In this document: in pieces, positions 1 to 64,000 of the stretch
Layout of the letters: the number at the start of each line of letters is the position of its first letter
How positions within the stretch are numbered: position 1 is the stretch's first letter
Source: a candidate division WOR-3 bacterium UBA3073
GTDB lineage: Bacteria; Hydrothermota; UBA3073
Assembly: GCA_002366725.1 (NCBI GenBank)
Contig: DFBT01000095.1
Location: forward strand, 4,910-68,909
Direction: 5' to 3'
Length of the DNA: 64,000 nt
The notes under the pieces: model-generated
Seen by the model: the letters and a program-made list of their open reading frames with translations, nothing else
The model's database searches: none
Told to the model about the DNA's origin: nothing
Position numbers and translations under genes: made by a program

Positions 1-1691
1 AGACTTTCACATCCAGAGATGGTTTATGTGATGATGCCGTACTTTCGATGGTCTTTGATGATGCGGGGAATCTGTGGATAGGAACCAATAAAGGTGTTGA
101 TAGATTTGATACTTCAGGATATAAGAAAACGGGCAAGAAAATATTCAAGCATTACGGCAGAGAAGAGGGCTTCATCGGTATTGAATGCAATCAGAATGCA
201 GTTTGCAAAGATAGTAAAGGTGATATATGGTTTGGCACAGTGAAGAGAGTTGTTAAATATGTTTCTAAGAACGATAGGCCCAATATGGTGGAACCAGTTA
301 CACATATTACCAATTTGCGTCTCTTTTCCGGGGATGTCGATTGGTCTATCTATACCGATAGTGTCAGTAAGAAATCGGGTTTACCAGTCGGTTTGGAGCT
401 GCCCTATAACCAAAATCACATAACTTTTGATTTCATAGGGGTTAGTTTAACCATTCCCGAAAAGGTGAGGTATCGATGCAAGTTGGAGGGATTTGACAAA
501 AATTGGTCACACATTATGAGAGAAGCCCACGTTACTTATTCAAATCTACCGCCGGGAAAATATACATTTAGAGTTATCGCCTGCAACGGCGATGATGTAT
601 GGAACAAGAAGCCCACAAATTATAGTTTTGCAATAATCCCTCCGTTTTGGCGGACTTGGTGGTTTTATTTTTTTTGTATGATGGCGGGAACAGGTATTAT
701 ATATACTCTTGTTAAGATGCGTATCAGAAATTTAGAGAGAAAGCGAAGAATATTGGAAGAAAAAGTTGATATGCGAACCATACAATTGAAAGAGGAGAAA
801 GGGAAGGTAGAAAAGATCAATGAGGCACTTAAAAAGATCAAAGACGAGTTAGAAATGAGAGTAGAGGAGCGTACTTCCGAATTGAGGGTTGCAAATAAGC
901 AGCTTAAGAAGGAGATAGCAGAACGCAAAAAAGCGGAAGAGGAAAAGGAAAAGATACAAGCCCAGTTCTACCAGGCGCAGAAGATGGAATCTATAGGGAG
1001 ATTGGCTGGGGGGATTGCCCACGACTTCAATAACCTGTTGACCGCCATTCAAGGGTATACCTATCTGTCGATGAAGAAAATTGACAGATCGGAGCCTTTA
1101 CATAAGTATCTCGGGCATGTACGCGATGCTACCGTGCGCGGTACAGACCTCACAAATCAGTTGCTTCTTTTCAGCCGCAGGCATCAGATGGAATTCACCT
1201 CGCTCAATGTAAACGAGACGGTTGATGACTTGTTAAAGATGCTCAGCTACCTCATAGGTGATGACATCACCGTCGATATTAACCTGCAACCTGACCCCTG
1301 GATGGTATGGGGCGATAAGGGAAATATAGAACAGGTAATTATGAATCTGGCACTCAATGCCAGAGATGCCATGCCCAAAGGTGGAAAGCTAACCATTGAG
1401 ACCCAAAATGTGACCCTGAAGAAAAAGGACTGTGAGGTTATTCCCGAATCACGACCCGGCAGGTTCGTTTGTCTGTTGGTTGCGGACATGGGGATCGGCA
1501 TGGATGGGGAAACCGTACAGAACATATTCGAACCCTTTTTTAGCACCAAAGAGGTTGGAAAGGGTACCGGACTTGGCCTATCCACTGCTTACGGCATTAT
1601 CAAACAGCACGAGGGGTGGATAAATGTTTACAGTGAGTGCGGAAAGGGCTCGGTCTTCAAGGTCTACCTCCCCGCTCATTCCACAAATTAA
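1..1691 (+). CDS. Sensor histidine kinase, Y_Y_Y (beta-propeller-associated) domain + TM + HisKA + HATPase_c; 5' partial (reading frame open to window start)
   Basis: Frame open from nt 3 with no stop; 'DDAGNLWIGTNKGVDRFD' propeller-like repeats, 'YTFRVIACNGDDVWN' Y_Y_Y motif, hydrophobic TM segment, coiled coil, H-box 'IAHDFNNLLTAIQGY', G-boxes 'GIGMD...GTGLGLS'. Confidence 0.85.
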   Translation, partial: TFTSRDGLCDDAVLSMVFDDAGNLWIGTNKGVDRFDTSGYKKTGKKIFKHYGREEGFIGIECNQNAVCKDSKGDIWFGTVKRVVKYVSKNDRPNMVEPVTHITNLRLFSGDVDWSIYTDSVSKKSGLPVGLELPYNQNHITFDFIGVSLTIPEKVRYRCKLEGFDKNWSHIMREAHVTYSNLPPGKYTFRVIACNGDDVWNKKPTNYSFAIIPPFWRTWWFYFFCMMAGTGIIYTLVKMRIRNLERKRRILEEKVDMRTIQLKEEKGKVEKINEALKKIKDELEMRVEERTSELRVANKQLKKEIAERKKAEEEKEKIQAQFYQAQKMESIGRLAGGIAHDFNNLLTAIQGYTYLSMKKIDRSEPLHKYLGHVRDATVRGTDLTNQLLLFSRRHQMEFTSLNVNETVDDLLKMLSYLIGDDITVDINLQPDPWMVWGDKGNIEQVIMNLALNARDAMPKGGKLTIETQNVTLKKKDCEVIPESRPGRFVCLLVADMGIGMDGETVQNIFEPFFSTKEVGKGTGLGLSTAYGIIKQHEGWINVYSECGKGSVFKVYLPAHSTN

Positions 1692-1975
1692 CCACCGATT
1701 GCGATCTCAAATACAACCGTACCACCACCCGTATACTTGCACGGGTCGAGACATTGAATATATGCCCTGTGAGTATCTTTCTTTGCCAGCCCGAGAGATT
1801 TTGGAGAGACTCCCCTCGACAGCGGAATGTAATAGGGCATAATTGAGGACAGAGAGTGCATGCATAAAGGAATATCAGAGAGAAGTTTATAGCCCTCCTC
1901 TATGACAAATGTATCACCTTCTTTATAAACGGGGCAATTTCCCCTTATCTCTTTAACTCTTATAGCGAGTTTCAT
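1688..1975 (-). CDS. Small Cys-containing TIGR04076-like protein (CPVYK...LCMHSL...QCLDP motif)
   Basis: 95-aa ORF; remembered similarity to TIGR04076 family 'ECPVYKVGD...CMHALSSLLPYYVALSRG...QCLDP'; overlaps coaD 3' end by 23 nt. Confidence 0.5.
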   Translation of the reverse strand: MKLAIRVKEIRGNCPVYKEGDTFVIEEGYKLLSDIPLCMHSLSSIMPYYIPLSRGVSPKSLGLAKKDTHRAYIQCLDPCKYTGGGTVVFEIAIGG

Positions 1976-2471
1976 GAGTCTGCAACTTTTTCTTTATCTC
2001 TTCTTCCACGATCTTCGGAACAAACTCTCCCACATCGCCGCCGAGAGAGGCGATCTCCTTTATAAGCGAAGAGGAAAGGAAGAAATACTCTTCTCCCGGC
2101 ATCACGAACACGAATTCGACGGAGGGATATAGTTTTCTATTCATAAGAGTCAACTGGAACTCATAGTCAAAATCAGAGACTGCTCTTAGACCCCTCACAA
2201 CGATATTTATATGGTTTTTCTTCAGATAGTCTATGAGAAGTCCGTCAAATCCCTCACACTCAACTCCATCCATCCTGCTGCTGACGGTTTTAACGATATG
2301 GACTCTCTCCGTGAAAGAGAAGAGCGTGTTCTTATTTGCATCCCTTGCCACAAGTACCCTCACCTTAGGAAATAGGTATCTCGCCCTCTTTATTATATCT
2401 ATGTGTCCGTTGGTAATGGGATCAAATGTTCCGGGATAAATGCATACACTTATTTTAGCTTTAGTGTGCAT
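1953..2471 (-). CDS. coaD: Phosphopantetheine adenylyltransferase
   Basis: 'IYPGTFDPITNGHIDIIKRA' nucleotidyltransferase H/TxGH motif, ~165 aa, typical CoaD length. Confidence 0.9.
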   Translation of the reverse strand: MHTKAKISVCIYPGTFDPITNGHIDIIKRARYLFPKVRVLVARDANKNTLFSFTERVHIVKTVSSRMDGVECEGFDGLLIDYLKKNHINIVVRGLRAVSDFDYEFQLTLMNRKLYPSVEFVFVMPGEEYFFLSSSLIKEIASLGGDVGEFVPKIVEEEIKKKLQTHETRYKS

Positions 2472-2752
2472 CTTTCCCCCTCCTTTATCATACCATAGGT
2501 CTCTCTTATTACCTTTTCGAGACGAACCCTGTCACTTTCGAGGCTGTTTTTGTCGGCGGTAAGTGCCTCCCTTATAGCGAGTGATGTGGTTGTCTGTCTC
2601 TCCGTATCTCTTATCTTTTTTCTCAAGATGAGGATTCTTATGAAACCGTGACTTCCAAAAATGAATATGTAGGCAAGTAAAACAAGTCCCAGCGTAATAA
2701 GTGTTCGTCTGCGCCTTTTTATGTATTTTTTTATGTCAAGTTTGCGCAGCAT
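2450..2752 (-). CDS. ftsB: Septum formation initiator (FtsB/DivIC-like) single-TM coiled-coil protein
   Basis: Start moved to internal ATG 2750-2752 (MLRKLD) because the longer ORF would overlap the upstream dehydrogenase gene; basic N-term, TM 'LITLGLVLLAYIFIF', coiled coil. Confidence 0.55.
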   Translation of the reverse strand: MLRKLDIKKYIKRRRRTLITLGLVLLAYIFIFGSHGFIRILILRKKIRDTERQTTTSLAIREALTADKNSLESDRVRLEKVIRETYGMIKEGERCTLKLK

Positions 2753-2852
2753 AAGAGACTTACACCCGAACAAAACATCACCAGAAGTGGGTATGGAACA
2801 ACCTTTAGGTGGATGCGAACAATGGAGAGATACCGAGTATAGCCAAATCTCC

Positions 2853-4178
2853 TTATCTTCTGTTCGAGAAGATACCTCCACCGAGCAGGACTATCTTCTC
2901 CCTCCCCTCTTTCACCTTCTTCGTTGCATTTCTCGTGTCAATCACCAGCCTTGAATTCCGAACGATAAAGTCGTAGTCATAGGAAGAGTGGTCTGTTGTT
3001 ATGAGTGTACAATCGAACTGCTTCAGTGTTTTCTCGTTTAACGGGAGGGCTCTGTAGGTGGAATCCCGCAGGTTTATCTTCTCAACGAACGGGTCCGAAT
3101 AAGAAATTTTTGAAACCTTGTCCTCTAATGCCCTGATGATCTTCAGAGATGGTGAATCCCTCATATCGCTCACATCTCTCTTGAATGTTACGCCGATGAT
3201 GAGCACGCTGGCATTCTTTGGGCAGATACCTGTATTTGAGAGCGCAGATATGACGGTATTTACCACATAATATGGCATCCCCTCATTTGTCTCCGCAGAT
3301 ATTTCTATGAAGTTTGTGTGGAAGTCGTACTCTTTTGCCTTCCACGAAAGATAGTATGGATCTATGGGTATGCAGTGTCCACCGACACCCGGACCCGGAT
3401 AAAAAGGCATAAATCCAAATGGTTTCGTTGCTGCGGCGTCTATGACTTCCCATATATTTATGCCCATCCTGTCGGCAAGCAGCGCAAATTCGTTGACGAG
3501 GGCTATGTTGACATTACGGAATGTGTTCTCGAGAAGCTTTGTAAATTCTGCCGCCTCGGAGGAGGATACCTTTTTGACCTTACCCACAACCTTTTCGTAG
3601 AGAAGATAGGCGAGTTCGGTTGAGGTCTCATCTATTCCTCCAACCACAACCGGTGTGTTGCCTATGGCGTACTTCTTGTTTCCCGGGTCTACCCTCTCCG
3701 GGGAGAATGCGAGAAAGAAATCCTTACCCGCTTTCAATCCCGACTTCTCCAGTATCGGAAGGACAACTTCTCTTGTTGTCATGGGAAAGGTGGTGGACTT
3801 CAGTATGACGAGTTCATCGGGGTGAAGCACTCTGGAGAGTTTCTTTGATGTGGCAACAATATAGGAGATGTTGGGGACTTTGTTTTCATCAACTGGTGTC
3901 GGCACGCATATCTGGACGACATCACAGTCCCTTATATTGTTGTAGTCAGTGCTTGCACGCACGAGTCCATTTTGTACAAGACCTCTCAGTTCACGGGAGG
4001 ATGCATCCTGAATATAGCTTTCACCTCTGTTCACAGAATCCACCCTTCCCTTCTTTCTGTCAATTCCCACAACCCTGAATCCCTTTCTTGCAAACGCGCA
4101 GGCAAGAGGCAGTCCCACATAACCCAATCCAATTACACCCACAAGTGCCTTCTTGTTTTCTATCCTCTCCTTCAACAT
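2853..4178 (-). CDS. Nucleotide-sugar (UDP-glucose/UDP-N-acetyl-hexosamine) 6-dehydrogenase family protein
   Basis: N-terminal Rossmann 'VIGLGYVGLPLA', catalytic 'GGHCIPIDP'-type Cys motif, 441 aa. Confidence 0.85.
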   Translation of the reverse strand: MLKERIENKKALVGVIGLGYVGLPLACAFARKGFRVVGIDRKKGRVDSVNRGESYIQDASSRELRGLVQNGLVRASTDYNNIRDCDVVQICVPTPVDENKVPNISYIVATSKKLSRVLHPDELVILKSTTFPMTTREVVLPILEKSGLKAGKDFFLAFSPERVDPGNKKYAIGNTPVVVGGIDETSTELAYLLYEKVVGKVKKVSSSEAAEFTKLLENTFRNVNIALVNEFALLADRMGINIWEVIDAAATKPFGFMPFYPGPGVGGHCIPIDPYYLSWKAKEYDFHTNFIEISAETNEGMPYYVVNTVISALSNTGICPKNASVLIIGVTFKRDVSDMRDSPSLKIIRALEDKVSKISYSDPFVEKINLRDSTYRALPLNEKTLKQFDCTLITTDHSSYDYDFIVRNSRLVIDTRNATKKVKEGREKIVLLGGGIFSNRR

Positions 4179-4383
4179 ACACCCTCCATCTTTCTTTTTA
4201 TGTAAAACTAACTACAGAGTTCACAGATTATGTCAGAAACAGCAATTAGGTTATTAGGTAATTAAGTAATTCCTGTCTACCGACAGGTAGAAAAGAACAC
4301 GCTTGAAAATGACGACCACACCCGATTACTTAATAACTTAATGGTTTATATCTTGTCCATACGGATCTTGAGATGCTAATCTT

Positions 4384-4424
4384 GCCTGCCTGCCCATACG
4401 GGTCCGCAGGGACCGGTAGGCAGG
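4384..4424. repeat. Split copy of GC-rich palindromic intergenic repeat (CCTGCCTGCC-[catacgggtccgcagggac]-CGGTAGGCAGG)
   Basis: Read directly; downstream of rpsI. Confidence 0.8.
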
Positions 4425-4459
4425 TGTTAATCTCGTGGTTTATTAAAGCACAACAGGAG

Positions 4460-4852
4460 TTATCTCTTTGAGAACTGGAATCTCTTTCTCGCCTTTGGAT
4501 GTCCGTATTTCTTTCTCTCCACCTCTCTGGGGTCCCTGGTAAGCAACCCTTCTTTTTTAAGGGATGGTTTTAAGTCGGGTTCCAGTGCCACGAGCGCCCT
4601 CGCTATTCCAAGTAAGATTGCCTCTGCCTGACCCCTTATACCACCACCCTCAACCTTTGCGCTTATATTGAATTTATCCATCGTGTCGGTAACGCGCAGG
4701 GGAGATTTTGCATTGTATATCAGATCCTCTCTTCCCCCAAAGAACTCGGTGAGCTCTTTTCCGTTCACCATTATTTTCCCTTCTCCCTCGGTGAGTTTTA
4801 CGCGGGCGGTTGCCCTCTTACGCCTCCCCGTCTTTAATAATACCTGTTCCAT
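4460..4852 (-). CDS. rpsI: 30S ribosomal protein S9
   Basis: C-terminal 'KYGHPKARKRFQFSKR' S9 signature, 130 aa. Confidence 0.95.
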   Translation of the reverse strand: MEQVLLKTGRRKRATARVKLTEGEGKIMVNGKELTEFFGGREDLIYNAKSPLRVTDTMDKFNISAKVEGGGIRGQAEAILLGIARALVALEPDLKPSLKKEGLLTRDPREVERKKYGHPKARKRFQFSKR

Positions 4853-4871
4853 GTTCCCTCCATTAATGAAA

Positions 4872-5306
4872 TCAAAAAAGCACTAAATATTTTTCCGTTC
4901 CCCTGTTTGTCTGCTCCAGTTCTATTGGGTTTTGTGCCTTGTGGGGATGCTCGCTTCCCGGATAGACCTTCAGCTTCTTTATCATCTTCCTGCCAAGGGG
5001 CCCCTTTGGAAGCATCCCTTTGACGGCGTGGTGAATTATCTCCTCGGGTTTCTTCTTTCTCATCTCTTTCAAGGTGGTCTTCTTTAACCCTCCTGGGTAT
5101 CCTGTGTATCTCGTGTATACCTTCTCTGTCTCTTTCTTCCCCGTAACCTTCACCTTGCTCGCATTTATACATATGACATAGTCTCCCATATCCGCATTTG
5201 GAGTAAACTCTGGCTTATGTTTACCCCGCAATATTGTGGCGATCCTTGTTGCAAGTCTACCGAGTATCTTTCCATCTGCATCTATTATATACCACTTCTT
5301 TTCCAT
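4872..5306 (-). CDS. rplM: 50S ribosomal protein L13
   Basis: '[32 protein letters not shown]' L13 signature; classic rplM-rpsI pair. Confidence 0.95.
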
Positions 5307-5452
5307 AAAGCCCCCGTAACAAGATTAAAAATCAAAAATCAAAATGCAAAACTACTGAGGTAAAGGTCTAATTTCTAATGTCAAATGTCTAATCAATGAC
5401 TGACAGTTAGTCATTGGGTCATTGGTCTGTGGTCATTTGGTCATTAGAAATT

Positions 5453-5472
5453 CCTGCCTACCGGTAGGCAGG
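5453..5472. repeat. 20-bp perfect palindrome CCTGCCTACCGGTAGGCAGG
   Basis: Read directly; downstream of def, flanked by TTAGACATT/GTCATTG micro-repeats. Confidence 0.85.
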
Positions 5473-5513
5473 CGTCATTAGACATTTCATTTTGCATTTT
5501 CGAGTTGGTAGCT

Positions 5514-6020
5514 CTACTCCCTTCCCCTCACCTGGAATGCGGGCAGTGTGGGATTATAATTCATGTTGAATTTCAGTAGTGCCTCTTTAGAGAGAAAATC
5601 AATTATCAACTTCCCCTGTAGATGGTCGATTTCATGTTGTATCACCCTTGCAAGGAGGTCTTTCGCCTTGATGTGTATTTCTTTACCCTCTATGTCGCAG
5701 CCTCTGATCTCAATAAGAAAGGGTCTTTTGATTTGGACTGATGCCCCCGGGATGGAGAGACAACCCTCCTCAAATATCTCTTTACCCTTACTTTTGATGA
5801 TTTCGGGATTAACTATGTATAGGGGACCCCGTCCAATATCGACCACAATAATTCTCTCTAAAATGCCGATTTGGGGAGCGGCGAGCCCTATTCCGTCGAG
5901 CCTCTGCATAAACTCTGTCATTGAGGTAGCTATCTTCTGAAGTCTCTCGTCGAATGTCGACACGGGTTTGCTCTTCTCCCTCAATACATGGTCGGGATAT
6001 ATGCGTATCGTTAACTCCAT
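5514..6020 (-). CDS. def: Peptide deformylase
   Basis: Motifs 'GIGLAAPQIG', 'EGCLSIPG', 'QHEIDHLQG'; start probably internal M (MELTIRIYPD), the ORF track extends to 6050. Confidence 0.9.
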   Translation of the reverse strand: MELTIRIYPDHVLREKSKPVSTFDERLQKIATSMTEFMQRLDGIGLAAPQIGILERIIVVDIGRGPLYIVNPEIIKSKGKEIFEEGCLSIPGASVQIKRPFLIEIRGCDIEGKEIHIKAKDLLARVIQHEIDHLQGKLIIDFLSKEALLKFNMNYNPTLPAFQVRGRE

Positions 6021-6249
6021 AAATGCATTTTTTACTGTAGATATAACCACGAAGACACAAAGAGCACAAAGACACCAAAACTAAGAATTGAAGATTGAAG
6101 ATTTTAGATTGTAGATTGCAGTTCGTCATTAGTCCTTTATCCTTTTACCTTTTTCCTTTCCAGTGATTAGCGATGACCGATTACCGATTATCCGCAGGTC
6201 ACAGACTCGTCCGCAGGATCCGTATGGATATGAGATCCGTATGGACTGG

Positions 6250-7959
6250 TTACCGGTTTTGTGTAATACTTATCCCGAGTTCCTTCAGTTTTTCATCTTC
6301 TATCTCCGACGGGACATTCTCCATAAGGCCTGTACCGGTAAGTGTCTTCGGAAATGGAATCACCTCCTGGATCGAATTCTCTCCCGACAATATCATGAGA
6401 AGTCTGTCAAGTCCAATGGCTATCCCTCCGTGTGGTGGCGCACCATAGGTCAGAGCGGAGAGGAAGAATCCGAATTCTCTGTCCCTCTTCTCTTTACTCA
6501 TACCACCTATCTCCATCATCTTTTCCTGCAGGACTCTGTCGTGGATTCTTATGCTGCCCGACCCGAGTTCCGTTCCATTGAGGACGAGGTCGTACTGTTT
6601 CCCGGTCACCTTCGAGGGGTCCACAAAATCATCGGTCTTTGGCATTGTGAATATGTGGTGGCAGGGCATCCAACCGCCCGTTTCCCCATCCCACTCAAAG
6701 AGCGGGAAATCAGTTACCCAGAGCAGCTTGTACTGCTCCTTTGGAGTTTCTCCCACGAGTATCTTATTCCTGACGGCACCGAGGGTCTCGAGACTTCTCT
6801 TCCAATCACCCGCACAGAAGAGTACGGTCTTCTCCCCGCTTATTGAGAGTGCAGATTTCAATTCGCCGGAGAGTTCCGGGGAAAAAAACTTTGCAACATT
6901 ACCCGACAGGGTCTCCCTAAATGACAGATACGAGATTTTGCTGTTGTAGTATTTGAGAGCGAACTCCGAAAGTTCATCGATGTTCTTCCTTGTGAGTGGG
7001 GGGACAGTTATAGCCTTTATGAACTTTGCCTCTTTGAAGATTCTGAACTCACTCTTTTTTGCTATGTCTGTAACATCGGATATATATACATCAAACCTCG
7101 CATCGGGCTTGTCACTTCCGTATTTCTCCATGGCATTTCTGTATGTGAGTCTCTCGAAGGGAGCCCTTATTTTTATACCGAGAATATTTTCAAAGACAGC
7201 ACTTATCATCCCCTCCACAAGATTCATAATATCATCTTCATCCACAAAACTCGCTTCGAGGTCTATCTGTGTATGCTCTGGCTGGCGGTCGGCTCGCTGG
7301 TCCTCGTCTCTGAAACATCGAGCAAATTGAAAGTATCTGTCAACGCCCGCGATCATCAATAGTTGTTTATAAATTTGAGGTGACTGGGCAAGTGAATAGA
7401 ATTTGCCGTTAAAATTTCTCGAGGGCACCACGAAATTTCTTGCCCCCTCTGTGGTTGTGAGCGTGAGATACGGGGTTTCTATTTCGAGAAAATTCCTCTC
7501 TGACAGATAGGTCCTCACGGTGTTAATGAGTTGCGACCTCATCAGGAGTTTTTTCTGCATCGATGGTCTGCGGAGGTCAAGATATCTATACTTCATCCTC
7601 AGCTCATCCTTTGCCGTTATGGGGTCCTTTATCACAAAAGGTGGAACATCGGAGGGGGAAAGAAGTTTCATTTGAGATGCCACCACCTCGATCCCGCCGG
7701 TGTCGAGAGACAGATTTCGCATGCCAGAAGGCCTCTCTCTGACCATTCCCTCAACTTGCACCACATATTCTCCGCCAAATTCACTCGCCTTTTCTATAAG
7801 TTCTGTATTCGCTAAAACCACCTGTGTTACGCCGTATCTATCTCTCAGGGAGATAAAGACCATCTTGCCGTGGTCCCTTATTGCGTCTATCCATCCCTGG
7901 AGTGTCACATTCTCTCCGGAATTTTTCTCTCTCAGTTCTCCGCAGGTATGTGTGCGCAT
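6250..7959 (-). CDS. aspS: Aspartyl-tRNA synthetase
   Basis: N-terminal OB-fold 'MRTHTCGELR', class II aaRS motifs 'FRDEDQRADRQPEHTQID', 'GGIAIGLDRLLM', 569 aa. Confidence 0.95.
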   Translation of the reverse strand: MRTHTCGELREKNSGENVTLQGWIDAIRDHGKMVFISLRDRYGVTQVVLANTELIEKASEFGGEYVVQVEGMVRERPSGMRNLSLDTGGIEVVASQMKLLSPSDVPPFVIKDPITAKDELRMKYRYLDLRRPSMQKKLLMRSQLINTVRTYLSERNFLEIETPYLTLTTTEGARNFVVPSRNFNGKFYSLAQSPQIYKQLLMIAGVDRYFQFARCFRDEDQRADRQPEHTQIDLEASFVDEDDIMNLVEGMISAVFENILGIKIRAPFERLTYRNAMEKYGSDKPDARFDVYISDVTDIAKKSEFRIFKEAKFIKAITVPPLTRKNIDELSEFALKYYNSKISYLSFRETLSGNVAKFFSPELSGELKSALSISGEKTVLFCAGDWKRSLETLGAVRNKILVGETPKEQYKLLWVTDFPLFEWDGETGGWMPCHHIFTMPKTDDFVDPSKVTGKQYDLVLNGTELGSGSIRIHDRVLQEKMMEIGGMSKEKRDREFGFFLSALTYGAPPHGGIAIGLDRLLMILSGENSIQEVIPFPKTLTGTGLMENVPSEIEDEKLKELGISITQNR

Positions 7960-8113
7960 AATAAGCTAAAAAATGGACGCAGATTAACGCAGATGTAATA
8001 AAAAGTTTACTCGTTGGAATTTAAATAATCAGCGTCCCAGAACAGGTCTTTGAAATAAAAAAATCTGTTTTTTATCCGCGTAGATCGGCGTCCCCAAAAA
8101 ATGACTTCAATAT

Positions 8114-8545
8114 TTACCTATCGAGGTCCTTAATGAGTTCAACGAGTTCTTCAACTGAAGCGACATTCAGTACTTGTGACCGGAATTCCTCTGTATTGGC
8201 CAACCTTATGAGACGAACAAGTATCTCTGTATATTTTTTCCTTTCGTGTTCGGGGAAAATAAGTAGCCATATTATCTTTACCGGTTTACGGTCGAGTGTC
8301 CCGAACTCTATACCACCCCGGGAGAGTCCAAGCGAAAGTGTTGCCTCTTTTACTTCTTTTCCCAGGTATCTTGGAATGGCAACACCACATCCTATTCCCG
8401 TGGGAAACTCTCTCTCCCGTGCATATATCCTCTGAAGCACGGGCGGGGGCTGGTCCGTGGTCTCAAAGAGCTCCTTCACGGCCTGTCGTTTTTCACGCGA
8501 CCTCAAGTGGTTCTTGAATCTTCCTTTCAAATAATTCTCTATCAT
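8114..8545 (-). CDS. ptsN: PTS EIIA type-2 (PtsN/nitrogen regulatory IIA-like) protein
   Basis: 143 aa, EIIA-2 fold signature around 'GIGCGVAIPRYLGKEV...GIEFGTLDRKPVKIIWLLIFPE'. Confidence 0.7.
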   Translation of the reverse strand: MIENYLKGRFKNHLRSREKRQAVKELFETTDQPPPVLQRIYAREREFPTGIGCGVAIPRYLGKEVKEATLSLGLSRGGIEFGTLDRKPVKIIWLLIFPEHERKKYTEILVRLIRLANTEEFRSQVLNVASVEELVELIKDLDR

Positions 8546-8599
8546 TATAGATACCTGGGATTGAAAATGCGGAAGAGTCCCGCCATTTTGCTTCTCTTT

Positions 8600-9916
8600 T
8601 TACAGGATATACCTTGCAATGTCCACGTTCTTAACGATGTCTTTCAATCTCTCTCTCACATCATTTTCTTCAATGTGTACCTTTTTTATGCCTCTCTTTG
8701 GAACTTTATATAACCAATCCTCCATCAGTGCGAACATTATTGTGTGTAACCTCCTTGCGCCTATATCATCGGTGGTCTCGTTCACTTTTGCGGCGTATTC
8801 TGCGATCGCATCTATTGCCATTTCGTCAAACGACATATCGACCTTCTCGGTCTTAAAAAGTGCAATGTATTGTTTTATCAGGGCGTTTTCTGGTTCTGTA
8901 AGAATTCTTTTGAAATCTTCCTTTTTCAGTCGGGCGAGTTCAACCCTTATGGGAAATCTTCCCTGAAGTTCGGGGATTAGATCGGATGGCTTCGACGAGG
9001 TGAATGCACCCGCCGCTATGAACAATATGTGGTCTGTCCTTACCATTCCGTACTTCGTTGTAACATTGCATCCCTCAACAATTGGCAGAAGGTCCCTTTG
9101 AACACCCGCTCTGGAGACATCGGGGCCACCTCTGCCGTCTGCGCCCACGATTTTATCGAGCTCATCTATGAATATTATACCCGAGTTTTCCATATTCTCC
9201 TTTGCCTCGCTTATCACCTCTTCCATATCGACAAGTTTCTGCGCCTCTTCCTGTGCGAGGATTTCTTTTGCCTCGTTGACCTTGATTCTCTTCGTCTTGT
9301 GCTTTTTGGGGGCGATGGACGACATCATATCCTGAATATCGGTATTGATCTCCTCCATACCCATGGGACCGAATATCTCTATAAGGGGAAATGATTGGAC
9401 ATATACGGGAACATTAACAAACCTATCCTTGAGTGCGCCCTTACGCAATAATTTTCGCAGCTTATCACGCGATTCCTTCTGTTTTTCCTTATTCTCCCCC
9501 GGTAGAAGCAAGTCCAGCAACCTTTCTTCTCCCCGTTCTCTCGCTCGTTCCGCCACCTCGATCTGCCTTCGAGCCTTCACCATATTCACGGATATATTCA
9601 TGAGGTCTCTCACCATGGCTTCCACATCCCTTCCAACATATCCCACCTCGGTATATTTTGACGCCTCGACCTTCATAAACGGTGCGTTGACGAGCCTCGC
9701 AATTCTTCTCGCTATCTCCGTTTTTCCAACACCCGTCGGACCAATGAGTATCAGGTTGTTTGGGAGTATCTCTTCTCTCATGAGGCCCTTCACCCTCTGT
9801 CGCCTCCACCTGTTGCGGATTGCTATTGCAATAGCACGTTTTGCTTCGCTCTGACCGATGATATGTCGGTCGAGTTCCTTTACTATCTCCTTTGGTTTTA
9901 GTTCTCTTTTGTTCAC
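8600..9916 (-). CDS. hslU: ATP-dependent protease ATPase subunit HslU
   Basis: '[29 protein letters not shown]', Walker A '[15 protein letters not shown]', 438 aa, adjacent to hslV. Confidence 0.95.
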
Positions 9917-10440
9917 AACGTTTCCACCCTTATGTTGTCATTTGTGTACACACATATAGACGAGGCTGTTCTTATGGATTCCTCCACGATCTCCTTTGCG
10001 GAGAGATTCGTGTATTTTATCAGAGCCCTTGCCGCCGCAAGCGCATAAGGTCCTCCAGAGCCTATTGCAACTATGCCGTCGTCGGGCTCGATCACATCCC
10101 CGGAGCCCGAGATGAGAAATGCTGAGTCCTTATCCAATACCACCAACAGCGCATCGAGCCTTCTCAGAACCTTGTCAGTCCTCCAGTCCTTTGCGAGATT
10201 CACGACAGATTTCTGCAGATTACCGTGCGATTCCTCCAGTTTCTTCTCAAACCTTTCAAACAATGTAATTGCATCGGCAACACCGCCAGCGAACCCCGCC
10301 AGGATTTTGTCCTCATAGAGTTTTCTTATCTTATTCGCTCCGTGTTTCACTATCGTCTTCTCAAGCGTGACCTGCCCGTCTCCGCCGATGGCTGCCTCAC
10401 CTTTACGGCACACACCTATTATGGTTGTAGATAGAAACAT
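9913..10440 (-). CDS. hslV: ATP-dependent protease subunit HslV
   Basis: N-terminal Thr protease '[21 protein letters not shown]', 175 aa, 4-nt overlap with hslU. Confidence 0.95.
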
Positions 10441-10521
10441 AATAAAATGTCTAATTTCTAATGCCGAATGTCTAATCGATGCCTAATTGTTAGTTATTGA
10501 GTAATTAACTAATTAAGTCTC

Positions 10522-10575
10522 CAGTCTGTGGTCTTTGGTCTGTAGTCTGTGGTCTGTAGTCTGTGGTCTGTAGTC
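10522..10575. repeat. Heptad micro-tandem array (TCTGTGG/TCTGTAG)x~7.5
   Basis: 'tctgtggtctttggtctgtagtctgtggtctgtagtctgtggtctgtagtc' between hslV and guaB. Confidence 0.85.
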
Positions 10576-10578
10576 ATT

Positions 10579-12012
<1,434 letters not shown>

Positions 12013-12159
12013 TTATGCGTTAGCCACAGATTTCACAGATTATATCAAAAACAGTAATTGGGTTATTGGGTAATTAAGTAATTAAATCTCCGGTCTTTAG
12101 TCTGTGGTCTTCGGTCTGTAGTCCTTTTATTTCACATTTTGACTTTTGCAATGTGTGTC

Positions 12160-13122
12160 CTATCCTCCCAGGATATAGAATTCTATTCTTCTGTTCTGTG
12201 TCCTTCCTTCCTCTGTATCATTTCTCGCCGTGGGCTTGGTCTCTCCGTATCCAGATGTCCTCAGCCTCGAAGGTTCTATCCCCATTTTTATAAAAAAGTT
12301 CATAACGGACTCTGCCCTTGCCCGGGAGAGTGCGAGATTTGTCTCCGCAGAGCCCACATTGTCCGTGTGTCCCCGTATCTCCATCTTTATATTTGGGTAC
12401 TCCCTCAGGAGTTTGAGTCCTTCGTTCAAGACCGGGTAATACATAGAATCTATATCCGCACTGCCCTCGGCAAAGTATATACCTCGCACGCTGATCTTCT
12501 CATACTGTTTTAGAAGATAAAAGTCCTTGAGGAGTATCTCCCCGTCTTTTAGCAATACGGGCGTCGCATAGGGGATGTAGCCCTCGGCGTTTATCTTAAC
12601 GATGTAAGTATCTGGCGGTAATTTTAATTTAAATACACCGGTCTCGTCAGTAAGAAATGGTACTACATCTGTCTCGGGAAAGGAGATTTCGGCAACAATG
12701 GGTATTTTACTCATCCTATCAATAACCTTTCCCGCGATTTGCGCCATCGGAATGTGCACCTTTTCAAGTTCAAAACTGACGAGTAGTTCCTGCTCAGGTT
12801 CGATGACCACATTTCGAGCCTGCGGTATATACCCCTCGCTGGACGCCCTCATTATGAAACTGCCGGGTGTCGGTTGTATACTATAGTTCCCCATTGTATC
12901 TGTTTTTATCACCGTATCGGCGAGTATTATCGTGGAGGTGAGCGGTTCCCTCGTCTCCGCATCTACAACTATTCCCGATATGATGGGCGGTAAAGGGGGA
13001 TGCCGATAGAATGAGAATCCTCGTGCACAGGATAGATTGAAGGACCACGATGGAGTGACCCTTTCGCCGACCGAGATGTATGGAGGACTCGTACCTTTTA
13101 GTCTCTTTATCAACGTGACCAT
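12160..13122 (-). CDS. OmpA-family protein (carboxypeptidase-regulatory-like domain + OmpA_C peptidoglycan-binding domain); N-terminus probably continues from upstream ORF via frameshift
   Basis: 'IISGIVVDAETREPLTS' CarboxypepD_reg-like start; C-term 'IRGHTDNVGSAETNLALSRARAESV...NRRIEF' OmpA_C; no signal peptide in this ORF and a 242-nt overlap with the upstream beta-barrel ORF. Confidence 0.75.
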   Translation of the reverse strand: MVTLIKRLKGTSPPYISVGERVTPSWSFNLSCARGFSFYRHPPLPPIISGIVVDAETREPLTSTIILADTVIKTDTMGNYSIQPTPGSFIMRASSEGYIPQARNVVIEPEQELLVSFELEKVHIPMAQIAGKVIDRMSKIPIVAEISFPETDVVPFLTDETGVFKLKLPPDTYIVKINAEGYIPYATPVLLKDGEILLKDFYLLKQYEKISVRGIYFAEGSADIDSMYYPVLNEGLKLLREYPNIKMEIRGHTDNVGSAETNLALSRARAESVMNFFIKMGIEPSRLRTSGYGETKPTARNDTEEGRTQNRRIEFYILGG

Positions 13123-13930
13123 CTATCCTGAAGTTCAATGCGAGATTTGCAGATGCCCCATTTTTACTTCCTATCTTTACTCCCGGGGTGAGGTAAAAAA
13201 GCCGAGGACCAACAGTTTTGTCTCCTTGCTCACTTCCACTCATCTCGATGTAGGGAATAAAATTTTCATATAGGAAACCCAGGCCAAATCCGTATGACAG
13301 CGTGTTGCCTTTCCTGTCTTTATTGTGGGTAAAATAACCGATATTTCCATCAAATTCAACGGGGATGTCTGTGCGTGTCGTATACGAAAGCAAGAATTTT
13401 CCTCCACAGTTGAATTCTCCGGTGGTAAAGTATCTGTCCCTACCGCCTTGCCCCGTGTAAAAACCAAATACGGTGTCGGGATAGCTTCCCTTTGGCTTCG
13501 TTCCCGTCGGTATGGATATAGAAGGGAACAATCCCATACACCATCCCCCGTTTTGTTTTCTCCGAAAGACAGAGGGGGTGAGCTTCACGCCGATTTCAAG
13601 GTCTCCCAGACCGTGTGAGAGATAGTTTTGGTTGTTCGTTGAATCCAGTGCATCCGCCATATATCTTGAGAATAGATTTAGGCAAAGCCAGTCAGTGAAC
13701 GCAAATCCAAATCCCACACCGAAATCAGCAGTTGCCCAGAAGTTCTCGTTTCTGTCACCCCCAACGCTTCCGTATACATCAGAGACGAAGTTCAGATGTC
13801 CCGTACCGTCATTGGTTGCAGATATGATGTTATTAAATCCCTTTACTCCTTTTCTCGTAGGCTGGGAATAGAGAAATAATGGTACACAGAATGCAATTGT
13901 TATAATTAAAATCTGTATAATTTTCAACAT
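12881..13930 (-). CDS. Signal-peptide-bearing beta-barrel-like outer-membrane protein; likely N-terminal part of the OmpA-family gene (frameshifted)
   Basis: Signal peptide 'MLKIIQILIITIAFCVPLFLYSQ', alternating Gly/aromatic amphipathic strands; C-terminal ~60 aa look like out-of-frame translation (Cys/His-rich). Confidence 0.55.
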   Translation of the reverse strand: MLKIIQILIITIAFCVPLFLYSQPTRKGVKGFNNIISATNDGTGHLNFVSDVYGSVGGDRNENFWATADFGVGFGFAFTDWLCLNLFSRYMADALDSTNNQNYLSHGLGDLEIGVKLTPSVFRRKQNGGWCMGLFPSISIPTGTKPKGSYPDTVFGFYTGQGGRDRYFTTGEFNCGGKFLLSYTTRTDIPVEFDGNIGYFTHNKDRKGNTLSYGFGLGFLYENFIPYIEMSGSEQGDKTVGPRLFYLTPGVKIGSKNGASANLALNFRIDGHVDKETKRYESSIHLGRRKGHSIVVLQSILCTRILILSASPFTAHHIGNSCRCGDEGTAHLHDNTRRYGDKNRYNGEL

Positions 13931-14067
13931 AGTTTAACGGGTGAACTTGTGTGCATCAATTGGTATATAAGTATACAACAAAAGTTGCATTTTGTCAAGA
14001 AAAAAGTTAACTCTTTTGTTCCGAGTGGGTGTAAAAGCGGGATATGGTCGAATACAGGTTTTTTGAT

Positions 14068-15462
14068 TTACCGGGGTAGTGTAAAAAAGATGGCGATTTT
14101 AATCGAGGCTCTCGTGAAGTCGTTGCCATCTTGGTTCTTATAATTTCTTATTCGCTCGATATAAGCACCCGTGGTTATGGAGAATTTTTCTTTAACGAGA
14201 TTCCCCTCAATGCCAGCTCGCAGTCTTTCCTCTTTGCAGCCGGAGGGAATTCTTATCTTCCTCGGTTGTGGATACTTATCCCTCTCGTCCTCCCAGCCAA
14301 CATTCAGTCTTCCGTCACCGTGGGCAAGATACTCCAGTATAAAGGATAAGTAGGTAGTAGGTAGGTAGGAGCAACCTCCCGGTTGCGAAATCTGTGTCCA
14401 GTATTTTGTGAATTCTGTGTATATGTGAATGCAGTCTGATCCACCAAAGAACCCCATGGGAATGCCATTTACCTCCATTGCATTTATTTGGTTGCTGTAG
14501 TCGTGTGTGTATGTCCACCTCGGGATAACGGTCGTCTCTATTCTGAAATCAGAGGATGGTATGCCAAAGAAGTCTGTGAAATATGCTCCAAGCATTGCCC
14601 CCCCCTTAAAGGGTCTATCCTCATGAAAGATGATAGGGTCGTCGAAGAGGAATTCAAGATAGTATTTCTTCCCATTTTTTGTAAATGTAATATCACCACT
14701 TGCAACGAGGTTGTCGTCGTTATCTTTCCCCCTCCTCTGGGTGATGTAATAAAATTCCAACGGGTTTACATACTTCAAAAAGTTCTCTTTTCTGTGCAAA
14801 ACCGCTTCTGTAATACCTATGGTTACACAAGAGAGACACAGCTCCATCCTTTGACAGGCAATTCTCTTTTCACCGGTCGAGTCTTCTATACCCGCATTGA
14901 ATACAAAGAGGTGAAGTGGTCCCCTTCTCACCTCGGCATTGTACAGGAAATCGAGTGGCTGTCCCCTGCCCGAGAGAAGGAGATTGCTTTTATATCCCGG
15001 TCCGATCTTCAACCTGTTTCTACCGATTCCGATAGACATATCATCCTTGTCAAAGAGGAGATAAGCCTTCTCTACACGAACATCAAAATCTATATCCGAT
15101 ATGACCGACTGTGTTTCAAAGTTATGTATCACATATTTTGGCTCCAGGAGTGGGTCATAATATGCCAAGAACTGCTGTCCGTCACCGATCTCATCGAATG
15201 TGCCGATATTAACCTCGCCCTTTAAATGCGGGTGTATGGGAAATCCCTCCCTTATCATGGCCTCAAATATTCCGTCCCTCTTTCTGGCGCCATCGTACAA
15301 TCCGAAACCATAGAACGATATGTCCACCTTCGGGATGAATGATTCCGCTCTCACCTTATCCATTCTCCAGAAGGACATCTCTCCACTTTTCACCACCTCG
15401 TACTCCATATATCGTGGATACACACCAATAATGAGTATGACGAGAAATTGTATCATAATCAC
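14068..15462 (-). CDS. Hypothetical secreted/outer-membrane protein (possibly capsule-assembly Wzi-like beta-barrel)
   Basis: N-terminal hydrophobic signal 'MIMIQFLVILIIGVYP', 464 aa, aromatic-rich, lies between the OM proteins and the glycan locus; family not recognised with certainty. Confidence 0.4.
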   Translation of the reverse strand: MIMIQFLVILIIGVYPRYMEYEVVKSGEMSFWRMDKVRAESFIPKVDISFYGFGLYDGARKRDGIFEAMIREGFPIHPHLKGEVNIGTFDEIGDGQQFLAYYDPLLEPKYVIHNFETQSVISDIDFDVRVEKAYLLFDKDDMSIGIGRNRLKIGPGYKSNLLLSGRGQPLDFLYNAEVRRGPLHLFVFNAGIEDSTGEKRIACQRMELCLSCVTIGITEAVLHRKENFLKYVNPLEFYYITQRRGKDNDDNLVASGDITFTKNGKKYYLEFLFDDPIIFHEDRPFKGGAMLGAYFTDFFGIPSSDFRIETTVIPRWTYTHDYSNQINAMEVNGIPMGFFGGSDCIHIYTEFTKYWTQISQPGGCSYLPTTYLSFILEYLAHGDGRLNVGWEDERDKYPQPRKIRIPSGCKEERLRAGIEGNLVKEKFSITTGAYIERIRNYKNQDGNDFTRASIKIAIFFTLPR

Positions 15463-15470
15463 CCCACAAT

Positions 15471-17402
15471 CTATTTGTCAAAACCATTCTTTATATAGCT
15501 GGGTCGAAAGGTTGGAATAAGACTATTCAATAGATTAAAGATACCTTTTCTATCTCCCTTCTTAGCGAAATCATCGAGCTGTTTAACTATCTTTTCAAAC
15601 GAGTTATTATTTTGTTTCTCTGGCACGGTAACCCAAAGGTATTGGTATTTAGTTGCTGTTACTAGTTCCTCTTTAGTCATAAGTTCTTCGCGTAGTTTTT
15701 CTCCCGGTCGGAGGCCAATATATTCGATCTTAATACCTACATCGGGTTCATGTCCAGATAACGTTATCAGGTTCCTTGCCAAACTATCTATGCTTACTGG
15801 TTCTCCCATATCGAGGATGAATATTTCGCCCCCCTTGGTTATCCCTCCCGCCTCTATTACCAGATGACATGCCTCCCCCACGGTCATGAAGTATCTCTTG
15901 ACCTCGGGATGGGTGACTTCAACGGGCCCCCCATTTTCAATCTGCCGCAAGAAGAGAGGAACGACACTACCCCTTGAGCCAAGTACATTACCAAATCTTA
16001 CTGTAGAAAATTTTGTTTTATTCCTTTCGGCGAACTCCTGGACAAGAATTTCTGCAATCTTTTTACTGGCTCCCATAACAGATGTAGGATTTACTGCCTT
16101 ATCTGTGGATATCATAACGAACCTTTCCACATTTGATGCTAGCGCCTCCTCCGCTACTATTCTGGTCCCCACTATATTGTTCTTCACCGCCTCTTCCGGA
16201 CTAATTTCCATCAGGGGAACGTGTTTGTGGGCAGCAGCATGGAATACTATGGATGGTTTGAATTCCTGAAAAATCCGTGATACACGCGAGCTGTCTCTAA
16301 TATTACCTATTGCAAGAAATTTATTGACTTCGGGATAATCTCGCCCAAGTTCAAGATTTACCTCGTAGAGGCTGTTCTCGCCCCTCCCAAAGAGAATAAG
16401 GATTTCAGGATCAAGACTGGCTACCTGTCGTGCAAGTTCTTTTCCGATAGACCCACCGGCTCCGGTTATAAGTACTCTTTTTCCCGAGAGATATTCTCCC
16501 ACCTTTTTAATGTCAACATCTATTGATTTCCGCCCAAGAAGGTCTTCGGGCTTTACATTCCTTATTTGATTTATCTTTACATCTCCAGTTATTATCTCCT
16601 TTATGCCGGGCACTATCTCAAAATGAGCTCTTGTTCGGGCACATTTTTCAATAATTTCCCTAACTACTCGTCCCGATGCAGAGGGTATAGCGATAAGAAT
16701 GTGACTTACATCTTTTTTCTTAACAACATCCTCAACATCGTTCCCTGTTCCAAGAATCCTTACATCATGTATGGACTTTCCGATCTTCTTCGGGTTATCA
16801 TCTATGAAACCAATGGGGATATATCCATATTCCGGATGTGTTCTCATCTCTCTTACTACCATCTCTCCGGCATCTCCAGCACCTATTATTAGGGTTCTTT
16901 TTGGAAAGGCACATTCCTCTTTCAATATCTCATCCATAACGCGAAACGAGAATCTTATACCACCGAGCAAGATGATGTCAAGTAACCACTCAAGGATTAT
17001 TATGGACCTGGGGTAGGTAGGCTTTTTATATGTGTATAGAAAGAACATAAAGGCGGTAACGATAATAGTTCCGGTGGTAATTGCCTTAATGAGATTTATG
17101 AAATCGGCAACACTCATATACCTTAACATACTTTTGTATACACCAAAGGTATGAAGCGCCAGCATTCTTACAATCGTGATAAATATTGCGGCATAGAGAT
17201 ATTGCAAAAGATATTCCTCGGGGATACGGAAGTTAAATCTCAGGAGAAATGCCCCCAAAAGAGCGAGATTTATAAGTACGAGATCAAACACGGGAGTCAG
17301 TATGCCCGTCCTTCTCAACCTGTTTCTAGCAATTTTTCTTTTTTTGGGGTTAAGGATTTTTTTTATCAGTGCTTCAAACATTTTGCCCCCCGTAGTAGAC
17401 AA
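15471..17402 (-). CDS. Membrane-anchored UDP-GlcNAc 4,6-dehydratase / polysaccharide biosynthesis protein (CapD/PglF/WbpM family)
   Basis: 4 N-terminal TM helices, two Rossmann regions 'LIIGAGDAGEMV' and 'VLITGAGGSIGKELARQ', 643 aa. Confidence 0.85.
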   Translation of the reverse strand: MSTTGGKMFEALIKKILNPKKRKIARNRLRRTGILTPVFDLVLINLALLGAFLLRFNFRIPEEYLLQYLYAAIFITIVRMLALHTFGVYKSMLRYMSVADFINLIKAITTGTIIVTAFMFFLYTYKKPTYPRSIIILEWLLDIILLGGIRFSFRVMDEILKEECAFPKRTLIIGAGDAGEMVVREMRTHPEYGYIPIGFIDDNPKKIGKSIHDVRILGTGNDVEDVVKKKDVSHILIAIPSASGRVVREIIEKCARTRAHFEIVPGIKEIITGDVKINQIRNVKPEDLLGRKSIDVDIKKVGEYLSGKRVLITGAGGSIGKELARQVASLDPEILILFGRGENSLYEVNLELGRDYPEVNKFLAIGNIRDSSRVSRIFQEFKPSIVFHAAAHKHVPLMEISPEEAVKNNIVGTRIVAEEALASNVERFVMISTDKAVNPTSVMGASKKIAEILVQEFAERNKTKFSTVRFGNVLGSRGSVVPLFLRQIENGGPVEVTHPEVKRYFMTVGEACHLVIEAGGITKGGEIFILDMGEPVSIDSLARNLITLSGHEPDVGIKIEYIGLRPGEKLREELMTKEELVTATKYQYLWVTVPEKQNNNSFEKIVKQLDDFAKKGDRKGIFNLLNSLIPTFRPSYIKNGFDK

Positions 17403-18570
17403 CTATTTTTTCTATTGCATTTATGACATCAAGTACATCCTTCTCCTTCATTGCCGGATATATTGGCAGGGAAATTGCCCTCTCATAGACCCTCTCGGCA
17501 GAGGGGTAATCACCTTTTTTATATCCAAATCTTTCTCTATAATATGGATGTAGATGGATGGGTATATAATGGACATTCGTGCTTATATTTTCTTCTCTTA
17601 AAGCCCTGATAAATTTATCCCTTGTGATTCTCATTCTGTCAGGTTTTATTTTAATTACATAAAGATGATAGGTATTTCGACCGTATTCATATGGAGACAG
17701 GGTCTCTATCTCTTCTATATCCCCGAGCTTCTCTGTATATATAGAGGCGTATTTTTTCCGGAGTTCGATAAATCTCTCTATCTTCTCGAGTTGATGGATA
17801 CCGATAGATGCTTGAATGTCGGTCATGTTATACTTATAACCCGCAGAAACAATCTCATAAAACCAGGAACCTTTTCTTTGCCAGGCGTCTTTGTTCATCC
17901 CGTGAAGACTATTAACCCGTATGAATCTGGCCCATTCTTCGTTATCTGTCGTTATCATTCCCCCCTCTGCTGTCGTCATATTCTTAACTGCATGGAAGCT
18001 AAAGGATGTGAGGTCACCGATACTACCGATCTTCGTTTCTTTATATATTGTCCCAACCGCATGGGCAGCGTCTTCAATCACATATAGGTTATGTCTTCTT
18101 GCGATCTCCATAATCTTATCCATATCACAGGGTCTACCACCAATGTGGACGGGCATGATTGCCTTTGTTCTTTCCGTGATTTTTTCTTCTATCTTATTGT
18201 GGTTTATATTTAGGCTCTCCTCATCTATATCCACGAATACCGGGATGGCCGAAGAGTGGATAATCACATTTGAGGTAGCCGCAAATGTATATGGTGTGGT
18301 GATAATCTCATCTCCTTCAGAAACTCCAATGGCGAGAAGAGCGAGGTGTAGCCCTGCGGTGCAAGAACTCAAGGCAACGGCATATTTTGAACTTACGTAC
18401 TCAGAAAACATCCTTTCAAACCGTTTCGTTTTTGGTCCCGTAGTGATCCATCCGGATTTAAGGGTATCTACGACTTCCTTTATCTCCTCCTTTTCTATCA
18501 ATGGAGGAGCAAATGAAAGCAGGCTGTTTCTTACGGGTGTTCCGCCGGCAATTGCGGGGATTTCACTCAT
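17374..18570 (-). CDS. DegT/DnrJ/EryC1/StrS-family PLP-dependent sugar aminotransferase (PglE/WbpE-like)
   Basis: 'LLSFAPPLIEKEEIKEVVDTLKSGWITTGPK', PLP-Lys region 'SFSFHAVKNMTTAEGG'; start set to internal M (MSEIPAIAGG). Confidence 0.85.
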   Translation of the reverse strand: MSEIPAIAGGTPVRNSLLSFAPPLIEKEEIKEVVDTLKSGWITTGPKTKRFERMFSEYVSSKYAVALSSCTAGLHLALLAIGVSEGDEIITTPYTFAATSNVIIHSSAIPVFVDIDEESLNINHNKIEEKITERTKAIMPVHIGGRPCDMDKIMEIARRHNLYVIEDAAHAVGTIYKETKIGSIGDLTSFSFHAVKNMTTAEGGMITTDNEEWARFIRVNSLHGMNKDAWQRKGSWFYEIVSAGYKYNMTDIQASIGIHQLEKIERFIELRKKYASIYTEKLGDIEEIETLSPYEYGRNTYHLYVIKIKPDRMRITRDKFIRALREENISTNVHYIPIHLHPYYRERFGYKKGDYPSAERVYERAISLPIYPAMKEKDVLDVINAIEKIVVYYGGQNV

Positions 18571-19159
18571 TCCACCTCCCAAATAGTATGGTTCTGAATG
18601 TCTCCAGAATGATTCTGATATCGAATGCGAAGCTTTTCTTATTGATATACTCGATATCAAGTTTTAATTTATCTGGCAGAACGGCATTGGTATATTCTTT
18701 GTCTGCACATTCTGTAGTTAGGTGGGTTGATTCGTTTACATATTTGATTTGCGAAAGACCGGTGACTCCAGGCTTTACCTTCAGTACGATGTTGTATGTT
18801 TTTTGGAATTTTTTTACATACTCGGGCACCTCTGGTCTTGGACCCACAAGACTCATTTCACCACTCAACACATTAAATAGGTTCGGAAGTTCATCCATCT
18901 TCCATTTTCTGAGAATCCTACCAATCCTCGTAATCCTCTTATCATCCCTTGCGGTTATCTTACTTCCAATATTGTTATTGAGCATTGAGCGGAATTTATA
19001 CATATAGAAGGGAATACCGTCCTTTCCCATCCTTTTTGATTTATAGAATAGAGGTCCTCTCGAATCCAGCCTGATAAGCATTGCAATTACCATAAGTGGG
19101 ACTGACAGTAATACCACTGTTACAAGTGAACACAAAAAATCGAAACTGCGCTTCAACAT
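18563..19159 (-). CDS. Sugar-phosphate transferase (PglC/WbaP C-terminal bacterial sugar transferase family)
   Basis: Single N-terminal TM then 'RLDSRGPLFYKSKRMGKDGIPFYMYKFRSM...DELPNLFNVLSGEMSLVGPRP'. Confidence 0.85.
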   Translation of the reverse strand: MLKRSFDFLCSLVTVVLLSVPLMVIAMLIRLDSRGPLFYKSKRMGKDGIPFYMYKFRSMLNNNIGSKITARDDKRITRIGRILRKWKMDELPNLFNVLSGEMSLVGPRPEVPEYVKKFQKTYNIVLKVKPGVTGLSQIKYVNESTHLTTECADKEYTNAVLPDKLKLDIEYINKKSFAFDIRIILETFRTILFGRWNE

Positions 19160-20382
19160 GACTGTATTCTTTTTTTAAACTCTATAAGCCACTTATCAAC
19201 AATCATCGTCCAAGAATACTTTCTCTCCACCAATTCCCTGCCAAGTTTTCCTAAATTATGTGCCAGTTCAGTATCATCTGCAAGATCACGGACTGCCTTA
19301 GCTAGGGCTTCCGCATTTTCTGGTTCAACAACTATTGTACTATTTGTTTCTCTGATGATCCTTGCACATTCTCCCTCTCCACTGTAAATTACAGGAACGC
19401 TGCAAGATAATGCCGAAAAAACTTTCGAAGGTACGGCTCCTTTAAATAAATCAATTTTCCGAAGTAATACTATTGATGCCATACTCATTGAAAACAGTTT
19501 TGGCATATCATAGAAGGGACAAGGGGGAAGAAAGGCGATGTTTTTAAGACACTGTTTTTGTGCTATACATTTCAGATTAATTTTTTCCGGACCGTCTCCA
19601 ACAAGTAGAAAGAATATATCATCTCTTTGTTTAAGAATGCGGGCAGATTGAATCAATGTTTCCAGACCCTGTGCATATCCGTGAAGTCCGGCATAAATAA
19701 AAATTTTTTTCCCTTGAATCTGCAAATTCATGGCAAGTTGTTTATTTGTGGGTAACGGTTTAAAAAGCTCACTATCAACACCATTTGGTAGAAATAGTAC
19801 TTTATCTTTAAAAACTTGCTTTTTATTTTTCAGAGCATCCACGATTCCCTCTGTTACTCCATTCACTATCAGGGCTTTCTTATAAAGAAAAGATTCCAGC
19901 ATCTCAGCCAGTTTCAATAGGAATCTATTCTTTATTATCCCCATTTCCCGCACTGAATCTGGCCACAGATCAGAAATATTGAAGATATACGGGCATCTTT
20001 TAAGTCGGCTGGTGAAATATCCGCTGATCCCCAGAAATAGGGGTGGTGATTCCACAAAAATGTAATCGGGTTTAGAGATGGATAGGATGCCATAGATTGA
20101 ACTAAAGGTAAAAGAGAAATAATTTAAGAGTCGAACGATGGTGCTATTACACGGGGATGCATATATCCAGGTTCTTATGACAGGAATATTACCAATTTTC
20201 TCTCTCAGAAAAAACTTCCTCCTGTATGCGGGAACGATTTTTCCCGCAGGGTAATTTGGCATACTGGTTACAATCGTTACTTTATTTCCTTTTCTGATAA
20301 GTTGTTTAGCGATTGAATACAACCTTATCTGTGCTCCTCCAACTTCCGGAGGAAAGTACTGTGTAAGAATAAGAAAATGCAT
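19153..20382 (-). CDS. Glycosyltransferase family 4
   Basis: 'MHFLILTQYFPPEVGGAQIR' GT4 N-terminal motif, C-terminal EX7E-like region; start set at internal M to avoid overlap with the upstream GT. Confidence 0.8.
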   Translation of the reverse strand: MHFLILTQYFPPEVGGAQIRLYSIAKQLIRKGNKVTIVTSMPNYPAGKIVPAYRRKFFLREKIGNIPVIRTWIYASPCNSTIVRLLNYFSFTFSSIYGILSISKPDYIFVESPPLFLGISGYFTSRLKRCPYIFNISDLWPDSVREMGIIKNRFLLKLAEMLESFLYKKALIVNGVTEGIVDALKNKKQVFKDKVLFLPNGVDSELFKPLPTNKQLAMNLQIQGKKIFIYAGLHGYAQGLETLIQSARILKQRDDIFFLLVGDGPEKINLKCIAQKQCLKNIAFLPPCPFYDMPKLFSMSMASIVLLRKIDLFKGAVPSKVFSALSCSVPVIYSGEGECARIIRETNSTIVVEPENAEALAKAVRDLADDTELAHNLGKLGRELVERKYSWTMIVDKWLIEFKKRIQSC

Positions 20383-20402
20383 ATTCAATAAGGAATTTCC
20401 CC

Positions 20403-21548
20403 TTAAACTTTTTCCATTAATTTTTCGTAAACTGAGAGTAATCTTTCTTTTTCTATTTCCCAATTGTACTTTTTTAAGGTTGCCTTTCTCCCGTTTTCTC
20501 CCATTTTTTGTGCATTGTTCGGGTGCATTATTAAATATTCAATTGTTTTAGCAATTTCTCTTGGGTTTAACGGATTAACGGTAATCCCACAGCCTATATC
20601 TTCAATTATTTCCCTCAAACTCGGGAAATTGGATGCTACAATAGGTAGACCCGCTGCCATATACTCAAAAATTTTATTGAATCTACCGAATGCAATAACA
20701 TAGTTTGGGGTTGGATGGAGAAGAATTAAACCGATATCTGCTTCTCGCAAGTATTGAAATACTTGTTCATACGGGACCCATCCGATAAACTTGACTTTTT
20801 TACTCGCGTTCTTTGTAATTTCCCTTTCCAAAGAGAGGTCATCAAAGTTTCCCAATAACCGCAACTCGACATTATTTTTTACATAATCCATTACATGAAC
20901 CATTTCTTTTATTCCTCTATCTTTTGTTAAGCCACCCGCATAAACAAGAATGACTTGTCCTTTTGCGTTTTGTCTCTTTTTCTTATTTCTCTGTACCATT
21001 TCAAGTAGAGGAAAGTTCCTCAATATCGTGATTTTATTTGATGCCGGAAAATGCTCAGCAATATCTTTTCCCGCCACGATGATTGCGTCAAAAAAAATAG
21101 AGCTTACTCTTTCCGAAAGGAAAGCAATCTTACTTACAAGAGCTCTTATATACAAAGGAATCCATTCCTTGGTAAGAATCTGTTTTGGCACATCTTCATG
21201 AACATCATAGATAACTTTTGCCCTTGTTAGAACCTTTAAAAGTATCCCCACGGGTATTAGTTCTGGATCGTGGAAATGATAAATATCTGCTTTCTGCCTT
21301 AATGCTAACTTATACGTCTCACGCGCTGTAGTAAACACTCTAAAAAATCTATTTTTTGGCTTTGGTAAGGCTACAATTTTCACCCTGTCCACCACCTCGT
21401 TCTTGTTGTGCTGAGCAATTAAAATAACATTATACCTTGCGTTAACAAGAGTCCTTACCTCCTTGTGAAAAATACGGGTATCAAAAGCAGAGTGAACAGA
21501 GGTTAATATACAAACCTTTGGTGTTTTATTGTTGATAAGCTGTTGCAT
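20403..21548 (-). CDS. Glycosyltransferase family 4
   Basis: GT-B fold, 'ILVYAGGLTKDRGIKEMV...FEYMAAGLPIVASN' GT4 donor-binding region. Confidence 0.8.
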   Translation of the reverse strand: MQQLINNKTPKVCILTSVHSAFDTRIFHKEVRTLVNARYNVILIAQHNKNEVVDRVKIVALPKPKNRFFRVFTTARETYKLALRQKADIYHFHDPELIPVGILLKVLTRAKVIYDVHEDVPKQILTKEWIPLYIRALVSKIAFLSERVSSIFFDAIIVAGKDIAEHFPASNKITILRNFPLLEMVQRNKKKRQNAKGQVILVYAGGLTKDRGIKEMVHVMDYVKNNVELRLLGNFDDLSLEREITKNASKKVKFIGWVPYEQVFQYLREADIGLILLHPTPNYVIAFGRFNKIFEYMAAGLPIVASNFPSLREIIEDIGCGITVNPLNPREIAKTIEYLIMHPNNAQKMGENGRKATLKKYNWEIEKERLLSVYEKLMEKV

Positions 21549-21594
21549 CGTATTTTTTTATGACATATTTCATCTAGTTTTATTAGTGATTTTT

Positions 21595-21980
21595 TCTTCT
21601 ATCTTTTCAGTGTTTATGTTTAGAGTGTCTGGACATCTATCAATAAATACATGTGTTGTCTTGCAGTGAAGTATTACATTTGAGGTGGCTACAAATGTGT
21701 ATGGCATTGTGATGACTTCCCTCTTCCCCTTTCAACTTGAAACAAGCAACGATAGAAATAGACCTGCAGTGCAGGAGGAAAGAGCAACAGTATATCTTGC
21801 GTTTATATATCTTGCAAACTCTCTTTCAAATTTTTCAACCTTTGGTCCTGTGATAATCCAACCAGACTTTAATGTATCTGACCTCATTGATCTCCTCTTC
21901 TCTGATCGAGGGAGGAACGAATGAAAGAAAGGCTGATCTCACAGGGCTTCCACCCTCTATACAAGGCAATTCGTTTTTTA
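21595..21980 (-). pseudogene. Decayed N-terminal fragment of a second DegT-family aminotransferase gene (paralog of 17374..18570)
   Basis: ~380 nt clearly alignable by eye to 18170-18570 (e.g. 'cacatttgaggtggctacaaatgtgtatgg' vs 'cacatttgaggtagccgcaaatgtatatgg'); no minus-strand ORF of 60 aa or more, so the frame is disrupted. Confidence 0.7.
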
Positions 21981-21983
21981 TTG

Positions 21984-23018
21984 TCATTTTACTAAGTTGT
22001 GATATATTTCTTCAAGTTTTTGCATATTATCTTCAAATATGGCTTTCTCTCTTACAATCTCCTTATTTATTCTGGCAACCGATTCTCTTAAGGCAGATTG
22101 TCTTATAGCCTTTATTATACTGTCTGCAAGTTTATGGACATCTCTAGGAGATACCAGATAACCATTATATTCATTTTTTATCCATTCACGATTGGCTGGT
22201 ATATCTGAAACAATTGGAAACAACCCAAGTGCCATCGCCTCAAGCAGAGAAACAGAGGATGCATCTGATGAAGGAACTGAGACAAATATATCAAAATTCG
22301 TCATATAATCTATAATTTTGTTATGGGGCATTGACGGAAGAAATTCTATGTTTTCATCTTTATATAAGAGTTTTGGATTCTGGGATGTATCTCCAACTAC
22401 AACGAGTCTGCTAGAGGGCAGGACCTTCTTAACCAATTTATATGCTTCTATTATTATATCTATATTGTAATTGGGTTTCAAACTACGATAACTCAGTATA
22501 AGGGAATTCCCATCCTTTTTTCTATTTAAAAGTAGTGACGAATCCACACCAAATAGTACCTTTTTTATCTTTGTAGCAGGATAATACATATCTATTATTT
22601 TTCTTTTAACTATATCTGCATCGGCGGTTACGAAATCTGCTTTTTTTAATGTATATCTTAATTTTTTTCTTGCTCGCAATGATTTTTGGGGATTAACCAA
22701 GACATCAGAGCCCAGCGCTGTTGCAACGAATGGATGAAATCCAGTTAGAGATGCATAAAAAGCGCAGCTGGTGAGAGTTATACCATGCAAAATATCAGGT
22801 TTTATTTTGTAGATTAACCACTTTATATAACCAAAATTCAACAGGATTGTATCAAAACTATGAAAGTAAGGTATTTTATAAATACTGACTCCTTCTATCT
22901 CGTCGTGGTTATAAGTAGCAGCAGTAATGAGAGAGGTCTCATAACCCTTTTGGGCAAAATATCTTAACCAGCGAAAGGTATGAATATTCTTAAGGTCTGC
23001 GAAAAAACATATTCTCAT
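21984..23018 (-). CDS. Glycosyltransferase family 4
   Basis: 344 aa GT-B; 'VVVGDTSQNPKLL...LLEAMALGLFPIVSDIPANREWI'. Confidence 0.75.
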   Translation of the reverse strand: MRICFFADLKNIHTFRWLRYFAQKGYETSLITAATYNHDEIEGVSIYKIPYFHSFDTILLNFGYIKWLIYKIKPDILHGITLTSCAFYASLTGFHPFVATALGSDVLVNPQKSLRARKKLRYTLKKADFVTADADIVKRKIIDMYYPATKIKKVLFGVDSSLLLNRKKDGNSLILSYRSLKPNYNIDIIIEAYKLVKKVLPSSRLVVVGDTSQNPKLLYKDENIEFLPSMPHNKIIDYMTNFDIFVSVPSSDASSVSLLEAMALGLFPIVSDIPANREWIKNEYNGYLVSPRDVHKLADSIIKAIRQSALRESVARINKEIVREKAIFEDNMQKLEEIYHNLVK

Positions 23019-25165
23019 AAACCCACCTTCTGAATAATTATCCTATCCCCCTCTGTAAAATTGTGATTAAAAATCAGAGTGGAACCATGTGCATGTGAGC
23101 TTTGCATAGTAATGCCGTTTCCGGAATCTATAAGTATCGAATATTCTTTTCCATTTTCTATCCTGAACCTCTCGTCTTCTATTATTATCTTTGACGCTGA
23201 ACCTTCCAGTAAATTAAAAGTTATCTCATCGTTACTGTATTCTTCAAGCAAAATTCTAACTGGTATACAATTATGCTCTAGTGAAACAGGGAGTTTCTCT
23301 ACAAGAGCTATCCCATTTCTGGGTAGTGCAATTTCAATGTTTATACTATCAGTGTCAAGAAAGGTTATTGACTTATCATAAAAGAGATTACCACTTTTAT
23401 CACAAATCCAAACGCGACCAATATTATTATCTTGCCATCCGAATCTCCCCGACTTATTAGTGATAATTTTATTGTCTCCTATAATGAAGCCAGCATGTAA
23501 TTCTAAAGGAGTAATAGGAAAAAGTGTATTTAGTATATTTTTGCTGTCATTCCATGAACCATAGTAATAATAAAGAAGTCCTTGATCAAGTTTTGCTTTT
23601 ATATCTTCCATAATTTGCTTGTCAGTACGCATCTCGACCGGGAGCTTATAACGAGGATATCCTAGTCCTATAGGAGTAGTGAGATGTGCTTTCGGACAGT
23701 TTCTACAATAAGTTTCGGGCAGAGATGTCTCAACGAATCTGAAGACATCTAATTTCTGCATCGTTGATGTAGCGGGAGCCGTGTTTGCAACACAGATACC
23801 ACCTTTAGAAATTACCCTATCTACCAACTTCTGGCATGCATCCTGTGTGATGAATCCAAGATCTGACATCTTTCTTTTTACGGTATGAGTTATAGTGTCG
23901 ATCTCAACTGTATGCCCATCCCATCTGTCATAAGTGTATCTTGCGGGATCTCTCCTGAAGGCAAAACTGAACTCGTCAAAATAGATACCATCCGTGCCTA
24001 TACTATCCATGCAAAAATCTACTTCGTCCTGTAATTTTTTCAAAAAACTGTTGCCAGTCATTGGATAATAATAATAAATCCTCCATCCGTTGTTAAACCT
24101 CTCTTTGAAAAAAATCTTTGAGTAGTACTCCGAAAAGATATGCTTTCCATTCTTTGTAATTGTTCTTGAGTCTTTATATGGCACATCCTGTGTATTTAAA
24201 CTAACCATAGCGGGATGTATCTTCCCGATGACTTTGATGTCGGGATTCACCTTATGTATTTTGTCAATCGCCTTCTGCATCAATATACAGAATTCTTCTT
24301 TTGTTAAGCCGTCAACCGTCTCGTAATAATTTAACCACGGACTCAAGGCAATAATCTTTATACTTTGTGAATTTAACAGGTTTGCAAGTTGAGTTTCAGA
24401 CATACTTTCTACAGTTTTCGCCGATAAAAAATTAAACGGTCCATCAATTTTTAGGTTAACATCCCAATCTGTTCTCAATTGATTGACGAAGTCATAATAA
24501 TCGTTAGAATTCAATGGGTATATAGACCAACAAAGCGTATAGGAACTATCTTTTCCAAGTCCAAATTGGTCAGTTTTTAATTCCGCCACACCATTCCCAT
24601 AAGATATTTTTGATTGAAGCCTGTATATGTCATCCTCTATAACCAATCCCATACCACATTCATCGAAGCCAAAGAAAATTGTGGGGTTTTCTGCACAACA
24701 TAGTATCTCTGAAAATGAATCAGCAGGATTACCAGAAAGCCTAACAGATACAGGTTTTGCCTTGGGGTTTGCGAGATTGGTTATAATACAACCCAATATG
24801 TCTTTTCTTCTATTCTCAATTCTGTCAGCAACACAAATTCTATTATCCAATAATGCGATCGTTCTAACTATTTTGTAGTACCTACCAAAAGCAGTGACCG
24901 TAAATTTCTTCTCATTTATCTTCTTTATACTCACACTCCAGTCTTTTTCTTCCCCTTTGGGCTCGCCGATGGTGAGGCAATTCCATCCACCTGGATAGGA
25001 TATTTTCTGCTCAAAAGAGACCACAAAATCATTTACCGTAACCTCGAATCCACCAAAATCAGTGAGGATAAAATTATAATTTTTGCATTTGCTCATCAGT
25101 TCATCCGAACCCGCTCTCGCAGATATAATAGAAAGCAGAAAAATTATATACAGTTTTTTATTCAT
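23015..25165 (-). CDS. Large secreted hypothetical protein in glycan locus (possibly polysaccharide-active hydrolase-like)
   Basis: Signal peptide 'MNKKLYIIFLLSIISARAG', 716 aa, no family recognised by eye. Confidence 0.5.
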   Translation of the reverse strand: MNKKLYIIFLLSIISARAGSDELMSKCKNYNFILTDFGGFEVTVNDFVVSFEQKISYPGGWNCLTIGEPKGEEKDWSVSIKKINEKKFTVTAFGRYYKIVRTIALLDNRICVADRIENRRKDILGCIITNLANPKAKPVSVRLSGNPADSFSEILCCAENPTIFFGFDECGMGLVIEDDIYRLQSKISYGNGVAELKTDQFGLGKDSSYTLCWSIYPLNSNDYYDFVNQLRTDWDVNLKIDGPFNFLSAKTVESMSETQLANLLNSQSIKIIALSPWLNYYETVDGLTKEEFCILMQKAIDKIHKVNPDIKVIGKIHPAMVSLNTQDVPYKDSRTITKNGKHIFSEYYSKIFFKERFNNGWRIYYYYPMTGNSFLKKLQDEVDFCMDSIGTDGIYFDEFSFAFRRDPARYTYDRWDGHTVEIDTITHTVKRKMSDLGFITQDACQKLVDRVISKGGICVANTAPATSTMQKLDVFRFVETSLPETYCRNCPKAHLTTPIGLGYPRYKLPVEMRTDKQIMEDIKAKLDQGLLYYYYGSWNDSKNILNTLFPITPLELHAGFIIGDNKIITNKSGRFGWQDNNIGRVWICDKSGNLFYDKSITFLDTDSINIEIALPRNGIALVEKLPVSLEHNCIPVRILLEEYSNDEITFNLLEGSASKIIIEDERFRIENGKEYSILIDSGNGITMQSSHAHGSTLIFNHNFTEGDRIIIQKVGL

Positions 25166-25730
25166 TTATTTTCCTTATAACCCTTGCGGGTACACCAACA
25201 GCCACTGAATATGGTGGTATATCACTATTTACGAGGGCATTTGCCCCTATGACTGCGCATTCTCCAATACTAACCCCGGGCATTATAGTAGTACAAGCAC
25301 CAATCCATGCTCCCCTTCCCACCCTTATCTTCCCAGTTTTTCTTTTGAAATATCTCCTTAAGAGTCTCTCCCCTGGGTCTGAATGTGTTAAAAAAGTCAC
25401 CTTTGCAGAGATTACGCCCTCGATTTCAATAATCACGGGTTCTACGAGGTCGAAGAAGACATTCTTACCGATGTAACACCTGTCTCCTATCACAAGATTT
25501 GAATAATCCTTTGTTATCGCATTATCTATTATAATGGCGGTGGAGATATTAACTTTTTCACCAATTTTTGCACCAAATCTTACAAGTACATTTCTCACAA
25601 CCTGTTTTGGCAATCTTCCAATGTAATTAGATAGGTGGTCAATCCCGAAGATTCTGTATATAAAGACCGCCTTTATAATGATGGGGAAAAGTACCAACGC
25701 CTTTCCAGATTTTCTAAACAGCTTCTTCAT
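25158..25730 (-). CDS. Hexapeptide-repeat (LbH) sugar O/N-acetyltransferase
   Basis: Left-handed beta-helix repeats 'IGDRCYIGKNVFF', 'VGRGAWIGACTTIMPGVSIGECAVIGANALV'; 190 aa. Confidence 0.8.
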   Translation of the reverse strand: MKKLFRKSGKALVLFPIIIKAVFIYRIFGIDHLSNYIGRLPKQVVRNVLVRFGAKIGEKVNISTAIIIDNAITKDYSNLVIGDRCYIGKNVFFDLVEPVIIEIEGVISAKVTFLTHSDPGERLLRRYFKRKTGKIRVGRGAWIGACTTIMPGVSIGECAVIGANALVNSDIPPYSVAVGVPARVIRKINE

Positions 25731-28690
25731 TTTATCAATACAATCTTAAACCTGTCGATTATAGACTCGGTTCTGACGATGCAAAAATAACACCCGCAGG
25801 GAAGAAGTGTTCCGTCGAAACCCCTGCCGTCCCAGGATTGAAGAGCATCTCCTCCCTTAAACACGCCCACTCTTCTTCCAGATAAGTCATAGACGGATGT
25901 ACATGCGTTTGGAGCATAAATGAAAACCCTTTTTTCCTTACTGATGTTGAATGGATTTGGAAATGGTTTCCCGGATATGTTTACTGGTGGTATGGAATCC
26001 TCTTCGCTGATAACGAAGAAGTATTTCTGAGACGGAGTTCTGTCTATATTACCGTCCAAGTCTCTTGCCTTCACTCTAAAGCAGTGCAGACCGGGGAGGA
26101 GATTCTGGTAACTTATTTCTGTTGCATTACTGAAAGGGAAAGGGCTCTCCCCATCCAATGAGTAACTGAATTTCAGATCTATATCATTATTATCTGTCCC
26201 CGTCCATATGAACTTAATTTCTTTGCTTGGATGAACTTCATCGGGTGGACTCTCTAAAAGATATGTATTGGGATGCTCCTCATTGGTGGCAAAATAGAGA
26301 TTGTGAGATGAATCTGGTGATGGATCAAACCAGAATATACGGTCGTCATCGGAAATCTTGTAGTCCGAAATAGGAATTCCGTCAATATAGATGTCCTTTA
26401 TAGCTTCATCTTTTGTAATAAAGGAAAAGCCATTGGAAGCCTCTTTGGTGTAAATTTTGTAAAGGCCATCATCCTGCGGGACTATTTCTACACTTGATGT
26501 AGAGATGAGATAGTCCGCAAATTGGGAGAGAGTTGGAACCCACAATTCCCCCTCTGTTTGCCTGGAAGATATATCGGACAGATAACCATTGAATACAGAG
26601 TCTATCTCCCATCCTTCTGTGTAATTCCCGTGGGTAACTATTCTCACGGATACATTCGTTGTAAGAGGGGGATAGTCGAGTGGCTCTCTGCCGCTCACTA
26701 TTTTTCTTTGCCATTCCCCGCCGAGGTTAGTACCAATGTATAGATAATCACCATCTAGATAGTTTCCATCATCGTCGTAGTATTGAATTCCGATGGAGCC
26801 AATAAAACCTCTCAGGAATACAGAGAATATAAGGTGCCTTTCTCTATCAAAATTGAGAAATGAGCTATTTATCTGGTAATTATTGCCAGTTGCGGTGAAC
26901 ATTGCACAATAATTACCAAGCTTGGGATACGAGTTTACAATAGTAGTGTAACCCCCGTGTGATTCAAAATATCCAGAGAGGTCGCCCGTCTCAAAACTTG
27001 GATTTATAAGTAAGTTTATCGTGGTATCAAAGGAACTTGCACTGTCCCCGTATTCTAATTGCAACCCGTCGGCAAAACCAACCCCAACTGTATCGATCCG
27101 TATTAGATAATGAGGGGCAATGGGCCTGGTCTTCTGGAGTGCGAAGTAGTGATGAGATACATGGACTCCTCTCTCATCTATCAATTTATCAAGTTTCTCT
27201 GGCGTGTAGTACTTCTCAAGATCTCCGTGTGTATAACAGGACACGGTTGTCCAAAAATATATTCTTTTTTCATCCCCTGTATTATCGTCAATATTATTGT
27301 TGTAGAAGAGAATTGGTTGGTGGCACTCTGTTTTCGCGGGAATCAATAAATTGCCGTCTTCTCCCGTATACCAACTGACATTTGGTCTTGGTGGTAAATA
27401 TTGCATTTCATTGAGATCTATGTATGCCCACGCATATTTGTAATCGTACTTTTCCATGATATCCACGATGTAATATTTGTTCAATCTGTTCCATCCAAAA
27501 TGCGCCAGATCTTCCAGGTTAGATGCACCCCTGTGGTCGATCCAATTTCTTGAATTATATTGTTGGAGGTAAGAAAATCCTTCTTCTATGACTTCTCTTG
27601 AATCCGTTTCATTTGTGATCGTATGTGGCATTATCTCAACCCCATCGTTGTAAAGTCTGTCACATAGAACCATATATGTGGGATTGTCAAGGCCATCGGT
27701 TCCATTGTAGGCAGAGGAACTTTCTAACCAGACAGACTTGGTATAAGTGAGTCTGTCCCCCAATATCCCACCCTTACCATAAAAACCTGACAGCGTGTCT
27801 GAAGTTCCGTAGGCAATAGCATTTGTTGTGGCAATATCCGAACAGTCAGTATGTTCAGTAAATACCAGTGTGGCATCATATCCATAAGGCTGTCTGAATT
27901 TTGCTACTATTTTTCCTTTCCTTCCAATGGAGAGGACAGCATAATATGTTGCCGTATCACCGACAACTCTCGTAGTTTTTGATAAATCGACTTTGGTATT
28001 ATAGTCTCCATAGAATGGAAAGTAGAAATGAGGATGATTGACGATATCATCAAATACAAGTCTAACTTCTGTATCCTGTGAATCTGGAATGACCTCCATA
28101 GACTGGGTATTGTCACATCCAATAAAAGAGACACTTTTGGGTCCTTCACCGAGGAGAACCACTTTTGGAGTCCACGAGTCTGTCACATATGTTTTTCCTC
28201 CCTGTATATTGTTAAGCCTTTCGTCCCTTGTCATAACTTTTCCTTCGCTTCCCATCAAGTGGAAAGCGAGATACTCATAAAGCGGATAGATGATGTTCCC
28301 ATAAACAATTTTACTTTGTAGTCTCAGATACGGGCTTTCCTTTCTGAGTGTGTAAGCGAAGTTTATCTCTACATCTTGAAGGTGCTCTGCGTAAGAGAGG
28401 GTGACTTTATTACCGAGCATATCTATGTGTATTTCTTGTGGATTTCCACTTTGTATTTCCCATCCTCTATAGTTCGCAACAAATTCAGGAAAACCTCTTA
28501 TTAGTAAATCCCCTTCAGTGGAGTAGACCTCCATATCACCTGCGGGGGTGATCACAACACTATAGTAATCGCACGAAATCTCTATAATACCGTTTGCATC
28601 TTTAACAAATGGAGCAATACCTTGGCACTCTGACACAAAGGATATAGCAAACAAGAGCAAGAAAAATTGCATTCCCATAAATTCAAACAT
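25727..28690 (-). CDS. Large secreted protein with T9SS-type C-terminal sorting domain (Por_Secre_tail/FlgD-Ig-like)
   Basis: Signal peptide 'MQFFLLLFAISFVSECQG'; C-term 'PFPNPFNISKEKRVFIYAPNACTSVYDLSGRRVGVFKGG...WDGRGFDGTLLPCGCYFCIV' matches T9SS CTD pattern; 987 aa. Confidence 0.65.
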   Translation of the reverse strand: MFEFMGMQFFLLLFAISFVSECQGIAPFVKDANGIIEISCDYYSVVITPAGDMEVYSTEGDLLIRGFPEFVANYRGWEIQSGNPQEIHIDMLGNKVTLSYAEHLQDVEINFAYTLRKESPYLRLQSKIVYGNIIYPLYEYLAFHLMGSEGKVMTRDERLNNIQGGKTYVTDSWTPKVVLLGEGPKSVSFIGCDNTQSMEVIPDSQDTEVRLVFDDIVNHPHFYFPFYGDYNTKVDLSKTTRVVGDTATYYAVLSIGRKGKIVAKFRQPYGYDATLVFTEHTDCSDIATTNAIAYGTSDTLSGFYGKGGILGDRLTYTKSVWLESSSAYNGTDGLDNPTYMVLCDRLYNDGVEIMPHTITNETDSREVIEEGFSYLQQYNSRNWIDHRGASNLEDLAHFGWNRLNKYYIVDIMEKYDYKYAWAYIDLNEMQYLPPRPNVSWYTGEDGNLLIPAKTECHQPILFYNNNIDDNTGDEKRIYFWTTVSCYTHGDLEKYYTPEKLDKLIDERGVHVSHHYFALQKTRPIAPHYLIRIDTVGVGFADGLQLEYGDSASSFDTTINLLINPSFETGDLSGYFESHGGYTTIVNSYPKLGNYCAMFTATGNNYQINSSFLNFDRERHLIFSVFLRGFIGSIGIQYYDDDGNYLDGDYLYIGTNLGGEWQRKIVSGREPLDYPPLTTNVSVRIVTHGNYTEGWEIDSVFNGYLSDISSRQTEGELWVPTLSQFADYLISTSSVEIVPQDDGLYKIYTKEASNGFSFITKDEAIKDIYIDGIPISDYKISDDDRIFWFDPSPDSSHNLYFATNEEHPNTYLLESPPDEVHPSKEIKFIWTGTDNNDIDLKFSYSLDGESPFPFSNATEISYQNLLPGLHCFRVKARDLDGNIDRTPSQKYFFVISEEDSIPPVNISGKPFPNPFNISKEKRVFIYAPNACTSVYDLSGRRVGVFKGGDALQSWDGRGFDGTLLPCGCYFCIVRTESIIDRFKIVLIK

Positions 28691-30155
28691 ATTTACGAGC
28701 TAAAAATAAAGAAGGTAATGATTTCAATGCAATTCTGTCCTCTTTTGTAAGCAACAGAGTAAGCATAAAAAATAGACAACTACCCAACAGGATGCTCCCG
28801 AGTAAATATGGATTTATAAAATGTATGCCTATCTTAAACAAAGCTATAGATGCGATGGCAATCCCCAAGAGTTTTAAAAACCATCCAACGTCTATTTTTA
28901 CAAACATTTTTTTCGCTACAAGCACGAGATTTACAATTGCGCCCGAAGATAAAGATATACTTGTAGCTATTGCTGCACCTGTAATTCCTATTCTTGGTAT
29001 CAATAAGAGGTCGAAGAGAGCATTGATCATCAGCATAAAAGTAGTTAACTTAAGGACGAGGTCAGGTCTTCCTATTCCAGTCAATGATGCGCCAATTGGC
29101 TGAGCAATACCACCTCTTATTACCGTTCCAATTAAAAGTATCTGCAAAGGTACAAAAGAAATGGCAAAATCTTCTCTAAATAGAGATACCATTATATAAT
29201 TGCCGAAGAAAAAAACCCCGAGTCCGATGAACACCAGAATTAGACTGGAATATTTTATAGATTTATTAATCATACTGTTTAATGCAATAAGGTTTTGCTT
29301 ACCCCAGTATTCCGATGTAGCGGGGTATGTAATCCTCTGGATAGATGAAGGGATTAACCAGAAAAATCTACTCAAACTTGCCGCTGCGGCATAGTATCCT
29401 ACGTCCGAAGGTAGCAGGAAAAGGCCGATGAGAATGATGTCTAATTGTTTATTTAGTGTATTTATTGCATCCGCTCCGAGAATCTGTACGCCAAATTTGG
29501 ATAGACTTGCTGCGGTTAGAAAAAAGCCACGAAATACAAGTTTAAAATATCTCCTACTGATCCATATTAAAAAGAAACAACTCAAAATTTCAGAAAGCGT
29601 TAGTCCTATAGCCGCTCCTCTTGCTCCAAAGTCATAATATAATATGAGGGTCGTTGTAATAACCACGGTTAAAATGCCTCTTATGATTATTACTGTGGCA
29701 TATTTCTTCATCTCCCGGTACCCATTTAATAAACCGAGTAGGGTACTGTTAATGAGGGCAAACGGAAAGATAACGGAAAGTATCTTTACTAATTCTCGTA
29801 ATTGTGGCATCTTAAATATATCCGCAATTATTCCGGAGAGGGAAAAGAATAGAGCAGAGAACACAATACCAGAAAAGAGTACAATAATAATGCTACAGGA
29901 GACGAGCTCATTTATTTTATCTTTGTTATCTCTAAATTCAGCGACATATTTGATTATTGCGGATGGTATACCAATTGCAGCCAATAGGATTATAATCCCG
30001 TATATTGTGATAGCCATCCGATATAATCCAAGCTCTTCTGCGCCAACCCATTTACCCAAAATGACAGTGATGACAAATGCTAATACCGCCTGGGATGCAC
30101 TCGCAGCAAAAGTTACACTTACATCGGATACAAATTTTTGGGATTTTTCGAGCAT
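28683..30155 (-). CDS. wzx: Oligosaccharide/polysaccharide flippase (Wzx, MOP/MATE-like superfamily)
   Basis: ~12-14 TM helices, 490 aa, position in glycan locus. Confidence 0.8.
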   Translation of the reverse strand: MLEKSQKFVSDVSVTFAASASQAVLAFVITVILGKWVGAEELGLYRMAITIYGIIILLAAIGIPSAIIKYVAEFRDNKDKINELVSCSIIIVLFSGIVFSALFFSLSGIIADIFKMPQLRELVKILSVIFPFALINSTLLGLLNGYREMKKYATVIIIRGILTVVITTTLILYYDFGARGAAIGLTLSEILSCFFLIWISRRYFKLVFRGFFLTAASLSKFGVQILGADAINTLNKQLDIILIGLFLLPSDVGYYAAAASLSRFFWLIPSSIQRITYPATSEYWGKQNLIALNSMINKSIKYSSLILVFIGLGVFFFGNYIMVSLFREDFAISFVPLQILLIGTVIRGGIAQPIGASLTGIGRPDLVLKLTTFMLMINALFDLLLIPRIGITGAAIATSISLSSGAIVNLVLVAKKMFVKIDVGWFLKLLGIAIASIALFKIGIHFINPYLLGSILLGSCLFFMLTLLLTKEDRIALKSLPSLFLARKYV

Positions 30156-31612
30156 AGTAGTTTTTTTCTCTCCTCAACAAAAAGGGTAGTTATAACCGCA
30201 AACAAGGTAAAGAGAATAATAGTAAAACTGTTCATTGTTGTTACCGGATAATATCTTATTATATGAGATAATTCAACCCCTGTTGTCATACCGTAAACAC
30301 AGTATCCTATCAAAGATACGGTAATTATAAATGCGATATTTCTATGTAACTTATTTTTGCTGTTCTTGAATATCCACCAGCACATTCTGAATTGAAGAAA
30401 AAACAATATAATGAATATAATCATCGTTAGCACTCCAAATTCAGTGCCAACGCTCAAAAATATATTATGTGAAGCCCCCATCGGAATTATATGGAGGGGT
30501 TTGAACTGTTCCCAGGCATAATCAAAGTTTCCCCCTCCGAGTCCAAATGGATATATTTTAAAGACCTTGAGAGAGACTATCCACGCTTCAAGCCTTGCAC
30601 CCGCGCTTGAGATGAGTACATTTGGGCCGGGTTCCGAAAACCGCATAAAGAGGATGAGAAGCTGTTGTCTGAACGCCAGAAAAGCTATTGAAATTAATCC
30701 CGGTATAGGATAAATGTATTTTCTACCACTTCTGTAAAAGAGCAAAAGTATCAGAATTTCTATTGCAAGGGCAATCTGGAGTCCCCTTGTAAAAGAGGTA
30801 ATTGCAGATATAAACATCATAAACATGACTCCAACTGATATTATTCGTTGTATTTTATTTTCACTATTAACGGCGAATAGAAACGTAAGAGGAAATACCA
30901 AAACAGCAGCAACTCCATACAGATTTATTCCACGAAAGCCAAAACCAAGAGAACCACCTCTCGTACTTAGGAAAAGCGATAAATTACCCCTTATCGATTG
31001 CATAAAATAGAATCCCACAACACACCCGATGCACATAGAAAGAACAATACTAAAGAGTAACCATTTGATCTTACTCTCGCTCGTTAGTGCATTTCTCAAT
31101 AGGAAGTAAAAGAGCACAGGCTCAATCACTGCGGTTACATATACCGTAGAAGACCTACTTAAAGGTGTTCCGATATAGTATGAACTCAATATGGATAAAA
31201 ATGCAAAAATGACAAGAAGGATTAATACTCCATCTATGTGTGGACAAGAAAACTTTTCGGTATTCTCATTCTTAATTACGGTCCCGAAAAAGAAGATTGC
31301 AAATAGGGACCATATAAAACACGACATTGGCGTTAAGGCAATTGGACCTGCTGACAAAGCCAATTTTTTCGCCGCCATATTTAAAAACGGAATCAATAAA
31401 ATAAGAATAAAGGTTCCCAAAAGGATATTTTGCATGGCAAGCAAAATAAAAAAAACGGGAAGGGCAATTGACACACAGTACATCGCACAGGAAAGGAGGG
31501 AAGTACCTATGAATACGGGTAATAGTAGCAAAATTTCGGAAGCAACAGCTATCGTTAAAAAGATATATATCTTTTTATAGTTGTCAAATGGTATGATATT
31601 AGAAGGCATCAT
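30119..31612 (-). CDS. O-antigen ligase/polymerase-like integral membrane protein (Wzy-like)
   Basis: 497 aa, >10 TM helices with large periplasmic loop, adjacent to wzx. Confidence 0.6.
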   Translation of the reverse strand: MMPSNIIPFDNYKKIYIFLTIAVASEILLLLPVFIGTSLLSCAMYCVSIALPVFFILLAMQNILLGTFILILLIPFLNMAAKKLALSAGPIALTPMSCFIWSLFAIFFFGTVIKNENTEKFSCPHIDGVLILLVIFAFLSILSSYYIGTPLSRSSTVYVTAVIEPVLFYFLLRNALTSESKIKWLLFSIVLSMCIGCVVGFYFMQSIRGNLSLFLSTRGGSLGFGFRGINLYGVAAVLVFPLTFLFAVNSENKIQRIISVGVMFMMFISAITSFTRGLQIALAIEILILLLFYRSGRKYIYPIPGLISIAFLAFRQQLLILFMRFSEPGPNVLISSAGARLEAWIVSLKVFKIYPFGLGGGNFDYAWEQFKPLHIIPMGASHNIFLSVGTEFGVLTMIIFIILFFLQFRMCWWIFKNSKNKLHRNIAFIITVSLIGYCVYGMTTGVELSHIIRYYPVTTMNSFTIILFTLFAVITTLFVEERKKLLCSKNPKNLYPM

Positions 31613-31772
31613 TTCTCATTCAGTATAAAAAATGCCAGGCAGAGGCCTGGCTTAATTGCTGTACTACAGGTATACGCGGGTATACGCCAATAGGTAACTA
31701 TTACTGTAGTTTTCTACCAGGTCGCATACCCTTATGCCCTATAGGCACCCCCGGGTAAAATTGAAAATTAAA

Positions 31773-31792
31773 CCTGCCTGCCGGTAGGCAGG
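31773..31792. repeat. 20-bp palindrome CCTGCCTGCCGGTAGGCAGG
   Basis: Downstream of ftcD, preceded by 'ttgaaaattaaa'. Confidence 0.85.
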
Positions 31793-31918
31793 AATCAAAA
31801 TGCAAAATGAGTTATCTTTCACCTAACACCTATCACCTAAATTATACACCCGATTTTTCAAAATGTCAAGAAAAAAATTATCAGTGAATAGTGAATGCCT
31901 GATAGCCCAATACCCCCA

Positions 31919-33586
31919 TCACCCCATCCTCTTTCTCACCATCCGCTCTATCTCCCCACTCATTTTCACGACCTCCTCCTCTATCTCTTTTCTCTCATCC
32001 CCTATCCCTTTTCTGAATTCTTCATCCCTCACATTCGGAATGTTTATATCTACATTCAGTGCCGCCCCCTTAACCGCTGTCTCCGCCTCGAGTGCGGCAA
32101 CCGCGATGTCGGATATTGCATTCACATTACATATGCCCGCGGCATCTTTCAACAGCTCCATTATCTTTTTACCCTCATGCATAATCCTCAGGGGAACCAG
32201 GATCGCTTTTTTCGTTGCCTTTTCTACCGCCTCGTCTCTCTTCTTCTTATCCTCTTCTGTCTTTTTGGGAAGTCTCATTGCGGACATTATTCCGTTGAAT
32301 GCCTCTGTGTCCTCATCCACGAGTTTTATGAGTTCATCTTTTAATCCCTGTGCCTTCACACCAATTTCCTTGACCCTCTCCTGGGCGTCCTCGTATCCCT
32401 TTTTGCCCACAGTGAGAATGCAGACCATCGACAGGAGGGCACCGGAGAAGGCACCCGAAAGGGCAGATACACTCCCGCCCCCGGGTGCCGGTGAGTCCAT
32501 AGAGACCTCATCTATAAAATCCCTCGTTGCCGCATCGAGGAGGGATTTCTTGTTTTCTACCCTGTACTCAATTATCTTCTCCCCGGGGATAAATGGTTTT
32601 ATTTCTGACAATCCGAGTGTCTGAATGGCGATCCTTATGAGCTCCTTCTCGGGAACACCCGCAGACCTTCCCTGTCTCAGTAAATAGTGTCTTCCCGCCT
32701 CAAGTAGGGCATCCCTTGGAATAAGTCCTACGACCTCGCTTCCCGTCACGCGCAGTCCCAGCTTGTCTGCCTCTTTGCAGCACTCATCAAACACACGATA
32801 GAGTGGAGTTACCTTATAATTTGTAAGATTGATAGATATCTGCGCCATGTTATACTCGTCGATATACCAACCGACCGCCCTCACACACTTAAGTCTTCCC
32901 TTTTCTCTTACGATCTTACCCTCCTCATCCCTTAAAATCTTTCCCTTCTCATCCCTCTTTGCCCTGCCCATCTCGCGAATATTGAGGGCGACCTCATGAG
33001 CGAGCCTTTTATTTCTCGTATTCAAGTTTACATTGTATGCTATGAGAAACTCCCTCACCCCCACAACGGTCGCACCCGCCCTTTTGTCAAATCTCGCGGG
33101 ACCATAATCCGGTGCCCAGTTTGGGTTCTTGAGCTTCTCCGCGAGCCCTTCATATTCTCCCTTTCTTATATCAGCAAGGCTTTTTCTCTCGGGAGATGTA
33201 GCGGCATGTTCATAGAGATATACGGGTATTTCCAGATCGTCCCCCACTCTCTTGGCAAGTTTGTGTGCGAGCTCAACACACTCCTCTACGGTTATACCCG
33301 ATATGGGAACAAGCGGGCACACATCGGTCGCACCCATTCTCGGGTGTTCCCCCTTATGCACAGACATATCTATTAGCTCTTTTGCCTCTTTTATCGCCCG
33401 AAAAGCCGCCTCAACTACCGCTTCGGGTGTTCCGGCGAATGTTACAACGGTTCTGTTCGTCGCCTCACCGGGGTCGACATCAAGAAGCGTGGCCCCATCC
33501 ACCGCCTCTATCTCGTCGGTAATTGCCTTTACCACATGCCGGTCCCGTCCTTCGGAGAAATTGGGGATACATTCTACGAGAGCCAT
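31919..33586 (-). CDS. ftcD: Bifunctional glutamate formimidoyltransferase / formimidoyltetrahydrofolate cyclodeaminase
   Basis: N-term 'MALVECIPNFSEGRDRHVV' formiminotransferase; C-term cyclodeaminase 'SPAPGGGSVSALSGAFSGALLSMV'; 555 aa. Confidence 0.85.
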   Translation of the reverse strand: MALVECIPNFSEGRDRHVVKAITDEIEAVDGATLLDVDPGEATNRTVVTFAGTPEAVVEAAFRAIKEAKELIDMSVHKGEHPRMGATDVCPLVPISGITVEECVELAHKLAKRVGDDLEIPVYLYEHAATSPERKSLADIRKGEYEGLAEKLKNPNWAPDYGPARFDKRAGATVVGVREFLIAYNVNLNTRNKRLAHEVALNIREMGRAKRDEKGKILRDEEGKIVREKGRLKCVRAVGWYIDEYNMAQISINLTNYKVTPLYRVFDECCKEADKLGLRVTGSEVVGLIPRDALLEAGRHYLLRQGRSAGVPEKELIRIAIQTLGLSEIKPFIPGEKIIEYRVENKKSLLDAATRDFIDEVSMDSPAPGGGSVSALSGAFSGALLSMVCILTVGKKGYEDAQERVKEIGVKAQGLKDELIKLVDEDTEAFNGIMSAMRLPKKTEEDKKKRDEAVEKATKKAILVPLRIMHEGKKIMELLKDAAGICNVNAISDIAVAALEAETAVKGAALNVDINIPNVRDEEFRKGIGDERKEIEEEVVKMSGEIERMVRKRMG

Positions 33587-33987
33587 ACACCCCCCAGGGT
33601 AAAATCAAATATCAAATATCAAAAATTAAAATTGTTATTTTTGGACGCAGATTTACGCTGATACTTTAAGATTATAGAATTATTAAAGCGACGACCTTTA
33701 GAACAGAGTGCTTGCCAAAGCCAGAGTATAACAGAGTAGTGGATACTCTAATTACTTAATAAATTAATTACTATTTTCGTCTGCGCCTTTCTGCGTTTAC
33801 CCCGTTAAATAGAACTGTTTCGAGAACGCTCTGATATTTATCGTTATATTATTTAACGGGGTGAATCTGTCCCGCTTTCTTCGGGATCCCGCCAAAGGCG
33901 GGACGTCCGATTGGTTTTTTATTTTACACCAACTTTTCACTTTTGTCAAGTCTTTTTCAGAAAACATTGATTTTTTTCAAAAAAAAC

Positions 33988-34016
33988 TTGAAATTTTCGG
34001 AATTTTGTGTTATAAT
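33988..34016 (+). promoter_or_regulatory. Sigma70-like promoter upstream of folK (TTGAAA-17-TATAAT)
   Basis: Consensus-like hexamers with 17-nt spacer ~105 nt upstream of folK start. Confidence 0.5.
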
Positions 34017-34120
34017 ATATAGAAAGGGGATTCAATACATTTTTGTTTTTTTTAAATCTTTGTATCCTGGCTATTTTATGCCGTTTGCTTTTTGGGTGAG
34101 TTAAAGGAGTGTGATATTGA

Positions 34121-34615
34121 TTGTTAACATACCTAAGTCTCGGGTCTAATTTAGGAGAAAAGTTATTTAATCTTAAAGAAGCTGCAAAATCTCTTTCCAA
34201 CTACGGGAGAATCGTAAAGGCATCATCGGTTTACGAAACGGAACCTGTGACCGAGAGTCCACAGCCGATGTTTCTCAATTGTGTTCTCGAATACGATTTC
34301 TCCTCTGGCTCGCCGTTTGAACTCCTTAGATACATCCACGGAATAGAAACCCGTCTCGGCAGAGAAAGAGATGAAAGATCGGGGCCGAGAACGATTGATA
34401 TAGATATACTCTTTTTCGGCGATATGGTGATAAACGCACCCGGTATTGTTATACCTCATCCCAGACTTGCCGAGAGATTGTTCGTACTCATCCCCCTGAA
34501 GGAGATCGCCCCTCTTTTGATACATCCAAAGGAAAAGGTATCCATATTAGAACTATATAATAAAATCCATGAAAGTAATTACTACTTTGAGAAATATGCG
34601 GACCCTATCCAGTGA
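34121..34615 (+). CDS. folK: 2-amino-4-hydroxy-6-hydroxymethyldihydropteridine pyrophosphokinase (HPPK)
   Basis: 'YLSLGSNLGEK', 'YETEPV', 'RTIDIDILFFGD'; TTG start after AAAGGAG RBS. Confidence 0.85.
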   Translation: MLTYLSLGSNLGEKLFNLKEAAKSLSNYGRIVKASSVYETEPVTESPQPMFLNCVLEYDFSSGSPFELLRYIHGIETRLGRERDERSGPRTIDIDILFFGDMVINAPGIVIPHPRLAERLFVLIPLKEIAPLLIHPKEKVSILELYNKIHESNYYFEKYADPIQ

Positions 34616-35423
34616 ACTCCGCAGGGAGAAAATGATTGGGTTCGTTCCCACGATGGGCTTTTTACACGGGGGACATCTGTCTCTCGTAGACAGGGCTGTA
34701 TCTTTGTCTGATATCGTGGTGGTAAGCATATTCGTAAATCCAGAGCAGTTTGGACCATCCGAGGACTTTTTGACTTATCCAAGGGATTTTGGGCGTGACA
34801 GGCGACTCCTGGAAGAGAAAGGAGCTGATATAGTTTTCTATCCGGAGACCGAAGATATATATCCTCCGGGGTATTCGACCTATGTAGAGGTAGAGGGATT
34901 TGACACAACACTCTGTGGGGCAAGAAGACCCGGGCATATGAGGGGGGTTGCAACCATATGTATGAAACTTTTTAACATCGTGAAACCCCACCTTGCGGTA
35001 TTTGGTGAGAAAGATTATCAGCAGGCGGTGATGATTAAAAAAATGGTTTCTGATATGAATCTTGATATGGAGATAGTCACCTCTCCCACAGTTAGAGAAG
35101 AAGACGGGCTTGCTGTTTCTTCGAGGAATAGGTACTTAAATGAGGAAGAGAGGAGGGATGCCGCAGTTCTCTATCGCGCCTTGCTTCTTGGGAAAAAACT
35201 GATAGAAGGGGGTGAGGATAATGTGGATGAGGTTGTTGGCGCAATGGAAAAGATGATAGAAGAAAAAAAGACCGCACGAATTGAGTATATAGAGGTTGTT
35301 AATAGTGAGAACCTGAAACTTACAGAGAGGATAGATAGACCCGTACTGCTTGCCCTTTCAGTTCACTTCGGCGGGGCAAGGTTGATTGATAACATAATTG
35401 CAGTTCCAGAGGATGCAACTTAG
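34569..35423 (+). CDS. panC: Pantoate--beta-alanine ligase
   Basis: 'IGFVPTMGFLHGGHLSLV' HIGH-type motif; 284 aa; 47-nt overlap with folK. Confidence 0.9.
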   Translation: MKVITTLRNMRTLSSELRREKMIGFVPTMGFLHGGHLSLVDRAVSLSDIVVVSIFVNPEQFGPSEDFLTYPRDFGRDRRLLEEKGADIVFYPETEDIYPPGYSTYVEVEGFDTTLCGARRPGHMRGVATICMKLFNIVKPHLAVFGEKDYQQAVMIKKMVSDMNLDMEIVTSPTVREEDGLAVSSRNRYLNEEERRDAAVLYRALLLGKKLIEGGEDNVDEVVGAMEKMIEEKKTARIEYIEVVNSENLKLTERIDRPVLLALSVHFGGARLIDNIIAVPEDAT

Positions 35424-35524
35424 GAGAACCACAAAGGCACGAAGAACACGAAGTTCACCAAGAATACGAAGGAAAAAATAAATATAAAATCTTGGTGTCT
35501 TTGTGTCTTGGTGGTGAATGGAGT

Positions 35525-37309
35525 ATGGATAAGAGGAATTTTTGTATAATTGCCCATATAGATCACGGAAAGTCTACCCTTGCCGACAGGATGCTTGAGA
35601 TCACGAATACCATCCCGAGGAGACTTATGAGAGACCAGGTTCTGGATAGGATGGAACTTGAAAGGGAGCACGGGATAACGATAAAGGCGCATCCCATAAG
35701 AATGAGATACAAAGGGTATATATTCAACCTCATAGATACCCCGGGACATGTTGATTTTTCTTACGAGGTGACGAGGAGTCTTGCCGCCTGTGAGGGGGCG
35801 GTTCTGCTCGTAGATGCAGTCCAGGGGGTTCAGGCACAGACTGTGAGTAATCTTTATATGGCACTCGATGCCGGTCTCACAATAATTCCGGTTATAAACA
35901 AGATCGACCTTCCAAATGCTCATATTGACGATGTGAGGGAAGAGTTAATGACCCTCTTGGATACAGAAGAGATACTTCTTATATCGGCAAAGAATGGATG
36001 GGGGGTCGTAGAACTTATGGACGCGATAATAGAGAGAATTCCGCCACCGCGAAGTGAGAGTTCTCACTTACGGGCACTCGTATTCGACTCGTACTACGAT
36101 GAATATAGGGGGGCTATCCCCTATGTAAGGATTATGAGCGGGGATGTAAGTGCCGGGGATGTAATTCGATTTTTTAGAACCGGAAAGAGTTTCGAGGCAC
36201 AGGAAGTAGGTTACTTCTCACCCGACAGGACGAAATCAGAGGTGCTTGAATCGGGGGATGTGGGATACATAATATGCAATATAAGAAACGCGAAGGATAT
36301 AAGGACGGGAGACACCATAGTAAAATCAAAAATCAAAAATCAAATATCAAAAATTGGGACTCAAAATGTGGAGCCTCTCCCGGGCTATCGTGAGGTGACT
36401 CCGTATGTTTACGCCGGGGTATATCCAGCGGACGGTGAGGATTACGATTCGTTAAAGGAGGCGCTCGAGAAACTTGCCCTCACAGATTCAAGTCTTGTTT
36501 TCGAACCAGAGACATCGTCTGCACTTGGATTTGGGTTTAGGTGTGGATTTCTCGGTATGCTTCACAAAAAGGTTATAGAGGAAAGACTGGAGAGAGAGAT
36601 GGGTATCGCCATAGTGTCCACCTCCCCCAATATAAAGTACAGGATTGCTCTCCGTAATGGAAGTAGCACCTGGATCGAGAATCCCGGACAGCTTCCCAAA
36701 CGCACCGAAGTTGAGAACATAGATGAACCGATCGTGAGGGCAAAAATATTCACACCCCCGGAGTATATAGGAAAGATACTTGAGCTTTGCGAAGGGAAAA
36801 GGGGTATACAGAGATCCATTCTTTATCACAGGGAGAATATGGTGGAGATAGAATACGAGATGCCACTCTCCGAGATCATATTTGACTTCTACGACAGCCT
36901 GAAGTCCATATCCTGCGGTTTTGCTTCCCTTGACTATGAATTCATTGACTACAGAACCGGAGATTTTGTGAAGCTCGATATACTGGTCAATGGAAAACAG
37001 GTAGATGCCTTTTCAAGTATAATCCCGAGAGAGAGGGCATACCACGAGGGGGTAAGATTGACGAGAAGGCTGAAAAAGATTATACCGAGACAGTTGTTCG
37101 AGGTTGTGATACAGGCATCCAGTGATGGCAGGATCATAGCGAAGTCGAGGATTGCGCCAATAAGAAAGGATGTGACGGCGAAGTGCTATGGTGGGGATAT
37201 AACCAGAAAGCGTAAATTGCTTGAGAGACAGAAAGAGGGGAAGAAAAAGATGAAACGCATAGGGATGGTTGAGATGCCAAAGGAGGCGTTTCTTGTGGTG
37301 AGAGAATGA
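35525..37309 (+). CDS. lepA: Elongation factor 4 (LepA)
   Basis: 'NFCIIAHIDHGKSTLADRMLE', 'DTPGHVDFSYEV', LepA C-terminal domain; contains 12-aa in-frame insertion encoded by the AAAATCAAAAATC repeat. Confidence 0.95.
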   Translation: MDKRNFCIIAHIDHGKSTLADRMLEITNTIPRRLMRDQVLDRMELEREHGITIKAHPIRMRYKGYIFNLIDTPGHVDFSYEVTRSLAACEGAVLLVDAVQGVQAQTVSNLYMALDAGLTIIPVINKIDLPNAHIDDVREELMTLLDTEEILLISAKNGWGVVELMDAIIERIPPPRSESSHLRALVFDSYYDEYRGAIPYVRIMSGDVSAGDVIRFFRTGKSFEAQEVGYFSPDRTKSEVLESGDVGYIICNIRNAKDIRTGDTIVKSKIKNQISKIGTQNVEPLPGYREVTPYVYAGVYPADGEDYDSLKEALEKLALTDSSLVFEPETSSALGFGFRCGFLGMLHKKVIEERLEREMGIAIVSTSPNIKYRIALRNGSSTWIENPGQLPKRTEVENIDEPIVRAKIFTPPEYIGKILELCEGKRGIQRSILYHRENMVEIEYEMPLSEIIFDFYDSLKSISCGFASLDYEFIDYRTGDFVKLDILVNGKQVDAFSSIIPRERAYHEGVRLTRRLKKIIPRQLFEVVIQASSDGRIIAKSRIAPIRKDVTAKCYGGDITRKRKLLERQKEGKKKMKRIGMVEMPKEAFLVVRE

Positions 37310-37426
37310 TTTTGTAACCTTCTGCCTCGAAATGCAACTATATATGTAGCTCCTATCAAATATTCTCTGGTCGAGGTAGCGTGTGGTTAATGAGGCTATG
37401 CTTATGACTTTTACAGGGGGTTCTAA

Positions 37427-38116
37427 ATGAGAGATAAGAAGAAATCCAACTGGTTACTTGATTTGTTATATATTGTTGTGGCAGTGCTCTTTATAAGGGC
37501 ATATGTGATTCAGGCATACAAAATACCCACGGGTTCTATGGAGGACACACTGCTCATTGGCGACTTCCTCTTTGCCACGAAGTTCAACTTTGGGTTGCAG
37601 GTTCCATTTCAAAACAAGATGGTATTCAAATGGAGTCGACCCAAAAGGGGAGAGATCATCATCTTCAAATATCCACTCGAGCATAAAGACTTCGTCAAGC
37701 GATGTGTGGCGATCGCGGGGGATACCGTTGAGATAAGAAACAAGGTATTGTATGTTAATGGAGAGAGGGTAGATGAACCCTATGTCGTTCACAAAGATAG
37801 AAGGATGTTTCCCCCACTCGAGGTGAACGACCTGAAACGCTATCAGAAATTGTGGGAAGACGACAATTTCCTGAATGCGGGGGGATATGTGAGGGATAAC
37901 TTCGGACCCGTGGAGGTTCCCGAGGGCACCGTGTTCTTGATGGGCGACAACAGAGATAACTCGTATGATTCGCGATATTGGGGACCATTACCTTATGATA
38001 ACCTGAGGGGAAGGCCGTTTATGATCCATTGGTCCTGGGAAAAGGGAATCCCCATGTATAAGTTGATGAGGAAGATACGGTGGGACAGGATTGGAATGAT
38101 AGTAACGAGTATATAA
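37427..38116 (+). CDS. lepB: Signal peptidase I
   Basis: TM anchor, catalytic Ser 'PTGSMEDTL' and Lys box 'KRCVAIAGD', 'GDNRDNSYDSRYWG'. Confidence 0.9.
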   Translation: MRDKKKSNWLLDLLYIVVAVLFIRAYVIQAYKIPTGSMEDTLLIGDFLFATKFNFGLQVPFQNKMVFKWSRPKRGEIIIFKYPLEHKDFVKRCVAIAGDTVEIRNKVLYVNGERVDEPYVVHKDRRMFPPLEVNDLKRYQKLWEDDNFLNAGGYVRDNFGPVEVPEGTVFLMGDNRDNSYDSRYWGPLPYDNLRGRPFMIHWSWEKGIPMYKLMRKIRWDRIGMIVTSI

Positions 38117-38292
38117 AGGATAAAGGAAAAAGTAGGAGCGATCTCTACTCTAAAATTATTTTTTAAACATTTCGTAATCTTGTTCTTTAATAGGTTAAAA
38201 GAAGAACATTTGGTAATTAAAAAAAGAAATGAAAAAAATCTTAATAATCAGCGTAAATCTGCGTCCTAAAATAACAATCTTAATTTTTGATT

Positions 38293-38312
38293 CCTGCCTA
38301 CCGGCAGGCAGG
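38293..38312. repeat. 20-bp palindrome CCTGCCTACCGGCAGGCAGG followed by TTTAATTTT
   Basis: Between lepB and grpE; terminator-like. Confidence 0.85.
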
Positions 38313-38335
38313 TTTAATTTTGCTCTGGGGGGTGT

Positions 38336-38812
38336 ATGGGTAAGAAAAAAATAAAGAAGGAGCTTGAAGAAGAATTGAAAACCAAGAACAAGGAGATCGG
38401 GGAGTTGAAGCATAAATATCTTATGGCACTTGCGGACCTTGAAAACTACAAGAAGCGTATGAAAAGGGAATTTGAGGAATTTATGAAGTATGCAAATGAG
38501 GGACTCCTCAAGGAACTCATTCCGGTTGTCGATAATTTTGAGAGGGCACTCAAAGTGAAACATAAAGACGATACATTCTTCAAGGGCATCGAACTGATAT
38601 ATAAACACCTTTTAAGCATATTAAAGAAAGAGGGGGTTGAGGCATTTGAATCGGTGGGCAAGGAGTTTGACTCCAGATACCATGAAGCGGTATCTGTAGT
38701 TCCCTCTAAGCATAAGGATGGGATTGTTGTCGAAGAATTGGAAAAAGGGTACAGCCTAAAGGGAAAGCTCGCCCGACCCGCAAGGGTTGTGGTGGCGCAG
38801 AAAAGGAGGTGA
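38336..38812 (+). CDS. grpE: Nucleotide exchange factor GrpE
   Basis: Coiled-coil N-term, '[15 protein letters not shown]', C-terminal beta-domain; precedes dnaK. Confidence 0.9.
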
Positions 38813-38816
38813 TATT

Positions 38817-40808
38817 ATGGCAAAGAAAGAGAGGGTAATAGGTATAGACCTTGGAACGACAAATTCCTGTGTTGCTATCGTGGATGGTAGTGAGAGGGTT
38901 GTCATACCCAATCCCGAAGGTGGCAGAACCACACCATCTGTGGTTGCATTTAGTACAAAGACAAAGGAATGGGTTATTGGTCCTTCGGCGAAGAGACAGA
39001 TGATAACAAATCCAGAGAATACGATATATTCCATAAAGAGGTTTATGGGCAGGAGATATAACGAGGTCACAGAGGAGATGAAACTTGTGCCGTATAAGGT
39101 TGCAGAGGGTCCACATAAAGATGCAAGGGTACTTGTTGCCGGCAAGCAGTTTTCACCGCCCGAAATATCTTCTATGATACTCAAATACCTTAAGGAGGCA
39201 GCGGAGGCATATCTCGGAGAGAAGGTCACAAAGGCAGTGGTTACCGTTCCCGCTTATTTCAACGATTCGCAGAGACAGGCAACGAAGGATGCCGGAAAGA
39301 TAGCGGGGCTTGAGCTGCCGAGAATCATAAACGAACCAACCGCCGCATCGCTTGCATACGGTCTCGGTTCCTCAAAGAAACAGAGGGTTGCGGTGTTTGA
39401 CCTGGGTGGCGGAACATTCGATATATCCATCCTGGAGATAGACATGAGAGAGACACCGCCGGTAATTGAGGTTATCGCGGTAAATGGTGATACGCACCTC
39501 GGTGGAGACAATTTTGACCAGCAGATATTGGATTGGATTGCCGATGAGTTCCGAAAAGAACACGGAATCGATTTGAGGAAGGACAAGGCAGCCCTTCAGC
39601 GTATCAGAGATGCCGCAGAGAAGGCAAAATGCGAACTCTCTACGGTTCTTGAGATCGACATCAATCTTCCCTTCGTCACGGCGGACGCATCAGGTCCAAA
39701 GCATCTCGAGATGAAGCTGACGAGGGCGAAACTCGAATCGCTGGTGTCGGATCTACTGGGACGCATGAGACCGCCAACGGAAAGGGCGCTTGAAGATGCA
39801 TCGAAGAAGGCAGGCTCCGGTATAAAGGGCATTGAGGATATAGACGAGGTAGTACTCGTGGGTGGTATGACGAGGATGCCAAAGGTGCAGGAGTTTGTCA
39901 AGGTTTTCTTTGGTAGAGAGCCACACAAGGGTGTAAATCCCGACGAGGTTGTTGCGATCGGCGCGAGCATTATGGGTGATATGCTTTCAACGGGAGAAGA
40001 GGGGAAAAAGGAAGTTCTTCTTTTGGATGTAACCCCACTCACACTTGGTATCGAGACACTTGGAGGGGTTATGACGCCGATAATACCGAGAAATACCACG
40101 ATTCCCACCCGTAAGAGTCAGATATTTACGACTGCACAGGATGGACAAACAGCCGTTACCATACATGTACTTCAGGGAGAACGTCCAATGGCAACGGACA
40201 ATCGCACACTCGGCAGATTTGACCTTATGGGTATTCCCCCCGCTCCGAGGGGAATTCCACAGATTGAGGTTACATTTGATACAGATGCCGATGGAATAAT
40301 GCATGTCTCTGCCAAGGACAAGGCAACGAGCAAGGAGCAATCTATCCGTATAACATCCTCCTCGGGGTTATCCAAGGAAGAGATAGAGAAGATGCAGAAG
40401 GAGGCGAAAGAGCACGAGGCGGAAGATAGGAAGAAAAAGGAGCTGATAGAAGCGAGAAACCAGGCAGATACAGTCATTTATTCGGTAGAGAAGTCATTGA
40501 AGGAATTTGGCGATAAGGTGACGCAGGAGGAGAGAGGTGCCATAGAGAATGCCATCGCATCTTTGAAGAAGGTGAAAAATGGTAATGATACAGAGGCAAT
40601 AAAGAAAGCGATGGACGGGGTGCAAAAGGCATCTTATAAATTGGCTGAAGAGATGTACAAGAAGACGGAGGAGGGTAAGACGGAGGAGGGTAAGACGGAG
40701 GAGGGTAAGACAGAGAAGAAGGAGGAACCCAAAAAGGAGGAAGGTCCACAGGAGGCAGAGTACGAGGTGGTAGATGAGGAAGAGAAGAAGAATGATGAGG
40801 ATAAGTAG
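38817..40808 (+). CDS. dnaK: Chaperone DnaK (Hsp70)
   Basis: '[14 protein letters not shown]', 'DLGGGTFD', '[10 protein letters not shown]'; start at ATG after AAAAGGAGGTGA; C-terminal (KTEEG)x3 repeat. Confidence 0.95.
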
Positions 40809-40923
40809 GGCGTAGGGAGTAGGGCGTAAGGCGTAGGCGATTAAGTAGTAGGCAGTATGCAGTTATCTGTAACCTACAATCCAAAATCTACAATCTATCT
40901 GCATGACCCAATGACTAAATGTT

Positions 40924-42039
40924 ATGGCAAAGGATTACTACGAAATACTCGGGGTCTCAAAGGATGTATCATCGGATGAGATAAAGACAGCTTACAGGAA
41001 ACTCGCGAGGAAATACCATCCGGATATGAACCCCAATAATAAGAGTGAAGCCGAGGAAAGGTTCAAAGAGATTTCAGAGGCGTATGATGTGCTTATAGAC
41101 CCCCAGAAGAGGGCTGCATATGATAGGTATGGACCCGAAGGCGTATCTCAGAGGTACGGGCCCGGTGGTTTTGATATGGGAGACTTCGTGAGGATGCATC
41201 AGACCGACCTGGGTGATTTATTCAGCGAGATATTTAGGGGTGGATTTGGCGATTTCATTGGAGGAGGGTCCATATTTGACGAGTTTTTTGGTGGTAGAAC
41301 GACCGGAACAAGAAGGCGTGTAACCCGCGGAGGGGATATGAGGGTGAGGATACCCCTCACCCTTAAGGAGATCTACAGCGGGGTGGAGAAAACAATCCGT
41401 GTCAAACGCTATGAGAGATGCGAGGTCTGTGGTGGCAAAGGGGGAAAGGGCTCAAAGGTTTGTCCCGTATGTGGTGGGCAGGGAAGGGTGAGGCAAACCC
41501 AGCGTACAATATTTGGTCAGTTCTCGAGCGTCTCTGCCTGTCCAAATTGTGAAGGTTCGGGAAGAGTTATAGAAGAACCGTGCCTTACCTGTAACGGTAC
41601 CGGAGTTATAAAAAAGACGGCGACAATAAAGGTAAAAATACCGGCGGGGGTGCAGAACGGGAATTATCTTTCGTTGAGAGGTCAGGGAAATGCGGGTGAG
41701 CATGGGGGGCCGACGGGAGACCTCATAGTGGTTGTGGAGGAGAAACCCGATCCCCTATTTACCCGCAGGGGAAACGATGTACACATCAGGGTTCCACTTC
41801 CGTACCCGGTGGCAGTTCTGGGGGGTAAGATTAAGGTAAGAACACTTTCCGGGAATGTGAATTTAAAGATTCCATCCGGAACACAGTCGGGACAGATGTT
41901 TAAATTGCGGGGTAGGGGTATGCCGAAACTTGGCGGGTATGGCAGGGGAAACCAGTTGGTAGAGGTGTTCGTGGATGTCCCGAGGAATCCGTCGAGGGAG
42001 ACGAGAGAACTCATAGAGAAATTATCAAGGCTACTGTAA
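40924..42039 (+). CDS. dnaJ: Chaperone DnaJ
   Basis: J-domain '[10 protein letters not shown]...KYHPD', G/F region, four CxxCxGxG zinc-finger repeats. Confidence 0.95.
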
Positions 42040-42080
42040 ACAATTGTAGGAGAATTGAAGAAATAAAAATAACAGGGATT

Positions 42081-42152
42081 GCCTCCCTGTCCATACGGAT
42101 CCGTAGGGACCGGTAGGCAGGGAAGAGAATATATCCATACGGATCCGTAGGG
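42081..42152. repeat. Split palindrome copy with two CCATACGGATCCGTAGGGA modules
   Basis: Downstream of dnaJ. Confidence 0.8.
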
Positions 42153-42221
42153 AAGAGAAAAGAAAAAAAGGACAAAAAATCTCTTCAATCTGCGTTTATC
42201 TGCGTTCTGAAAAAGAGGGAT

Positions 42222-42455
42222 ATGAAATCGGGGATATATAGGTTTAAGACCTTTGAGGAAGCAAACAGGTCTTATTTCGAGCGTTGGCTTGAGAAGGGAA
42301 AAAAACTCGAGGACATTGATACCTATGAGTATATGAGAACCAGGATTAAAGCCTACCCCCCGGGGGTATATAGATTTAGAACACCCGAGGAGAAGCACAA
42401 AGATGAAGCCTTGAGGGTAGTCAAGGCATGGGAGAAGAAAATTGAAAATAGATAA
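42222..42455 (+). CDS. Small hypothetical protein with internal duplication (GIYRFKTFEE / GVYRFRTPEE)
   Basis: 77-aa ORF, 14-nt overlap with downstream nucleotidyltransferase gene; no family recognised. Confidence 0.4.
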   Translation: MKSGIYRFKTFEEANRSYFERWLEKGKKLEDIDTYEYMRTRIKAYPPGVYRFRTPEEKHKDEALRVVKAWEKKIENR

Positions 42456-42930
42456 AGAGTTCATAGAGGTATGCAGGAGTTTGAATGAGCATGGAGTAAG
42501 ATATGTGGTATGTGGTGGTTATGCTATCAAATTACATGGAGTTAAGGACATTGCCAAACAGGAACGCAAGACGGTGGATTATGATTTTATCCTCGACCCC
42601 TCTCGGGATAATATAGAGAAGATCAAAAAGGCGTTGAAAGATATTAATCCCAAGATAAAAGAGCTCAGAGATGATGATCTGAGCAGATATAGCACTGTGT
42701 TAATAGCAAGTGACACAGGGAGGTATCTTGACATAGACCTTATATCAAAGATATGGGATGTAGATTATGAAAGGGCTTCCAGCGGGATGATAGAGAAAGA
42801 GATAGGTGGGGTGAAAATACCTGTAGTAAGCATAGACTGTCTCCTTGAGATGAAAAAGGACTCATTCAGGTCTCGGGATATTACAGATACCTTCTGGCTT
42901 AGAAAGATAAAAGAGAGACAAAAAAGATAA
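42442..42930 (+). CDS. Minimal nucleotidyltransferase-fold protein (MNT/KNTase-like)
   Basis: 'VVCGGYAIKLHG...VDYDFIL' matches GG...DxD NTase motif; 162 aa. Confidence 0.55.
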   Translation: MKIDKEFIEVCRSLNEHGVRYVVCGGYAIKLHGVKDIAKQERKTVDYDFILDPSRDNIEKIKKALKDINPKIKELRDDDLSRYSTVLIASDTGRYLDIDLISKIWDVDYERASSGMIEKEIGGVKIPVVSIDCLLEMKKDSFRSRDITDTFWLRKIKERQKR

Positions 42931-43169
42931 AATGAGTGATATCAGTCTCACAAAAAACCTTACATGATGGAGTGCATCAGCTTGCTGATGCAAAACAAAA
43001 TGAGTAGCATGATATGTCGTAAAGAATCAAAAGAAAGTCACTATTGGATCAAGGTGATTTTAATACTGACGAGTCCTGCAAAATAGAAAATCGGGGATGA
43101 ATAATCGCAAGATCCGTATGGACAAGAATAAATTTAACAGGGATTGAAAGAGAACTTAAGAGAAAAAAA

Positions 43170-43213
43170 CCTGTCTACTCTGCCTACCTGCAGGCAGACG
43201 ACAGGTAGATAAG
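43170..43213. repeat. Nested palindrome CCTGTCTAC-TCTGCCTACCTGCAGGCAGA-CGACAGGTAG
   Basis: Downstream of the nucleotidyltransferase gene. Confidence 0.75.
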
Positions 43214-43364
43214 AAATGAAAAAGGAAAATTTCTTTCAATCTCTTTAAATCCCTGTTTGGAAAAGATCGGTGTATATATGTTTATACTTCGCAGGACATT
43301 AAAAAGTAAATCTCTGTGTTCTCTGCGAACTCTGCAGTTAAACTTATGAAGGGAGGTGAAATGG

Positions 43365-43553
43365 ATGCTGTCGGTGAAGGTGAGGGATGGAGAGTCGTTT
43401 GAAGCTGCATTTCGTAGATTTAAGAGGGAATGCGAGAAGAATCGCATACTGTCTTTGCTGAAGGAACGTGAGTACTACGAAAAGCCGTCCGAACGGCGTA
43501 AGCAGAAGAACGCCAAAAGATTGTGGGCGTCGAGAAAGGGAAGTAAAAAATAG
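43365..43553 (+). CDS. rpsU: 30S ribosomal protein S21
   Basis: '[43 protein letters not shown]' S21 signature; GGGAGGTGA RBS. Confidence 0.9.
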
Positions 43554-43560
43554 TTAGATT

Positions 43561-45804
43561 ATGACCTGTACAGAGAGACTTGAATTTGATAAGGTCATCT
43601 CCTTAATTGCACAGAGGGCGGGTACAAAAAGGGGAAAGCACGCAATAGAAAAGCTCTCCCCGCTCAATGAGGCAGAGGCAATAGAAAGACGATATGCATT
43701 CATAAGGGAAGGTATGGAAATGGAGACACCCCCCTTGTACAGCGAGGAGAATCTGTCGGCTATCCTTACGAACCTCGGGGGGGGTGATACACTCTCACCG
43801 CAGGAACTCCTCGAGGTTGCGGGTTTCCTTGATTTCTTGAGGGAACTTAGGAATTATTTTACAAAGAATGATAGATGGCAATATCTATCATCTCTTGTCT
43901 CTTCGATCTCCATCCTCGCCGAGGAAAAACAGAAGATAACGGCTGTGGTAAAAAAAGATGGAGAGATCATCACCGGGAGGATATTGGAGCTGGAGGAGAA
44001 ACTTGGGGATTCCAGACAAAGGTTAAGAGACAGGCTTGGGAAGGGAGTTACCTTAAGGGGCGGGAGATACGTGATACCCGTGAAAGCGGGGAAGAAAGTA
44101 GACGGAATAGTGCACGATATATCGAGGGGAGGGAGTACTCTCTTCGTCGAACCTACGGACTGCGTCCCCCTCAACAACGAGGTTGAAATTGCGGCGAAGG
44201 GAATTGAACAGGAGAAGAAGAGGGTCTTAAGACAGTTAAACGCGTCCCTCAGTAAGAAACTTCCCGAGCTCAAGCATAACCTCGATGTGCTCGGTGAATA
44301 CGACGCCATCGTAGCGATATCCGATATATCGAGGAGAAAGGGATGGCAGATACCCGAGGTTGGGGATAGATTTTTAAGGATAATCGGGGGCAAACATCCG
44401 CTTCTCCAGTTGAAGAGAGATGTTGTCCCGCTCGATATGGAGATCGGTAGAAAATTTACAACTCTTCTTATAACGGGTCCCAATATGGGAGGAAAGACCG
44501 TTGCGTTGCAGACGGTGGGAATCCTCTCAATTATGGCACAATCGGGTATTCCCGTTCCCGCGTCACCCGATTCTGTCTTTCCCGTCTTTGATGAGATATT
44601 CGTCGATATAGGCGATGAGTCCTCCATAGAGACGGGGGAATCGTCATTCTCATTCCATTTAAAAGAACTGAAACGAATGCAGGACCGTGCCGCGGGGAAG
44701 AGTCTCCTTCTCGTTGATGAGATCGATAGGGGCACAGAACCCGACGGTGGAAGGGCGATCGCCTCCGCATTTCTCGAAGTGTTTACCGGGAAGAATGCCA
44801 TCACCATAGCCACTTCCCATTCCACCGCCCTTAAGTTCTTTGTCGCGGGAGAAGATGGTATGCAGAATGCGAGGATGGAAACTAAAAACGGTGCTCCAAC
44901 ATACAGACTTGGTATTGGATTTCCCGGAGAGTCACTGTGGCTTGAGACCGCGAGGTTCGTTGGAATAGATGATGGACTTCTAAAGAGGGCAGAGGAACTC
45001 GCAGACAAGAATATGCTGAAGACCGAGCACCTCTTAAGAGAACTGGAGGAGGAGAAGGGGAGGGCTTCCGAATTGAAGAGAAAGTTAGAAGAGAGGGAAA
45101 AAAATCTCGAAAATCAACTTGAGAGTGCACAATTGCTGAGGAAGAAATGGGGAGATGGGGTAGAAAGACTTAAAAAAGAGAGGAAAAAAATACTTCTCGA
45201 GGCGAGAAAAAGAGTGGAAAATCTTGTGAGGGAAATAAGGGAGAGCAACGCAAAAAGGGAGAGCATAGTTAGGATAAAGCGGGAGATAGAGCAAGAGTTG
45301 AAACGTGAATTGGGAGGTATGAAAAAGGTTGAAACTGAGAAGAGAGTAAAAAACCATAATTTCAGGGTTGGTGATGCGGCGAGAATTCGCTCGCTGGATG
45401 TTGTGGGAAGGATAATAGTTATCACCGAGAAGAGGATAACTCTACAGGTAGATGATGTGCGGTTTGAGATACCGCCAGAATCCGTCGAACCCGTAGACAA
45501 ACCCCGTGAAGTGAGGGCTGAATCACGACACCATGTGAGATTTGCGAGGAATAGAGAGTTAAAAGGTGAGATAAGTATACGCAACCTCAGGGTCGATGAG
45601 GCAATTCCACAACTCGAGAGATACATTGACGATGTGTGGCTGCTGGGAGAGAGAAATTTCAGGATAGTACACGGTGTGGGAAAGGGTATTTTAAAAAATG
45701 CGGTGTGGGAGTTCCTCTCAAAGGATGACAGGATAGAATCGTTTGAACTCGCTCCTTTAGAGGAGGGAGGCGACGGAGTTACGGTGGGGAAGATCAGATT
45801 GTAG
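43561..45804 (+). CDS. mutS2: Endonuclease MutS2 (MutS domain + C-terminal Smr)
   Basis: Walker A 'ITGPNMGGKTV', 'SFSFHLKELKRM', C-terminal Smr 'IVHGVGKGILK'; 747 aa. Confidence 0.9.
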   Translation: MTCTERLEFDKVISLIAQRAGTKRGKHAIEKLSPLNEAEAIERRYAFIREGMEMETPPLYSEENLSAILTNLGGGDTLSPQELLEVAGFLDFLRELRNYFTKNDRWQYLSSLVSSISILAEEKQKITAVVKKDGEIITGRILELEEKLGDSRQRLRDRLGKGVTLRGGRYVIPVKAGKKVDGIVHDISRGGSTLFVEPTDCVPLNNEVEIAAKGIEQEKKRVLRQLNASLSKKLPELKHNLDVLGEYDAIVAISDISRRKGWQIPEVGDRFLRIIGGKHPLLQLKRDVVPLDMEIGRKFTTLLITGPNMGGKTVALQTVGILSIMAQSGIPVPASPDSVFPVFDEIFVDIGDESSIETGESSFSFHLKELKRMQDRAAGKSLLLVDEIDRGTEPDGGRAIASAFLEVFTGKNAITIATSHSTALKFFVAGEDGMQNARMETKNGAPTYRLGIGFPGESLWLETARFVGIDDGLLKRAEELADKNMLKTEHLLRELEEEKGRASELKRKLEEREKNLENQLESAQLLRKKWGDGVERLKKERKKILLEARKRVENLVREIRESNAKRESIVRIKREIEQELKRELGGMKKVETEKRVKNHNFRVGDAARIRSLDVVGRIIVITEKRITLQVDDVRFEIPPESVEPVDKPREVRAESRHHVRFARNRELKGEISIRNLRVDEAIPQLERYIDDVWLLGERNFRIVHGVGKGILKNAVWEFLSKDDRIESFELAPLEEGGDGVTVGKIRL

Positions 45805-45807
45805 TGA

Positions 45808-45860
45808 GGTGATGGGGTGATGGGGTGATGGGGTGATGGGATGGTGGGTTAATGGGATGA
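45808..45860. repeat. Nonamer tandem (GTGATGGGG)x4 + degenerate units
   Basis: Immediately after mutS2 stop. Confidence 0.8.
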
Positions 45861-45904
45861 TGGGTTTTTGGTAGGAGCGACCTCCTGGTCGCGATAGTGA
45901 TGAA

Positions 45905-46318
45905 TTGATAGGAGAAAAAGTGAAAGAGTATACGAAAAGAAGAAATATTAATCGTGGATATATGAAGTTGGAAGTATGGCAAGATGCAATGGAATTATTC
46001 AAACTTACATCTGGTATAATGTGCGGGACTCCCAATGTAGACTTCAGATTGAGGGGGCAGATTCTTGGTTCTGCTCAATCGATTGCCTCCAATATTGCAG
46101 AGGGATACTGCCGAAGGTCTATTAACGAATATTTATATTTTCTAAATGTTGCACTTGGGTCTTCGGGCGAGGTCATGACCCGTGTAATTGGCGTTAAGCT
46201 TATAGGCCAATTGAGGGAAAAAGATTTTGAGAGCTTTGACGAACTTCATTACAAGGTAGAAAATAAGTTGCTTGCGTTAGTTAAGTCGTTACAAGCAAAG
46301 CGGAGTGATGCGGTGTAG
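45905..46318 (+). CDS. Four-helix-bundle protein (TIGR02436; 23S rRNA intervening-sequence-protein family)
   Basis: 'LEVWQDAMELFKL...LGSAQSIASNIAEGYCR...EYLYFLNVALGSSGEV'; true start may be internal (MKLEVWQ ~45962). Confidence 0.75.
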   Translation: MIGEKVKEYTKRRNINRGYMKLEVWQDAMELFKLTSGIMCGTPNVDFRLRGQILGSAQSIASNIAEGYCRRSINEYLYFLNVALGSSGEVMTRVIGVKLIGQLREKDFESFDELHYKVENKLLALVKSLQAKRSDAV

Positions 46319-46320
46319 TC

Positions 46321-46445
46321 CCCATTGACGCATCAACCCATTAACGCATCAACCCATTAACCCATTAACGCATTAACCCATTAACGCATTAACCCATTAA
46401 CGCATTAACCCGTTAACGCATCAACCCATTAACGCATTAACCCAG
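46321..46445. repeat. 16-bp tandem repeat (CCCATTAACGCATTAA)x~7.5, each unit containing GTTAAC
   Basis: Between the four-helix-bundle gene and dnaG. Confidence 0.9.
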
Positions 46446-46454
46446 TAGTCTCCT

Positions 46455-48104
46455 ATGAGATTTACAGAGGACACATTAAACAGGATCAGGGATGAGAACC
46501 CGATAGAAGATGTCGTATCGGAGTTTCTCGAACTCAAGAGATCGGGCAAGAACTATAGAACACTCTGCCCATTTCACACGGAGAAGACCCCGAGTTTCTT
46601 CGTGTCTCCCGAGAGGGGAATTTATCACTGCTTCGGGTGTGGGAAGAGTGGAAACGTGATCACATTCCTTATGGAATACAAGGGTATGACATTCCCGGAA
46701 GCGGTGAGATTTCTTGCGGAGAGGGCGGGGATAGCGATAAAAGGGGAAGAGGAAAAAAATTTAGACATACTGAAGGTGTTGGAATATGCGGGTGGGTTGT
46801 ATCACGATACGCTGCTTGAGAAACCGCGGGGTAAACCGGGACTTGCTTATCTTAAAAAAAGGGGAGTAAAAAACGACACCATAGTTGCCTTCAAGCTGGG
46901 TTATGCACCCGGCTCACAGAGATACCTCATTGAGAGTGCATTGAAAGAGGGAATAAAGCGGGAGCTACTTGAAAGGGCAGGACTCGTTACAGAAGGCAGG
47001 GACAAGTTCATAAAGAGGGTCATGTTCCCCGTGTTCAATACCGCCGGAAGAATTGTCGGCTTCAGCAGCAGGGTTGTAGATGATAGTCAACTACCAAAAT
47101 ACATGAATTCTCCAGACACGGAGGTATATAAGAAGTCGAATACCCTGTATGGATTGCATCAGACGAGGGGGGATATAAGGAAGGAGAAACTCGCCGTTCT
47201 GGTTGAGGGAAATCTGGATCTTCTGTCTGTATGGCAGGCGGGGGTTAAGAATGTGGTCGCCTCTCTGGGAACATCGCTGACAGATGGACAGGCAAGTCTC
47301 CTATCGAGGTATGCGAGAAATACCGTTATATTTTATGATTCCGATGATGCCGGGCTGAAGGCGGCGAGAAGGGCCGTAGATATCCTCCTGAAAAACTCAC
47401 TCGGTGTTAGGGTGGCAGTACCACCTGCGGGGTACGATCCCGACTCTCTCGTTAGGGAAAGGGGAATTGATTACGGGAGATTTTTGAAGACAACCGTGGA
47501 CTTCCTCGAATTTGTTATAAATGAAAAAAAAATAGATAATCCAGATGATAAAGTCGTTTTAATAAATGTAGTAAGGAATATACTGTCTCTCTTGAATGAC
47601 CCAATAAGAATGGAAGTATGGACTGGCGAGGCTTCCAAGAGGCTTGGCATAAGTAAATCATTACTTGCAGTTGGGGGTAGCAAAGGAAGAAGTACTGAAC
47701 GCGGGAATTATGTGGATGTGAGGAGCAGGGTGGAGGCAGAGCTCTTGGGTTTTGCTTTAAAGGATAAGTCTGTATGGAATTTCGTAAAAAAATCGGAGGA
47801 TGTTATACAGACCCCGGCGATTAAAGAAATTTTTAAAGAGAAGATAACTGATTCTGAGGGAGCAATGAACAGGATAAAACCCGATCTAAGAAGAATTGTG
47901 GGGGAGATTTTATTTACCGAGAGAGGAAAGGGGGAGGAATTGGAGGTAACAAATTGCCTGTTAAAAAAGCTGAGGAACTGGGATATAAAAAGTAATCTTA
48001 AAACTATGAGAGAGATGATGAGGCGAGAAAGCGATCAAGGACGTTTAAAAGAACTCATTATAAAATACGAAAAAATGCAACGAGAGGCAAGGGAAACAAT
48101 ATAA
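46455..48104 (+). CDS. dnaG: DNA primase
   Basis: Zinc ribbon 'CPFHTEKTPSF...CFGCGKSGNVITF', TOPRIM 'LVEGNLDLLS...FYDSDDAG'. Confidence 0.95.
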   Translation: MRFTEDTLNRIRDENPIEDVVSEFLELKRSGKNYRTLCPFHTEKTPSFFVSPERGIYHCFGCGKSGNVITFLMEYKGMTFPEAVRFLAERAGIAIKGEEEKNLDILKVLEYAGGLYHDTLLEKPRGKPGLAYLKKRGVKNDTIVAFKLGYAPGSQRYLIESALKEGIKRELLERAGLVTEGRDKFIKRVMFPVFNTAGRIVGFSSRVVDDSQLPKYMNSPDTEVYKKSNTLYGLHQTRGDIRKEKLAVLVEGNLDLLSVWQAGVKNVVASLGTSLTDGQASLLSRYARNTVIFYDSDDAGLKAARRAVDILLKNSLGVRVAVPPAGYDPDSLVRERGIDYGRFLKTTVDFLEFVINEKKIDNPDDKVVLINVVRNILSLLNDPIRMEVWTGEASKRLGISKSLLAVGGSKGRSTERGNYVDVRSRVEAELLGFALKDKSVWNFVKKSEDVIQTPAIKEIFKEKITDSEGAMNRIKPDLRRIVGEILFTERGKGEELEVTNCLLKKLRNWDIKSNLKTMREMMRRESDQGRLKELIIKYEKMQREARETI

Positions 48105-48143
48105 GTAGTTAATTTAAAAATGCCCTTTGAAGGGACTGGAGGG

Positions 48144-49643
48144 ATGATGAGAATAGATTATATCAAGATTCTCAAGTACGCCAATGTTAAAGGTAACCTC
48201 ACCTACGAAGACCTAAACAAATTACTTCCCACGGAATTAATACAGCCGGGTGACATAGATAAAATTATATCTGACCTTCGTGAGCAGGGGGTTACCATTT
48301 CCGGGGAAGATGAATCGGAGAATAAAAAGTTGCAGGAATTGCCCGTCATGGGGGATAGGCTTGAGGACCCCACGAAGATATACTTGAAAGAGATGTCCCG
48401 ATCCGTCCTTCTCAATAAGGAACAAGAGATCGAGTTTTCAAAGACGATAGAATGTGGATATGAACAGATTACGAGGGCTGCATTCTCAACACTCGTTGCC
48501 ATCGATAAGTTGTTATCGTACAGGGAAAAGATATTGACGAACAGGATACCACCGGATGAATTTGTGCGTATAGGTGTTGTGGAGCCCTCAAGACGTGAAC
48601 TACGAAAAGAGAAGGGGAGAATATTATCGAGTCTTGATAAGATCGACGAAAAGAGAACGGAAATACTCAAACTGTATCACAGGGAAATGCTTGAGAAGAT
48701 GGAGAAGAAGAAAGAAGAAATAAAGGAGATGGTCATTGACCTCGGACTTCATTTTCTGTATTTGGATGAGATCGTAAGCACCCTTGAAGAGTATCTGGAG
48801 GAATTAAAGGGCAACGAATCTTGCAAGTGCGAGCTTGAGGCAATACTGGGAATAAAAATAGAGAACCTTCCCGCTCTCATCAAGAGGATAAAGAAGTACC
48901 ACCAGAAGGTTGAAACGGCTAAAGAGTCTATGGTAAATGCGAATGTGAGACTTGTGGTGTCTATAGCGAGGAAATACACCGGCAGGGGGTTGGAGTTTGA
49001 CGACCTCATCCAGGAAGGCAACAACGGTCTCATAAAGGCGGTTGCAAAGTTTAATTATCGCAAGGGGTACAAATTCTCTACATACGCCACCTGGTGGATA
49101 AGGCAAGCCATCTCGAGGGCAATTGCGGACCAGTCAAGGACTATTCGTGTGCCGGTGCATATGCTCGAACTCTCACATCGTGTTCTCAAGGCAACAAAAC
49201 AATTTATTCAGGAGCACGGGAGAGAGCCCACCACAGAGCAATTGTCCTTAATTCTCGATGTTTCGGAGAGAAAGATAAGGACAGTATACCGAATCGCACA
49301 GGATACCATTTCCCTTGATAAACCGGTGGGTAGCGATGAGGATTCATTTTTCGGCGATTTCATAGCGGATGAGAACACCGGTTCACCCGCGGAGGAAATC
49401 GGAAGGATGTTTTTAAAGTGCAAGATCGATGAGATATTGAGTTCGCTTACAAAGAAGGAGAAAGAGGTTATTGAAATGCGATTTGGTCTCATAGACGGTG
49501 TTTCCCGTACACTCGAAGAGGTTGGTAATATGTTCGATGTCACAAGGGAAAGGGTGAGACAGATTGAGCAAAAGGCAGTTAGAAAACTCCGCCATAAAAA
49601 TAGAAAGAAGAAATTGGAGCCTTTTCTGGATTTCTTAAGATAA
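48144..49643 (+). CDS. rpoD: RNA polymerase sigma factor RpoD (sigma-70)
   Basis: Region 2 '[24 protein letters not shown]', region 4 '[20 protein letters not shown]'; start at ATG after GGAGGG. Confidence 0.95.
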
Positions 49644-49716
49644 CACCCGGCACTACCGGTCCGCCCCCGCCGAAGCGGGGCAGACGTCAGGCAAGTTGTC
49701 ATTTTACATTTTGATT

Positions 49717-49736
49717 CCTGCCTGCCGGCAGGCAGG
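49717..49736. repeat. 20-bp perfect palindrome CCTGCCTGCCGGCAGGCAGG
   Basis: Downstream of rpoD, flanked by cattttgatt / tttgattc. Confidence 0.85.
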
Positions 49737-49769
49737 TTTGATTCTTGCATTGTTCAATATGGGGGTGTC

Positions 49770-50216
49770 ATGGTAAATATATTAGACTATCTGAAAGAGG
49801 AAAACATTAAGATAGATTTGGGGGCAAGGAATAAGAAAGAAGTGATAAAGGGTCTTCTTAAATCCAAATCTCTGGATAGCAAGAAGATACTTCAGGGGAT
49901 AATGAAGAGAGAGGAACTCGAATCCACGGGATTCGGCAATGGAATTGCCGTGCCACATGCCCGCATAGACGGGATTCCTTCCATCCTAATTCTTGTGGGT
50001 GTGTCCAGAGAGGGCGTTGAGTTCGATTCACTGGATGGTAAACCCGTAAATCTCGTCTTCCTGATTCTCGCCCCCAAAAGTGAAACAAAACTCTACATAT
50101 ACATCCTTGCAAAACTTATAAAAATACTGGAGAAAAAAAAGAATATAAAGGAACTGATTAGCACCGATACACCCCAATCATTCATAGAAAAACTCCGCAG
50201 TATTGAGGGAATGTAA
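49770..50216 (+). CDS. PTS EIIA type-2 / PtsN-like protein (second paralog)
   Basis: 'GNGIAVPHARIDGI' active-site His region, 148 aa. Confidence 0.7.
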   Translation: MVNILDYLKEENIKIDLGARNKKEVIKGLLKSKSLDSKKILQGIMKREELESTGFGNGIAVPHARIDGIPSILILVGVSREGVEFDSLDGKPVNLVFLILAPKSETKLYIYILAKLIKILEKKKNIKELISTDTPQSFIEKLRSIEGM

Positions 50217-50910
50217 TATGTTCCGACTTATAATTACAGGTGAGGATGAAGGTGCATATAATATGGCAGTGGATTCCGCCATTCTTGAGAAGTTCAAAGA
50301 GGGTAGTACACCCCCAACCATTCGTTTCTTCTGGTTTGCCCCCCCCTGTGTAAGTATTGGCAGGCTTCAGTGTCCGGATACCGTCGACGGTGCGGAATAT
50401 TACCTCGTAAGGAGACCAACCGGCGGAAGGGCTGTGGTGCATGAGGATGACCTCTCGTACAGTATAAGTTGCAAAAGAGATGATTCCGTGTTTGGAGGGA
50501 ATGTACTGCAGACCTATATGAGGTCGTCCCGTATACTCGTAGAAGCGGTGAGACGGCTTGAAATAGACGCTGAGATAGTCAGAACAAGATCGGGTGGTGA
50601 AAGGTCTCCTTTATGCTTTCAATCTAAGAGCAGATACGAAGTCGTAAGCGGTGATAAAAAGATTATAGGAAGTGCCCAGAAGAGGGAAGGCGAGTTCGTT
50701 CTCCTTCAGGGAAGTATTTCTCTCGATGTCGATATGGAGATGGTTATAGACAAATATAGATCGGTTCTCCACGATATGGGCATAGGATATTCGGTGGATA
50801 GTCTTACAGAGGAAGAGAAAACCCTCGCCCTTCTCCATACCCCCATGTTCAGGATAAACAAAATCAAAAATCAAAAATCAAAAATTAGACGTTGTCCCGA
50901 AGTGTTGTGA
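50203..50910 (+). CDS. Lipoate/octanoate-protein ligase family protein (BPL_LplA_LipB catalytic domain)
   Basis: 'RRPTGGRAVVHEDDLSYS' LplA/LipB core; C-terminal 11 aa encoded by the AAAATCAAAAATC repeat. Confidence 0.7.
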   Translation: MRECNMFRLIITGEDEGAYNMAVDSAILEKFKEGSTPPTIRFFWFAPPCVSIGRLQCPDTVDGAEYYLVRRPTGGRAVVHEDDLSYSISCKRDDSVFGGNVLQTYMRSSRILVEAVRRLEIDAEIVRTRSGGERSPLCFQSKSRYEVVSGDKKIIGSAQKREGEFVLLQGSISLDVDMEMVIDKYRSVLHDMGIGYSVDSLTEEEKTLALLHTPMFRINKIKNQKSKIRRCPEVL

Positions 50911-51100
50911 TAACAAAAAAGAGGACACCTGTCATTGCGAGTGAACGAAGTGAACGTGGCAATCTTATCTTTAATATCCCTTATTGCACTCTGTAACGAA
51001 TTCTGTGCAATAAATCCTCTATTGAAATGAAACTTGTTGACATCCAATATAGATAGCTTTGACGAAATCGCAATACTTTGGGACATTCCCCAAAATTAAA

Positions 51101-51141
51101 CCTGCCTGCCGCCTGCCTACCGCAGGCAGGCGGCAGGCAGG
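51101..51141. repeat. Double/nested palindrome CCTGCCTGCCGCCTGCCTACCGCAGGCAGGCGGCAGGCAGG
   Basis: Downstream of the lplA-like gene. Confidence 0.85.
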
Positions 51142-51448
51142 TGCGGTTAATTCTACATAACGGCGACTCATTTTTTATTTGACATTTTGAAAAAAATGTA
51201 GTATAATACAACAGAAGGCAACTTGATTGGTACTGGATATTTTTTCTCTTAAATTTTCTTCAGATCTCTTAAGTTCTCTGTTGATGAAAAGCTTTAAATT
51301 AACAGGGATGGAACGAGAAATGTATGAGATTAAAAAAAAGATAAAAATTCTCTTTCAATCTCTTAAGTTCCCTGTTAAAAAGGAAGTAATCTCTTAAATC
51401 TCTGTTGTTAACTGATAAACTTCAATCAATCTTTTAATCTCTGTGCTC

Positions 51449-51468
51449 CCTGCCTGCCGGCAGGCAGG
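51449..51468. repeat. 20-bp perfect palindrome CCTGCCTGCCGGCAGGCAGG
   Basis: ~50 nt upstream of fabG. Confidence 0.85.
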
Positions 51469-51516
51469 TCTGTGGTTAGATTTTTGACAATGCCTGATGC
51501 TGAATGAGGAGGATAT

Positions 51517-52233
51517 ATGGCGGAGAAGATAAGTATTGTAACGGGGGGTGCGAGGGGGATAGGGAAGACGATAGCTGCCTCGTTGAAGGAGCAAGGAAGC
51601 GGGGTATTTATATGGGATGTGAGCGAGGAGGGAGAGAAGACCGCGGATGAACTCGGAGTAAAATTTGTGAAAGTGGATATATCCAGTTACGAAGATGTGA
51701 ATAAAAATGTGAAGGCTTTATTGGAGGATGTTGGTAAAATCGATGTATTGATCAACAATGCGGGCATAACGAGGGATAATTTACTTTTGAGAATGAGTGA
51801 GGAAGAGTTTGACTCCGTGATACGGGTCAATCTCAAGGGGACATTCAACACCACACATGCGGTGCTTCGCTCCATGATGAAAAATAGATGGGGGAGGATA
51901 GTGAATATTTCCTCCGTCATCGGGATTATAGGCAACAGGGGGCAGGCAAACTATGCCGCATCGAAGTCGGGAATTATAGGATTTACAAAATCGGTGGCAA
52001 AAGAGGTCGCCACTCGGGGAATTACCGTAAACGCAATTGCGCCCGGATTTATAGAAACCGAAATGACGGAGAGGCTTTCGGATGAGGTGAAGACGGCATA
52101 TCTGAAATCCATCCCGATGAGGAGGTCTGGCAGCCCGGACGATGTTGCAAATCTCGTCCTCTTCCTCGTTTCTGACTCCGCCTCGTATATAACCGGTCAG
52201 GTTATACATGTGGACGGAGGAATGCTAATGTGA
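51517..52233 (+). CDS. fabG: 3-oxoacyl-[acyl-carrier-protein] reductase (SDR)
   Basis: 'IVTGGARGIGKTIA', 'NAG', catalytic 'YAASKSGIIGFTKSVAKE', 238 aa. Confidence 0.9.
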   Translation: MAEKISIVTGGARGIGKTIAASLKEQGSGVFIWDVSEEGEKTADELGVKFVKVDISSYEDVNKNVKALLEDVGKIDVLINNAGITRDNLLLRMSEEEFDSVIRVNLKGTFNTTHAVLRSMMKNRWGRIVNISSVIGIIGNRGQANYAASKSGIIGFTKSVAKEVATRGITVNAIAPGFIETEMTERLSDEVKTAYLKSIPMRRSGSPDDVANLVLFLVSDSASYITGQVIHVDGGMLM

Positions 52234-52306
52234 GCCGGCGTAGCTCAGATGGAAGAGCACCTGACTGTGGATCAGGGTGTCATGGGTTCAAGTCCCGTCG
52301 CCGGTA
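52234..52306 (+). tRNA. tRNA-His (anticodon GTG)
   Basis: Hand-folded cloverleaf: acceptor GCCGGCG/CGCCGGT (G1-U72), D-arm GCTC-AGATGGAA-GAGC, anticodon stem CCTGA/TCAGG with loop CTGTGGA, T-arm ATGGG-TTCAAGT-CCCGT, discriminator A; no encoded G-1 or CCA; starts right after fabG stop. Confidence 0.7.
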
Positions 52307-52316
52307 TATACCCCAA

Positions 52317-52356
52317 TATCCCTCGGATGCAGACTGCATTCCGAGGGATATTTTAT
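52317..52356 (+). terminator. Rho-independent terminator hairpin after tRNA-His
   Basis: 'ATCCCTCGGAtgcagactgcaTTCCGAGGGAT' stem followed by ATTTTATTC. Confidence 0.6.
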
Positions 52357-52376
52357 TCAAAATTTAGCCCGTCTAC

Positions 52377-52396
52377 CCTGCCTGACGGCAGGCAGG
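52377..52396. repeat. Palindrome variant CCTGCCTGACGGCAGGCAGG
   Basis: Downstream of tRNA-His and its terminator. Confidence 0.85.
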
Positions 52397-52725
52397 CGAT
52401 ATGTAGAAAAGTATGTTTAAATCTGCCCTGCGTGTCTCTTGTGGGGTATGCAAGTTGAGAAATGGGTATGGAGTGCATTACCTTGTCCATATCCATCTTA
52501 AGATCCGTATGGATACGGATCTCATACGAGTCCGCGACCTATGGACGGACTCTGTGAGGTAATGCAAAATAGCGGGGCAAATGTAACGCTAGGCTTCAGC
52601 CTTACCAATGAAGCGATACCGTTTGGAATGAAATGTAGTTTGGTTGGGCGCTGTCTTCGGTGAGCCTTCGGCGAGCTCAGCCGAGCCGCTCAGCCGAACC
52701 GTTTACAGTGCCAATAATTTTTTTC

Positions 52726-52754
52726 TTGACAATGCGCACTTTTTGATGTATAAT
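52726..52754 (+). promoter_or_regulatory. Consensus sigma70 promoter of mazEF (TTGACA-17-TATAAT)
   Basis: Perfect -35/-10 hexamers with 17-nt spacer, 20 nt upstream of AGGAGGTGA RBS. Confidence 0.6.
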
Positions 52755-52774
52755 TTATACAGGAGGTGATAAGC

Positions 52775-52996
52775 ATGAAGAGACTTAATATTACTTTGCC
52801 AGAAGATCTGGCTCAGGAGTTAGAAGCAATCTCCAATAAGAGTCGCTTTATTGCTGAGGCGGTGAAAGAGAGGTTGGAAAGAATCAGGAGAGAAAAACTG
52901 GACAAACTTTTAGTCGAGGGGTATAAAGCAACTTGTAGAGAAGACAGGGAAGTTGATAAAGAGTGGGAGGAGATTACACTTGAATCATGGAAGTGA
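52775..52996 (+). CDS. mazE: MazE/CopG-type ribbon-helix-helix antitoxin
   Basis: 'KRLNITLPEDLAQELE...SRFIAEAVKERLER' RHH; ATG 8 nt after AGGAGG; 10-nt overlap with toxin gene. Confidence 0.7.
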   Translation: MKRLNITLPEDLAQELEAISNKSRFIAEAVKERLERIRREKLDKLLVEGYKATCREDREVDKEWEEITLESWK

Positions 52997-53343
52997 ACTT
53001 TCCAAAAAGAGGAGAAATTTGGCTTGTCTCTTTAGAGCCTGTAGTTGGTACTGAGATAGGTAAAGCAAAACCGGCTATAGTGATCTCAAATGATAGAAAT
53101 AACCAATTTGCAGCTACAGTAACTGTAATTCCCATTACTTCAAAAACAGAGAGGATACATCCGTTTGAAGTCTTCCTCCCTGCAGAAAAGACGGGATTAG
53201 CCAGGGATTCTAAGGCAAAGTGCAATCAGATTCGGACGATTGATAAAAAGAGATTGGTTAAATCGCTGGGAGCATTGTCTTTAAATAAAGTGCGAGAGAC
53301 AGAAAAAGCTCTTCTCATTCATCTTGGTATAAAAGTTAGTTAA
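52987..53343 (+). CDS. mazF: MazF/PemK-family endoribonuclease toxin
   Basis: 'RGEIWLVSLEPVVGTEIGKAKPAIVISND...TVIPITS' PemK/MazF signature; 118 aa. Confidence 0.8.
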   Translation: MEVNFPKRGEIWLVSLEPVVGTEIGKAKPAIVISNDRNNQFAATVTVIPITSKTERIHPFEVFLPAEKTGLARDSKAKCNQIRTIDKKRLVKSLGALSLNKVRETEKALLIHLGIKVS

Positions 53344-53391
53344 GGGGATTACGGGGTCGTTAAAACAAAAATTACATTTTTATTTCTTTTC

Positions 53392-53490
53392 TTGACTTTT
53401 TATGAAATTGACTGTATAATATAGAAAGAGGATAGTTGGCAGCAAGAAGCTGAAATTTAAAATTAAAGACCTGACCCCATTTACCAACTG
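53392..53490 (+). promoter_or_regulatory. Promoter (TTGACT-17-TATAAT) plus ~65-nt conserved leader, copy 1 (upstream of AlbA_2 gene)
   Basis: Leader 'agaaagaggatagttggcagcaagaagctgaaatttaaaattaaagacctgacccca' about 90% identical to 55271-55335. Confidence 0.55.
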
Positions 53491-53531
53491 GAGGAGGGGA
53501 ACGCCAGATTAACGAAGGAGATTTTTGGTTA

Positions 53532-55022
53532 ATGGCACTACCGTTAAATATCGATAAGTTGATCAACGGTTCAGTTATGGAGTGGGAACGCCTTGAATTC
53601 AAGAAGGGATGGAATCCTGAAGATGTTATTCACGCCATTTGTGCGTTTGCCAACGATATCCATAACTGGGGCGGTGGGTATGTCATTCTGGGAGTTGAGG
53701 AAAGGAATGGCAGACCTGTTTTACCACCAAGTGGGTTAGAGCCCAATCAACTGGATAAAATTCAAAATGAACTCATTGGTCTTTTTCATAAACTGGACCC
53801 CTACTATTTGCCGGTGGTTCAACCAGAGATTTATCAGGATAAACATATTTTGATCCTCTGGGTATATGGCGGCGATGAGCGTCCCTATAAAGCACCGATG
53901 TCACTTGGTGATAGAAGCTCTAAAGCAATTTACATCAGACGAGGTTCTCAAACATGCAAAGCCAATCAAACAGAAGAACGACAACTGCGGGAAATCGCTG
54001 TCAGAATTCCTTTTGATGATAGAATAAATCATCACGCAGATGTTAAAGATTTAAATCTTGCCAATATTCAGGCGTTTCTGAAAGAGGTAGAGAGCGATTT
54101 ATATGAAGAGTCAACACAAATTCCTTTTACCGAATTGTGTGAACAAATGAAGATTGTCCAAGGGCCAACAGAATATTTGAGACCGGTTAATATTGGCTTG
54201 CTGATGTTCAGCGATCATCCTGAAGAATACTTTGTTGGGGCAGGAATCGATGTAGTGATCTACCAAGATGAAATCGGCGACCATTTTACAGAAAAAACCT
54301 TCACAGGACCGATTCACCAGCAATTGCGCGATGCATTGCATTATGTAAAGACAACCGTCATTAGAGAGGAAGTTCAAAAGGTTCCTGGACAGGCAGAAGT
54401 GTTGCGATTTTACAATTATCCCTACGAAGCCGTAGAAGAAGCACTTGCTAATGCCGTATACCACCGCGGTTATGAACATCAGAATCGAATTGAAGTAAAT
54501 GTTCGTCTGGATTGCATAGAAATTTTGAGTTATCCCGGTCCCCTCCCCCCGGTGGACGCCAAAGCACTGAAAAAGAGACGAATCGTAGCACGGAATTACC
54601 GAAATCGGCGTATCGGCGATTTTTTGAAGGAACTGGACCTGACGGAAGGCAGGGCTACTGGCTTCCCAAAAATCTATAAGGCAATGGGAGTCAACCGCTC
54701 ACCGCCGCCGGAGTTTACTACCGACTCGGACAGAAACTATTTCTTGACCGTTTTGAAGAAACATCCGTTGTCCCAAGTAGTGTCCCAAGAGCTGTCCCAA
54801 GTTGAAGAAGGATTAAGTGAACAAGCTATAAAGATTCTTGGGTTCTGTAGGATAGCAAGGAAAAGACAGGAGATACTGGTCTATATTGGTTTGTCAAATC
54901 ATCCTGATAACTACAAACGCCATATTAAACCTCTTATAGAAAGTGGTAAATTGGAGCTGACGATACCTGACAAACCAAAACATCGAAATCAGAAGTATCG
55001 AACACGAAAGAGGAACATATAA
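53532..55022 (+). CDS. AlbA_2 (Schlafen-like divergent AAA_4) + HATPase_c_4 + C-terminal wHTH putative nucleic-acid-binding regulator
   Basis: N-term '[41 protein letters not shown]' AlbA_2 signature; central ATPase-like region; C-terminal HTH; 496 aa. Confidence 0.7.
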
Positions 55023-55026
55023 GAAA

Positions 55027-55070
55027 ACGTATAAGAATGCGTATAAGAATGCGTATAAGAAAGCGATATA
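55027..55070. repeat. 12-bp tandem (GCGTATAAGAAT)x~3.5
   Basis: Immediately after AlbA_2 gene stop. Confidence 0.8.
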
Positions 55071-55240
55071 AAAAATGAACCTAAAATATGGACACTATCC
55101 ACGATACAACACCTATAAGGATTCTGGCATTGAGTGGCTGGGGGAGATTCCGGCGCATTAGGAGATAGAAAGATTGAAAAATTTATTAGTCCAAACAAAA
55201 GAAATAGTGTCAGTTCTGCGTAACGCCCGTTGACTTTTCC

Positions 55241-55335
55241 CTTGATATCTTATGAAATAAGTTGTATAATACAGAAAGAGGGTGCTTGGCTGTAAGAAGC
55301 TGAAATTTAAAATTAAAGACCCGACCCCAATTATC
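55241..55335 (+). promoter_or_regulatory. Promoter-leader element, copy 2 (TTGATA-18-TATAAT + conserved leader)
   Basis: Near-identical to 53392-53490; followed by a start-less ferredoxin-like reading frame. Confidence 0.5.
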
Positions 55336-55351
55336 CTACACTGAAAAATGC

Positions 55352-55497
55352 AAGGGTTGTACAAGATGCGAGAGGGTCTGTCCAACTGGAGCAATAAGTG
55401 GAGAACCCAAGAAGGTCTATAAAATTGACCTTGAAAAATGCACAAAATGCGGATTCTGTAAAGATTCCTGCAAGTTTGATGCGATAAAGGTGGAATA
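55352..55497 (+). pseudogene. 2x[4Fe-4S] ferredoxin-like coding remnant lacking an in-frame start codon
   Basis: Translation 'KCKGCTRCERVCPTGAISGEPKKVYKIDLEKCTKCGFCKDSCKFDAIKVE*' has two CxxCxxCxxxC(P) clusters; the frame opens only after a TAA inside the conserved leader and holds no ATG/GTG/TTG. Confidence 0.5.
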
Positions 55498-55563
55498 AAA
55501 AATTCAAATGACAAAAAATACGCTGTTTTGCCAACTATGTCAACTACTTGATGTTAACAAGGT

Positions 55564-55779
55564 TTGCTAAGGGACGAAGTCAACATATTATGGTTACTTT
55601 TGTTGACTTTGTTGACTTGTTCGAGTATACAAATTGAGACTGTAGAGGATATAAAGAAACAAGACTGGGAGGTTCGTTTTGGTGCAGATAAGGTAAATGG
55701 GCAAATAATGATTATCTATATAGATATTTTTGGCAATGAGAAGAGGGAAGTAAAAAGACTAAAGGATTTTAAAAAGTAG
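55564..55779 (+). CDS. Small hypothetical protein (TTG start; hydrophobic N-terminal segment)
   Basis: 71-aa ORF ending 5 nt before the next gene; 'ILWLLLLTLLTCSS' signal/lipobox-like segment; surrounded by GTTGAC/GTCAAC repeats. Confidence 0.3.
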   Translation: MLRDEVNILWLLLLTLLTCSSIQIETVEDIKKQDWEVRFGADKVNGQIMIIYIDIFGNEKREVKRLKDFKK

Positions 55780-55783
55780 AGAT

Positions 55784-56698
55784 ATGAATAGAAAAAAAAT
55801 TTACAATTTAGAATTCCCAAGTTATTGTGAAAAACTTAATATTGGAGGACATGTTTTTAAGAGGGTTAAAGATTATGAAAAGCAAGTAAAAAGTCTTCAA
55901 CATTTGACCACTGTTCTCTCTGAATACTCAATTAGCGCTAATACCGGATCGCATAATATTACTGCCTTTGTAGAGCTCCCTATTAAAGAGAAGAAAGCGG
56001 TTTTCCCTTGGGATAAAAATAATGCTACAGCATTGAATGACATTTTAGTGCTTTTATCAATTTTTACAGGGCGAGATGTGTTTTTGGATGAACCTTTGGA
56101 CAAGCCATCTGCGATCATTGCAGACCCGCGGAAATACCAATGGGGCGGATCTTTAAGGTGCTCGATACCTTACAAGGAGACAAAGAAAGATCAAGATTTA
56201 GGGTACAACATAGGATTTGAAGAAGGATTAAATAAGATTTATTCACTAATAAGAACTGACCAATGGTTAAAGAAGTATCAAGATGGATACTTTTTGCTTT
56301 TACTTAAGCATGCAGAAAAAAGACAGATTTTAGAGACTGCCTTTGTTTTGCATTGGACAATCTTGGAACATCTTTTCACCTTGCACAACAGAAAGTGGCT
56401 TTCAGATGAACAGATACGGAAGTTACCTTCAGCGGAAAAAATATCTTTTCTTCTTGTTGAATACGCTCTAAGCTCAGAGATTACCAAACCCAATAAAAAA
56501 AGGATTTCAGAGTTAGCAGGAGTCAGAAATAGACTGGTACATTTTGGCAAATTCCTTGATGCCAGGGCTGAGAAAAATGCAGAGCTAGTTATAAGACTTA
56601 CAGAATTTATTGTTGCTAAAATATTAGGCCTTTTGCCTTCAAATGTATTTAATACGATTGAGAGGTTGGAACAGTTTTTCAATAGCAGTTCTAAATAG
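55784..56698 (+). CDS. Hypothetical protein with C-terminal HEPN-like Rx4H motif (candidate Abi/RNase-type defense protein)
   Basis: 304 aa; 'ELAGVRNRLVHFGKF' matches the HEPN Rx4-6H signature; AT-rich, in island. Confidence 0.45.
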   Translation: MNRKKIYNLEFPSYCEKLNIGGHVFKRVKDYEKQVKSLQHLTTVLSEYSISANTGSHNITAFVELPIKEKKAVFPWDKNNATALNDILVLLSIFTGRDVFLDEPLDKPSAIIADPRKYQWGGSLRCSIPYKETKKDQDLGYNIGFEEGLNKIYSLIRTDQWLKKYQDGYFLLLLKHAEKRQILETAFVLHWTILEHLFTLHNRKWLSDEQIRKLPSAEKISFLLVEYALSSEITKPNKKRISELAGVRNRLVHFGKFLDARAEKNAELVIRLTEFIVAKILGLLPSNVFNTIERLEQFFNSSSK

Positions 56699-56795
56699 TC
56701 ATGATCGATAAAAAAGTGTTCAAAAATCGAGATCTTGTCCTTAGGGTTTCTCCAAATATTGACCCTGATAACGGCGGGTATTGGAAGGTATTATA

Positions 56796-59700
56796 ATGAA
56801 TTCAGATTTAACATTTATCACTAACGAAAAAGAGAGAACCCTTCTTGAAAGGTTTAAGGTACTTATCAAGGACGCATCTCTGTTTGATGTTCTGGTTGGA
56901 TACTTTTATACAAGTGGTTTTTATGCATTATACAAATCATTAGAGTCCACAGAAAAAATCAGGATTCTAATAGGGATGGGGACAGGTAAAGAAACTATAA
57001 GACTTATTCAAAAGGCAAAAGGCGAAGAGCAATTAACCCTCCAATTCTCACATGCTGTGGTGAAACAAGAGTTTGGAAACTCTGTTACGGAAGAGATGGA
57101 ACAATCAGAGGATAGCGCTAATGTTGAAGAGGGAGTTTTCAAATTTATTGAATGGCTAAAAAATGGGAAACTAAAAATAAGAGCCTATCCCAGCAGGGAC
57201 ATTCATGCAAAGCTCTATATTATGACCTTCACAGAAGGCGATAGAGATACAGGGAGGGTTATCACTGGTTCAAGTAACTTTACCCGGGCTGGGCTTATAG
57301 ATAATTTGGAGTTTAATGTAGAACTAAAGAACAGATCTGATTATGAATTCGCTCTTGAGAAGTTTAATGAACTCTGGGAGAACTCTGTTGATATATCCGA
57401 CAAATATGTTGAAACCATTAATTCCAGGACCTGGCTGAACAATACAATAACCCCTTACGAGTTGTATCTAAAGTATCTATACGAATATTTGAGAGAGAAA
57501 ATAAATATTGATCAGGAGAAGGTAATTGGTCGTTATCGTCCGCGTGATTTTATGGACCTGGAGTATCAAAGGGAAGCAGTACAAGATACCAAGAGTAAGT
57601 TAAAAGAATACGGCGGTGTATTTCTATCAGATGTAGTGGGTCTGGGAAAGACCTATATTTCCGCCATGCTCGCACAAGAATTGAGCGGGCGCAATCTAAT
57701 CATTTGCCCACCCGTGCTAAAGGAATACTGGCAGGATACTTTTACTGGTTTCAATCTTCAAGCCACTGTAGAATCCTTGGGTAAATTGGATCAACTTGCC
57801 AAAAAAGGCACTGAAGACTATGAGAATATCTTTATTGACGAGGCACATCGTTTTCGCAATGAATCCAACCAGACATACGAGAAATTAAAAGAAATCTGCT
57901 GGGGCAAAAAGATTATTCTGGTATCAGCCACTCCTCAAAATAACACTCCAATAGACCTTCTAAGTCAGATAAAGTTATTCCAGAAGGGGCACAAAAGCAC
58001 CATCCCTGGTTTACAGGACATAGAAAGATATTTTAACTCGCTACAGAAAAAATTAAAGGGTATAGATCGCCAATCTGATTTTGCGAAATATATCTCTATA
58101 ATCAAAGAGAATTCTAAAGCAATTAGAGAAAATGTTCTAAAAGATTTAATGGTTAGAAGAACCAGAGGTGATGTAGAAAAATATTTTTCACAGGACTTGA
58201 AAAATGAGAAACTGAAATTTCCAACAATTAGAGACCCTGAGAAAGTATATTACGAGTTTGACGAAGAAACAGACCGCACCTTTAACAAAACTATAGAAAA
58301 GATAAAAGGATTTCAATATTTTCGCTATACGCCGATATTGTATCTTAAAAATCCCAAGCCAGAAGAAAAAGAGGAATTGGTTGGACAGCGCAACTTAAGA
58401 CGCTTTATGAAAATTCTTTTGGTAAAACGTCTTGAAAGCAGTTTTTTTGCCTTCAAGAAAACCTTAAATAGATTTATCTCTTCATACGAAAGGTTTATTA
58501 AGATGTTTGAAGGTGGGACAGTTTATATAAGCAAAAAGTATACACATAGAATATTTGAACTTCTTAATAACGATGATGAAGATGAAATAATGAGATTGGT
58601 AGAAGAAGAAAAAATAAGGCAGTATAAAATTGATGAATTTAAGGATGGTTATGTTGACAATTTAAGGCGTGATTTAAGGGTTCTTAGAGAGATAGAATCT
58701 CTGTGGAAGAACATAACAGCAGACCCTAAAATTGAGAAATTTAAGGAAATATTGGAAAGCGACAAAATATTAAAAGGAAAAAAGATTATTGTATTCACGG
58801 AATCAAGAGAAACCGCAGAATATCTGGAACAGAATTTGAAGAGTACATATAAAGACGCTGTGATGTCTTATTCCAGTCAATCAAGTGCTCGTATTCAAGA
58901 TAAAGTAATTGAAAACTACGACCCAAAGTGTAAATATCCAAAAGATGATATAAGTCTCTTGATTTCTACTGAGATTCTCTCTGAAGGTGTTAATCTACAC
59001 CGTTCTAATGTGGTTGTGAATTATGACCTTCCCTGGAACCCAACCCGAGTAATACAAAGGGTAGGTCGTATAAATAGAGTGGATACTACATTTAATGATA
59101 TTTATATCTACAATTTTTTCCCAACAAAGCAATCAAATGATGTGATGAAATTAGAAGAAGCTGCTATCGGAAAGCTTCAGTCATTTCACGATATGTTAGG
59201 AGAGGATGCGGCTTATCTGACTGATGGTGAGGAAGTTGGTTCCCACGAGCTATTTAATAGGGTGAATTCTAAAAGGGTTATTGGGGGTGAAGATGAGGAG
59301 TTAGGGGACTCAGAACTTGAGTATTTGATGGAAATCAGGGCTGTTCGCGACAAGAATCCAGATTTATTTGAAAAAATTAAATATTTACCTAAAAAGGCAC
59401 GAAGCGCCAAAAAATATCCAGTAGAAGAAGATGCGGTTTTGACTTTCTTTAGAAAGGGTAGTTTGAGAAAGGTATTCATAACCGACAGTAAGTCAACAAG
59501 GGAATTAGATTTTTTCCTGACAGCCAATATCTTAAAATCAGTACCAGAAGAAAAAAGAGAAAAACCCGGTAAAAAATTCTATGGTTATCTTGATAACAAC
59601 AAAGAAGAATTTAGGCTGGCTACACTTGAAGAAATTATAGAACCCAAACAAAAAGGCGGCAGAAGCAGTGAGGCAAAACTAAAGGGTATAATCAAGGCAA

Positions 59701-59963
59701 TCCAAAAAACAAAGGGTTTTACAGAAGATGATGATAAGTATCTCAAAAAAGTGCTCAATCTTTTAGAAGAAGGGATCCTGCCAAAGCAAACCAGTAAAAC
59801 CATAATGAAAAACATTGGAAAAGAGATGAACCCCTTGAAAATACTTAGCATAATAAGAAAACATACTCCGGATAGCCTTTTTGCAGTTCCAGTAACAGAT
59901 AGAACCAGTCATACTTCTGGGCCGAGAGAGGTAATTCTTTCGGAATATTTAATTGGTGAATAG
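56796..59963 (+). CDS. PLD-family nuclease domain fused to SNF2-family (SF2) helicase
   Basis: N-term 'DIHAKLYIMTF...GRVITGSSNFT' (HxK...GSxN); helicase motifs 'VVGLGKTYIS' (I), 'IFIDEAHRFRN' (II, DEAH), 'LVSATPQNN' (III), 'QRVGRINR' (VI); start at ATG 56796 after GGAAGG. Confidence 0.8.
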   Translation: MNSDLTFITNEKERTLLERFKVLIKDASLFDVLVGYFYTSGFYALYKSLESTEKIRILIGMGTGKETIRLIQKAKGEEQLTLQFSHAVVKQEFGNSVTEEMEQSEDSANVEEGVFKFIEWLKNGKLKIRAYPSRDIHAKLYIMTFTEGDRDTGRVITGSSNFTRAGLIDNLEFNVELKNRSDYEFALEKFNELWENSVDISDKYVETINSRTWLNNTITPYELYLKYLYEYLREKINIDQEKVIGRYRPRDFMDLEYQREAVQDTKSKLKEYGGVFLSDVVGLGKTYISAMLAQELSGRNLIICPPVLKEYWQDTFTGFNLQATVESLGKLDQLAKKGTEDYENIFIDEAHRFRNESNQTYEKLKEICWGKKIILVSATPQNNTPIDLLSQIKLFQKGHKSTIPGLQDIERYFNSLQKKLKGIDRQSDFAKYISIIKENSKAIRENVLKDLMVRRTRGDVEKYFSQDLKNEKLKFPTIRDPEKVYYEFDEETDRTFNKTIEKIKGFQYFRYTPILYLKNPKPEEKEELVGQRNLRRFMKILLVKRLESSFFAFKKTLNRFISSYERFIKMFEGGTVYISKKYTHRIFELLNNDDEDEIMRLVEEEKIRQYKIDEFKDGYVDNLRRDLRVLREIESLWKNITADPKIEKFKEILESDKILKGKKIIVFTESRETAEYLEQNLKSTYKDAVMSYSSQSSARIQDKVIENYDPKCKYPKDDISLLISTEILSEGVNLHRSNVVVNYDLPWNPTRVIQRVGRINRVDTTFNDIYIYNFFPTKQSNDVMKLEEAAIGKLQSFHDMLGEDAAYLTDGEEVGSHELFNRVNSKRVIGGEDEELGDSELEYLMEIRAVRDKNPDLFEKIKYLPKKARSAKKYPVEEDAVLTFFRKGSLRKVFITDSKSTRELDFFLTANILKSVPEEKREKPGKKFYGYLDNNKEEFRLATLEEIIEPKQKGGRSSEAKLKGIIKAIQKTKGFTEDDDKYLKKVLNLLEEGILPKQTSKTIMKNIGKEMNPLKILSIIRKHTPDSLFAVPVTDRTSHTSGPREVILSEYLIGE

Positions 59964-59965
59964 CT

Positions 59966-62900
59966 ATGGATAAACAAGACGCAATAAAAATTATTAGAGA
60001 TACTTTTGAAAGACCTTTTGACAGAAGGTGTTTTACTTATTTTGTAAAGAATCTGCTTAACAATATAGAATCTGAAGACAAACATCCTTATAGCGGCAAA
60101 TACATTCCCGATGCTTATAAACCTTTCATTAGCACACTCAAGCGCATTGGCAAATATAAGGACTCTGACGATAATAAAATAGATATTCTTATTGTTCATC
60201 TTAAAAAACCAATATCACTTGAACGGGCACGGACAATGCAGAGAAATTTCATTGCATGGTATCTCAAAGGCAGTCGTGGAGATATATTAAAAGATGCGGC
60301 TTTGGTCGCGTATGTTTCACCTGATCAGGAGGACTGGCGATTTTCTCTAGTTAAAATGGAATACAAACTTACCCAGACTAAAACTGGCAGGGTAAAGGCA
60401 AAAGAAGAATTAACCCCGGCCCGCAGATATTCTTTCTTAGTAGGAAAAAATGAACCAAATCATACCGCAAAACAACAACTCGTTCCACTCCTGCAGGATG
60501 ACAAAAATAATCCTACCTTGACTCAATTAGAAGATGCGTTCAGTATAGAAAAGGTCACTAAAGAATTCTTTGAAAAGTATCGGAACTTGTTGTTTGGGGA
60601 CAAAGGAATCAAAGAAGTTCTGGATAAAATTGTTAAAAAAGATTTGGCTATTCAAAAAGATTTTAATGACAAAGGCGTTGATACTGTTAATTTCCCCAAG
60701 AAACTTTTAGGTCAGATTATTTTTCTCTATTTTTTGCAAAAGAAAGGTTGGATGGGCGTACCATCAAATAAGTCTTGGGGTGAAGGCGACAAAAGTTTTT
60801 TACGAACTCTGTTTATTAGGAGTAAAAATGAACATAAAAATTTTTTCAATGATTATTTAGAGATTTTGTTTTACAATACATTAAACAATCCTCGTCAGAC
60901 TGAAGTTGACCCCAGTTATTCCAGAGATTTTGATTGCAGAATCCCATTTTTAAATGGTGGTCTTTTTGAACCAATACAGGGTTATGATTGGCAATATACG
61001 GATATTCTTCTGCCTAATGAGTTATTCTCCAACCAAATTAGAACAAAAGAAGGTGATATAGGCACTGGGATTTTAGATGTCTTTGATAGATATAACTTCA
61101 CTGTTAAAGAAGATGAGCCGTTAGAAAAAGAGGTAGCTATTGATCCGGAAATGCTTGGGAAAGTTTTTGAAAATCTTCTAAAGGTTAAGGATAGAAAATC
61201 TAAGGGTTCTTATTATACCCCCCGTGGGATTGTCCACTATATGTGTCAGGAGAGTTTGATAAATTATCTGGACACAGAAATAAATGTTGAACAAAAGCCT
61301 TTAATTAAGGGAAAAGGCATTCAAACAAAACTTTTGGGTGAACAAGCACCTATACAGAAAAGTCTAACTGCTCCCAGATATTTAACTGTAGTCTCTAAAG
61401 AAAATATTGAAAATCTTATTCGCTACGGTGATTTGGCTATTGAACATGACATAGCCAAAGAAGAAGGCACGAAAACCTATAGACACAAATTGCCTGAAAG
61501 TATCCGGCAAAATGTCAAGCTGATTGACGAAAAATTGGCAAATATCAGAATATGCGACCCTGCCATCGGCTCAGGTGCTTTCCCTGTTGGAATGATGACA
61601 GAGATCGTTAGGGCAAGAAATGTCCTCACAACTTACCTACCTGACGAAAGCAAGAAAGACAGAAAGATTTATAATTTCAAACGTCATTGCATACAAAACT
61701 GTCTTTACGGTGTAGATATTGATCCGGGAGCGGTAGAAATAGCCAAACTCCGTCTGTGGTTATCCCTTATTGTTGATGAAGAGGATATAAAACAGATTAA
61801 GCCTTTGCCGAATTTGGATTATAAGATAATCTGCGGTAATTCACTCTTGAGAGTAGAGAAAAGTTTTTTTAATTTGAAGGCATTTACAAAACTTGAAAAA
61901 CTTAAACCATTATTTTTTGAGGAGACTATTTCACGCAAAAAGCAAGGATATAAACAACAAATTGATGAATTGATAAAGGAAATTACAAATAATGATGAGC
62001 ATTTTGATTTTGAGGTTTATTTTTCAGAAGTCTTTCATGAAAAAAAAGGGTTTGATGTAGTGATTGCCAATCCACCGTATATAAGTTTTGGATTGAGAGG
62101 ATCTGACAAAGCTAAAAAAGATTGGGATGCTTATGTTAGAAAGAGCTATCCAAACTCCGCAGAATATAAATTAAGCACTTATGCTATATTTATAGATAAG
62201 GGGATCCAACTACTTAGAGACAAAGGAAACATATGCTATATTACACCTGATAGCTACCTATTAGGACGATATTTTTCAAAATTAAGGAATTACATTTTAA
62301 ATTCAACCTCTATAAAACAAATATTAATGTTTGAAACTGATTTTTGGCGAGAAGGAGTGATTGGTAGACCAACGATTACTCTAATGCAAAAAAATCAAAA
62401 GAAAGGATTATGCGAGATTGAACTATTTAAAAATTTAGAAAATTTTGAAAGAGGTTTTTGCCTAAGAAACTCATATTCGCAAGAATATTTTAATAATAAT
62501 AAATATAAGCGTTTTAAACTACTTTTTAGTAATAGAGCAAAAAGACTTGTAGAAATTGTTGAAGCTGATTCAATATCACTTGGGGATGTAGCAAAAATTA
62601 CCACTGGCGTAAGGTCGAAAATTGGACAGAAGAAAATTATAGCAGATAGACAGGCAGAAAAAAATTGGAAGAAAGGTATAATTTCCAGTGCCCAAGTTTA
62701 TCCATACATAGTCAAATGGAGGGGACATTATCTAAATATTGATAAAAAACTGTTATGGGCAGGTGGATGGGATTCAAATATAGTAGAAAATCCAAAGATA
62801 ATGATTAGACAAACTAGTGATTCATTAATTGCAGGAATTGATATGGAAGGGTTTTATCATCTTAACAATGTGCATTCTTTAAGCATCCTAAAGGAGAACA

Positions 62901-63196
62901 TATCTCTTGAGTATATTTGTGCCGTGTTAAATTCGAAACTAATGAATAAATTTTATCAACTTGTTAGTCTTGAAAGAAGCAGAACAATGGCTCAAACTGA
63001 TATTGATGTATTAGAAACATTACCTATCAAAATGATAGAAATGAAAGCCCAAAAAAAGATTATAGAATTGGTACACCAAATTATTCATAATGGCTTACTA
63101 AATCAAATCTTAGAAGAAATTGAAAATTTGATATGTGAGATATACAAATTGCCAGCAGAAATGAAAAAATATGTCATGGAAGATAATTTATATTAA
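59966..63196 (+). CDS. Large gamma-class N6-adenine DNA methyltransferase (Eco57I/type IIG / BREX PglX / DISARM DrmMI-like) with N-terminal extension and C-terminal TRD-like region
   Basis: Motif X 'GSYYTPRGIVHYM', motif I 'DPAIGSGAFPVGM', motif IV 'VIANPPY'; 1076 aa; 2-nt gap from upstream helicase gene. Confidence 0.8.
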   Translation: MDKQDAIKIIRDTFERPFDRRCFTYFVKNLLNNIESEDKHPYSGKYIPDAYKPFISTLKRIGKYKDSDDNKIDILIVHLKKPISLERARTMQRNFIAWYLKGSRGDILKDAALVAYVSPDQEDWRFSLVKMEYKLTQTKTGRVKAKEELTPARRYSFLVGKNEPNHTAKQQLVPLLQDDKNNPTLTQLEDAFSIEKVTKEFFEKYRNLLFGDKGIKEVLDKIVKKDLAIQKDFNDKGVDTVNFPKKLLGQIIFLYFLQKKGWMGVPSNKSWGEGDKSFLRTLFIRSKNEHKNFFNDYLEILFYNTLNNPRQTEVDPSYSRDFDCRIPFLNGGLFEPIQGYDWQYTDILLPNELFSNQIRTKEGDIGTGILDVFDRYNFTVKEDEPLEKEVAIDPEMLGKVFENLLKVKDRKSKGSYYTPRGIVHYMCQESLINYLDTEINVEQKPLIKGKGIQTKLLGEQAPIQKSLTAPRYLTVVSKENIENLIRYGDLAIEHDIAKEEGTKTYRHKLPESIRQNVKLIDEKLANIRICDPAIGSGAFPVGMMTEIVRARNVLTTYLPDESKKDRKIYNFKRHCIQNCLYGVDIDPGAVEIAKLRLWLSLIVDEEDIKQIKPLPNLDYKIICGNSLLRVEKSFFNLKAFTKLEKLKPLFFEETISRKKQGYKQQIDELIKEITNNDEHFDFEVYFSEVFHEKKGFDVVIANPPYISFGLRGSDKAKKDWDAYVRKSYPNSAEYKLSTYAIFIDKGIQLLRDKGNICYITPDSYLLGRYFSKLRNYILNSTSIKQILMFETDFWREGVIGRPTITLMQKNQKKGLCEIELFKNLENFERGFCLRNSYSQEYFNNNKYKRFKLLFSNRAKRLVEIVEADSISLGDVAKITTGVRSKIGQKKIIADRQAEKNWKKGIISSAQVYPYIVKWRGHYLNIDKKLLWAGGWDSNIVENPKIMIRQTSDSLIAGIDMEGFYHLNNVHSLSILKENISLEYICAVLNSKLMNKFYQLVSLERSRTMAQTDIDVLETLPIKMIEMKAQKKIIELVHQIIHNGLLNQILEEIENLICEIYKLPAEMKKYVMEDNLY

Positions 63197-63213
63197 ATTT
63201 AAAGGGGGAGAAA

Positions 63214-64000
63214 ATGTTTGTAAAAATGGGTTTCAAAAAATGGACAAAGGGGACACAAGCAGGTTTAAGAATATATACTGATTCAATAAATAAACTCTCT
63301 AGTATCCTTGAATTTCCTTCGCGAGACACACAATGGAGGTCGCTTAGAGATTTTTTACGCGCGATAGAACTGTCAGGAGATGGAACAAATGTACCACCTT
63401 ACTCACGAAACTTACAAATTGTAGATATCTCTTTATCAAAAAAACTTTCTGCAACGATGACTATTGCTCAGCATAATCACTCAACACAAGGATACATTAC
63501 TGTTTCAAGTGGAACTTGGTTAGGAATAATAGTCGAAAAATTTATGAATAGAAATTTCTATTGTGAGTATGTTAGCGGAGAGAATATTGATTTATTAATT
63601 TTACCTGATTTTAAACTTGATATTAGAAAACAGAGAAAAAATGAATTAAATATAATAGAAAAGAAAGTATATTCCAAATCTTTACGCAAATCTAATGTAG
63701 CTCCGCTTGAAGCAAATATAATAGGTCTATATTTTGAACTAGAAGAAGTAAAGTATATTTCAGAGAAAGAAAAACTTGCTCCTTTCCATAGATTCCCGAA
63801 TTTAAACAGTAATCTGCCAAAAATTGCTAGGAGAAATATCTCGTGTGATATAGATGTATGCGATAATCAAGGGCACTTTGTTAAGTTCGTTGAAGTTAAA
63901 TCTGTATATGGTCTTCCTGGAAAAGAGTTTAATCTTACAATAAATGAATATAAATCTAGGGAAATATGTCGTAGAAATAAATGGGAATATGAGATCGTAG
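63214..64000 (+). CDS. DUF3883-like PD-(D/E)xK nuclease-domain protein (3' partial at window end)
   Basis: GGGGAG RBS; C-terminal 'DIDVCDNQGHFVKFVEVKSV...FNLTINEYKSREI...WEYEIV' = D...EVK nuclease core plus DUF3883-type tail. Confidence 0.55.
   Translation, partial: MFVKMGFKKWTKGTQAGLRIYTDSINKLSSILEFPSRDTQWRSLRDFLRAIELSGDGTNVPPYSRNLQIVDISLSKKLSATMTIAQHNHSTQGYITVSSGTWLGIIVEKFMNRNFYCEYVSGENIDLLILPDFKLDIRKQRKNELNIIEKKVYSKSLRKSNVAPLEANIIGLYFELEEVKYISEKEKLAPFHRFPNLNSNLPKIARRNISCDIDVCDNQGHFVKFVEVKSVYGLPGKEFNLTINEYKSREICRRNKWEYEIV

Follow-up and report, generated by a model that had tools for sequence, protein, structure and literature searches.

A 20-bp palindrome in the spacers of a WOR-3 bacterium and of many other bacteria: probably a minimal mobile hairpin

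Copies of the palindrome in the window

The 64-kb window (the whole stretch of DNA analysed here, from the candidate division WOR-3 bacterium UBA3073) carries, in spacers next to rpsI, def, rplM, ftcD, grpE, rpoD, the EIIA gene, fabG and a tRNA-His gene, copies of a GC-rich palindrome, CCTGCCTRMCGGYAGGCAGG (hereafter PAL). There are six simple copies, starting at 5453, 31773, 38293, 49717, 51449 and 52377, and five split, nested, doubled or variant ones. PAL has a low-complexity sequence, (CCTG)2CC and then GG(CAGG)2, and in a pattern search of the window each simple copy showed 0-2 mismatches to CCTGCCTGCCGGCAGGCAGG. The copies and their carriers are the following.

4272..4290: 19-nt PAL-family variant CCTGTCTACCGACAGGTAG, equivalent to the host element of 43170 without its insert; immediately interior to the left arm (4253-4270) of an 18-nt inverted repeat whose right arm is 4325-4342
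4385..4424: split PAL with a 20-nt module after position 9 (CCTGCCTGC / CCATACGGGTCCGCAGGGAC / CGGTAGGCAGG), 36 nt 3' of the rpsI stop codon
5453..5472: simple PAL, CCTGCCTACCGGTAGGCAGG, in the def-rplM spacer; weak T-rich tail, minus strand
31773..31792: simple PAL downstream of ftcD, inserted towards the 5' end of a conserved promoter-to-terminator unit
38293..38312: simple PAL, its end 23 nt short of the grpE start codon
42082..42121: split degenerate PAL with module 2 after position 9 (CCTCCCTGT / CCATACGGATCCGTAGGGAC / CGGTAGGCAGG)
42135..42154: lone module 2 (CCATACGGATCCGTAGGGAA), 24 nt downstream of the preceding split copy
43134..43257: 124-nt inverted-repeat carrier, MITE-like, with 18-nt inverted ends AACAGGGATTGAAAGAGA ... 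TCTCTTTAAATCCCTGTT and the next element at its centre
43170..43208: nested element, a 19-nt host CCTGTCTAC^CGACAGGTAG with a 20-nt PAL-like insert TCTGCCTACCTGCAGGCAGA after position 9
49717..49736: perfect PAL between the rpoD stop (73 nt away) and the EIIA start (33 nt away)
51101..51141: doubled PAL with a 19-20-bp stem, upstream of a perfect promoter (51179-51207)
51449..51468: perfect PAL, 48 nt short of the fabG start codon, in the leader; no T-tail
52377..52396: simple PAL, CCTGCCTGACGGCAGGCAGG, 70 nt downstream of tRNA-His; no T-tail

The family of at least 11 copies or variants described in an earlier note is therefore real, its coordinates being exact for the simple copies and slightly shifted for the composites. 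No match was found in 100 dinucleotide-preserving shuffles of the window, so that chance should supply none. Every one of the 11 copies lies between genes, while crude ORF calls span about 87% of the window, and the family is in this respect what a REP should be, a short, extragenic and multicopy palindrome. That most copies lie downstream of a gene 3' end, as the same note had it, is true and uninformative, since the genes share one direction within each half of the window, so that every spacer follows one gene and precedes another. Ends of the TTAACAGGGAT type, resembling those of the carrier at 43134-43257, also occur at 42069 and at 51299/51368. The tRNA-His gene has its own terminator-like hairpin, and PAL 52377 lies beyond it.

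The terminator question

It had also been proposed that the palindromes are bidirectional intrinsic terminators, which selection would hold at gene ends. Predicted RNA folding is compatible with this (about -12 to -17 kcal/mol for the simple copies and -45.6 kcal/mol for the doubled one), a scan rates 31773 (minus strand), 38293 and 49717 as terminator-like and 5453 as weakly so, and in tandem spacers across phyla 31 of 54 copies are nearer to the upstream stop than to the downstream start (manual count). A Rho-independent terminator, however, needs more than a stable GC-rich stem-loop. The U-rich tract expected directly 3' of the stem is found, as a T-rich tail on the transcribed strand, at only three or four of the 11 copies (the four just named, weakly at 5453) and is lacking at the other seven; the T-tail of the doubled copy is on the strand that is not transcribed. 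Nor are the copies placed like ends of transcription units, because those 23, 33 and 48 nt before the grpE, EIIA and fabG starts leave no room for a promoter, and 31773 and 51449 follow perfect promoters (TTGACA-17-TATAAT), the former by about 40 nt (promoter 31869-31841, minus strand) and the latter between promoter 51179-51207 and fabG.

Moreover, the three T-tailed copies sit in one common word, CATTTTGATT^TTTRAT, whose T-run already exists at the empty orthologous sites of relatives. The tail belongs to the target word, and PAL would look like a terminator only where that word already supplies a T-run. Unlike terminators, which are locally evolved hairpins, PAL is a single repeated sequence that is not conserved at orthologous positions in relatives (see below). 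Across phyla it is found in 10 divergent and 12 convergent spacers (among the matches listed), and an asymmetric variant has no orientation bias relative to transcription (10 versus 6, manual count). We therefore think it quite improbable that the copies are terminators maintained as such.

Filled sites, empty sites and nesting

The comparison of orthologous spacers suggested in the earlier note gave a clear answer: in relatives (WOR-3/Stahlbacteria with 85-88% RpoD/GrpE identity), PAL is missing at the same site for all three copies that could be tested. Upstream of the EIIA gene (PAL 49717), the alignment with L123, L124 and L126 has a clean 20-nt gap, and so has that downstream of ftcD (PAL 31773) with L224, in a region otherwise 83% identical. 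Upstream of grpE (PAL 38293), PAL is absent from L224, L225, L230 and L231, a judgement made by eye, as MAFFT did not place the gap. The doubled copy is absent from L123, and its inner 19-mer, CCTGCCTACCGCAGGCAGG, is also present in L124. Paralogous filled and empty sites were found as well within single contigs from unrelated phyla, those of a member of Saccharibacteria (L104, with flanks identical at 28 of 28 bases), of the PVC group (L080), of Dokdonia (L037), of Planctomycetales (L034) and of Daejeonella (L049), again without duplication.

None of the filled/empty pairs, be they orthologous, paralogous or in RAYT genes, has a target-site duplication, and PAL is accordingly gained or lost as an exact 20-nt unit. 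That it is gained rather than precisely lost is suggested by parsimony only. Duplications of 7 and 14 nt seen beside some copies are only apparent, PAL lying there inside period-7 tandem arrays.

The second module follows the same logic. When the window is aligned with L125, whose homologue of the composite at 42082..42121 carries an intact PAL, module 2 appears as a 20-nt gap within PAL. The earlier note had this module standing alone at several places; the sites at about 4356, 6217/6234, 43111 and 52502 hold just a 12-13-nt half-word, GATCCGTATGGA(C), which has nine matches in the window versus 0.32 expected, and the whole 20-nt module is solitary in the window only at 42135-42154. In seven of seven nested cases (four of PAL in PAL, from four unrelated genomes, and three in the window), the insertion point in the PAL-type host is after position 9 or its mirror, 11, and three unrelated modules all have the same constant length of 20 nt. 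The suggestion that the family is modular, REP-like and possibly mobile is thus borne out by precise 20-nt presence or absence, the lack of target-site duplication and a fixed nesting position.

Could such a pattern arise without any enzyme, by short-patch recombination, gene conversion or replication template switching between spacers that have short words in common? Within this genome, short-patch recombination could indeed mimic transposition, since three copies have the same flanks (CATTTTGATT / PAL / TTTRAT), and no transposase was found near the window copies. In addition, PAL is enriched in tandem word arrays, a direct repeat of at least 7 nt being common to both flanks at 22% of sites versus 1.7-5.4% in controls. 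The paralogous pairs of L104, L080, L037, L034 and L049 and the RAYT pairs, however, have unrelated flanks with no common words, homology-driven copying predicts neither the nesting position nor the constant length of the modules, and the identity of PAL across phyla would still require a means of transfer. We regard such an enzyme-free spread as unlikely, if worth keeping in mind.

More generally, PAL is frequently sited either between short tandem word-repeat units or in the loop of an existing hairpin or palindrome, an inverted repeat of at least 7 nt between the flanks being present at 10% of sites versus 2-3.5% in controls. This preference for hairpin loops could mirror the insertions that survive instead of aimed insertion.

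Distribution, relation to known elements and possible mover

The exact 20-mer is present in at least 120 stretches of a genome scan, from at least 10 bacterial phyla that include Bacteroidota, Patescibacteria, Omnitrophota, Planctomycetota, Nitrospirota and Proteobacteria. Among the matches listed, 100 of 126 sites are intergenic, with ORFs spanning about 82% of the DNA; PAL lands almost only in non-coding DNA. In L109, PAL lies within ORFs, and in L211 it forms the variable arm of a tRNA-Met.

One may ask whether so simple a sequence arose many times, by fold-back of a CCTG microsatellite, convergent selection for a GC-rich hairpin, or chance. PAL is of low complexity, and a rough estimate with uniform base composition gives about 4-7 chance matches in 596 Gb, so that a few matches could be fortuitous. 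This hardly accounts for the number of stretches in the genome scan, or for the 35 stretches of viral contigs with PAL versus 0 and 1 for two composition-matched control palindromes; the empty sites inspected hold no CCTG repeat, and boundaries and nesting rule are the same everywhere. We consider independent origins highly improbable and largely refuted.

One could also suspect artefacts of sequencing or assembly (adaptors or junctions, for instance), since metagenome-assembled genomes supply most matches and a few contigs, among them L017 and L232, stop at a copy or shortly after it. We find this scarcely credible: isolate genomes carry PAL too (Winogradskyella echinorum, Olivibacter oleidegradans, Flagellimonas yonaguniensis, Longitalea luteola), four of its sites are identical in L002, which was assembled independently from the same species, it keeps to spacers and has evolved variants, and its absence at matched sites in relatives is a biological pattern and not one of library preparation.

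PAL recurrently hits genes for RAYT (TnpA_REP, Y1/HUH). It lies within RAYT-like genes at two of about 120 random PAL loci (L017 and L116, among the matches listed) and also in L235, and seven of 120 RAYT cluster representatives carry it at one identical nucleotide position. The PAL-bearing alleles are polyphyletic, the nearest allele of each being free of PAL, and two RAYT genes 90% identical differ by a clean 20-nt PAL indel. REP insertion inside the enzyme's own gene is a hallmark of RAYT subclass 2.4, and each RAYT is normally tied to its own REP family (PMC6006769). The Chitinophagales RAYT genes with PAL, however, are flanked by a different hairpin, GGCGCAAGTG...CACTTGCGCC, so that PAL is not their obvious cognate REP; the intact RAYT genes of L233 and L234 are likewise flanked by a hairpin other than PAL. 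A search of the window and of about 100 kb of DNA from relatives found no Y1/HUH gene, and no enzyme could be tied to PAL.

REP families are, as far as is known, species- or genus-specific, and one PAL 20-mer in so many phyla is atypical for them. The likeness to REP/REPIN-RAYT systems is otherwise considerable, especially to those of subclass 2.4 (Quentin et al. 2018, PMC6006769): these too are short (20-40 nt), GC-rich, extragenic, multicopy palindromes, without target-site duplication and with stable hairpins in transcripts (predicted for PAL). REPs have been found inserted within other palindromes (PMC3733652) and within RAYT genes themselves (PMC6006769), as has PAL. On the other hand, PAL starts with CCTG, ends with CAGG and lacks the GT[AG]G or CGTC foot tag by which REPs are defined (PMC6006769, PMC3733652), GTAG being found only near the apex of a minor CCGGTAGG variant. 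Further differences are that no RAYT gene was seen in the window and that, unlike REPINs or BIMEs, PAL is a lone perfect palindrome, whose doubled and nested forms are insertions of module in module and not spaced inverted pairs.

Like MITEs such as Correia/NEMIS or RUP, PAL is non-autonomous and intergenic, with predicted hairpin-forming transcripts, and the carrier at 43134-43257 resembles a MITE; MITEs, however, are 50-500 bp long with terminal inverted repeats and target-site duplications, while PAL has 20 bp and no duplication. Fungal mitochondria harbour very short, mobile GC-rich palindromes in AT-richer spacers (the GC clusters of yeast, the PstI palindromes of Neurospora), which, as PAL, show presence/absence polymorphism and nesting, but in organelle genomes and with unrelated sequences. 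The GTAG/CGTC-tagged repeats and the Rickettsia palindromic elements (about 100-150 bp) are, as far as is known, lineage-specific in sequence. They share with PAL that they are small palindromes of many phyla, some in-frame in genes and some within larger palindromes; what defines the tagged families (Di Nocera et al. 2013, PMC3733652) is a tetranucleotide at the end, and PAL has no such tag.

Taken together, we consider it probable, without being certain, that PAL and its close variants are a mobile DNA module of 20 bp, self-complementary and non-autonomous, in effect a minimal hairpin of the REP kind. Its movement would be that of a folded single strand, excised and reinserted by a HUH/Y1-type enzyme (RAYT or IS200-like) supplied in trans, and may have spread among phyla by horizontal transfer; for the host, each copy would add a strong hairpin, of the folding energy predicted for the simple copies, to a leader, 5' UTR or 3' UTR. 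A bolder proposal, which we offer tentatively and think possible rather than probable, is that PAL is the smallest known self-contained mobile DNA unit, spreading horizontally through these phyla and their viruses as one of a shared set of hairpin words that are found across phyla and nest in one another at a constant position in the loop. Rather than a lineage-specific RAYT, its mover would then be either a HUH enzyme that is promiscuous and travels horizontally, or a universal process of the host that acts on hairpins of single-stranded DNA.

If a bare 20-nt hairpin can move precisely, a mobile element need be no larger than one hairpin, and studies of single-strand cut-and-paste would gain a very simple substrate. 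The occurrence of one 20-mer across many phyla, including the small-genome Patescibacteria, would indicate that either non-coding hairpins or the enzyme moving them have spread horizontally. In practice, copies can be taken for terminators, give rise to spurious small ORFs (CLPAGRQG is one such peptide) and break assemblies; genes, tRNAs and leaders can be interrupted by them. In this genome, strong hairpins appear to have been acquired recently in leaders of central genes, those of the grpE-dnaK-dnaJ operon, of fabG and of a conserved candidate RNA, and the regulation of these genes may therefore differ from that in close relatives.

Copies of the palindrome and the question of termination

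The GC-rich palindrome family reported in the earlier note is real: a search of the whole window with the 20-nt perfect palindrome CCTGCCTGCCGGCAGGCAGG (PAL hereafter), allowing up to 3 mismatches, found six simple copies, against 0 PAL matches in 100 shuffles of the window used as control, and five composite copies were read from the sequence.

PAL copies in the window, named by start coordinate
5453, 31773, 38293, 49717, 51449, 52377: simple copies (pattern search)
4272-4290: 19-nt variant CCTGTCTACCGACAGGTAG (read from sequence, as are those below)
4385-4424: PAL interrupted by a second module of 20 nt
42082-42121: likewise a PAL interrupted by a second module of 20 nt
43170-43208: 19-nt variant with a 20-nt PAL-like insert
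51101-51141: doubled PAL, 19-20-bp stem

All 11 copies lie in spacers, against about 87% of the window under ORFs (crude ORF calls), and the names first given to the flanking genes were borne out. The coding strand changes from minus to plus at 33.6 kb, so each spacer is both 3' of one gene and 5' of the next. The proposal that the second palindromic module also stands alone holds at 42135-42154, the only complete solitary copy in the window; the other sites named for it carry only the 12-nt half-word GATCCGTATGGA, which is over-represented (9 matches in the window versus 0.32 expected).

The idea that PAL acts as a terminator at gene ends must, we think, be largely rejected. In a pattern scan of the 11 copies, only 31773 (minus strand), 38293 and 49717 were terminator-like on the transcribed strand, while 5453 gave a weak call and the doubled copy a call on the non-transcribed strand only. 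The three T-tailed copies have common flanks (CATTTTRCATTTTGATT before PAL, TTTRATT after it), and since the T-rich tail is present at empty orthologous sites, it is part of the target word and older than the insertion. The placement of copies in leaders and after promoters also speaks against termination: the start codon of grpE follows 38293 after 23 nt and the start of EIIA (the gene after rpoD) follows 49717 after 33 nt, 51449 has a perfect TTGACA-17-TATAAT promoter (51179-51207) on one side and fabG on the other, and 31773 lies about 40 nt downstream of a second perfect promoter (31869-31841, minus strand). Judging from these positions, in all four cases the gene or RNA downstream could be made only if transcription ran through the hairpin. 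Across phyla, the spacers holding PAL outside the window are tandem (54), convergent (12) or divergent (10), with no depletion seen from the divergent, promoter-containing ones, and the orientation of asymmetric variants relative to transcription (10 versus 6 by our count) is not significant. PAL is not a conserved terminator.

Several other features of the window were recorded. The second promoter belongs to a candidate small RNA or leader unit (31634-31869, minus strand; 83% identical to 3095-3345 of the relative L224), in which this perfect TTGACA-17-TATAAT promoter is followed by about 215 nt of conserved sequence and a canonical terminator (GCCAGG..CCTGGC with a T-run), upstream of wzy/murJ-type genes; only in the window does the 5' part of the unit contain PAL. 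An Rfam search of the window gave only tRNA-His above threshold, and no family for this unit. No CIRCE operator was found upstream of grpE. The gene strand switch and the cumulative GC-skew minimum coincide at 33587-34120; a replication origin at 33.6-34.1 kb, which they suggest, was rejected for want of a DnaA-box cluster. The region 52776-64000 has a MazEF-like pair (toxin 52987-53343) and, after it, an island of low GC (0.31-0.39) that encodes a 1060-aa SNF2-plus-PLD helicase and a Schlafen/AlbA_2 protein and contains an ORF of 1076 aa; this is probably a defence or mobile island.

Gain or loss of PAL as a precise 20-nt unit

The relatives compared have RpoD or GrpE 85-88% identical to that of the window and coding DNA about 78-82% identical. 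Close homologues of GrpE carry the labels candidate division WOR-3 or Stahlbacteria, and WOR-3/TA06-related genomes have been described from the Santa Barbara oil seep (PMC6786971). When orthologous spacers are compared for presence or absence, as the earlier note had proposed, PAL proves polymorphic at three sites.

Orthologous spacers of relatives opposite window PAL copies
EIIA upstream (L123, L124, L126): clean 20-nt gap opposite the window PAL, both flanks aligning
ftcD downstream (L224): about 260 nt at 83% identity with a single clean 20-nt gap at PAL
grpE upstream (L224, L225, L230, L231): PAL-free, reading CATTTTGATT joined to TTTGATATTG; judged by reading the sequences, as MAFFT placed no clean gap

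The doubled PAL is likewise missing in L123. Both L124 and L125 have PAL at other places, and L002, assembled independently from the species of the window, has four copies in common with it. In another WOR-3 relative (L226, 4325-4894) the lepB-grpE spacer is expanded to about 570 nt and made up of PAL-like and module-2-like units nested in one another; three tandem GTCATACGACCCGTATGG units lie within a split PAL.

Other phyla provide filled and empty sites within single genomes. The flanks of every PAL copy were joined and sought in the same contig, and PAL-free twins without duplication were found in five loci.

PAL-free twins in the same contig
L104, Saccharibacteria: 28 of 28 flanking bases identical; a second PAL variant is inserted 21 nt beyond
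L080, PVC group: empty twin, no duplication
L037, Dokdonia: empty twin, no duplication
L034, Planctomycetales: PAL sits in a hairpin loop, the stem being ATCCCCGA...TCGGGGAT
L049, Daejeonella: empty twin, no duplication

In every paralogous pair the inserted segment is exactly CCTGCC...GGCAGG, 20 nt. Target-site duplication was considered and rejected: abutting repeats of 7, 8 or 14 nt occur at 8 of 169 sites and in none of the true filled/empty pairs, and the apparent duplications arise because PAL lies within period-7 tandem arrays. PAL is thus gained or lost at unrelated sites as an exact unit and without duplication.

The same precision is seen when elements enter one another. In element 43170 the 19-mer seen at 4272 is interrupted after position 9 by a 20-nt insert (the placement is unambiguous), and copies 4385 and 42082 have their 20-nt module after PAL position 9. 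The window composite 42062-42200 is homologous to L125, and because PAL is intact there, module 2 appears as a clean 20-nt gap in the alignment. A systematic test of all loci found PAL within PAL four times, in four unrelated genomes, each time after position 9 or its mirror 11, so that with the three window cases 7 of 7 nested insertions share the loop position C^CGG; the three unrelated modules are all exactly 20 nt. PAL events recur at single nucleotides and, in PAL-type hosts, at one fixed position in the loop. Copies in loops could reflect survivorship rather than targeting. The REP-like, modular and mobile reading of the earlier note is in this way supported, and extended by the filled/empty pairs and the nesting rule.

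Distribution and surroundings of PAL

A scan of 185,579 species genomes gave at least 120 PAL stretches, several of the matches listed coming from isolate genomes.

PAL loci by group among the matches listed (approximate counts, from record titles)
Bacteroidota: about 44
Patescibacteria lineages: about 27
Planctomycetota/PVC: about 9
"delta"/Desulfobacterota/Bdellovibrionota: about 9
Omnitrophota: about 8
Gammaproteobacteria: about 8
Ignavibacteriota: about 4
Nitrospirota: about 3-4
Chloroflexota: about 2
Stahlbacteria: about 1

In a viral contig collection the exact palindrome occurs in 35 stretches (44 sites), against 0 and 1 stretches for two composition-matched control palindromes. Module 2 had no match there and the 19-nt variant one, so these two are lineage-specific whereas PAL is not. 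A plasmid collection gave only imperfect, chance-like matches within genes of cultured Proteobacteria. One viral contig ends in at least 10 tandem 21-nt PAL-like units (CCATGCCTACCGGCAGGCAGG; L220, 3916-4142).

Across phyla, ORFs cover about 82% of the PAL loci, yet 100 of 126 PAL sites fall outside them. At 169 sites the flanks have a common direct repeat of at least 7 nt in 22% of cases (controls: 1.7% with permuted flanks, 5.4% at random adjacent positions) and a common inverted repeat of at least 7 nt in 10% (2-3.5% in controls); since both exceed controls, PAL prefers tandem word arrays and the interiors of larger palindromes. In the window such palindromes include the 124-nt inverted-repeat carrier 43134-43257 and the inverted repeat 4253-4342, and elsewhere PAL lies inside further hairpin words that are found across phyla (L080, position 940; L096).

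Hairpin words co-occur with PAL at window 50947-50980, L080 ~920-980 and L096 ~5720-5790. Two of them, GTCATTGCGAG...GCAATC (11 occurrences) and CCGCCAGCTGGCGG (6), are found in 0.86 Mb of PAL loci versus 0 each in 0.57 Mb of control loci, PAL being sometimes inserted within them. Most window spacers are tandem word arrays of period 7-8 that differ strongly among close relatives (for example 10524-10575, 40805-40837, 45808-45864, 46321-46444, 55018-55075); a 23S-rRNA-IVP-family gene (45905-46318) is flanked by (GGTGATGG)n and (CCCATTAA)n, which by eye look like roughly inverted copies of each other.

PAL also enters genes. In a viral contig (L211, 2239-2330) a tRNA-Met still accepted by ARAGORN has PAL as its long variable arm. 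At L218 ~515, L025 ~4041, L059 ~2127 and L188 ~8616 PAL comes immediately after a tRNA-like 5' fragment, and a tRNA is no longer called. A Ferruginibacter contig (L109) has PAL and the word CCCTCTCC..GGAGAGGG at 1291 and 3540, inside ORFs of 518 and 739 aa that look paralogous, as their flanks are nearly identical; by eye, the sequence downstream of PAL resembles an ATPase motif.

RAYT genes and the nature of the element

HUH/Y1 enzymes of the IS200/IS605 and RAYT types recognise hairpins in DNA, excise with precision and create no duplications. Neither the window nor about 100 kb of DNA from relatives yielded a Y1 gene. Searching all fetched loci with Y1 queries gave three IS200-family subclass 1.2 genes (L013, L054, L083), of which one adjoins PAL, at 14 nt; we consider this association weak, such genes being common in Bacteroidota and only one adjacent to a copy.

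The findings on RAYT genes (TnpA_REP, the transposase tied to REP elements) carry more weight. A RAYT-like gene of Ferruginibacter (L017), with an NHVH motif, has PAL inside the Trp codon of ...ESRKE-W-MLNIF. The ending ...ESRKE-CLPAGRQG, which is PAL at the identical nucleotide, recurs in 7 of 120 cluster representatives of this family, other representatives having different inserts at the ESRKE site or at a second hot spot. The nearest relative of each PAL-bearing allele is PAL-free, and one allele pair with 90% DNA identity differs by a clean 20-nt indel. L116 (Chitinophagales) has a RAYT-like gene in which PAL occupies a different position. Two of about 126 random copies in RAYT genes is far above what we would expect, given the small fraction of a genome that such genes occupy. 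Several mini-palindromes recur at the two hot spots of Chitinophagales RAYT genes (L235/L236; proteins P0121-P0240): the ESRKE^W site receives PAL, the site following ...NNNNKDF receives TCCCGATAGCTATCGGGA, and the insertions cause frameshifts. According to Quentin et al., REP insertion in the enzyme's own gene is a unique feature of RAYT subclass 2.4, which is scattered over several phyla (PMC6006769). That PAL is the flanking cognate REP of the Chitinophagales RAYT was rejected, as the intact L233/L234 genes are flanked by the hairpin GGCGCAAGTG...CACTTGCGCC instead.

We infer that PAL is moved by single-strand "peel and paste" by an HUH/Y1 enzyme of the IS200/IS605 and RAYT type, because the exact unit, the absence of duplication and the fixed positions are signatures of such enzymes; the affinity of PAL for RAYT genes would fit the way these enzymes tend to work close to the gene that encodes them. 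Homology-assisted copying between similar words of one genome may be an alternative. PAL works like a REP, but it has neither the GT[AG]G nor the CGTC foot, forms no inverted doublets and, unlike REPs, is not lineage-restricted in sequence. At 20 bp and without duplication it is not a MITE. We file it as a REP-like mini-palindrome. A full-text literature search with the exact sequences and encoded peptides found no paper, within incomplete coverage that makes an earlier description possible, and a search by concept, with the same limit, no description of such an element.

If PAL moves by such an enzyme, its identity across phyla suggests horizontal transfer of the element, the enzyme or both, for which the copies in viral contigs point to a possible vehicle. 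Two properties make PAL distinctive: the mobile unit is a bare 20 nt that nests by a fixed rule, and its sequence is identical across phyla.

Follow-up and report, generated by a model that had tools for sequence, protein, structure and literature searches.

Intergenic mosaics of short tandem repeats and small hairpin elements are best known from filamentous cyanobacteria; degenerate tandem arrays of the STRR type, with a period of 7 or 8 nt, have counterparts in cyanobacteria, Beggiatoaceae, and some Bacteroidetes (PMC4679880). A post-transcriptional role has been proposed for TAACTGA repeats (PMC4679880), and in Nostoc PCC 7120, which carries (GACYAAT)x8 at the recO start, deletion of heptamer repeats altered reporter output (bioRxiv 10.1101/2022.06.06.494920). 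The intergenic spacers of the 64-kb stretch of DNA analyzed here (the window; contig NOZQ01000003.1 of the uncultured oil seep WOR-3 bacterium JGI_Cruoil_03_44_89) belong with this STRR/small-dispersed-repeat kind. Their arrays are degenerate, with period 7 or 8; the unit (CAATGAC)n matches a Nostoc heptamer, and the (GACCAAT)n array of the def>rplM spacer is the same as that at the Nostoc recO start.

Arrays and shared words in the spacers

The gene map of the window was checked against Pfam, and 27 spacers of at least 30 bp each, 6,640 bp in total, were counted. Arrays identified by TRF cover 16.5% of the intergenic DNA versus 0.93% of the coding DNA. The real spacers contain 32 arrays spanning 1,069 bp, 19 of which have a period of 7, 8, or a multiple, compared with 2.0 ± 1.3 arrays (maximum, 6) and 46 ± 30 bp in 200 dinucleotide-preserving shuffles. 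Different spacers have 136 12-mers in common (5.2 ± 3.1 in shuffles) and 77 14-mers (0.4 in shuffles), counts that are made up of non-independent events; the shared words group into 27 families. Thus, the reuse of words across unrelated spacers noted in the first-pass annotation is real, and all of its motifs were recovered to within a few bases. The extent it gave, 5307-55070, begins too late, given that the spacer at 4179-4459 also belongs; the tandem arrays it described are present, but with 72-94% matches they are degenerate, and few are exact over at least three copies. Period-7/8 arrays make up 10.1 bp/kb of the window and 18.4 bp/kb of relatives, compared with 0.85 bp/kb in unrelated bacteria (1.21 Mb of IMPDH neighbourhoods from 80 bacteria).

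The lexicon consists of four layers: period-7/8 arrays, hairpins of roughly 20 nt in about four families (HP1 to HP4), larger dispersed modules that carry both arrays and hairpins, and ordinary signals (Table 1). In the panC>lepA spacer, the CACGAAGAA array and the inverted TCTTGGTG array form a long hairpin; the (CCCATTAACGCATTAA)n array ahead of dnaG repeats, in inverted form, the GGTTAATGGG units upstream of it; upstream of rpsU, arms consisting of AACAGGGATTGAAAGAGAACTTAAGAGA and its complement surround the nested palindrome; and the FTCD 5' leader is an inverted paralogue of 38243-38335.

Table 1. Coordinates of spacer features in the window, each listed beneath the spacer, leader, or element that holds it
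Feature	Position	Strand	Remark
rpsI>UDP-glucose dehydrogenase spacer	4179..4459	-	3' half conserved in relative L083
HP1 copy with interrupted loop	4385-4424	-	
GATCCGTATGGA	4356-4367	-	
Hairpin HP2 CTACCTGTCGGTAGACAGG	4272-4290	-	
Octamer array AATTAGGT x3.5	4244-4271	-	
Module M1	about 4215-4300	-	
def>rplM spacer	5307..5513	-	RNA fold z = -5.1
Array AAAAATC	5327-5351	-	
Array GTCTAAT x4	5366-5393	-	
Array GTCATTKG x4.8	5410-5445	-	same array as (CAATGAC)n/(GACCAAT)n
HP1 within TCTAATGAC repeat	5453-5472	-	
Empty HP1 site, TTTGCATTTTGAT to TTTTGATTTTTAATCT junction		-	filled counterpart in L089
aspS>def spacer	6021..6249	-	four consecutive arrays
Array CACAAAGA	6048-6075	-	
Array ATTGAAG	6087-6118	-	
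Array TCCTTTT	6133-6159	-	
Array GATTACC	6165-6190	-	
GATCCGTATGGA twice	6217-6245	-	
EIIA>aspS spacer	7960..8113	-	words CGCAGATTAACGC / GGACGCTGATTATT, period 9-10 "TAATCTGCGT" family
guaB>hslV spacer	10441..10578	-	sense RNA unstructured, z = +0.09
Array AATGTCT x4.4	10446-10476	-	
AT-rich octamer block	about 10480-10522	-	
Array GTCTGTR x7.4	10516-10575	-	adjoins guaB stop codon
OmpA>guaB spacer	12004..12159	-	holds module M1
Module M1: CACAGATTATATCAAAAACAGTAATT, then GTAATTGG x3.8	12054-12085 (GTAATTGG)	-	
Array GTCTKYR	12092-12123	-	
Consensus promoter TTGACA-N17-TATACT	13970..13998	-	TTTTTTC upstream tract; conserved in L083
FTCD>Wzy spacer	31613..31918	-	promoter, array, HP1
Consensus promoter	31841-31869	-	
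Array CACCTAA x3	31820-31840	-	
HP1	31773-31792	-	(NATTTTN) heptamer context
FTCD 5' leader = module M2	33587..33670	-	without HP1 (empty site)
CGCAGATTTACGC word		-	
(AAAATCA) x4.4	33601-33631	-	
Ribosome-binding word ACACCCCCCAG		-	
panC>lepA spacer	35424..35527	+	fold -31.1 kcal/mol, z = -5.2
Array CACGAAGAA x3.8	35438-35471	+	
Inverted array TCTTGGTG x3	35490-35513	+	
(AAAATCA) x4.7 in lepA coding sequence	36322..36354	+	9-residue insertion versus Aquifex LepA
lepB>grpE spacer	38117..38335	+	holds module M2
Array ATAAAGG x2.9	38113-38132	+	
Module M2	38243-38335	+	grpE leader
HP1 in TTTTGAT array of M2	38293-38312	+	
dnaK>dnaJ spacer	40805..40923	+	two arrays, one word
Array GTAGGGC x4.7-8.4	40805-40863	+	overlaps stop codon
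Array CTACAAT x3.4	40874-40897	+	
CCAATGAC	40903-40918	+	
dnaJ-downstream spacer	42040..42221	+	contains AACAGGGATTG
20-nt palindrome HP4 TCCATACGGATCCGTAGGGA twice	42090-42109, 42134-42153	+	
Half HP1	42105-42121	+	
ATCTGCGTTT x1.9	42188-42206	+	
Composite inverted-repeat element	43108..43265	+	upstream of rpsU; fold -47.2 kcal/mol, z = -7.5
HP1-like palindrome nested in HP2-like one	43170-43209	+	
mutS2>IVS-protein spacer	45801..45904	+	array and hairpin
Array GGTGATGG x7.1	45801-45864	+	
REP-like hairpin GGTAGGAGCGACCTCCTGGTCGCGA	45870-45894	+	
IVS-protein>dnaG spacer	46319..46454	+	holds array (CCCATTAACGCATTAA) x7.6, equivalent to octamer CCCATTAA x15.5
rpoD>ptsN spacer	49644..49769	+	orthologous site in L211 without HP1
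HP1 between CATTTTGATT and TTTGATT	49717-49736	+	
(AAAATCA) x3.7	50860..50885	+	3' end of lipB open reading frame
lipB>fabG spacer	50911..51516	+	fold z = -8.3
GTCATTGCGAG motif	50931-50941	+	
HP1 nested in HP1	51101-51141	+	
Consensus promoter	51179-51207	+	
TCTCTTAAGT / AACAGGGAT inverted-repeat element	51240-51376	+	
HP1	51449-51468	+	
tRNA-His>mazE spacer	52307..52774	+	hairpins, arrays, promoter
HP1 variant	52377-52396	+	
HP3 word GGAGTGCAT	52470-52485	+	
Palindrome GATCCGTATGGATACGGATC	52502-52521	+	
Arrays	52655-52701	+	
Consensus promoter	52726-52754	+	
(GCGTATAAGAAW) x4.8	55018..55075	+	begins in stop-codon region of AlbA_2 gene

The HP1 hairpin

The clearest of the hairpin families is HP1, a perfect 20-nt palindrome (CCTGCCTRCCGGYAGGCAGG). 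Seven contiguous copies within 3 mismatches are present in the window, against 0.01 expected, in addition to one nested pair and one interrupted copy. Filled and empty sites were paired at two orthologous positions and one paralogous position. Upstream of ptsN, HP1 is present in the window and absent from L211, with exactly 20 nt added. Conversely, the def>rplM site is filled in L089 and empty in the window, and one flanking base also differs. The paralogous pair consists of the filled grpE leader and the empty FTCD leader. No target duplication was seen at these pairs, which equally fit precise deletion of the palindrome between short T-runs.

Copies of HP1 lie within one another and within other hairpins, and they break up heptamer arrays; nesting is seen in the window and in L211, L134, L135, L139, and L141. 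In 11 of 87 copies (null, 0.5; maximum, 4), taking out HP1 leaves a junction across which a period-7/8 array runs on, and in 7 of the 87 (null, 1.1; maximum, 4) the flanks add at least 6 bp to the stem. The precise presence or absence of HP1, its nesting, and the occurrence of ∼85- to 100-nt modules in non-orthologous spacers support the small mobile or recombining modules proposed in the first-pass annotation. No transposase, reverse transcriptase, or RAYT-like gene was found in the Pfam-checked gene map of the window.

The distribution of HP1 is wide and specific. It occurs in at least 120 metagenome stretches, with GC contents from 0.31 to 0.71, and its hosts include Candidatus Moranbacteria and another Patescibacteria genome; 48 viral-contig stretches carry it, in some cases within tRNA loops, whereas three control palindromes matched in composition gave 0, 2, and 0. 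HP1-bearing contigs are ∼7-fold enriched in heptamer arrays. In a predicted tRNA-Met (L248), HP1 makes up the variable arm, and it is also found in tRNA-like D-loop and T-loop contexts. HP2 and HP4 were searched for in viral contigs and are essentially absent there, so the breadth of HP1 is not to be extended to the other hairpins. Contrary to what had been suggested, the process is not confined to this lineage: HP1 occurs in Patescibacteria and viral contigs, and arrays of the same kind occur in the taxa named above.

Turnover of the arrays

In relatives with 81-88% IMPDH identity (L083, L089, L086, L211, and L212), orthologous spacers reuse the words of the window in other numbers and places, including TAATGAC, ATTAGAC, NAAAGAC, AAAGGAT, CAATCTA, TAATTAC/TAATAAC, GCGTAAG, TCTTTGTG, and CCCATTAAC. 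For example, the aspS>def spacer is 229 nt long in the window versus 58 nt in L083, where the AAAGGAW core alone is kept, and the mutS2>dnaG spacer is only 43 nt long in L212. L086 and L087, which are 99.8% identical over 17.2 kb, are distinguished by two indels in all, both of them single array units, one of period 8 and one of period 7. Such differences between near-identical strains point to slippage and lend direct support to the earlier proposal of a replication-slippage process. Together with one indel between the window and L214, three unit-length changes were seen, and no heptamer array varies in length among four assemblies of the oil-seep population. Given these few changes, the invariance among the assemblies, and the degeneracy of the arrays, slippage is either slow or old.

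Discussion

Short repeats are classic mis-assembly spots, and the sequence comes from a metagenome-assembled genome; the feature might therefore be an assembly or chimeric artefact or, alternatively, a chance by-product of AT-rich, low-complexity spacers. However, four independent assemblies agree on the spacers base for base, which recur in a Logan assembly (L082 and L216), an ENA assembly (L214), and a JGI assembly (L215), the sole difference being one 15-nt unit in dnaK in L214; this agreement excludes the assembly artefact that the first-pass annotation had wanted checked. The same architecture is seen in relatives from elsewhere (groundwater and other sediments), and shuffling lowers array coverage ∼23-fold and the number of shared 12-mers ∼26-fold, leaving this explanation with virtually no probability. 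It is also highly improbable that the shared words are merely consensus promoters, ribosome-binding sites, and intrinsic terminators serving the same machinery. Six consensus TTGACA-N17-TATAAT promoters in the window, each directed at the gene that follows, have a T-rich upstream tract in common; G-rich ribosome-binding words are shared; and a consensus scan for terminator-like sites ranks the HP1 copies at 38293 and 49717 highest. To this extent, part of what had been described as a shared lexicon is ordinary signal, hairpins resembling terminators included. The promoter at 13970..13998 is in the shared-word set, yet it is an ordinary signal. However, such signals explain few of the 27 word families and none of the 32 tandem arrays. 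Terminators normally neither have an identical 20-nt stem in common nor nest in one another, and HP1, unlike terminators, is found in tRNA genes and other phyla; furthermore, the copy at 38293-38312 lies 13 nt ahead of the G-rich ribosome-binding word immediately before the grpE start, an unusual place for a terminator. As a complete explanation, ordinary signals are refuted by the arrays, the word families, and the breadth of HP1; they hold for the promoter and ribosome-binding words.

A more serious alternative, albeit an unlikely one, is that the words are mainly a functional cis-regulatory vocabulary maintained by selection, with the arrays acting as multi-site binding platforms, in mRNA or DNA, for one protein or a few, such as a nucleoid protein or RNA binders like S1, Csp, or CsrA. 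Among the 12-mers common to the minus-strand and plus-strand gene halves, 88 are in the same sense versus 32 antisense, and fifteen lexicon heptamers occur 65 times in sense versus 18 times in antisense in the relatives' spacers. The words thus hold one orientation relative to the transcript; this bias and the retention of the same words across species also fit selection for function. In addition, arrays adjoin start or stop codons (e.g., 10576, 40805, 45801, and 55018), L086/L087 have (AGGATAA)n immediately before the hslV start, RNA of pure arrays is unstructured, and the Nostoc recO-start array with its reporter effect (bioRxiv 10.1101/2022.06.06.494920) and the role proposed for TAACTGA repeats (PMC4679880) offer precedents. 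Against regulation as the main explanation, dozens of different units are present without a common core, whole arrays are gained or lost at orthologous spacers such as aspS>def and mutS2>dnaG, the flanking genes are unrelated housekeeping genes, and one array lies within lepA. A role of the heptamers as a source of stop codons in each of the three frames found no significant support (20 of 48 arrays versus 14.8 ± 2.9).

The spacers are therefore probably mosaics generated by two sequence-generating processes over ordinary expression signals. The degenerate 7- to 8-nt arrays of the cyanobacterial STRR type would arise and alter length through slipped-strand mispairing, turning over fast between species, and several ∼20-nt hairpin families would insert into one another, into arrays, and into other hairpins at their loops. 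Given the orientation bias, the elements would be either sieved by selection acting on RNA or made in a strand-specific way. The presence or absence of HP1 would reflect insertion rather than precise deletion, presumably into single-stranded or looped nucleic acid, and would be due to an enzyme, such as a Y1/HUH transposase (RAYT or IS200/IS605 type), or to a route through RNA. Larger blocks with arrays and hairpins would be copied between spacers, probably through recombination; candidate examples are the ∼90-nt block M1, which lies ahead of both guaB and the gene for UDP-glucose dehydrogenase, and M2, a leader of ∼85 nt common to FTCD and grpE. Co-option may have turned some elements into terminator-like hairpins or unstructured leaders. 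Hairpin elements thus appear to hop into the spacers of this bacterium, and one of them, HP1, is also found in unrelated bacteria and phage-like contigs.

Source and gene content of the window

The window corresponds, as its reverse complement, to part of NOZQ01000003.1 (69.8 kb; assembly GCA_002245405.1), a contig of candidate division WOR-3 bacterium JGI_Cruoil_03_44_89. The genome belongs to the Santa Barbara oil-seep set, reported as a deep lineage close to WOR-3/TA06 that had not been described before (PMC6786971). Pfam scans revealed densely packed housekeeping genes across the window and no transposase among the scanned open reading frames (ORFs). Because an Rfam search of the window returned tRNA-His alone, no spacer corresponds to a known RNA family.

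The low-GC island at the 3' end codes for a protein that weakly resembles HEPN, a 1060-aa PLD-SNF2 helicase, and a 1076-aa Eco57I/MmeI-type methyltransferase whose specificity domain is TaqI-like; it is probably a defense island. The DNA upstream of it carries an AlbA_2/Fic-like gene, mazEF, and a gene for a nucleotidyltransferase beside a 77-residue ORF. The OmpA-family gene, a single 589-residue ORF in L083 (a related species' contig), is split in the window by a frameshift near 13081 into overlapping ORFs of 349 and 320 residues; as the Logan assembly is identical, the split means a genuine pseudogene unless both assemblies carry the same consensus error. Two glycosyltransferase genes are separated by a 435-bp "spacer" (21549-21983) that is the remnant of a gene and not intergenic DNA proper: it holds two DegT-type aminotransferase fragments, 54 to 59% identical to residues 2 to 136 of the intact paralogue.

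Genes, repeat elements, and HP1 sites (window coordinates unless a contig is named)
Feature	Location	Strand	Remarks
rpsI, rplM, def, aspS, hslUV, guaB, polysaccharide cluster, FTCD (formiminotransferase-cyclodeaminase)	up to 33586	minus	Pfam
OmpA-family/CarboxypepD_reg gene	12160-13930	minus	
folK, panC, lepA, lepB, grpE, dnaK, dnaJ, rpsU, mutS2, dnaG	from 34121	plus	Pfam
rpoD, ptsN, lipB, fabG, tRNA-His, mazEF	plus-strand half, after dnaG	plus	Pfam
Helicase/methylase island	55784-64000		low GC (31-38%); few heptamer arrays
Degenerate arrays			sense of flanking genes: (CTACAGAC/CACAGAC)n, (ATTAGAC)n, (CAATGAC)n, (TAATCGG)n, (AAAGGAW)n, (CAATCTA)n, (TCTTTGTG)n, (YTAATNAC)n, (GTAGGGC)n, (GGTGATGG)n, (CCCATTAACGCATTAA)n, (TGATTTT)n, (GCGTATAAGAAW)n
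HP1			CCTGCCTRCCGGYAGGCAGG; 7 contiguous copies with ≤3 mismatches versus 0.01 expected
HP1, nested pair	51101-51141		
HP1, loop-interrupted copy	4385-4424		
HP1 in heptamer-array context (examples)	5453, 31773, 38293, 49717		
HP1 in tRNA genes or fragments	L248 2239-2330; L219 ~8570-8660; L259 ~490-560; L148 ~320-380		
HP2			CTACCTGTCGGTAGACAGG
HP3			GGAGTGCATCAGCTTGCTGATGCA
HP4			built from GATCCGTATGGA; 9 copies versus 0.32 expected
REP-like hairpin with GTAG head	45870-45894		GGTAGGAGCGACCTCCTGGTCGCGA
Dispersed ~90-nt block	upstream of guaB and of the UDP-glucose dehydrogenase gene		
~85-nt leader common to FTCD and grpE	33587-33670 (FTCD); 38243-38335 (grpE)		inverted genomic orientation
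AACAGGGATTGAAAGAGAA inverted-repeat elements	43133-43260; 51299-51376		
PF05635 gene	45905-46318; L211 6896-7405		window flanks 45801-45864 and 46321-46444

Short tandem arrays fill the intergenic spacers

The 27 spacers of the window (6,640 bp in total) contain 32 tandem arrays that span 1,069 bp, 19 of them with a period of 7, 8, or a multiple; dinucleotide-shuffled spacers yield 2.0 ± 1.3 arrays and 46 ± 30 bp. Arrays thus occupy 16.5% of the intergenic DNA, compared with 0.93% of the coding DNA. They are dispersed over at least 14 different spacers, and within these 64 kb individual units recur in two to four spacers each; the units are degenerate, with dozens of different ones and none dominant. 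Eleven of the intergenic arrays have period 7 and six have period 8 (26 and 19, respectively, when the contigs of related species are included). Every motif listed in the first-pass annotation was found in its place, and the reuse of words across different spacers that it had described is borne out by 136 common 12-mers (5.2 ± 3.1 expected) and 77 common 14-mers (0.4 expected).

Period-7/8 arrays reach 10.1 bp/kb in the window and 18.4 bp/kb in the relatives' contigs, against 0.85 bp/kb in 1.21 Mb of IMPDH neighborhoods from 80 unrelated bacteria (80 IMPDH loci among the matches listed, all with ≤60% identity). Among these 80 control loci, the highest densities (6 to 12 bp/kb at a loose threshold for period-7/8 arrays) belong mostly to Thermoanaerobaculia/Acidobacteriota (L032, L045, L038, and L080), a hint that such arrays may also be frequent in these taxa.

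Two explanations would remove the need for any special process. An assembly artifact, the caveat attached to the original observation, is rejected because the Logan, ENA, and JGI assemblies give the spacers exactly as in the window. Ordinary signals do contribute to the vocabulary, namely, six TTGACA-N17-TATAAT promoters with an upstream TTTTTTC tract, all pointing to the downstream gene, and G-rich ribosome-binding words; alongside them stand the arrays and hairpin families listed in the table.

Arrays differ between species and, between near-identical strains, by single units

Syntenic contigs of related species were found through IMPDH and MutS2 homologues: L083, close to "Candidatus Stahlbacteria" (IMPDH, 88% identity), L089 (86%), L086, L087, and L088 (81%), and L211 and L212 (MutS2, 76% and 74%). 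Their orthologous spacers also carry period-7/8 arrays and reuse many of the window's words, which differ in copy number, order, and position. For example, the aspS>def spacer is 229 nt long in the window versus 58 nt in L083, where it consists of the AAAGGAW core only; the L083 EIIA>aspS spacer is a 19-unit YTAATNAC array; and the mutS2>dnaG spacer of L212 is 43 nt of AATCTRY heptamers (2501-2543). Between the same two genes, the window and L211 carry a PF05635 gene with octamer arrays on either side, one the inverse of the other; since L212 lacks the gene, it looks like an inserted or deleted cassette. PF05635 is the small "23S rRNA intervening sequence protein," an Avd-like four-helix bundle, and the REP-like GTAG hairpin precedes the gene.

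The sole indels between L086 and L087 are one unit each of (GGGAGACA) and (AAGGATA). Similarly, the sole difference in 19.9 kb between the window and L214, a second assembly from the same seep population, is one 15-nt unit of the dnaK array, an in-frame repeat (AAGACGGAGGAGGGT, 3.6 copies, 40662-40715) that encodes the C-terminal tail of DnaK. Single-unit indels between near-identical strains are the signature of slippage. The copy-number variation between strains that was to be looked for is therefore seen at the level of single units, although the heptamer arrays are invariant across the seep population; given this stability and the degeneracy of the arrays, slippage must be slow. The first-pass annotation had offered replication slippage and small mobile or recombining modules as alternatives, and each has evidence in its favor, the former from the single-unit indels and the latter from the filled and empty sites and the nesting of HP1, a perfect 20-nt palindrome and one of about four families of ~20-nt hairpin elements (HP1 to HP4) in the spacers.

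HP1 behaves as a mobile palindrome

Three filled/empty pairs of HP1 sites, two orthologous and one paralogous, differ by 20 nt with no target duplication. The L089 site TTTGCATTTTGATA-HP1-TTTGATTTTTAATCT corresponds to the empty TTTGCATTTTGAT-TTTTGATTTTTAATCT of the window, with one further flanking-base difference; upstream of ptsN, the window has ...ACATTTTGATT-HP1-TTTGATTCTTGCATTGTT and L211 has ...ACATCTCGATT-TTTAATTCTTGCATTGTT, so that exactly 20 nt are added; and the grpE leader is filled, whereas its FTCD paralogue is empty. These sites are evidence of recent mobility; the difference at each may be an insertion or a deletion. HP1 is also found inside its own loop, both in the window and in contigs L134, L135, L139, and L141, and inside HP2, with L211 containing both HP1 within HP2 and HP2 within HP1. 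The predicted stem of 7 to 8 bp extends to 19 bp in nested copies.

When HP1 is excised in silico, a period-7/8 array is restored at the junction in 11 of 87 copies (null expectation, 0.5), and in 7 of the 87 the flanking sequence adds 6 bp or more to the stem (null expectation, 1.1). The common denominator of these settings is loops and repeat arrays, from which we infer that insertion is directed by structure or by single-strandedness. In the lipB>fabG spacer, GTCATTGCGAG (50931-50941) opens a GTCATTGCGAG...GCAATC element; the same word lies directly beside HP1 in two unrelated metagenome contigs (L115 and L117), which suggests that it is another small element, widely dispersed.

HP1 occurs in several phyla and in viral contigs

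HP1 was found in at least 120 metagenome stretches, with GC contents of 31% to 71% across 80 loci among the matches listed, two of which belong to "Candidatus Moranbacteria" and another Patescibacteria genome. Heptamer arrays are enriched ~7-fold in the contigs that carry it. IMG/VR viral contigs contain HP1 in 48 stretches, compared with 0, 2, and 0 for three composition-matched control palindromes; HP2 and HP4 occur there in 1 and 0 stretches, respectively. In viral and metagenome contigs, HP1 lies within tRNA-like D-loop and T-loop sequence, and in L248 its 20 nt make up the variable arm of what is predicted to be a tRNA-Met(CAT). It would also code for LPAGRQ in a metagenome ORF (L152) that, as read from its sequence, appears PurH-like. 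The HP1 sequence had no match in the literature searched.

Only two to three exact units are common to the lexicon of the window and the arrays of HP1-bearing metagenome contigs; thus, the lexicon is lineage-specific, although HP1 is not. The suggestion that the process is peculiar to this lineage fails, given HP1 in Patescibacteria and viral contigs and the precedents for arrays in cyanobacteria, Beggiatoaceae, and some Bacteroidetes. A tentative reading, which we consider possible although the odds are against it, is that HP1 is a 20-nt noncoding mobile palindrome that crosses phyla, spread by an enzyme into single-stranded loops and heptamer arrays. Its range would then take in WOR-3, Patescibacteria, high-GC bacteria, and phage or prophage contigs, and its landing sites would include other hairpins, its own loop, the D, variable, and T loops of tRNAs, and heptamer arrays.

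Orientation, structure, and possible function

Of the 12-mers common to the minus-strand and plus-strand gene halves of the window, 88 are same-sense and 32 antisense, and 15 heptamers in the relatives have 65 sense versus 18 antisense occurrences. Gene direction diverges at 33587-34120, where GC and AT skew change sign and a strong promoter and several hairpins are located; this may be a replication origin or a plain strand switch. Since no DnaA-box cluster was found at the divergence point (33.6 to 34.1 kb), the orientation bias may be linked to transcription or to replication.

Fold z scores are -5.2 for the panC>lepA spacer, -5.1 for def>rplM, and -7.5 for 43125-43265; long hairpins arise in some spacers because an array faces its inverse. 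Pure arrays, as RNA, are unstructured (z = +0.09). If the lexicon were a vocabulary of binding platforms, the candidate array RNAs would be (CAAUGAC)n and (CUACAGAC)n. Another idea was that an array with one stop triplet in each 7-nt unit places stops in all three frames; in the sense direction this is true of 20 of 48 arrays, versus 14.8 ± 2.9 when positions are permuted within the unit, a difference from the null that is not significant, and the idea was dropped. HP1 after rpoD (49717) and at 38293 matches the intrinsic-terminator consensus, a mimicry that arises because the surrounding TTTTGAT array supplies the T-run, which other copies lack; the latter copy is in the grpE leader, and the ribosome-binding word just ahead of the grpE start follows 13 nt downstream of it. 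Within lepA, (AAAATCA)4.7 (36322-36354) adds nine KSKIKNQ-type residues relative to Aquifex LepA. Conserved enzymes tolerate small in-frame repeats, as in this array and in the PurH-like ORF with HP1. The safest reading is that arrays and elements are selfish or neutral, filtered, and occasionally co-opted, at the RNA level; any function is putative.

Comparison with known repeat families

Heptamer arrays with embedded hairpins have been an unexplained feature, known mainly from filamentous cyanobacteria, plus a few giant sulfur bacteria and Bacteroidetes. The short tandemly repeated repetitive (STRR) heptamers of heterocystous cyanobacteria, reportedly described by Mazel et al. in 1990 and mentioned in PMC2670836, resemble the arrays studied here in being intergenic 7-nt tandem arrays of many families, with few to ~10 copies, that can often form hairpins with inverted arrays. 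An STRR genome has several unit families, each in hundreds of copies; in these 64 kb a unit recurs in two to four spacers. The (CAATGAC)n array is what we take to be STRR2 TTGGTCA, read on the other strand and rotated. It is likewise a rotation of (GACCAAT)n at recO of Nostoc PCC 7120, in the same sense relative to the gene; that recO carries (GACYAAT)x8 (bioRxiv 10.1101/2022.06.06.494920). Unlike STRRs, the arrays reside in a nonphotosynthetic WOR-3 bacterium, their units are degenerate, and octamers are as common as heptamers; no HIP1 enrichment was found in the window. In this 64-kb window the arrays match STRR in every testable respect except the host, which is WOR-3 and no cyanobacterium, and they are therefore STRR-like, not STRR proper.

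HP1 in turn resembles the small dispersed repeats (SDRs) of Nostoc punctiforme, said by Elhai et al. in 2008 (Genome Res 18:1484, cited in PMC3116915) to be 21 to 27 nt long and essentially confined to one cyanobacterial subgroup. It is a dispersed hairpin of ~20 nt that sits in heptamer arrays, nests in copies of itself, and differs in presence between related genomes; the likeness is to the reported behavior of SDRs. HP1 differs in being a perfect 20-nt palindrome and in its occurrence in WOR-3, Patescibacteria, contigs of 31 to 71% GC, and viral contigs. Rickettsia palindromic elements (reportedly 100 to 150 bp and limited to Rickettsia, according to Ogata et al. in 2000) can also sit inside protein-coding and RNA genes without destroying them, to which HP1 in tRNA-Met and in the PurH-like ORF and the heptamer array in lepA may be compared; HP1, however, is 20 nt long and broadly distributed.

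The nearest noncyanobacterial precedent comes from MacGregor (2015; PMC4679880), namely, the TAACTGA direct repeats that marine Beggiatoaceae have in common with some cyanobacteria and Bacteroidetes. Like the arrays here, these are intergenic heptamer direct repeats in sense orientation near start codons, their phylogenetic distribution is patchy, which suggests horizontal spread, and they have no obvious link to gene function; in L089, (GTCAACT/GTTAACT)x5 ends in TAACTGA just before hslV. However, Beggiatoa has one dominant heptamer, with related ones rarely repeated (PMC4679880), and the window has dozens, plus hairpins.

REP/BIME/REPIN elements, associated with RAYT transposases (Bertels and Rainey 2011; PMC3116915), are likewise short extragenic palindromes, strongly overrepresented and in mosaics with other motifs; hairpin loops as insertion targets appear among the references of that paper, in the insertion of IS1397 into palindromic units. 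The window hairpin GGTAGGAGCGACCTCCTGGTCGCGA has a GTAG head, and HP1 lacks a conserved 5' one. REPIN/RAYT membership was rejected for HP1 on doublet structure, its copies being single or nested and not spaced inverted doublets. No RAYT (Y1 transposase) gene is present among the Pfam-scanned ORFs of the window. REP families are normally species-specific, whereas HP1 is common to several phyla. Contingency-locus simple repeats were also rejected, the arrays being degenerate and flanking housekeeping genes (rplM, def, aspS, guaB, dnaK, and dnaG), as was a CRISPR array, the units being contiguous 7- to 16-mers with no unique spacers; Pfam scans detected no cas domains in the window.

The feature is therefore described as STRR-like arrays combined with mini-palindromes of the SDR type. 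Literature searches, which were not aimed at WOR-3 or Patescibacteria, turned up no description of the architecture in either taxon.

Implications

The same architecture, including one identical heptamer, in a WOR-3 bacterium means that the phenomenon is not tied to cyanobacterial biology. Because these elements create terminator-like hairpins, leader insertions, in-frame peptides, and extra tRNA arms, they should be masked or modeled in the promoter, small-RNA, and small-ORF annotation of candidate-phylum genomes. HP1, common to Patescibacteria and viral contigs, provides a concrete handle for phylogenetic profiling of the enzyme, for which the candidates would be a Y1/HUH transposase (RAYT or IS200/IS605 type), a reverse transcriptase, and the PF05635 protein. 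If the mobile-palindrome reading were true, HP1 would count among the smallest mobile DNA elements known and among the most widespread, and STRR-type heptamer arrays would be a general landing pad, not a cyanobacterial oddity.

What the first reader, a model, noticed from the sequence alone, without database searches (positions are those of the whole stretch)
36323..36356. 34-nt AT-rich repeat (AAAATCAAAAATCAAAAATCAAATATCAAAAATT) inserted in-frame inside lepA, also forming the C-terminus of the lplA-like gene and occurring intergenically
The same element occurs at 5325-5353 and 33601-33634 (both intergenic), inside lepA at 36323-36356, and at 50857-50890. In lepA it encodes 'KSKIKNQISKIG', which from memory of E. 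coli LepA (GDT..L.....PAEKALPGF) is a ~12-aa insertion in an otherwise conserved stretch between GDTIV and EPLPGY. At 50857-50890 it supplies the last 11 codons and approaches the stop of the LplA-family gene ('[19 protein letters not shown]'). A short intergenic-type repeat occurring in-frame within two unrelated conserved housekeeping genes suggests a tiny insertion element whose length and Lys/Ile/Asn-rich coding are tolerated in surface loops.
Basis: partly seen in the sequence, partly recalled or inferred. Interest (0 to 1): 0.5.

Follow-up and report, generated by a model that had tools for sequence, protein, structure and literature searches.

The report
Seven-base repeat array inside lepA
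The "34-nt element" is a short tandem array of the seven-base unit AAAATCA, one of very many 7-8 base arrays in this WOR-3 bacterium's genome; the copy inside the translation factor gene lepA is read as a floppy lysine-rich loop and changes length between close relatives in steps of three units, which keeps the reading frame.

Summary
The sequence is real, but it is not a 34-nt unit. The exact 34-mer occurs once, at 36322-36355. The other three sites are separate, non-identical arrays of the same heptamer, AAAATCA, with 2.6-4.7 copies.

The window comes from candidate division WOR-3 bacterium JGI_Cruoil_03_44_89. Its intergenic spacers are packed with 7-8 nt tandem arrays: 17 period-7 arrays against about 1 expected.

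The lepA array is a lineage-specific expansion. The segment between GDT[IV] and PLPGY is 9 residues in 108 of 109 outgroup LepAs and 14-39 residues in the close WOR-3 relatives. Every relative carries a heptamer array there, but the unit differs (AAAATCA, AAAATGC, AAAAGTC, AAGTCCG).

Proteins that are 98-100% identical outside this loop carry 2, 5 or 8 units, that is, steps of 21 nt. This is a frame-constrained microsatellite evolving in concert by slippage, not a mobile insertion element.

The LplA-like tail is read-through into an array that straddles the stop codon.

Intergenic AAAATCA arrays lie antisense and mostly 7-28 nt upstream of start codons (rplM, FTCD, grpE, lepB).

It is a new member of a known kind, the bacterial heptanucleotide simple sequence repeats.

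The parts
36322..36356 (+). Heptamer array inside lepA: AAAATCA AAAATCA AAAATCA AATATCA AAAATTG. It is translated as KSKIKNQISKI(G), residues 268-279.
   Evidence: (period 7, 4.7 copies, 92% matches).
35525..37309 (+). lepA (elongation factor 4) coding sequence, 594 aa. It is 100% identical to the WOR-3 bacterium JGI_Cruoil_03_44_89 protein.
   Evidence: (E=2e-208 to Aquifex LepA 2YWE).
36308..36388 (+). The variable segment GDT-IVKSKIKNQISKIGTQNVE-PLPGY, at the domain II / domain III junction. It has 18 residues after GDTI here and 9 in outgroups.
50860..50887 (+). Heptamer array (AAAATCA x3, then AAAATTA) forming the non-conserved C-terminal tail of the LplA/LipB-family gene. The conserved protein ends at ...TPMFRI.
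50218..50910 (+). LplA/LipB-family (lipoate/octanoyl ligase-like) coding sequence. Its stop codon position depends on the array.
33601..33631 (+). Intergenic array (AAAATCA/AATATCA, 4.4 copies). [quoted passage not shown] It is syntenic with arrays in L001 and L082.
5327..5352 (+). Intergenic array (AAAAATC x2, AAAATGC, AAAAC). [quoted passage not shown]

Best explanation
The feature is a heptanucleotide simple sequence repeat, (AAAATCA)n, belonging to a dense genome-wide population of 7-8 nt tandem arrays in this WOR-3 (Stahlbacteria-type) lineage.

Shown: arrays fill the intergenic spacers. One array sits in lepA in the linker after domain II. The whole subclade has an array there. Units are homogeneous within a genome but differ between genomes. 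Near-identical strains differ by exactly three units (21 nt). All observed alleles are in frame and free of stop codons, so the array is translated as a low-complexity, mostly Lys-rich loop.

Inferred: the arrays grow, shrink and homogenise by replication slippage or unequal exchange. Within lepA, selection passes only changes that keep the frame (3-unit steps) and only units that lack stop codons in all three frames on the sense strand. This explains why AAAATCA appears in sense orientation there, whereas its complement TGATTTT could not. The peptide itself is probably a tolerated passenger rather than a functional module.

The LplA-like 'C-terminus' arises because an array lies on the stop codon. 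Where the array has no in-frame TAA, the ORF runs on to the next stop.

The intergenic AAAATCA arrays would put (UGAUUUU)n just 5' of the ribosome-binding site of rplM, FTCD, grpE and lepB. They may influence translation, but that is untested.
For: - Period 7 by TRF at all four sites.
- The window has 17 period-7 and 6 period-8 arrays, against about 1.2 and 1.8 in shuffles. Nearly all are intergenic or at ORF edges.
- The clade's loci carry 35 period-7 arrays per 100 kb, against 5.7 per 100 kb in 1.3 Mb from 79 unrelated bacteria.
- Across 180 kb of clade DNA, 85 of 114 arrays are intergenic or at ORF edges, and the lepA loop is the only deep-internal array with at least 3.5 copies.
- All relatives have a heptamer array at the same lepA position: AAAATCA (window, L081), AAAATGC (L082-85, L001), AAAAGTC (L086), AAGTCCG (L087). 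L084 and L086 differ by the same TG->GT change in every unit, which is concerted evolution.
- P0244/L091, P0003/L082 and P0246 are 98-100% identical outside the loop and carry 2, 5 and 8 units, that is +7 and +14 aa.
- Segment lengths of 69, 81, 84, 90, 111 and 144 nt are all multiples of 3.
- Outgroups have a fixed 9-residue segment.
- Pfam domain 2 ends at residue 266/267 and domain III starts at about 294.
- LplA orthologs stop at FRI* in distant relatives. In close relatives the stop lies inside the array at different places.
- All 12 intergenic AAAATCA arrays (about 6 independent sites) are antisense to the downstream gene, and 10 of them lie within 28 nt of its start.
- Heptamer SSRs are a described class with similar placement (PMC4679880, PMC4692102).
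Against: - Slippage was not observed directly, because no reads are available.
- The AAAATCA-type and AAAATGC-type alleles differ by 9 or 12 nt, not by whole units. The AAAATCA type occurs both in the window's lineage and in P0002/P0243, whose closest relatives carry AAAATGC. So recombination between strains, or more complex events, are also involved.
- The L001 allele has a 33-nt GC-rich non-repeat core between two arrays, of unknown origin.
- No clade member has lost the array in spite of its instability, which could hint at some benefit.
- The same unit variant, AATATCA, recurs in arrays at unlinked loci. Pure neutral slippage does not predict this.
- The structure model was too poor to localise the loop (pLDDT 66).
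Confidence: 0.8

Rival explanations
1. This is the first reader's view: a tiny mobile insertion element of about 34 nt that has landed in intergenic DNA and, in frame, in two housekeeping genes.
For: The same heptamer family, with similar ends (…ATCAAAAATT), occurs at three of the four window sites. Shared unit variants (AATATCA, AAAATTA, AAAATGC) appear at unlinked loci. The original seeding of an array in lepA could have been an insertion, and L001 shows that extra DNA can enter the array.
Against: Only one copy matches within 3 mismatches. The copies are 25-35 nt long with different unit counts. No terminal inverted repeats or target duplications are visible. The sites are syntenic in relatives rather than present or absent. 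The lepA array predates the split of proteins 77-87% identical. The variation is in whole heptamer units.
Confidence: 0.06
2. The arrays are functional RNA- or DNA-level binding sites for a lineage-specific single-strand-binding regulator (Csp-, S1- or Hfq-like, one protein per heptamer). They would form a post-transcriptional regulon, and the lepA internal array would be part of it.
For: All 12 intergenic AAAATCA arrays are antisense to the downstream gene and 10 lie 7-28 nt from its start codon, at the syntenic genes rplM, FTCD, grpE and lepB. A promoter-like site at 33949-33921 places the 33601 array inside the FTCD 5' UTR. Beggiatoaceae TAACTGA repeats have the same placement, with the same candidate binders proposed (PMC4679880).
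Against: The lepA and lplA copies are in the opposite orientation (AAAAUCA in the mRNA). In lepA the unit sequence is not conserved between relatives. The window's own grpE upstream site has decayed to about 1.5 units and is interrupted by a hairpin. Syntenic spacers carry unrelated units in different relatives. There is no Rfam match. Only about 6 sites are independent.
Confidence: 0.12
3. The lepA array is a contingency (phase-variation) switch. Gain or loss of one heptamer shifts the frame and turns LepA off reversibly.
For: The unit length is not a multiple of 3, and the array demonstrably changes copy number between near-identical strains. LepA is dispensable in E. coli under standard conditions (abstract of PMC4245954). 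Two assemblies break at or near the array.
Against: None of 25 loop-spanning sequences is out of frame, although ORF-based databases under-sample broken genes. There are only 2-8 imperfect units, which is short for high-frequency switching. The organism is a free-living sediment or oil-reservoir bacterium, not a host-adapted pathogen.
Confidence: 0.04
4. The array is an assembly or sequencing artefact in a low-complexity stretch.
For: Low-complexity A-rich repeats can be mis-assembled, and two contigs of relatives end at the array.
Against: The identical protein is held by several sources (NCBI, JGI, ENA, Logan). A second assembly (P0241, 99% identical) has the same KSKIKNQISKIG loop. Eight relatives from independent metagenomes have arrays at the same place, all in frame.
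Confidence: 0.01

Closest known systems
TAACTGA heptamer direct repeats of marine Beggiatoaceae, also found in some Cyanobacteria and Bacteroidetes (MacGregor 2015, PMC4679880)
   Same: Both are 7-nt units in short tandem sets (2-6 copies), overwhelmingly intergenic and mostly a few nucleotides upstream of start codons. Some overlap stop codons. There are rare in-ORF copies at protein termini or in a variable surface loop (an RNA polymerase beta'-like ORF). Orientation inside ORFs is dictated by stop codons.
   Different: The unit sequence and the phylum differ. Here many different units coexist, rather than one dominant heptamer. The start-proximal arrays are antisense (UGAUUUU in the mRNA). 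Here there is also direct comparative evidence of 3-unit length alleles and unit turnover inside a universal gene.
Cyanobacterial STRR heptanucleotide repeats (Calothrix/Nostoc) and GGGAATC-type heptamer repeats of Xanthomonas and Nostoc (Rehm et al. 2015, PMC4692102)
   Same: They are dispersed heptameric SSRs, over-represented in non-coding DNA, within about 50 bp of ORF starts or stops and sometimes overlapping stop codons, with variable copy number.
   Different: Those units are G-rich and form G-quadruplexes, with a preference for 4 units. The AAAATCA family is A/T-rich and cannot form G4. The lineage is different. The STRR unit sequences are recalled from memory and were not compared here.
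Long simple sequence repeats in prokaryotes (Mrazek, Guo and Shah 2007, as summarised in PMC4679880)
   Same: Heptanucleotide repeats are the most abundant long-SSR class in many genomes. Slippage is the proposed cause. Units that are not multiples of 3 are rare inside genes.
   Different: That survey predates WOR-3 genomes. The in-gene heptamer array that persists by 3-unit steps is a specific case not described there, as far as the texts I read show.
Phase-variable contingency loci of host-adapted pathogens (Neisseria, Haemophilus, Helicobacter)
   Same: They have an SSR inside an ORF with a unit that is not a multiple of 3, and copy-number change by slipped-strand mispairing.
   Different: No out-of-frame alleles are seen here. 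The tract is short and imperfect. It lies in a housekeeping translation factor, not a surface or restriction-modification gene.
MITEs and REP-like miniature elements
   Same: They are short, dispersed, mostly intergenic repeats that are occasionally tolerated in frame in genes.
   Different: The AAAATCA arrays have no terminal inverted repeats, no fixed length and no presence/absence polymorphism. The separate 20-nt palindrome CCTGCCTRCCGGYAGGCAGG in this window fits that class better.

Membership tests
Simple sequence repeat / VNTR evolving by slipped-strand mispairing | Head-to-tail copies of a short unit | tested here: met
   TRF finds period 7 with 2.6-4.7 copies and 87-100% matches at all four sites.
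Simple sequence repeat / VNTR evolving by slipped-strand mispairing | Copy-number polymorphism in whole units between close relatives | tested here: met
   There are 2, 5 and 8 AAAATGC units in LepAs that are 98-100% identical outside the loop. L091 and L082 differ by exactly 21 nt.
Simple sequence repeat / VNTR evolving by slipped-strand mispairing | Concerted evolution: units homogeneous within an array and divergent between lineages | tested here: met
   The units AAAATCA, AAAATGC, AAAAGTC and AAGTCCG occupy the same lepA position. The same 2-nt change is present in every unit when L084 is compared with L086.
Simple sequence repeat / VNTR evolving by slipped-strand mispairing | Measured slippage (within-population length heterogeneity or mutation rate) | not testable with these tools
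   No reads are available. There is only indirect evidence: contig breaks at the array in L096 and L097.
Dispersed heptanucleotide repeats (STRR / TAACTGA / GGGAATC type) | Many dispersed 7-nt arrays, enriched over chance and mainly non-coding | tested here: met
   The window has 17 period-7 arrays against 1.15 expected. The clade has 35 per 100 kb against 5.7 per 100 kb in unrelated loci. 85 of 114 arrays are intergenic or at ORF edges, in 16% of the DNA.
Dispersed heptanucleotide repeats (STRR / TAACTGA / GGGAATC type) | Same unit sequence as a described family | tested here: not met
   The units here are AAAATCA, GTCTAAT, ATTGAAG, GTCTGTG, GTAGGGC and others. No TAACTGA or GGGAATC arrays are among them. 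It is therefore analogous, not the same family.
Dispersed heptanucleotide repeats (STRR / TAACTGA / GGGAATC type) | Placement close to start or stop codons | tested here: met
   10 of 12 intergenic AAAATCA arrays lie 7-28 nt from a start codon. The lplA and dnaK arrays lie on stop codons.
Miniature mobile insertion element (MITE-like) | Copies of fixed length with defined ends, terminal inverted repeats and target-site duplication | tested here: not met
   There is one copy within 3 mismatches and the lengths vary. No inverted repeats or duplications are visible in the flanks read.
Miniature mobile insertion element (MITE-like) | Presence/absence polymorphism at orthologous sites | tested here: not met
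   Arrays are present at the syntenic lepA, FTCD-upstream and lplA-3' sites in all close relatives examined. The only empty lplA site is in a more distant relative, L089.
Phase-variable contingency locus | Out-of-frame (OFF) alleles coexisting with in-frame alleles | tested here: inconclusive
   0 of 25 loop-spanning protein sequences is frameshifted. However, protein databases are biased towards intact ORFs and no reads were available.
LepA / elongation factor 4 (host gene) | GTP_EFTU, domain 2, EFG_C and LepA_C domains, with full-length similarity to solved LepA structures | tested here: met
   Pfam. E=2e-208 to 2YWE and 4e-181 to E. coli 3CB4, over residues 4-593.

The most novel reading that the evidence does not exclude
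The AAAATCA-family arrays may be more than slippage debris. They could be recognition sites of a lineage-specific single-strand nucleic-acid-binding factor, with (UGAUUUU)n immediately 5' of the ribosome-binding sites of rplM, grpE, lepB and FTCD. On this reading the persistent, never-lost array inside lepA is either co-opted (a tunable Lys-rich linker next to the 30S-binding domain II) or acts as a +/-1-unit on/off switch for LepA.
Probability: 0.1. Interest if true: 0.65.

Novelty: new member of a known kind. Interest (0 to 1): 0.4.

Why it matters
It shows, with comparative data, how a repeat whose unit is not a multiple of three can live for a long time inside a highly conserved gene. It sits in a permissive interdomain linker. 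It is restricted to stop-free units on the sense strand. It changes length only in three-unit (21-nt, 7-aa) steps, while its unit sequence turns over in concert.

There are practical consequences. Such arrays create spurious "insertions" and variable C-termini in annotated proteins of WOR-3/Stahlbacteria MAGs. They break assemblies. They could also serve as strain markers.

The start-codon-proximal arrays extend the still unexplained heptamer-repeat phenomenon to a fourth, unrelated phylum. It was known before from Cyanobacteria, Beggiatoaceae and Xanthomonas. That argues for a general mechanism rather than lineage-specific horizontal spread.

Tried and rejected
- **Replication origin next to the 33601 array.** GC skew flips at about 33.6-34.1 kb, but there is no DnaA-box cluster there and the flip coincides with a switch in gene orientation. 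An origin is not shown.
- **Arrays as promoters.** The consensus scan places promoter-like sites elsewhere in the spacer (33949-33921 minus strand, 33988-34016 plus strand), not in the arrays.
- **Known RNA family.** An Rfam scan of the whole window found only one tRNA.
- **The 33-nt GC-rich core of the L001 allele as a dispersed element.** There are no other copies in the clade DNA held.
- **Structure model to localise the loop.** AlphaFold2 with 16 sequences gave pLDDT 66, with residues 270-306 below 50, which is too poor to use. No fold search was run. Pfam domain boundaries and alignment to solved LepAs were used instead.
- **Metagenome scan for more alleles.** It gave only 3 relevant loci, one of them new.
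- **Other in-gene heptamer arrays.** The 14349-14369 array and similar ones have 3 copies or fewer, at the noise level.
- **Splicing or ribosomal bypass of the array.** Rejected, because all alleles preserve the frame and lack stop codons. That would not be required if the stretch were skipped.

Full report
**1. The observation**

The 34-mer AAAATCAAAAATCAAAAATCAAATATCAAAAATT is at 36322-36355, one base to the left of the coordinates given. It lies in frame in a 594-codon lepA gene (35525-37309, + strand) and encodes KSKIKNQISKI.

At up to 3 mismatches it is unique in the window.
- 5327-5352 reads AAAAATC AAAAATC AAAATGC AAAAC.
- 33601-33631 reads AAAATCA AATATCA AATATCA AAAATTA AAA.
- 50860-50887 reads AAAATCA x3, then AAAATTA.

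Tandem Repeats Finder gives period 7 at all four sites, with 2.6-4.7 copies. The family is far beyond chance: a 15-mer of two units finds 14 matches against 1.4 expected, 12 of them at these sites.

**2. The genomic background**

LepA is 100% identical to the protein of candidate division WOR-3 bacterium JGI_Cruoil_03_44_89. The closest species-representative genome is a Candidatus Stahlbacteria MAG (L001).

The window is full of short tandem arrays. After collapsing overlaps there are 17 arrays of period 7, 6 of period 8, and further arrays of period 14 or 16. Composition-matched shuffles give about 1.2 and 1.8. Many different units are involved, for example GTCTAAT, GTCATTTG, ATTGAAG, TCCTTTT, GATTACC, GTCTGTG, GTAGGGC, GGTGATGG and CCCATTAA. 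A 200-nt spacer often consists of three or four different arrays in a row.

In 180 kb from this clade, period-7 arrays occur at 35 per 100 kb. In 1.3 Mb around lepA of 79 unrelated bacteria the figure is 5.7 per 100 kb. Of 114 arrays in the clade's loci, 85 are intergenic or at ORF edges, which together make up 16% of the DNA. Syntenic spacers (panC-lepA, lepA-lepB) hold quite different units in different relatives, so turnover is fast.

**3. The lepA copy**

Alignment with solved LepA structures shows 9 extra residues between GDTI and EP(L/V)PG(Y/F). Among the 120 best database hits, the segment after GDT[IV] and before PLPGY is:
- exactly 9 residues in 108 of 109 alignable outgroups (55-62% identity, many phyla);
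- 7 residues in one outgroup;
- 14-21 residues in the seven cluster representatives of the close WOR-3 clade (77-100% identity);
- 39 residues in L001.

Pfam places the end of domain 2 at residue 266/267 and the start of domain III near residue 294. The array peptide (residues 268-279) is therefore in the linker between domains II and III.

I fetched the DNA of eight relatives. Every one has a heptamer array at this exact position, but with different units:
- AAAATCA in the window and L081;
- AAAATGC in L082/83, L084 and L085;
- AAAAGTC in L086;
- AAGTCCG in L087;
- in L001, an AAAATGC/AAAGTGC array, then a 33-nt GC-rich non-repeat core, then an AAAACGC array.

L084 and L086 have the same length and differ by the same TG->GT change in each of four units. 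That is the signature of concerted evolution within an array.

**4. Length alleles**

Members of the 90%-identity clusters give a finer view. Among proteins 95-100% identical outside the loop, the alleles are:
- KMQNAK-IEIQN;
- the same plus 7 aa (P0003, which is 100% identical to P0244 elsewhere);
- the same plus 14 aa (P0246);
- the 39-residue complex allele;
- an AAAATCA-type allele (P0002, P0243).

At the DNA level, L091 and L082 differ by exactly (AAAATGC)3. The allele series is therefore 2, 5 and 8 units. All segment lengths seen (69, 81, 84, 90, 111, 144 nt) are multiples of three. None of 25 loop-spanning sequences is frameshifted.

All units used in lepA lack stop codons in all three frames on the sense strand. 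The complement of AAAATCA, TGATTTT, would not. Frame and stop-codon constraints show that the array is translated, not skipped.

Two assemblies break at or next to the array.

**5. The LplA-like gene**

The conserved protein ends at ...TPMFRI. More distant WOR-3 orthologs stop right there (L089: ATT TAA). In close relatives an AAAATYA array lies on the stop codon, and the stop falls at different places within it or after it. The tails are GNIKN*, DNIRTEKLKIKN*, and here [17 protein letters not shown]. The 'C-terminus' is read-through into a 3'-flanking array and is not a conserved part of the enzyme.

**6. The intergenic copies**

In the window and relatives, all 12 intergenic AAAATCA-family arrays (about 6 independent sites) are antisense to the downstream gene. 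Ten of them lie 7-28 nt from its start codon, at rplM, the FTCD gene, grpE and lepB. A promoter-like site at 33949-33921 would put the 33601 array in the FTCD 5' UTR as (UGAUUUU)n just before the ribosome-binding site.

This placement matches what MacGregor described for TAACTGA repeats in Beggiatoaceae. There, S1, Csp or CsrA proteins were suggested as binders (PMC4679880).

Function here is untested and has evidence against it. The window's own grpE site has decayed and is interrupted by a palindromic hairpin. Unit sequences are not conserved in lepA.

**7. Interpretation**

The best-supported reading (confidence about 0.8) is a heptanucleotide microsatellite/VNTR maintained by slippage and unequal exchange. 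It is tolerated in lepA because it sits in an interdomain linker. Selection filters it to in-frame, stop-free states.

A discrete mobile 34-nt element is not supported. There are no fixed-length copies, no terminal repeats and no empty orthologous sites among close relatives, and the array is old.

Three points remain open:
- how an array first entered lepA;
- the non-unit differences between the AAAATCA and AAAATGC allele types, and their patchy distribution among near-identical strains, which suggests recombination;
- the origin of the L001 core.

**8. Comparison with known systems and novelty**

Heptamer SSRs are a described class. They are the most abundant long SSRs in many bacteria. Examples are the STRR repeats of cyanobacteria, GGGAATC in Xanthomonas and Nostoc, and TAACTGA in Beggiatoaceae. 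In those systems, in-ORF copies at termini or in surface loops have been noted.

The unit sequences here differ, so this is an analogue rather than a member of those named families. I found no mention of repeats in a recent WOR-3 genomics paper.

New here are the phylum, the position in a universal translation factor, and the clear three-unit allele series with unit turnover. I rate it a new member of a known kind, with interest about 0.4.

Noticed in passing
window 5453-5472, 31773-31792, 38293-38312, 49717-49736, 51112-51130, 51449-51468, 52377-52396: A near-perfect 20-nt palindrome, CCTGCCTRCCGGYAGGCAGG, occurs at 7 intergenic sites (0 expected). In the lepA-lepB spacer it is present in L082 and L001 but absent in the otherwise near-identical L081. 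It therefore behaves like a REP-like or miniature hairpin element that is gained and lost.
   Followed up: partly
window about 33600-34120: GC skew changes sign here, and all genes to the left are on the minus strand while all to the right are on the plus strand. No DnaA-box cluster was found in the 530-nt divergent spacer, so a replication origin is not shown. The spacer has two strong divergent promoter-like sites (33949-33921 minus strand, 33988-34016 plus strand), and the surrounding sequence is conserved in L001.
   Followed up: partly
window 35424-35524 and 37310-37426; L001, L081-L087 syntenic spacers: The same spacers hold unrelated 7-8 nt arrays in different relatives: GTGGAAT x8-12, AATGACCT x~10, TTGAACC x5, GGTTCAC x9, and CACGAAG plus TCTTGGTG. 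The spacers stay 'array-filled' while the units turn over.
   Followed up: partly
window 40662-40715 and 40805-40837: The dnaK C-terminal tail contains a 15-nt in-frame repeat (KTEEG x3.6). A GTAGGGC heptamer array starts exactly on the dnaK stop codon (TAG within GTAGGGC).
   Followed up: no
L001 10833-10866: The lepA loop of the Stahlbacteria MAG carries a 33-nt GC-rich non-repeat core (CCCCGCCTTTGACGGCATTCCGCTCCCGCGGGAC) between two heptamer arrays, translated as PPLTAFRSRGT. No other copy exists in the clade DNA held. Its origin is unknown.
   Followed up: partly
window 50928-50965; L089 spacer after the lplA-like gene: A 'GTCATTGCGAG...GAAGCAATC'-type short element lies downstream of the lplA-like gene in the window. 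A related one is in L089. It may be another dispersed small repeat.
   Followed up: no
window 46321-46444 and 45801-45864: These are the longest arrays in the window: CCCATTAA/CGCATTAA x15.5 (124 nt) and GGTGATGG x7. They flank a small ORF (45905-46318) that matches the 23S rRNA-intervening-sequence protein family position seen in L086.
   Followed up: no
L096 end (3757) and L097 start (1): Two independent MAG contigs end about 45 nt before the lepA array or start inside it. This suggests that strain-level length heterogeneity breaks assemblies at this locus.
   Followed up: partly
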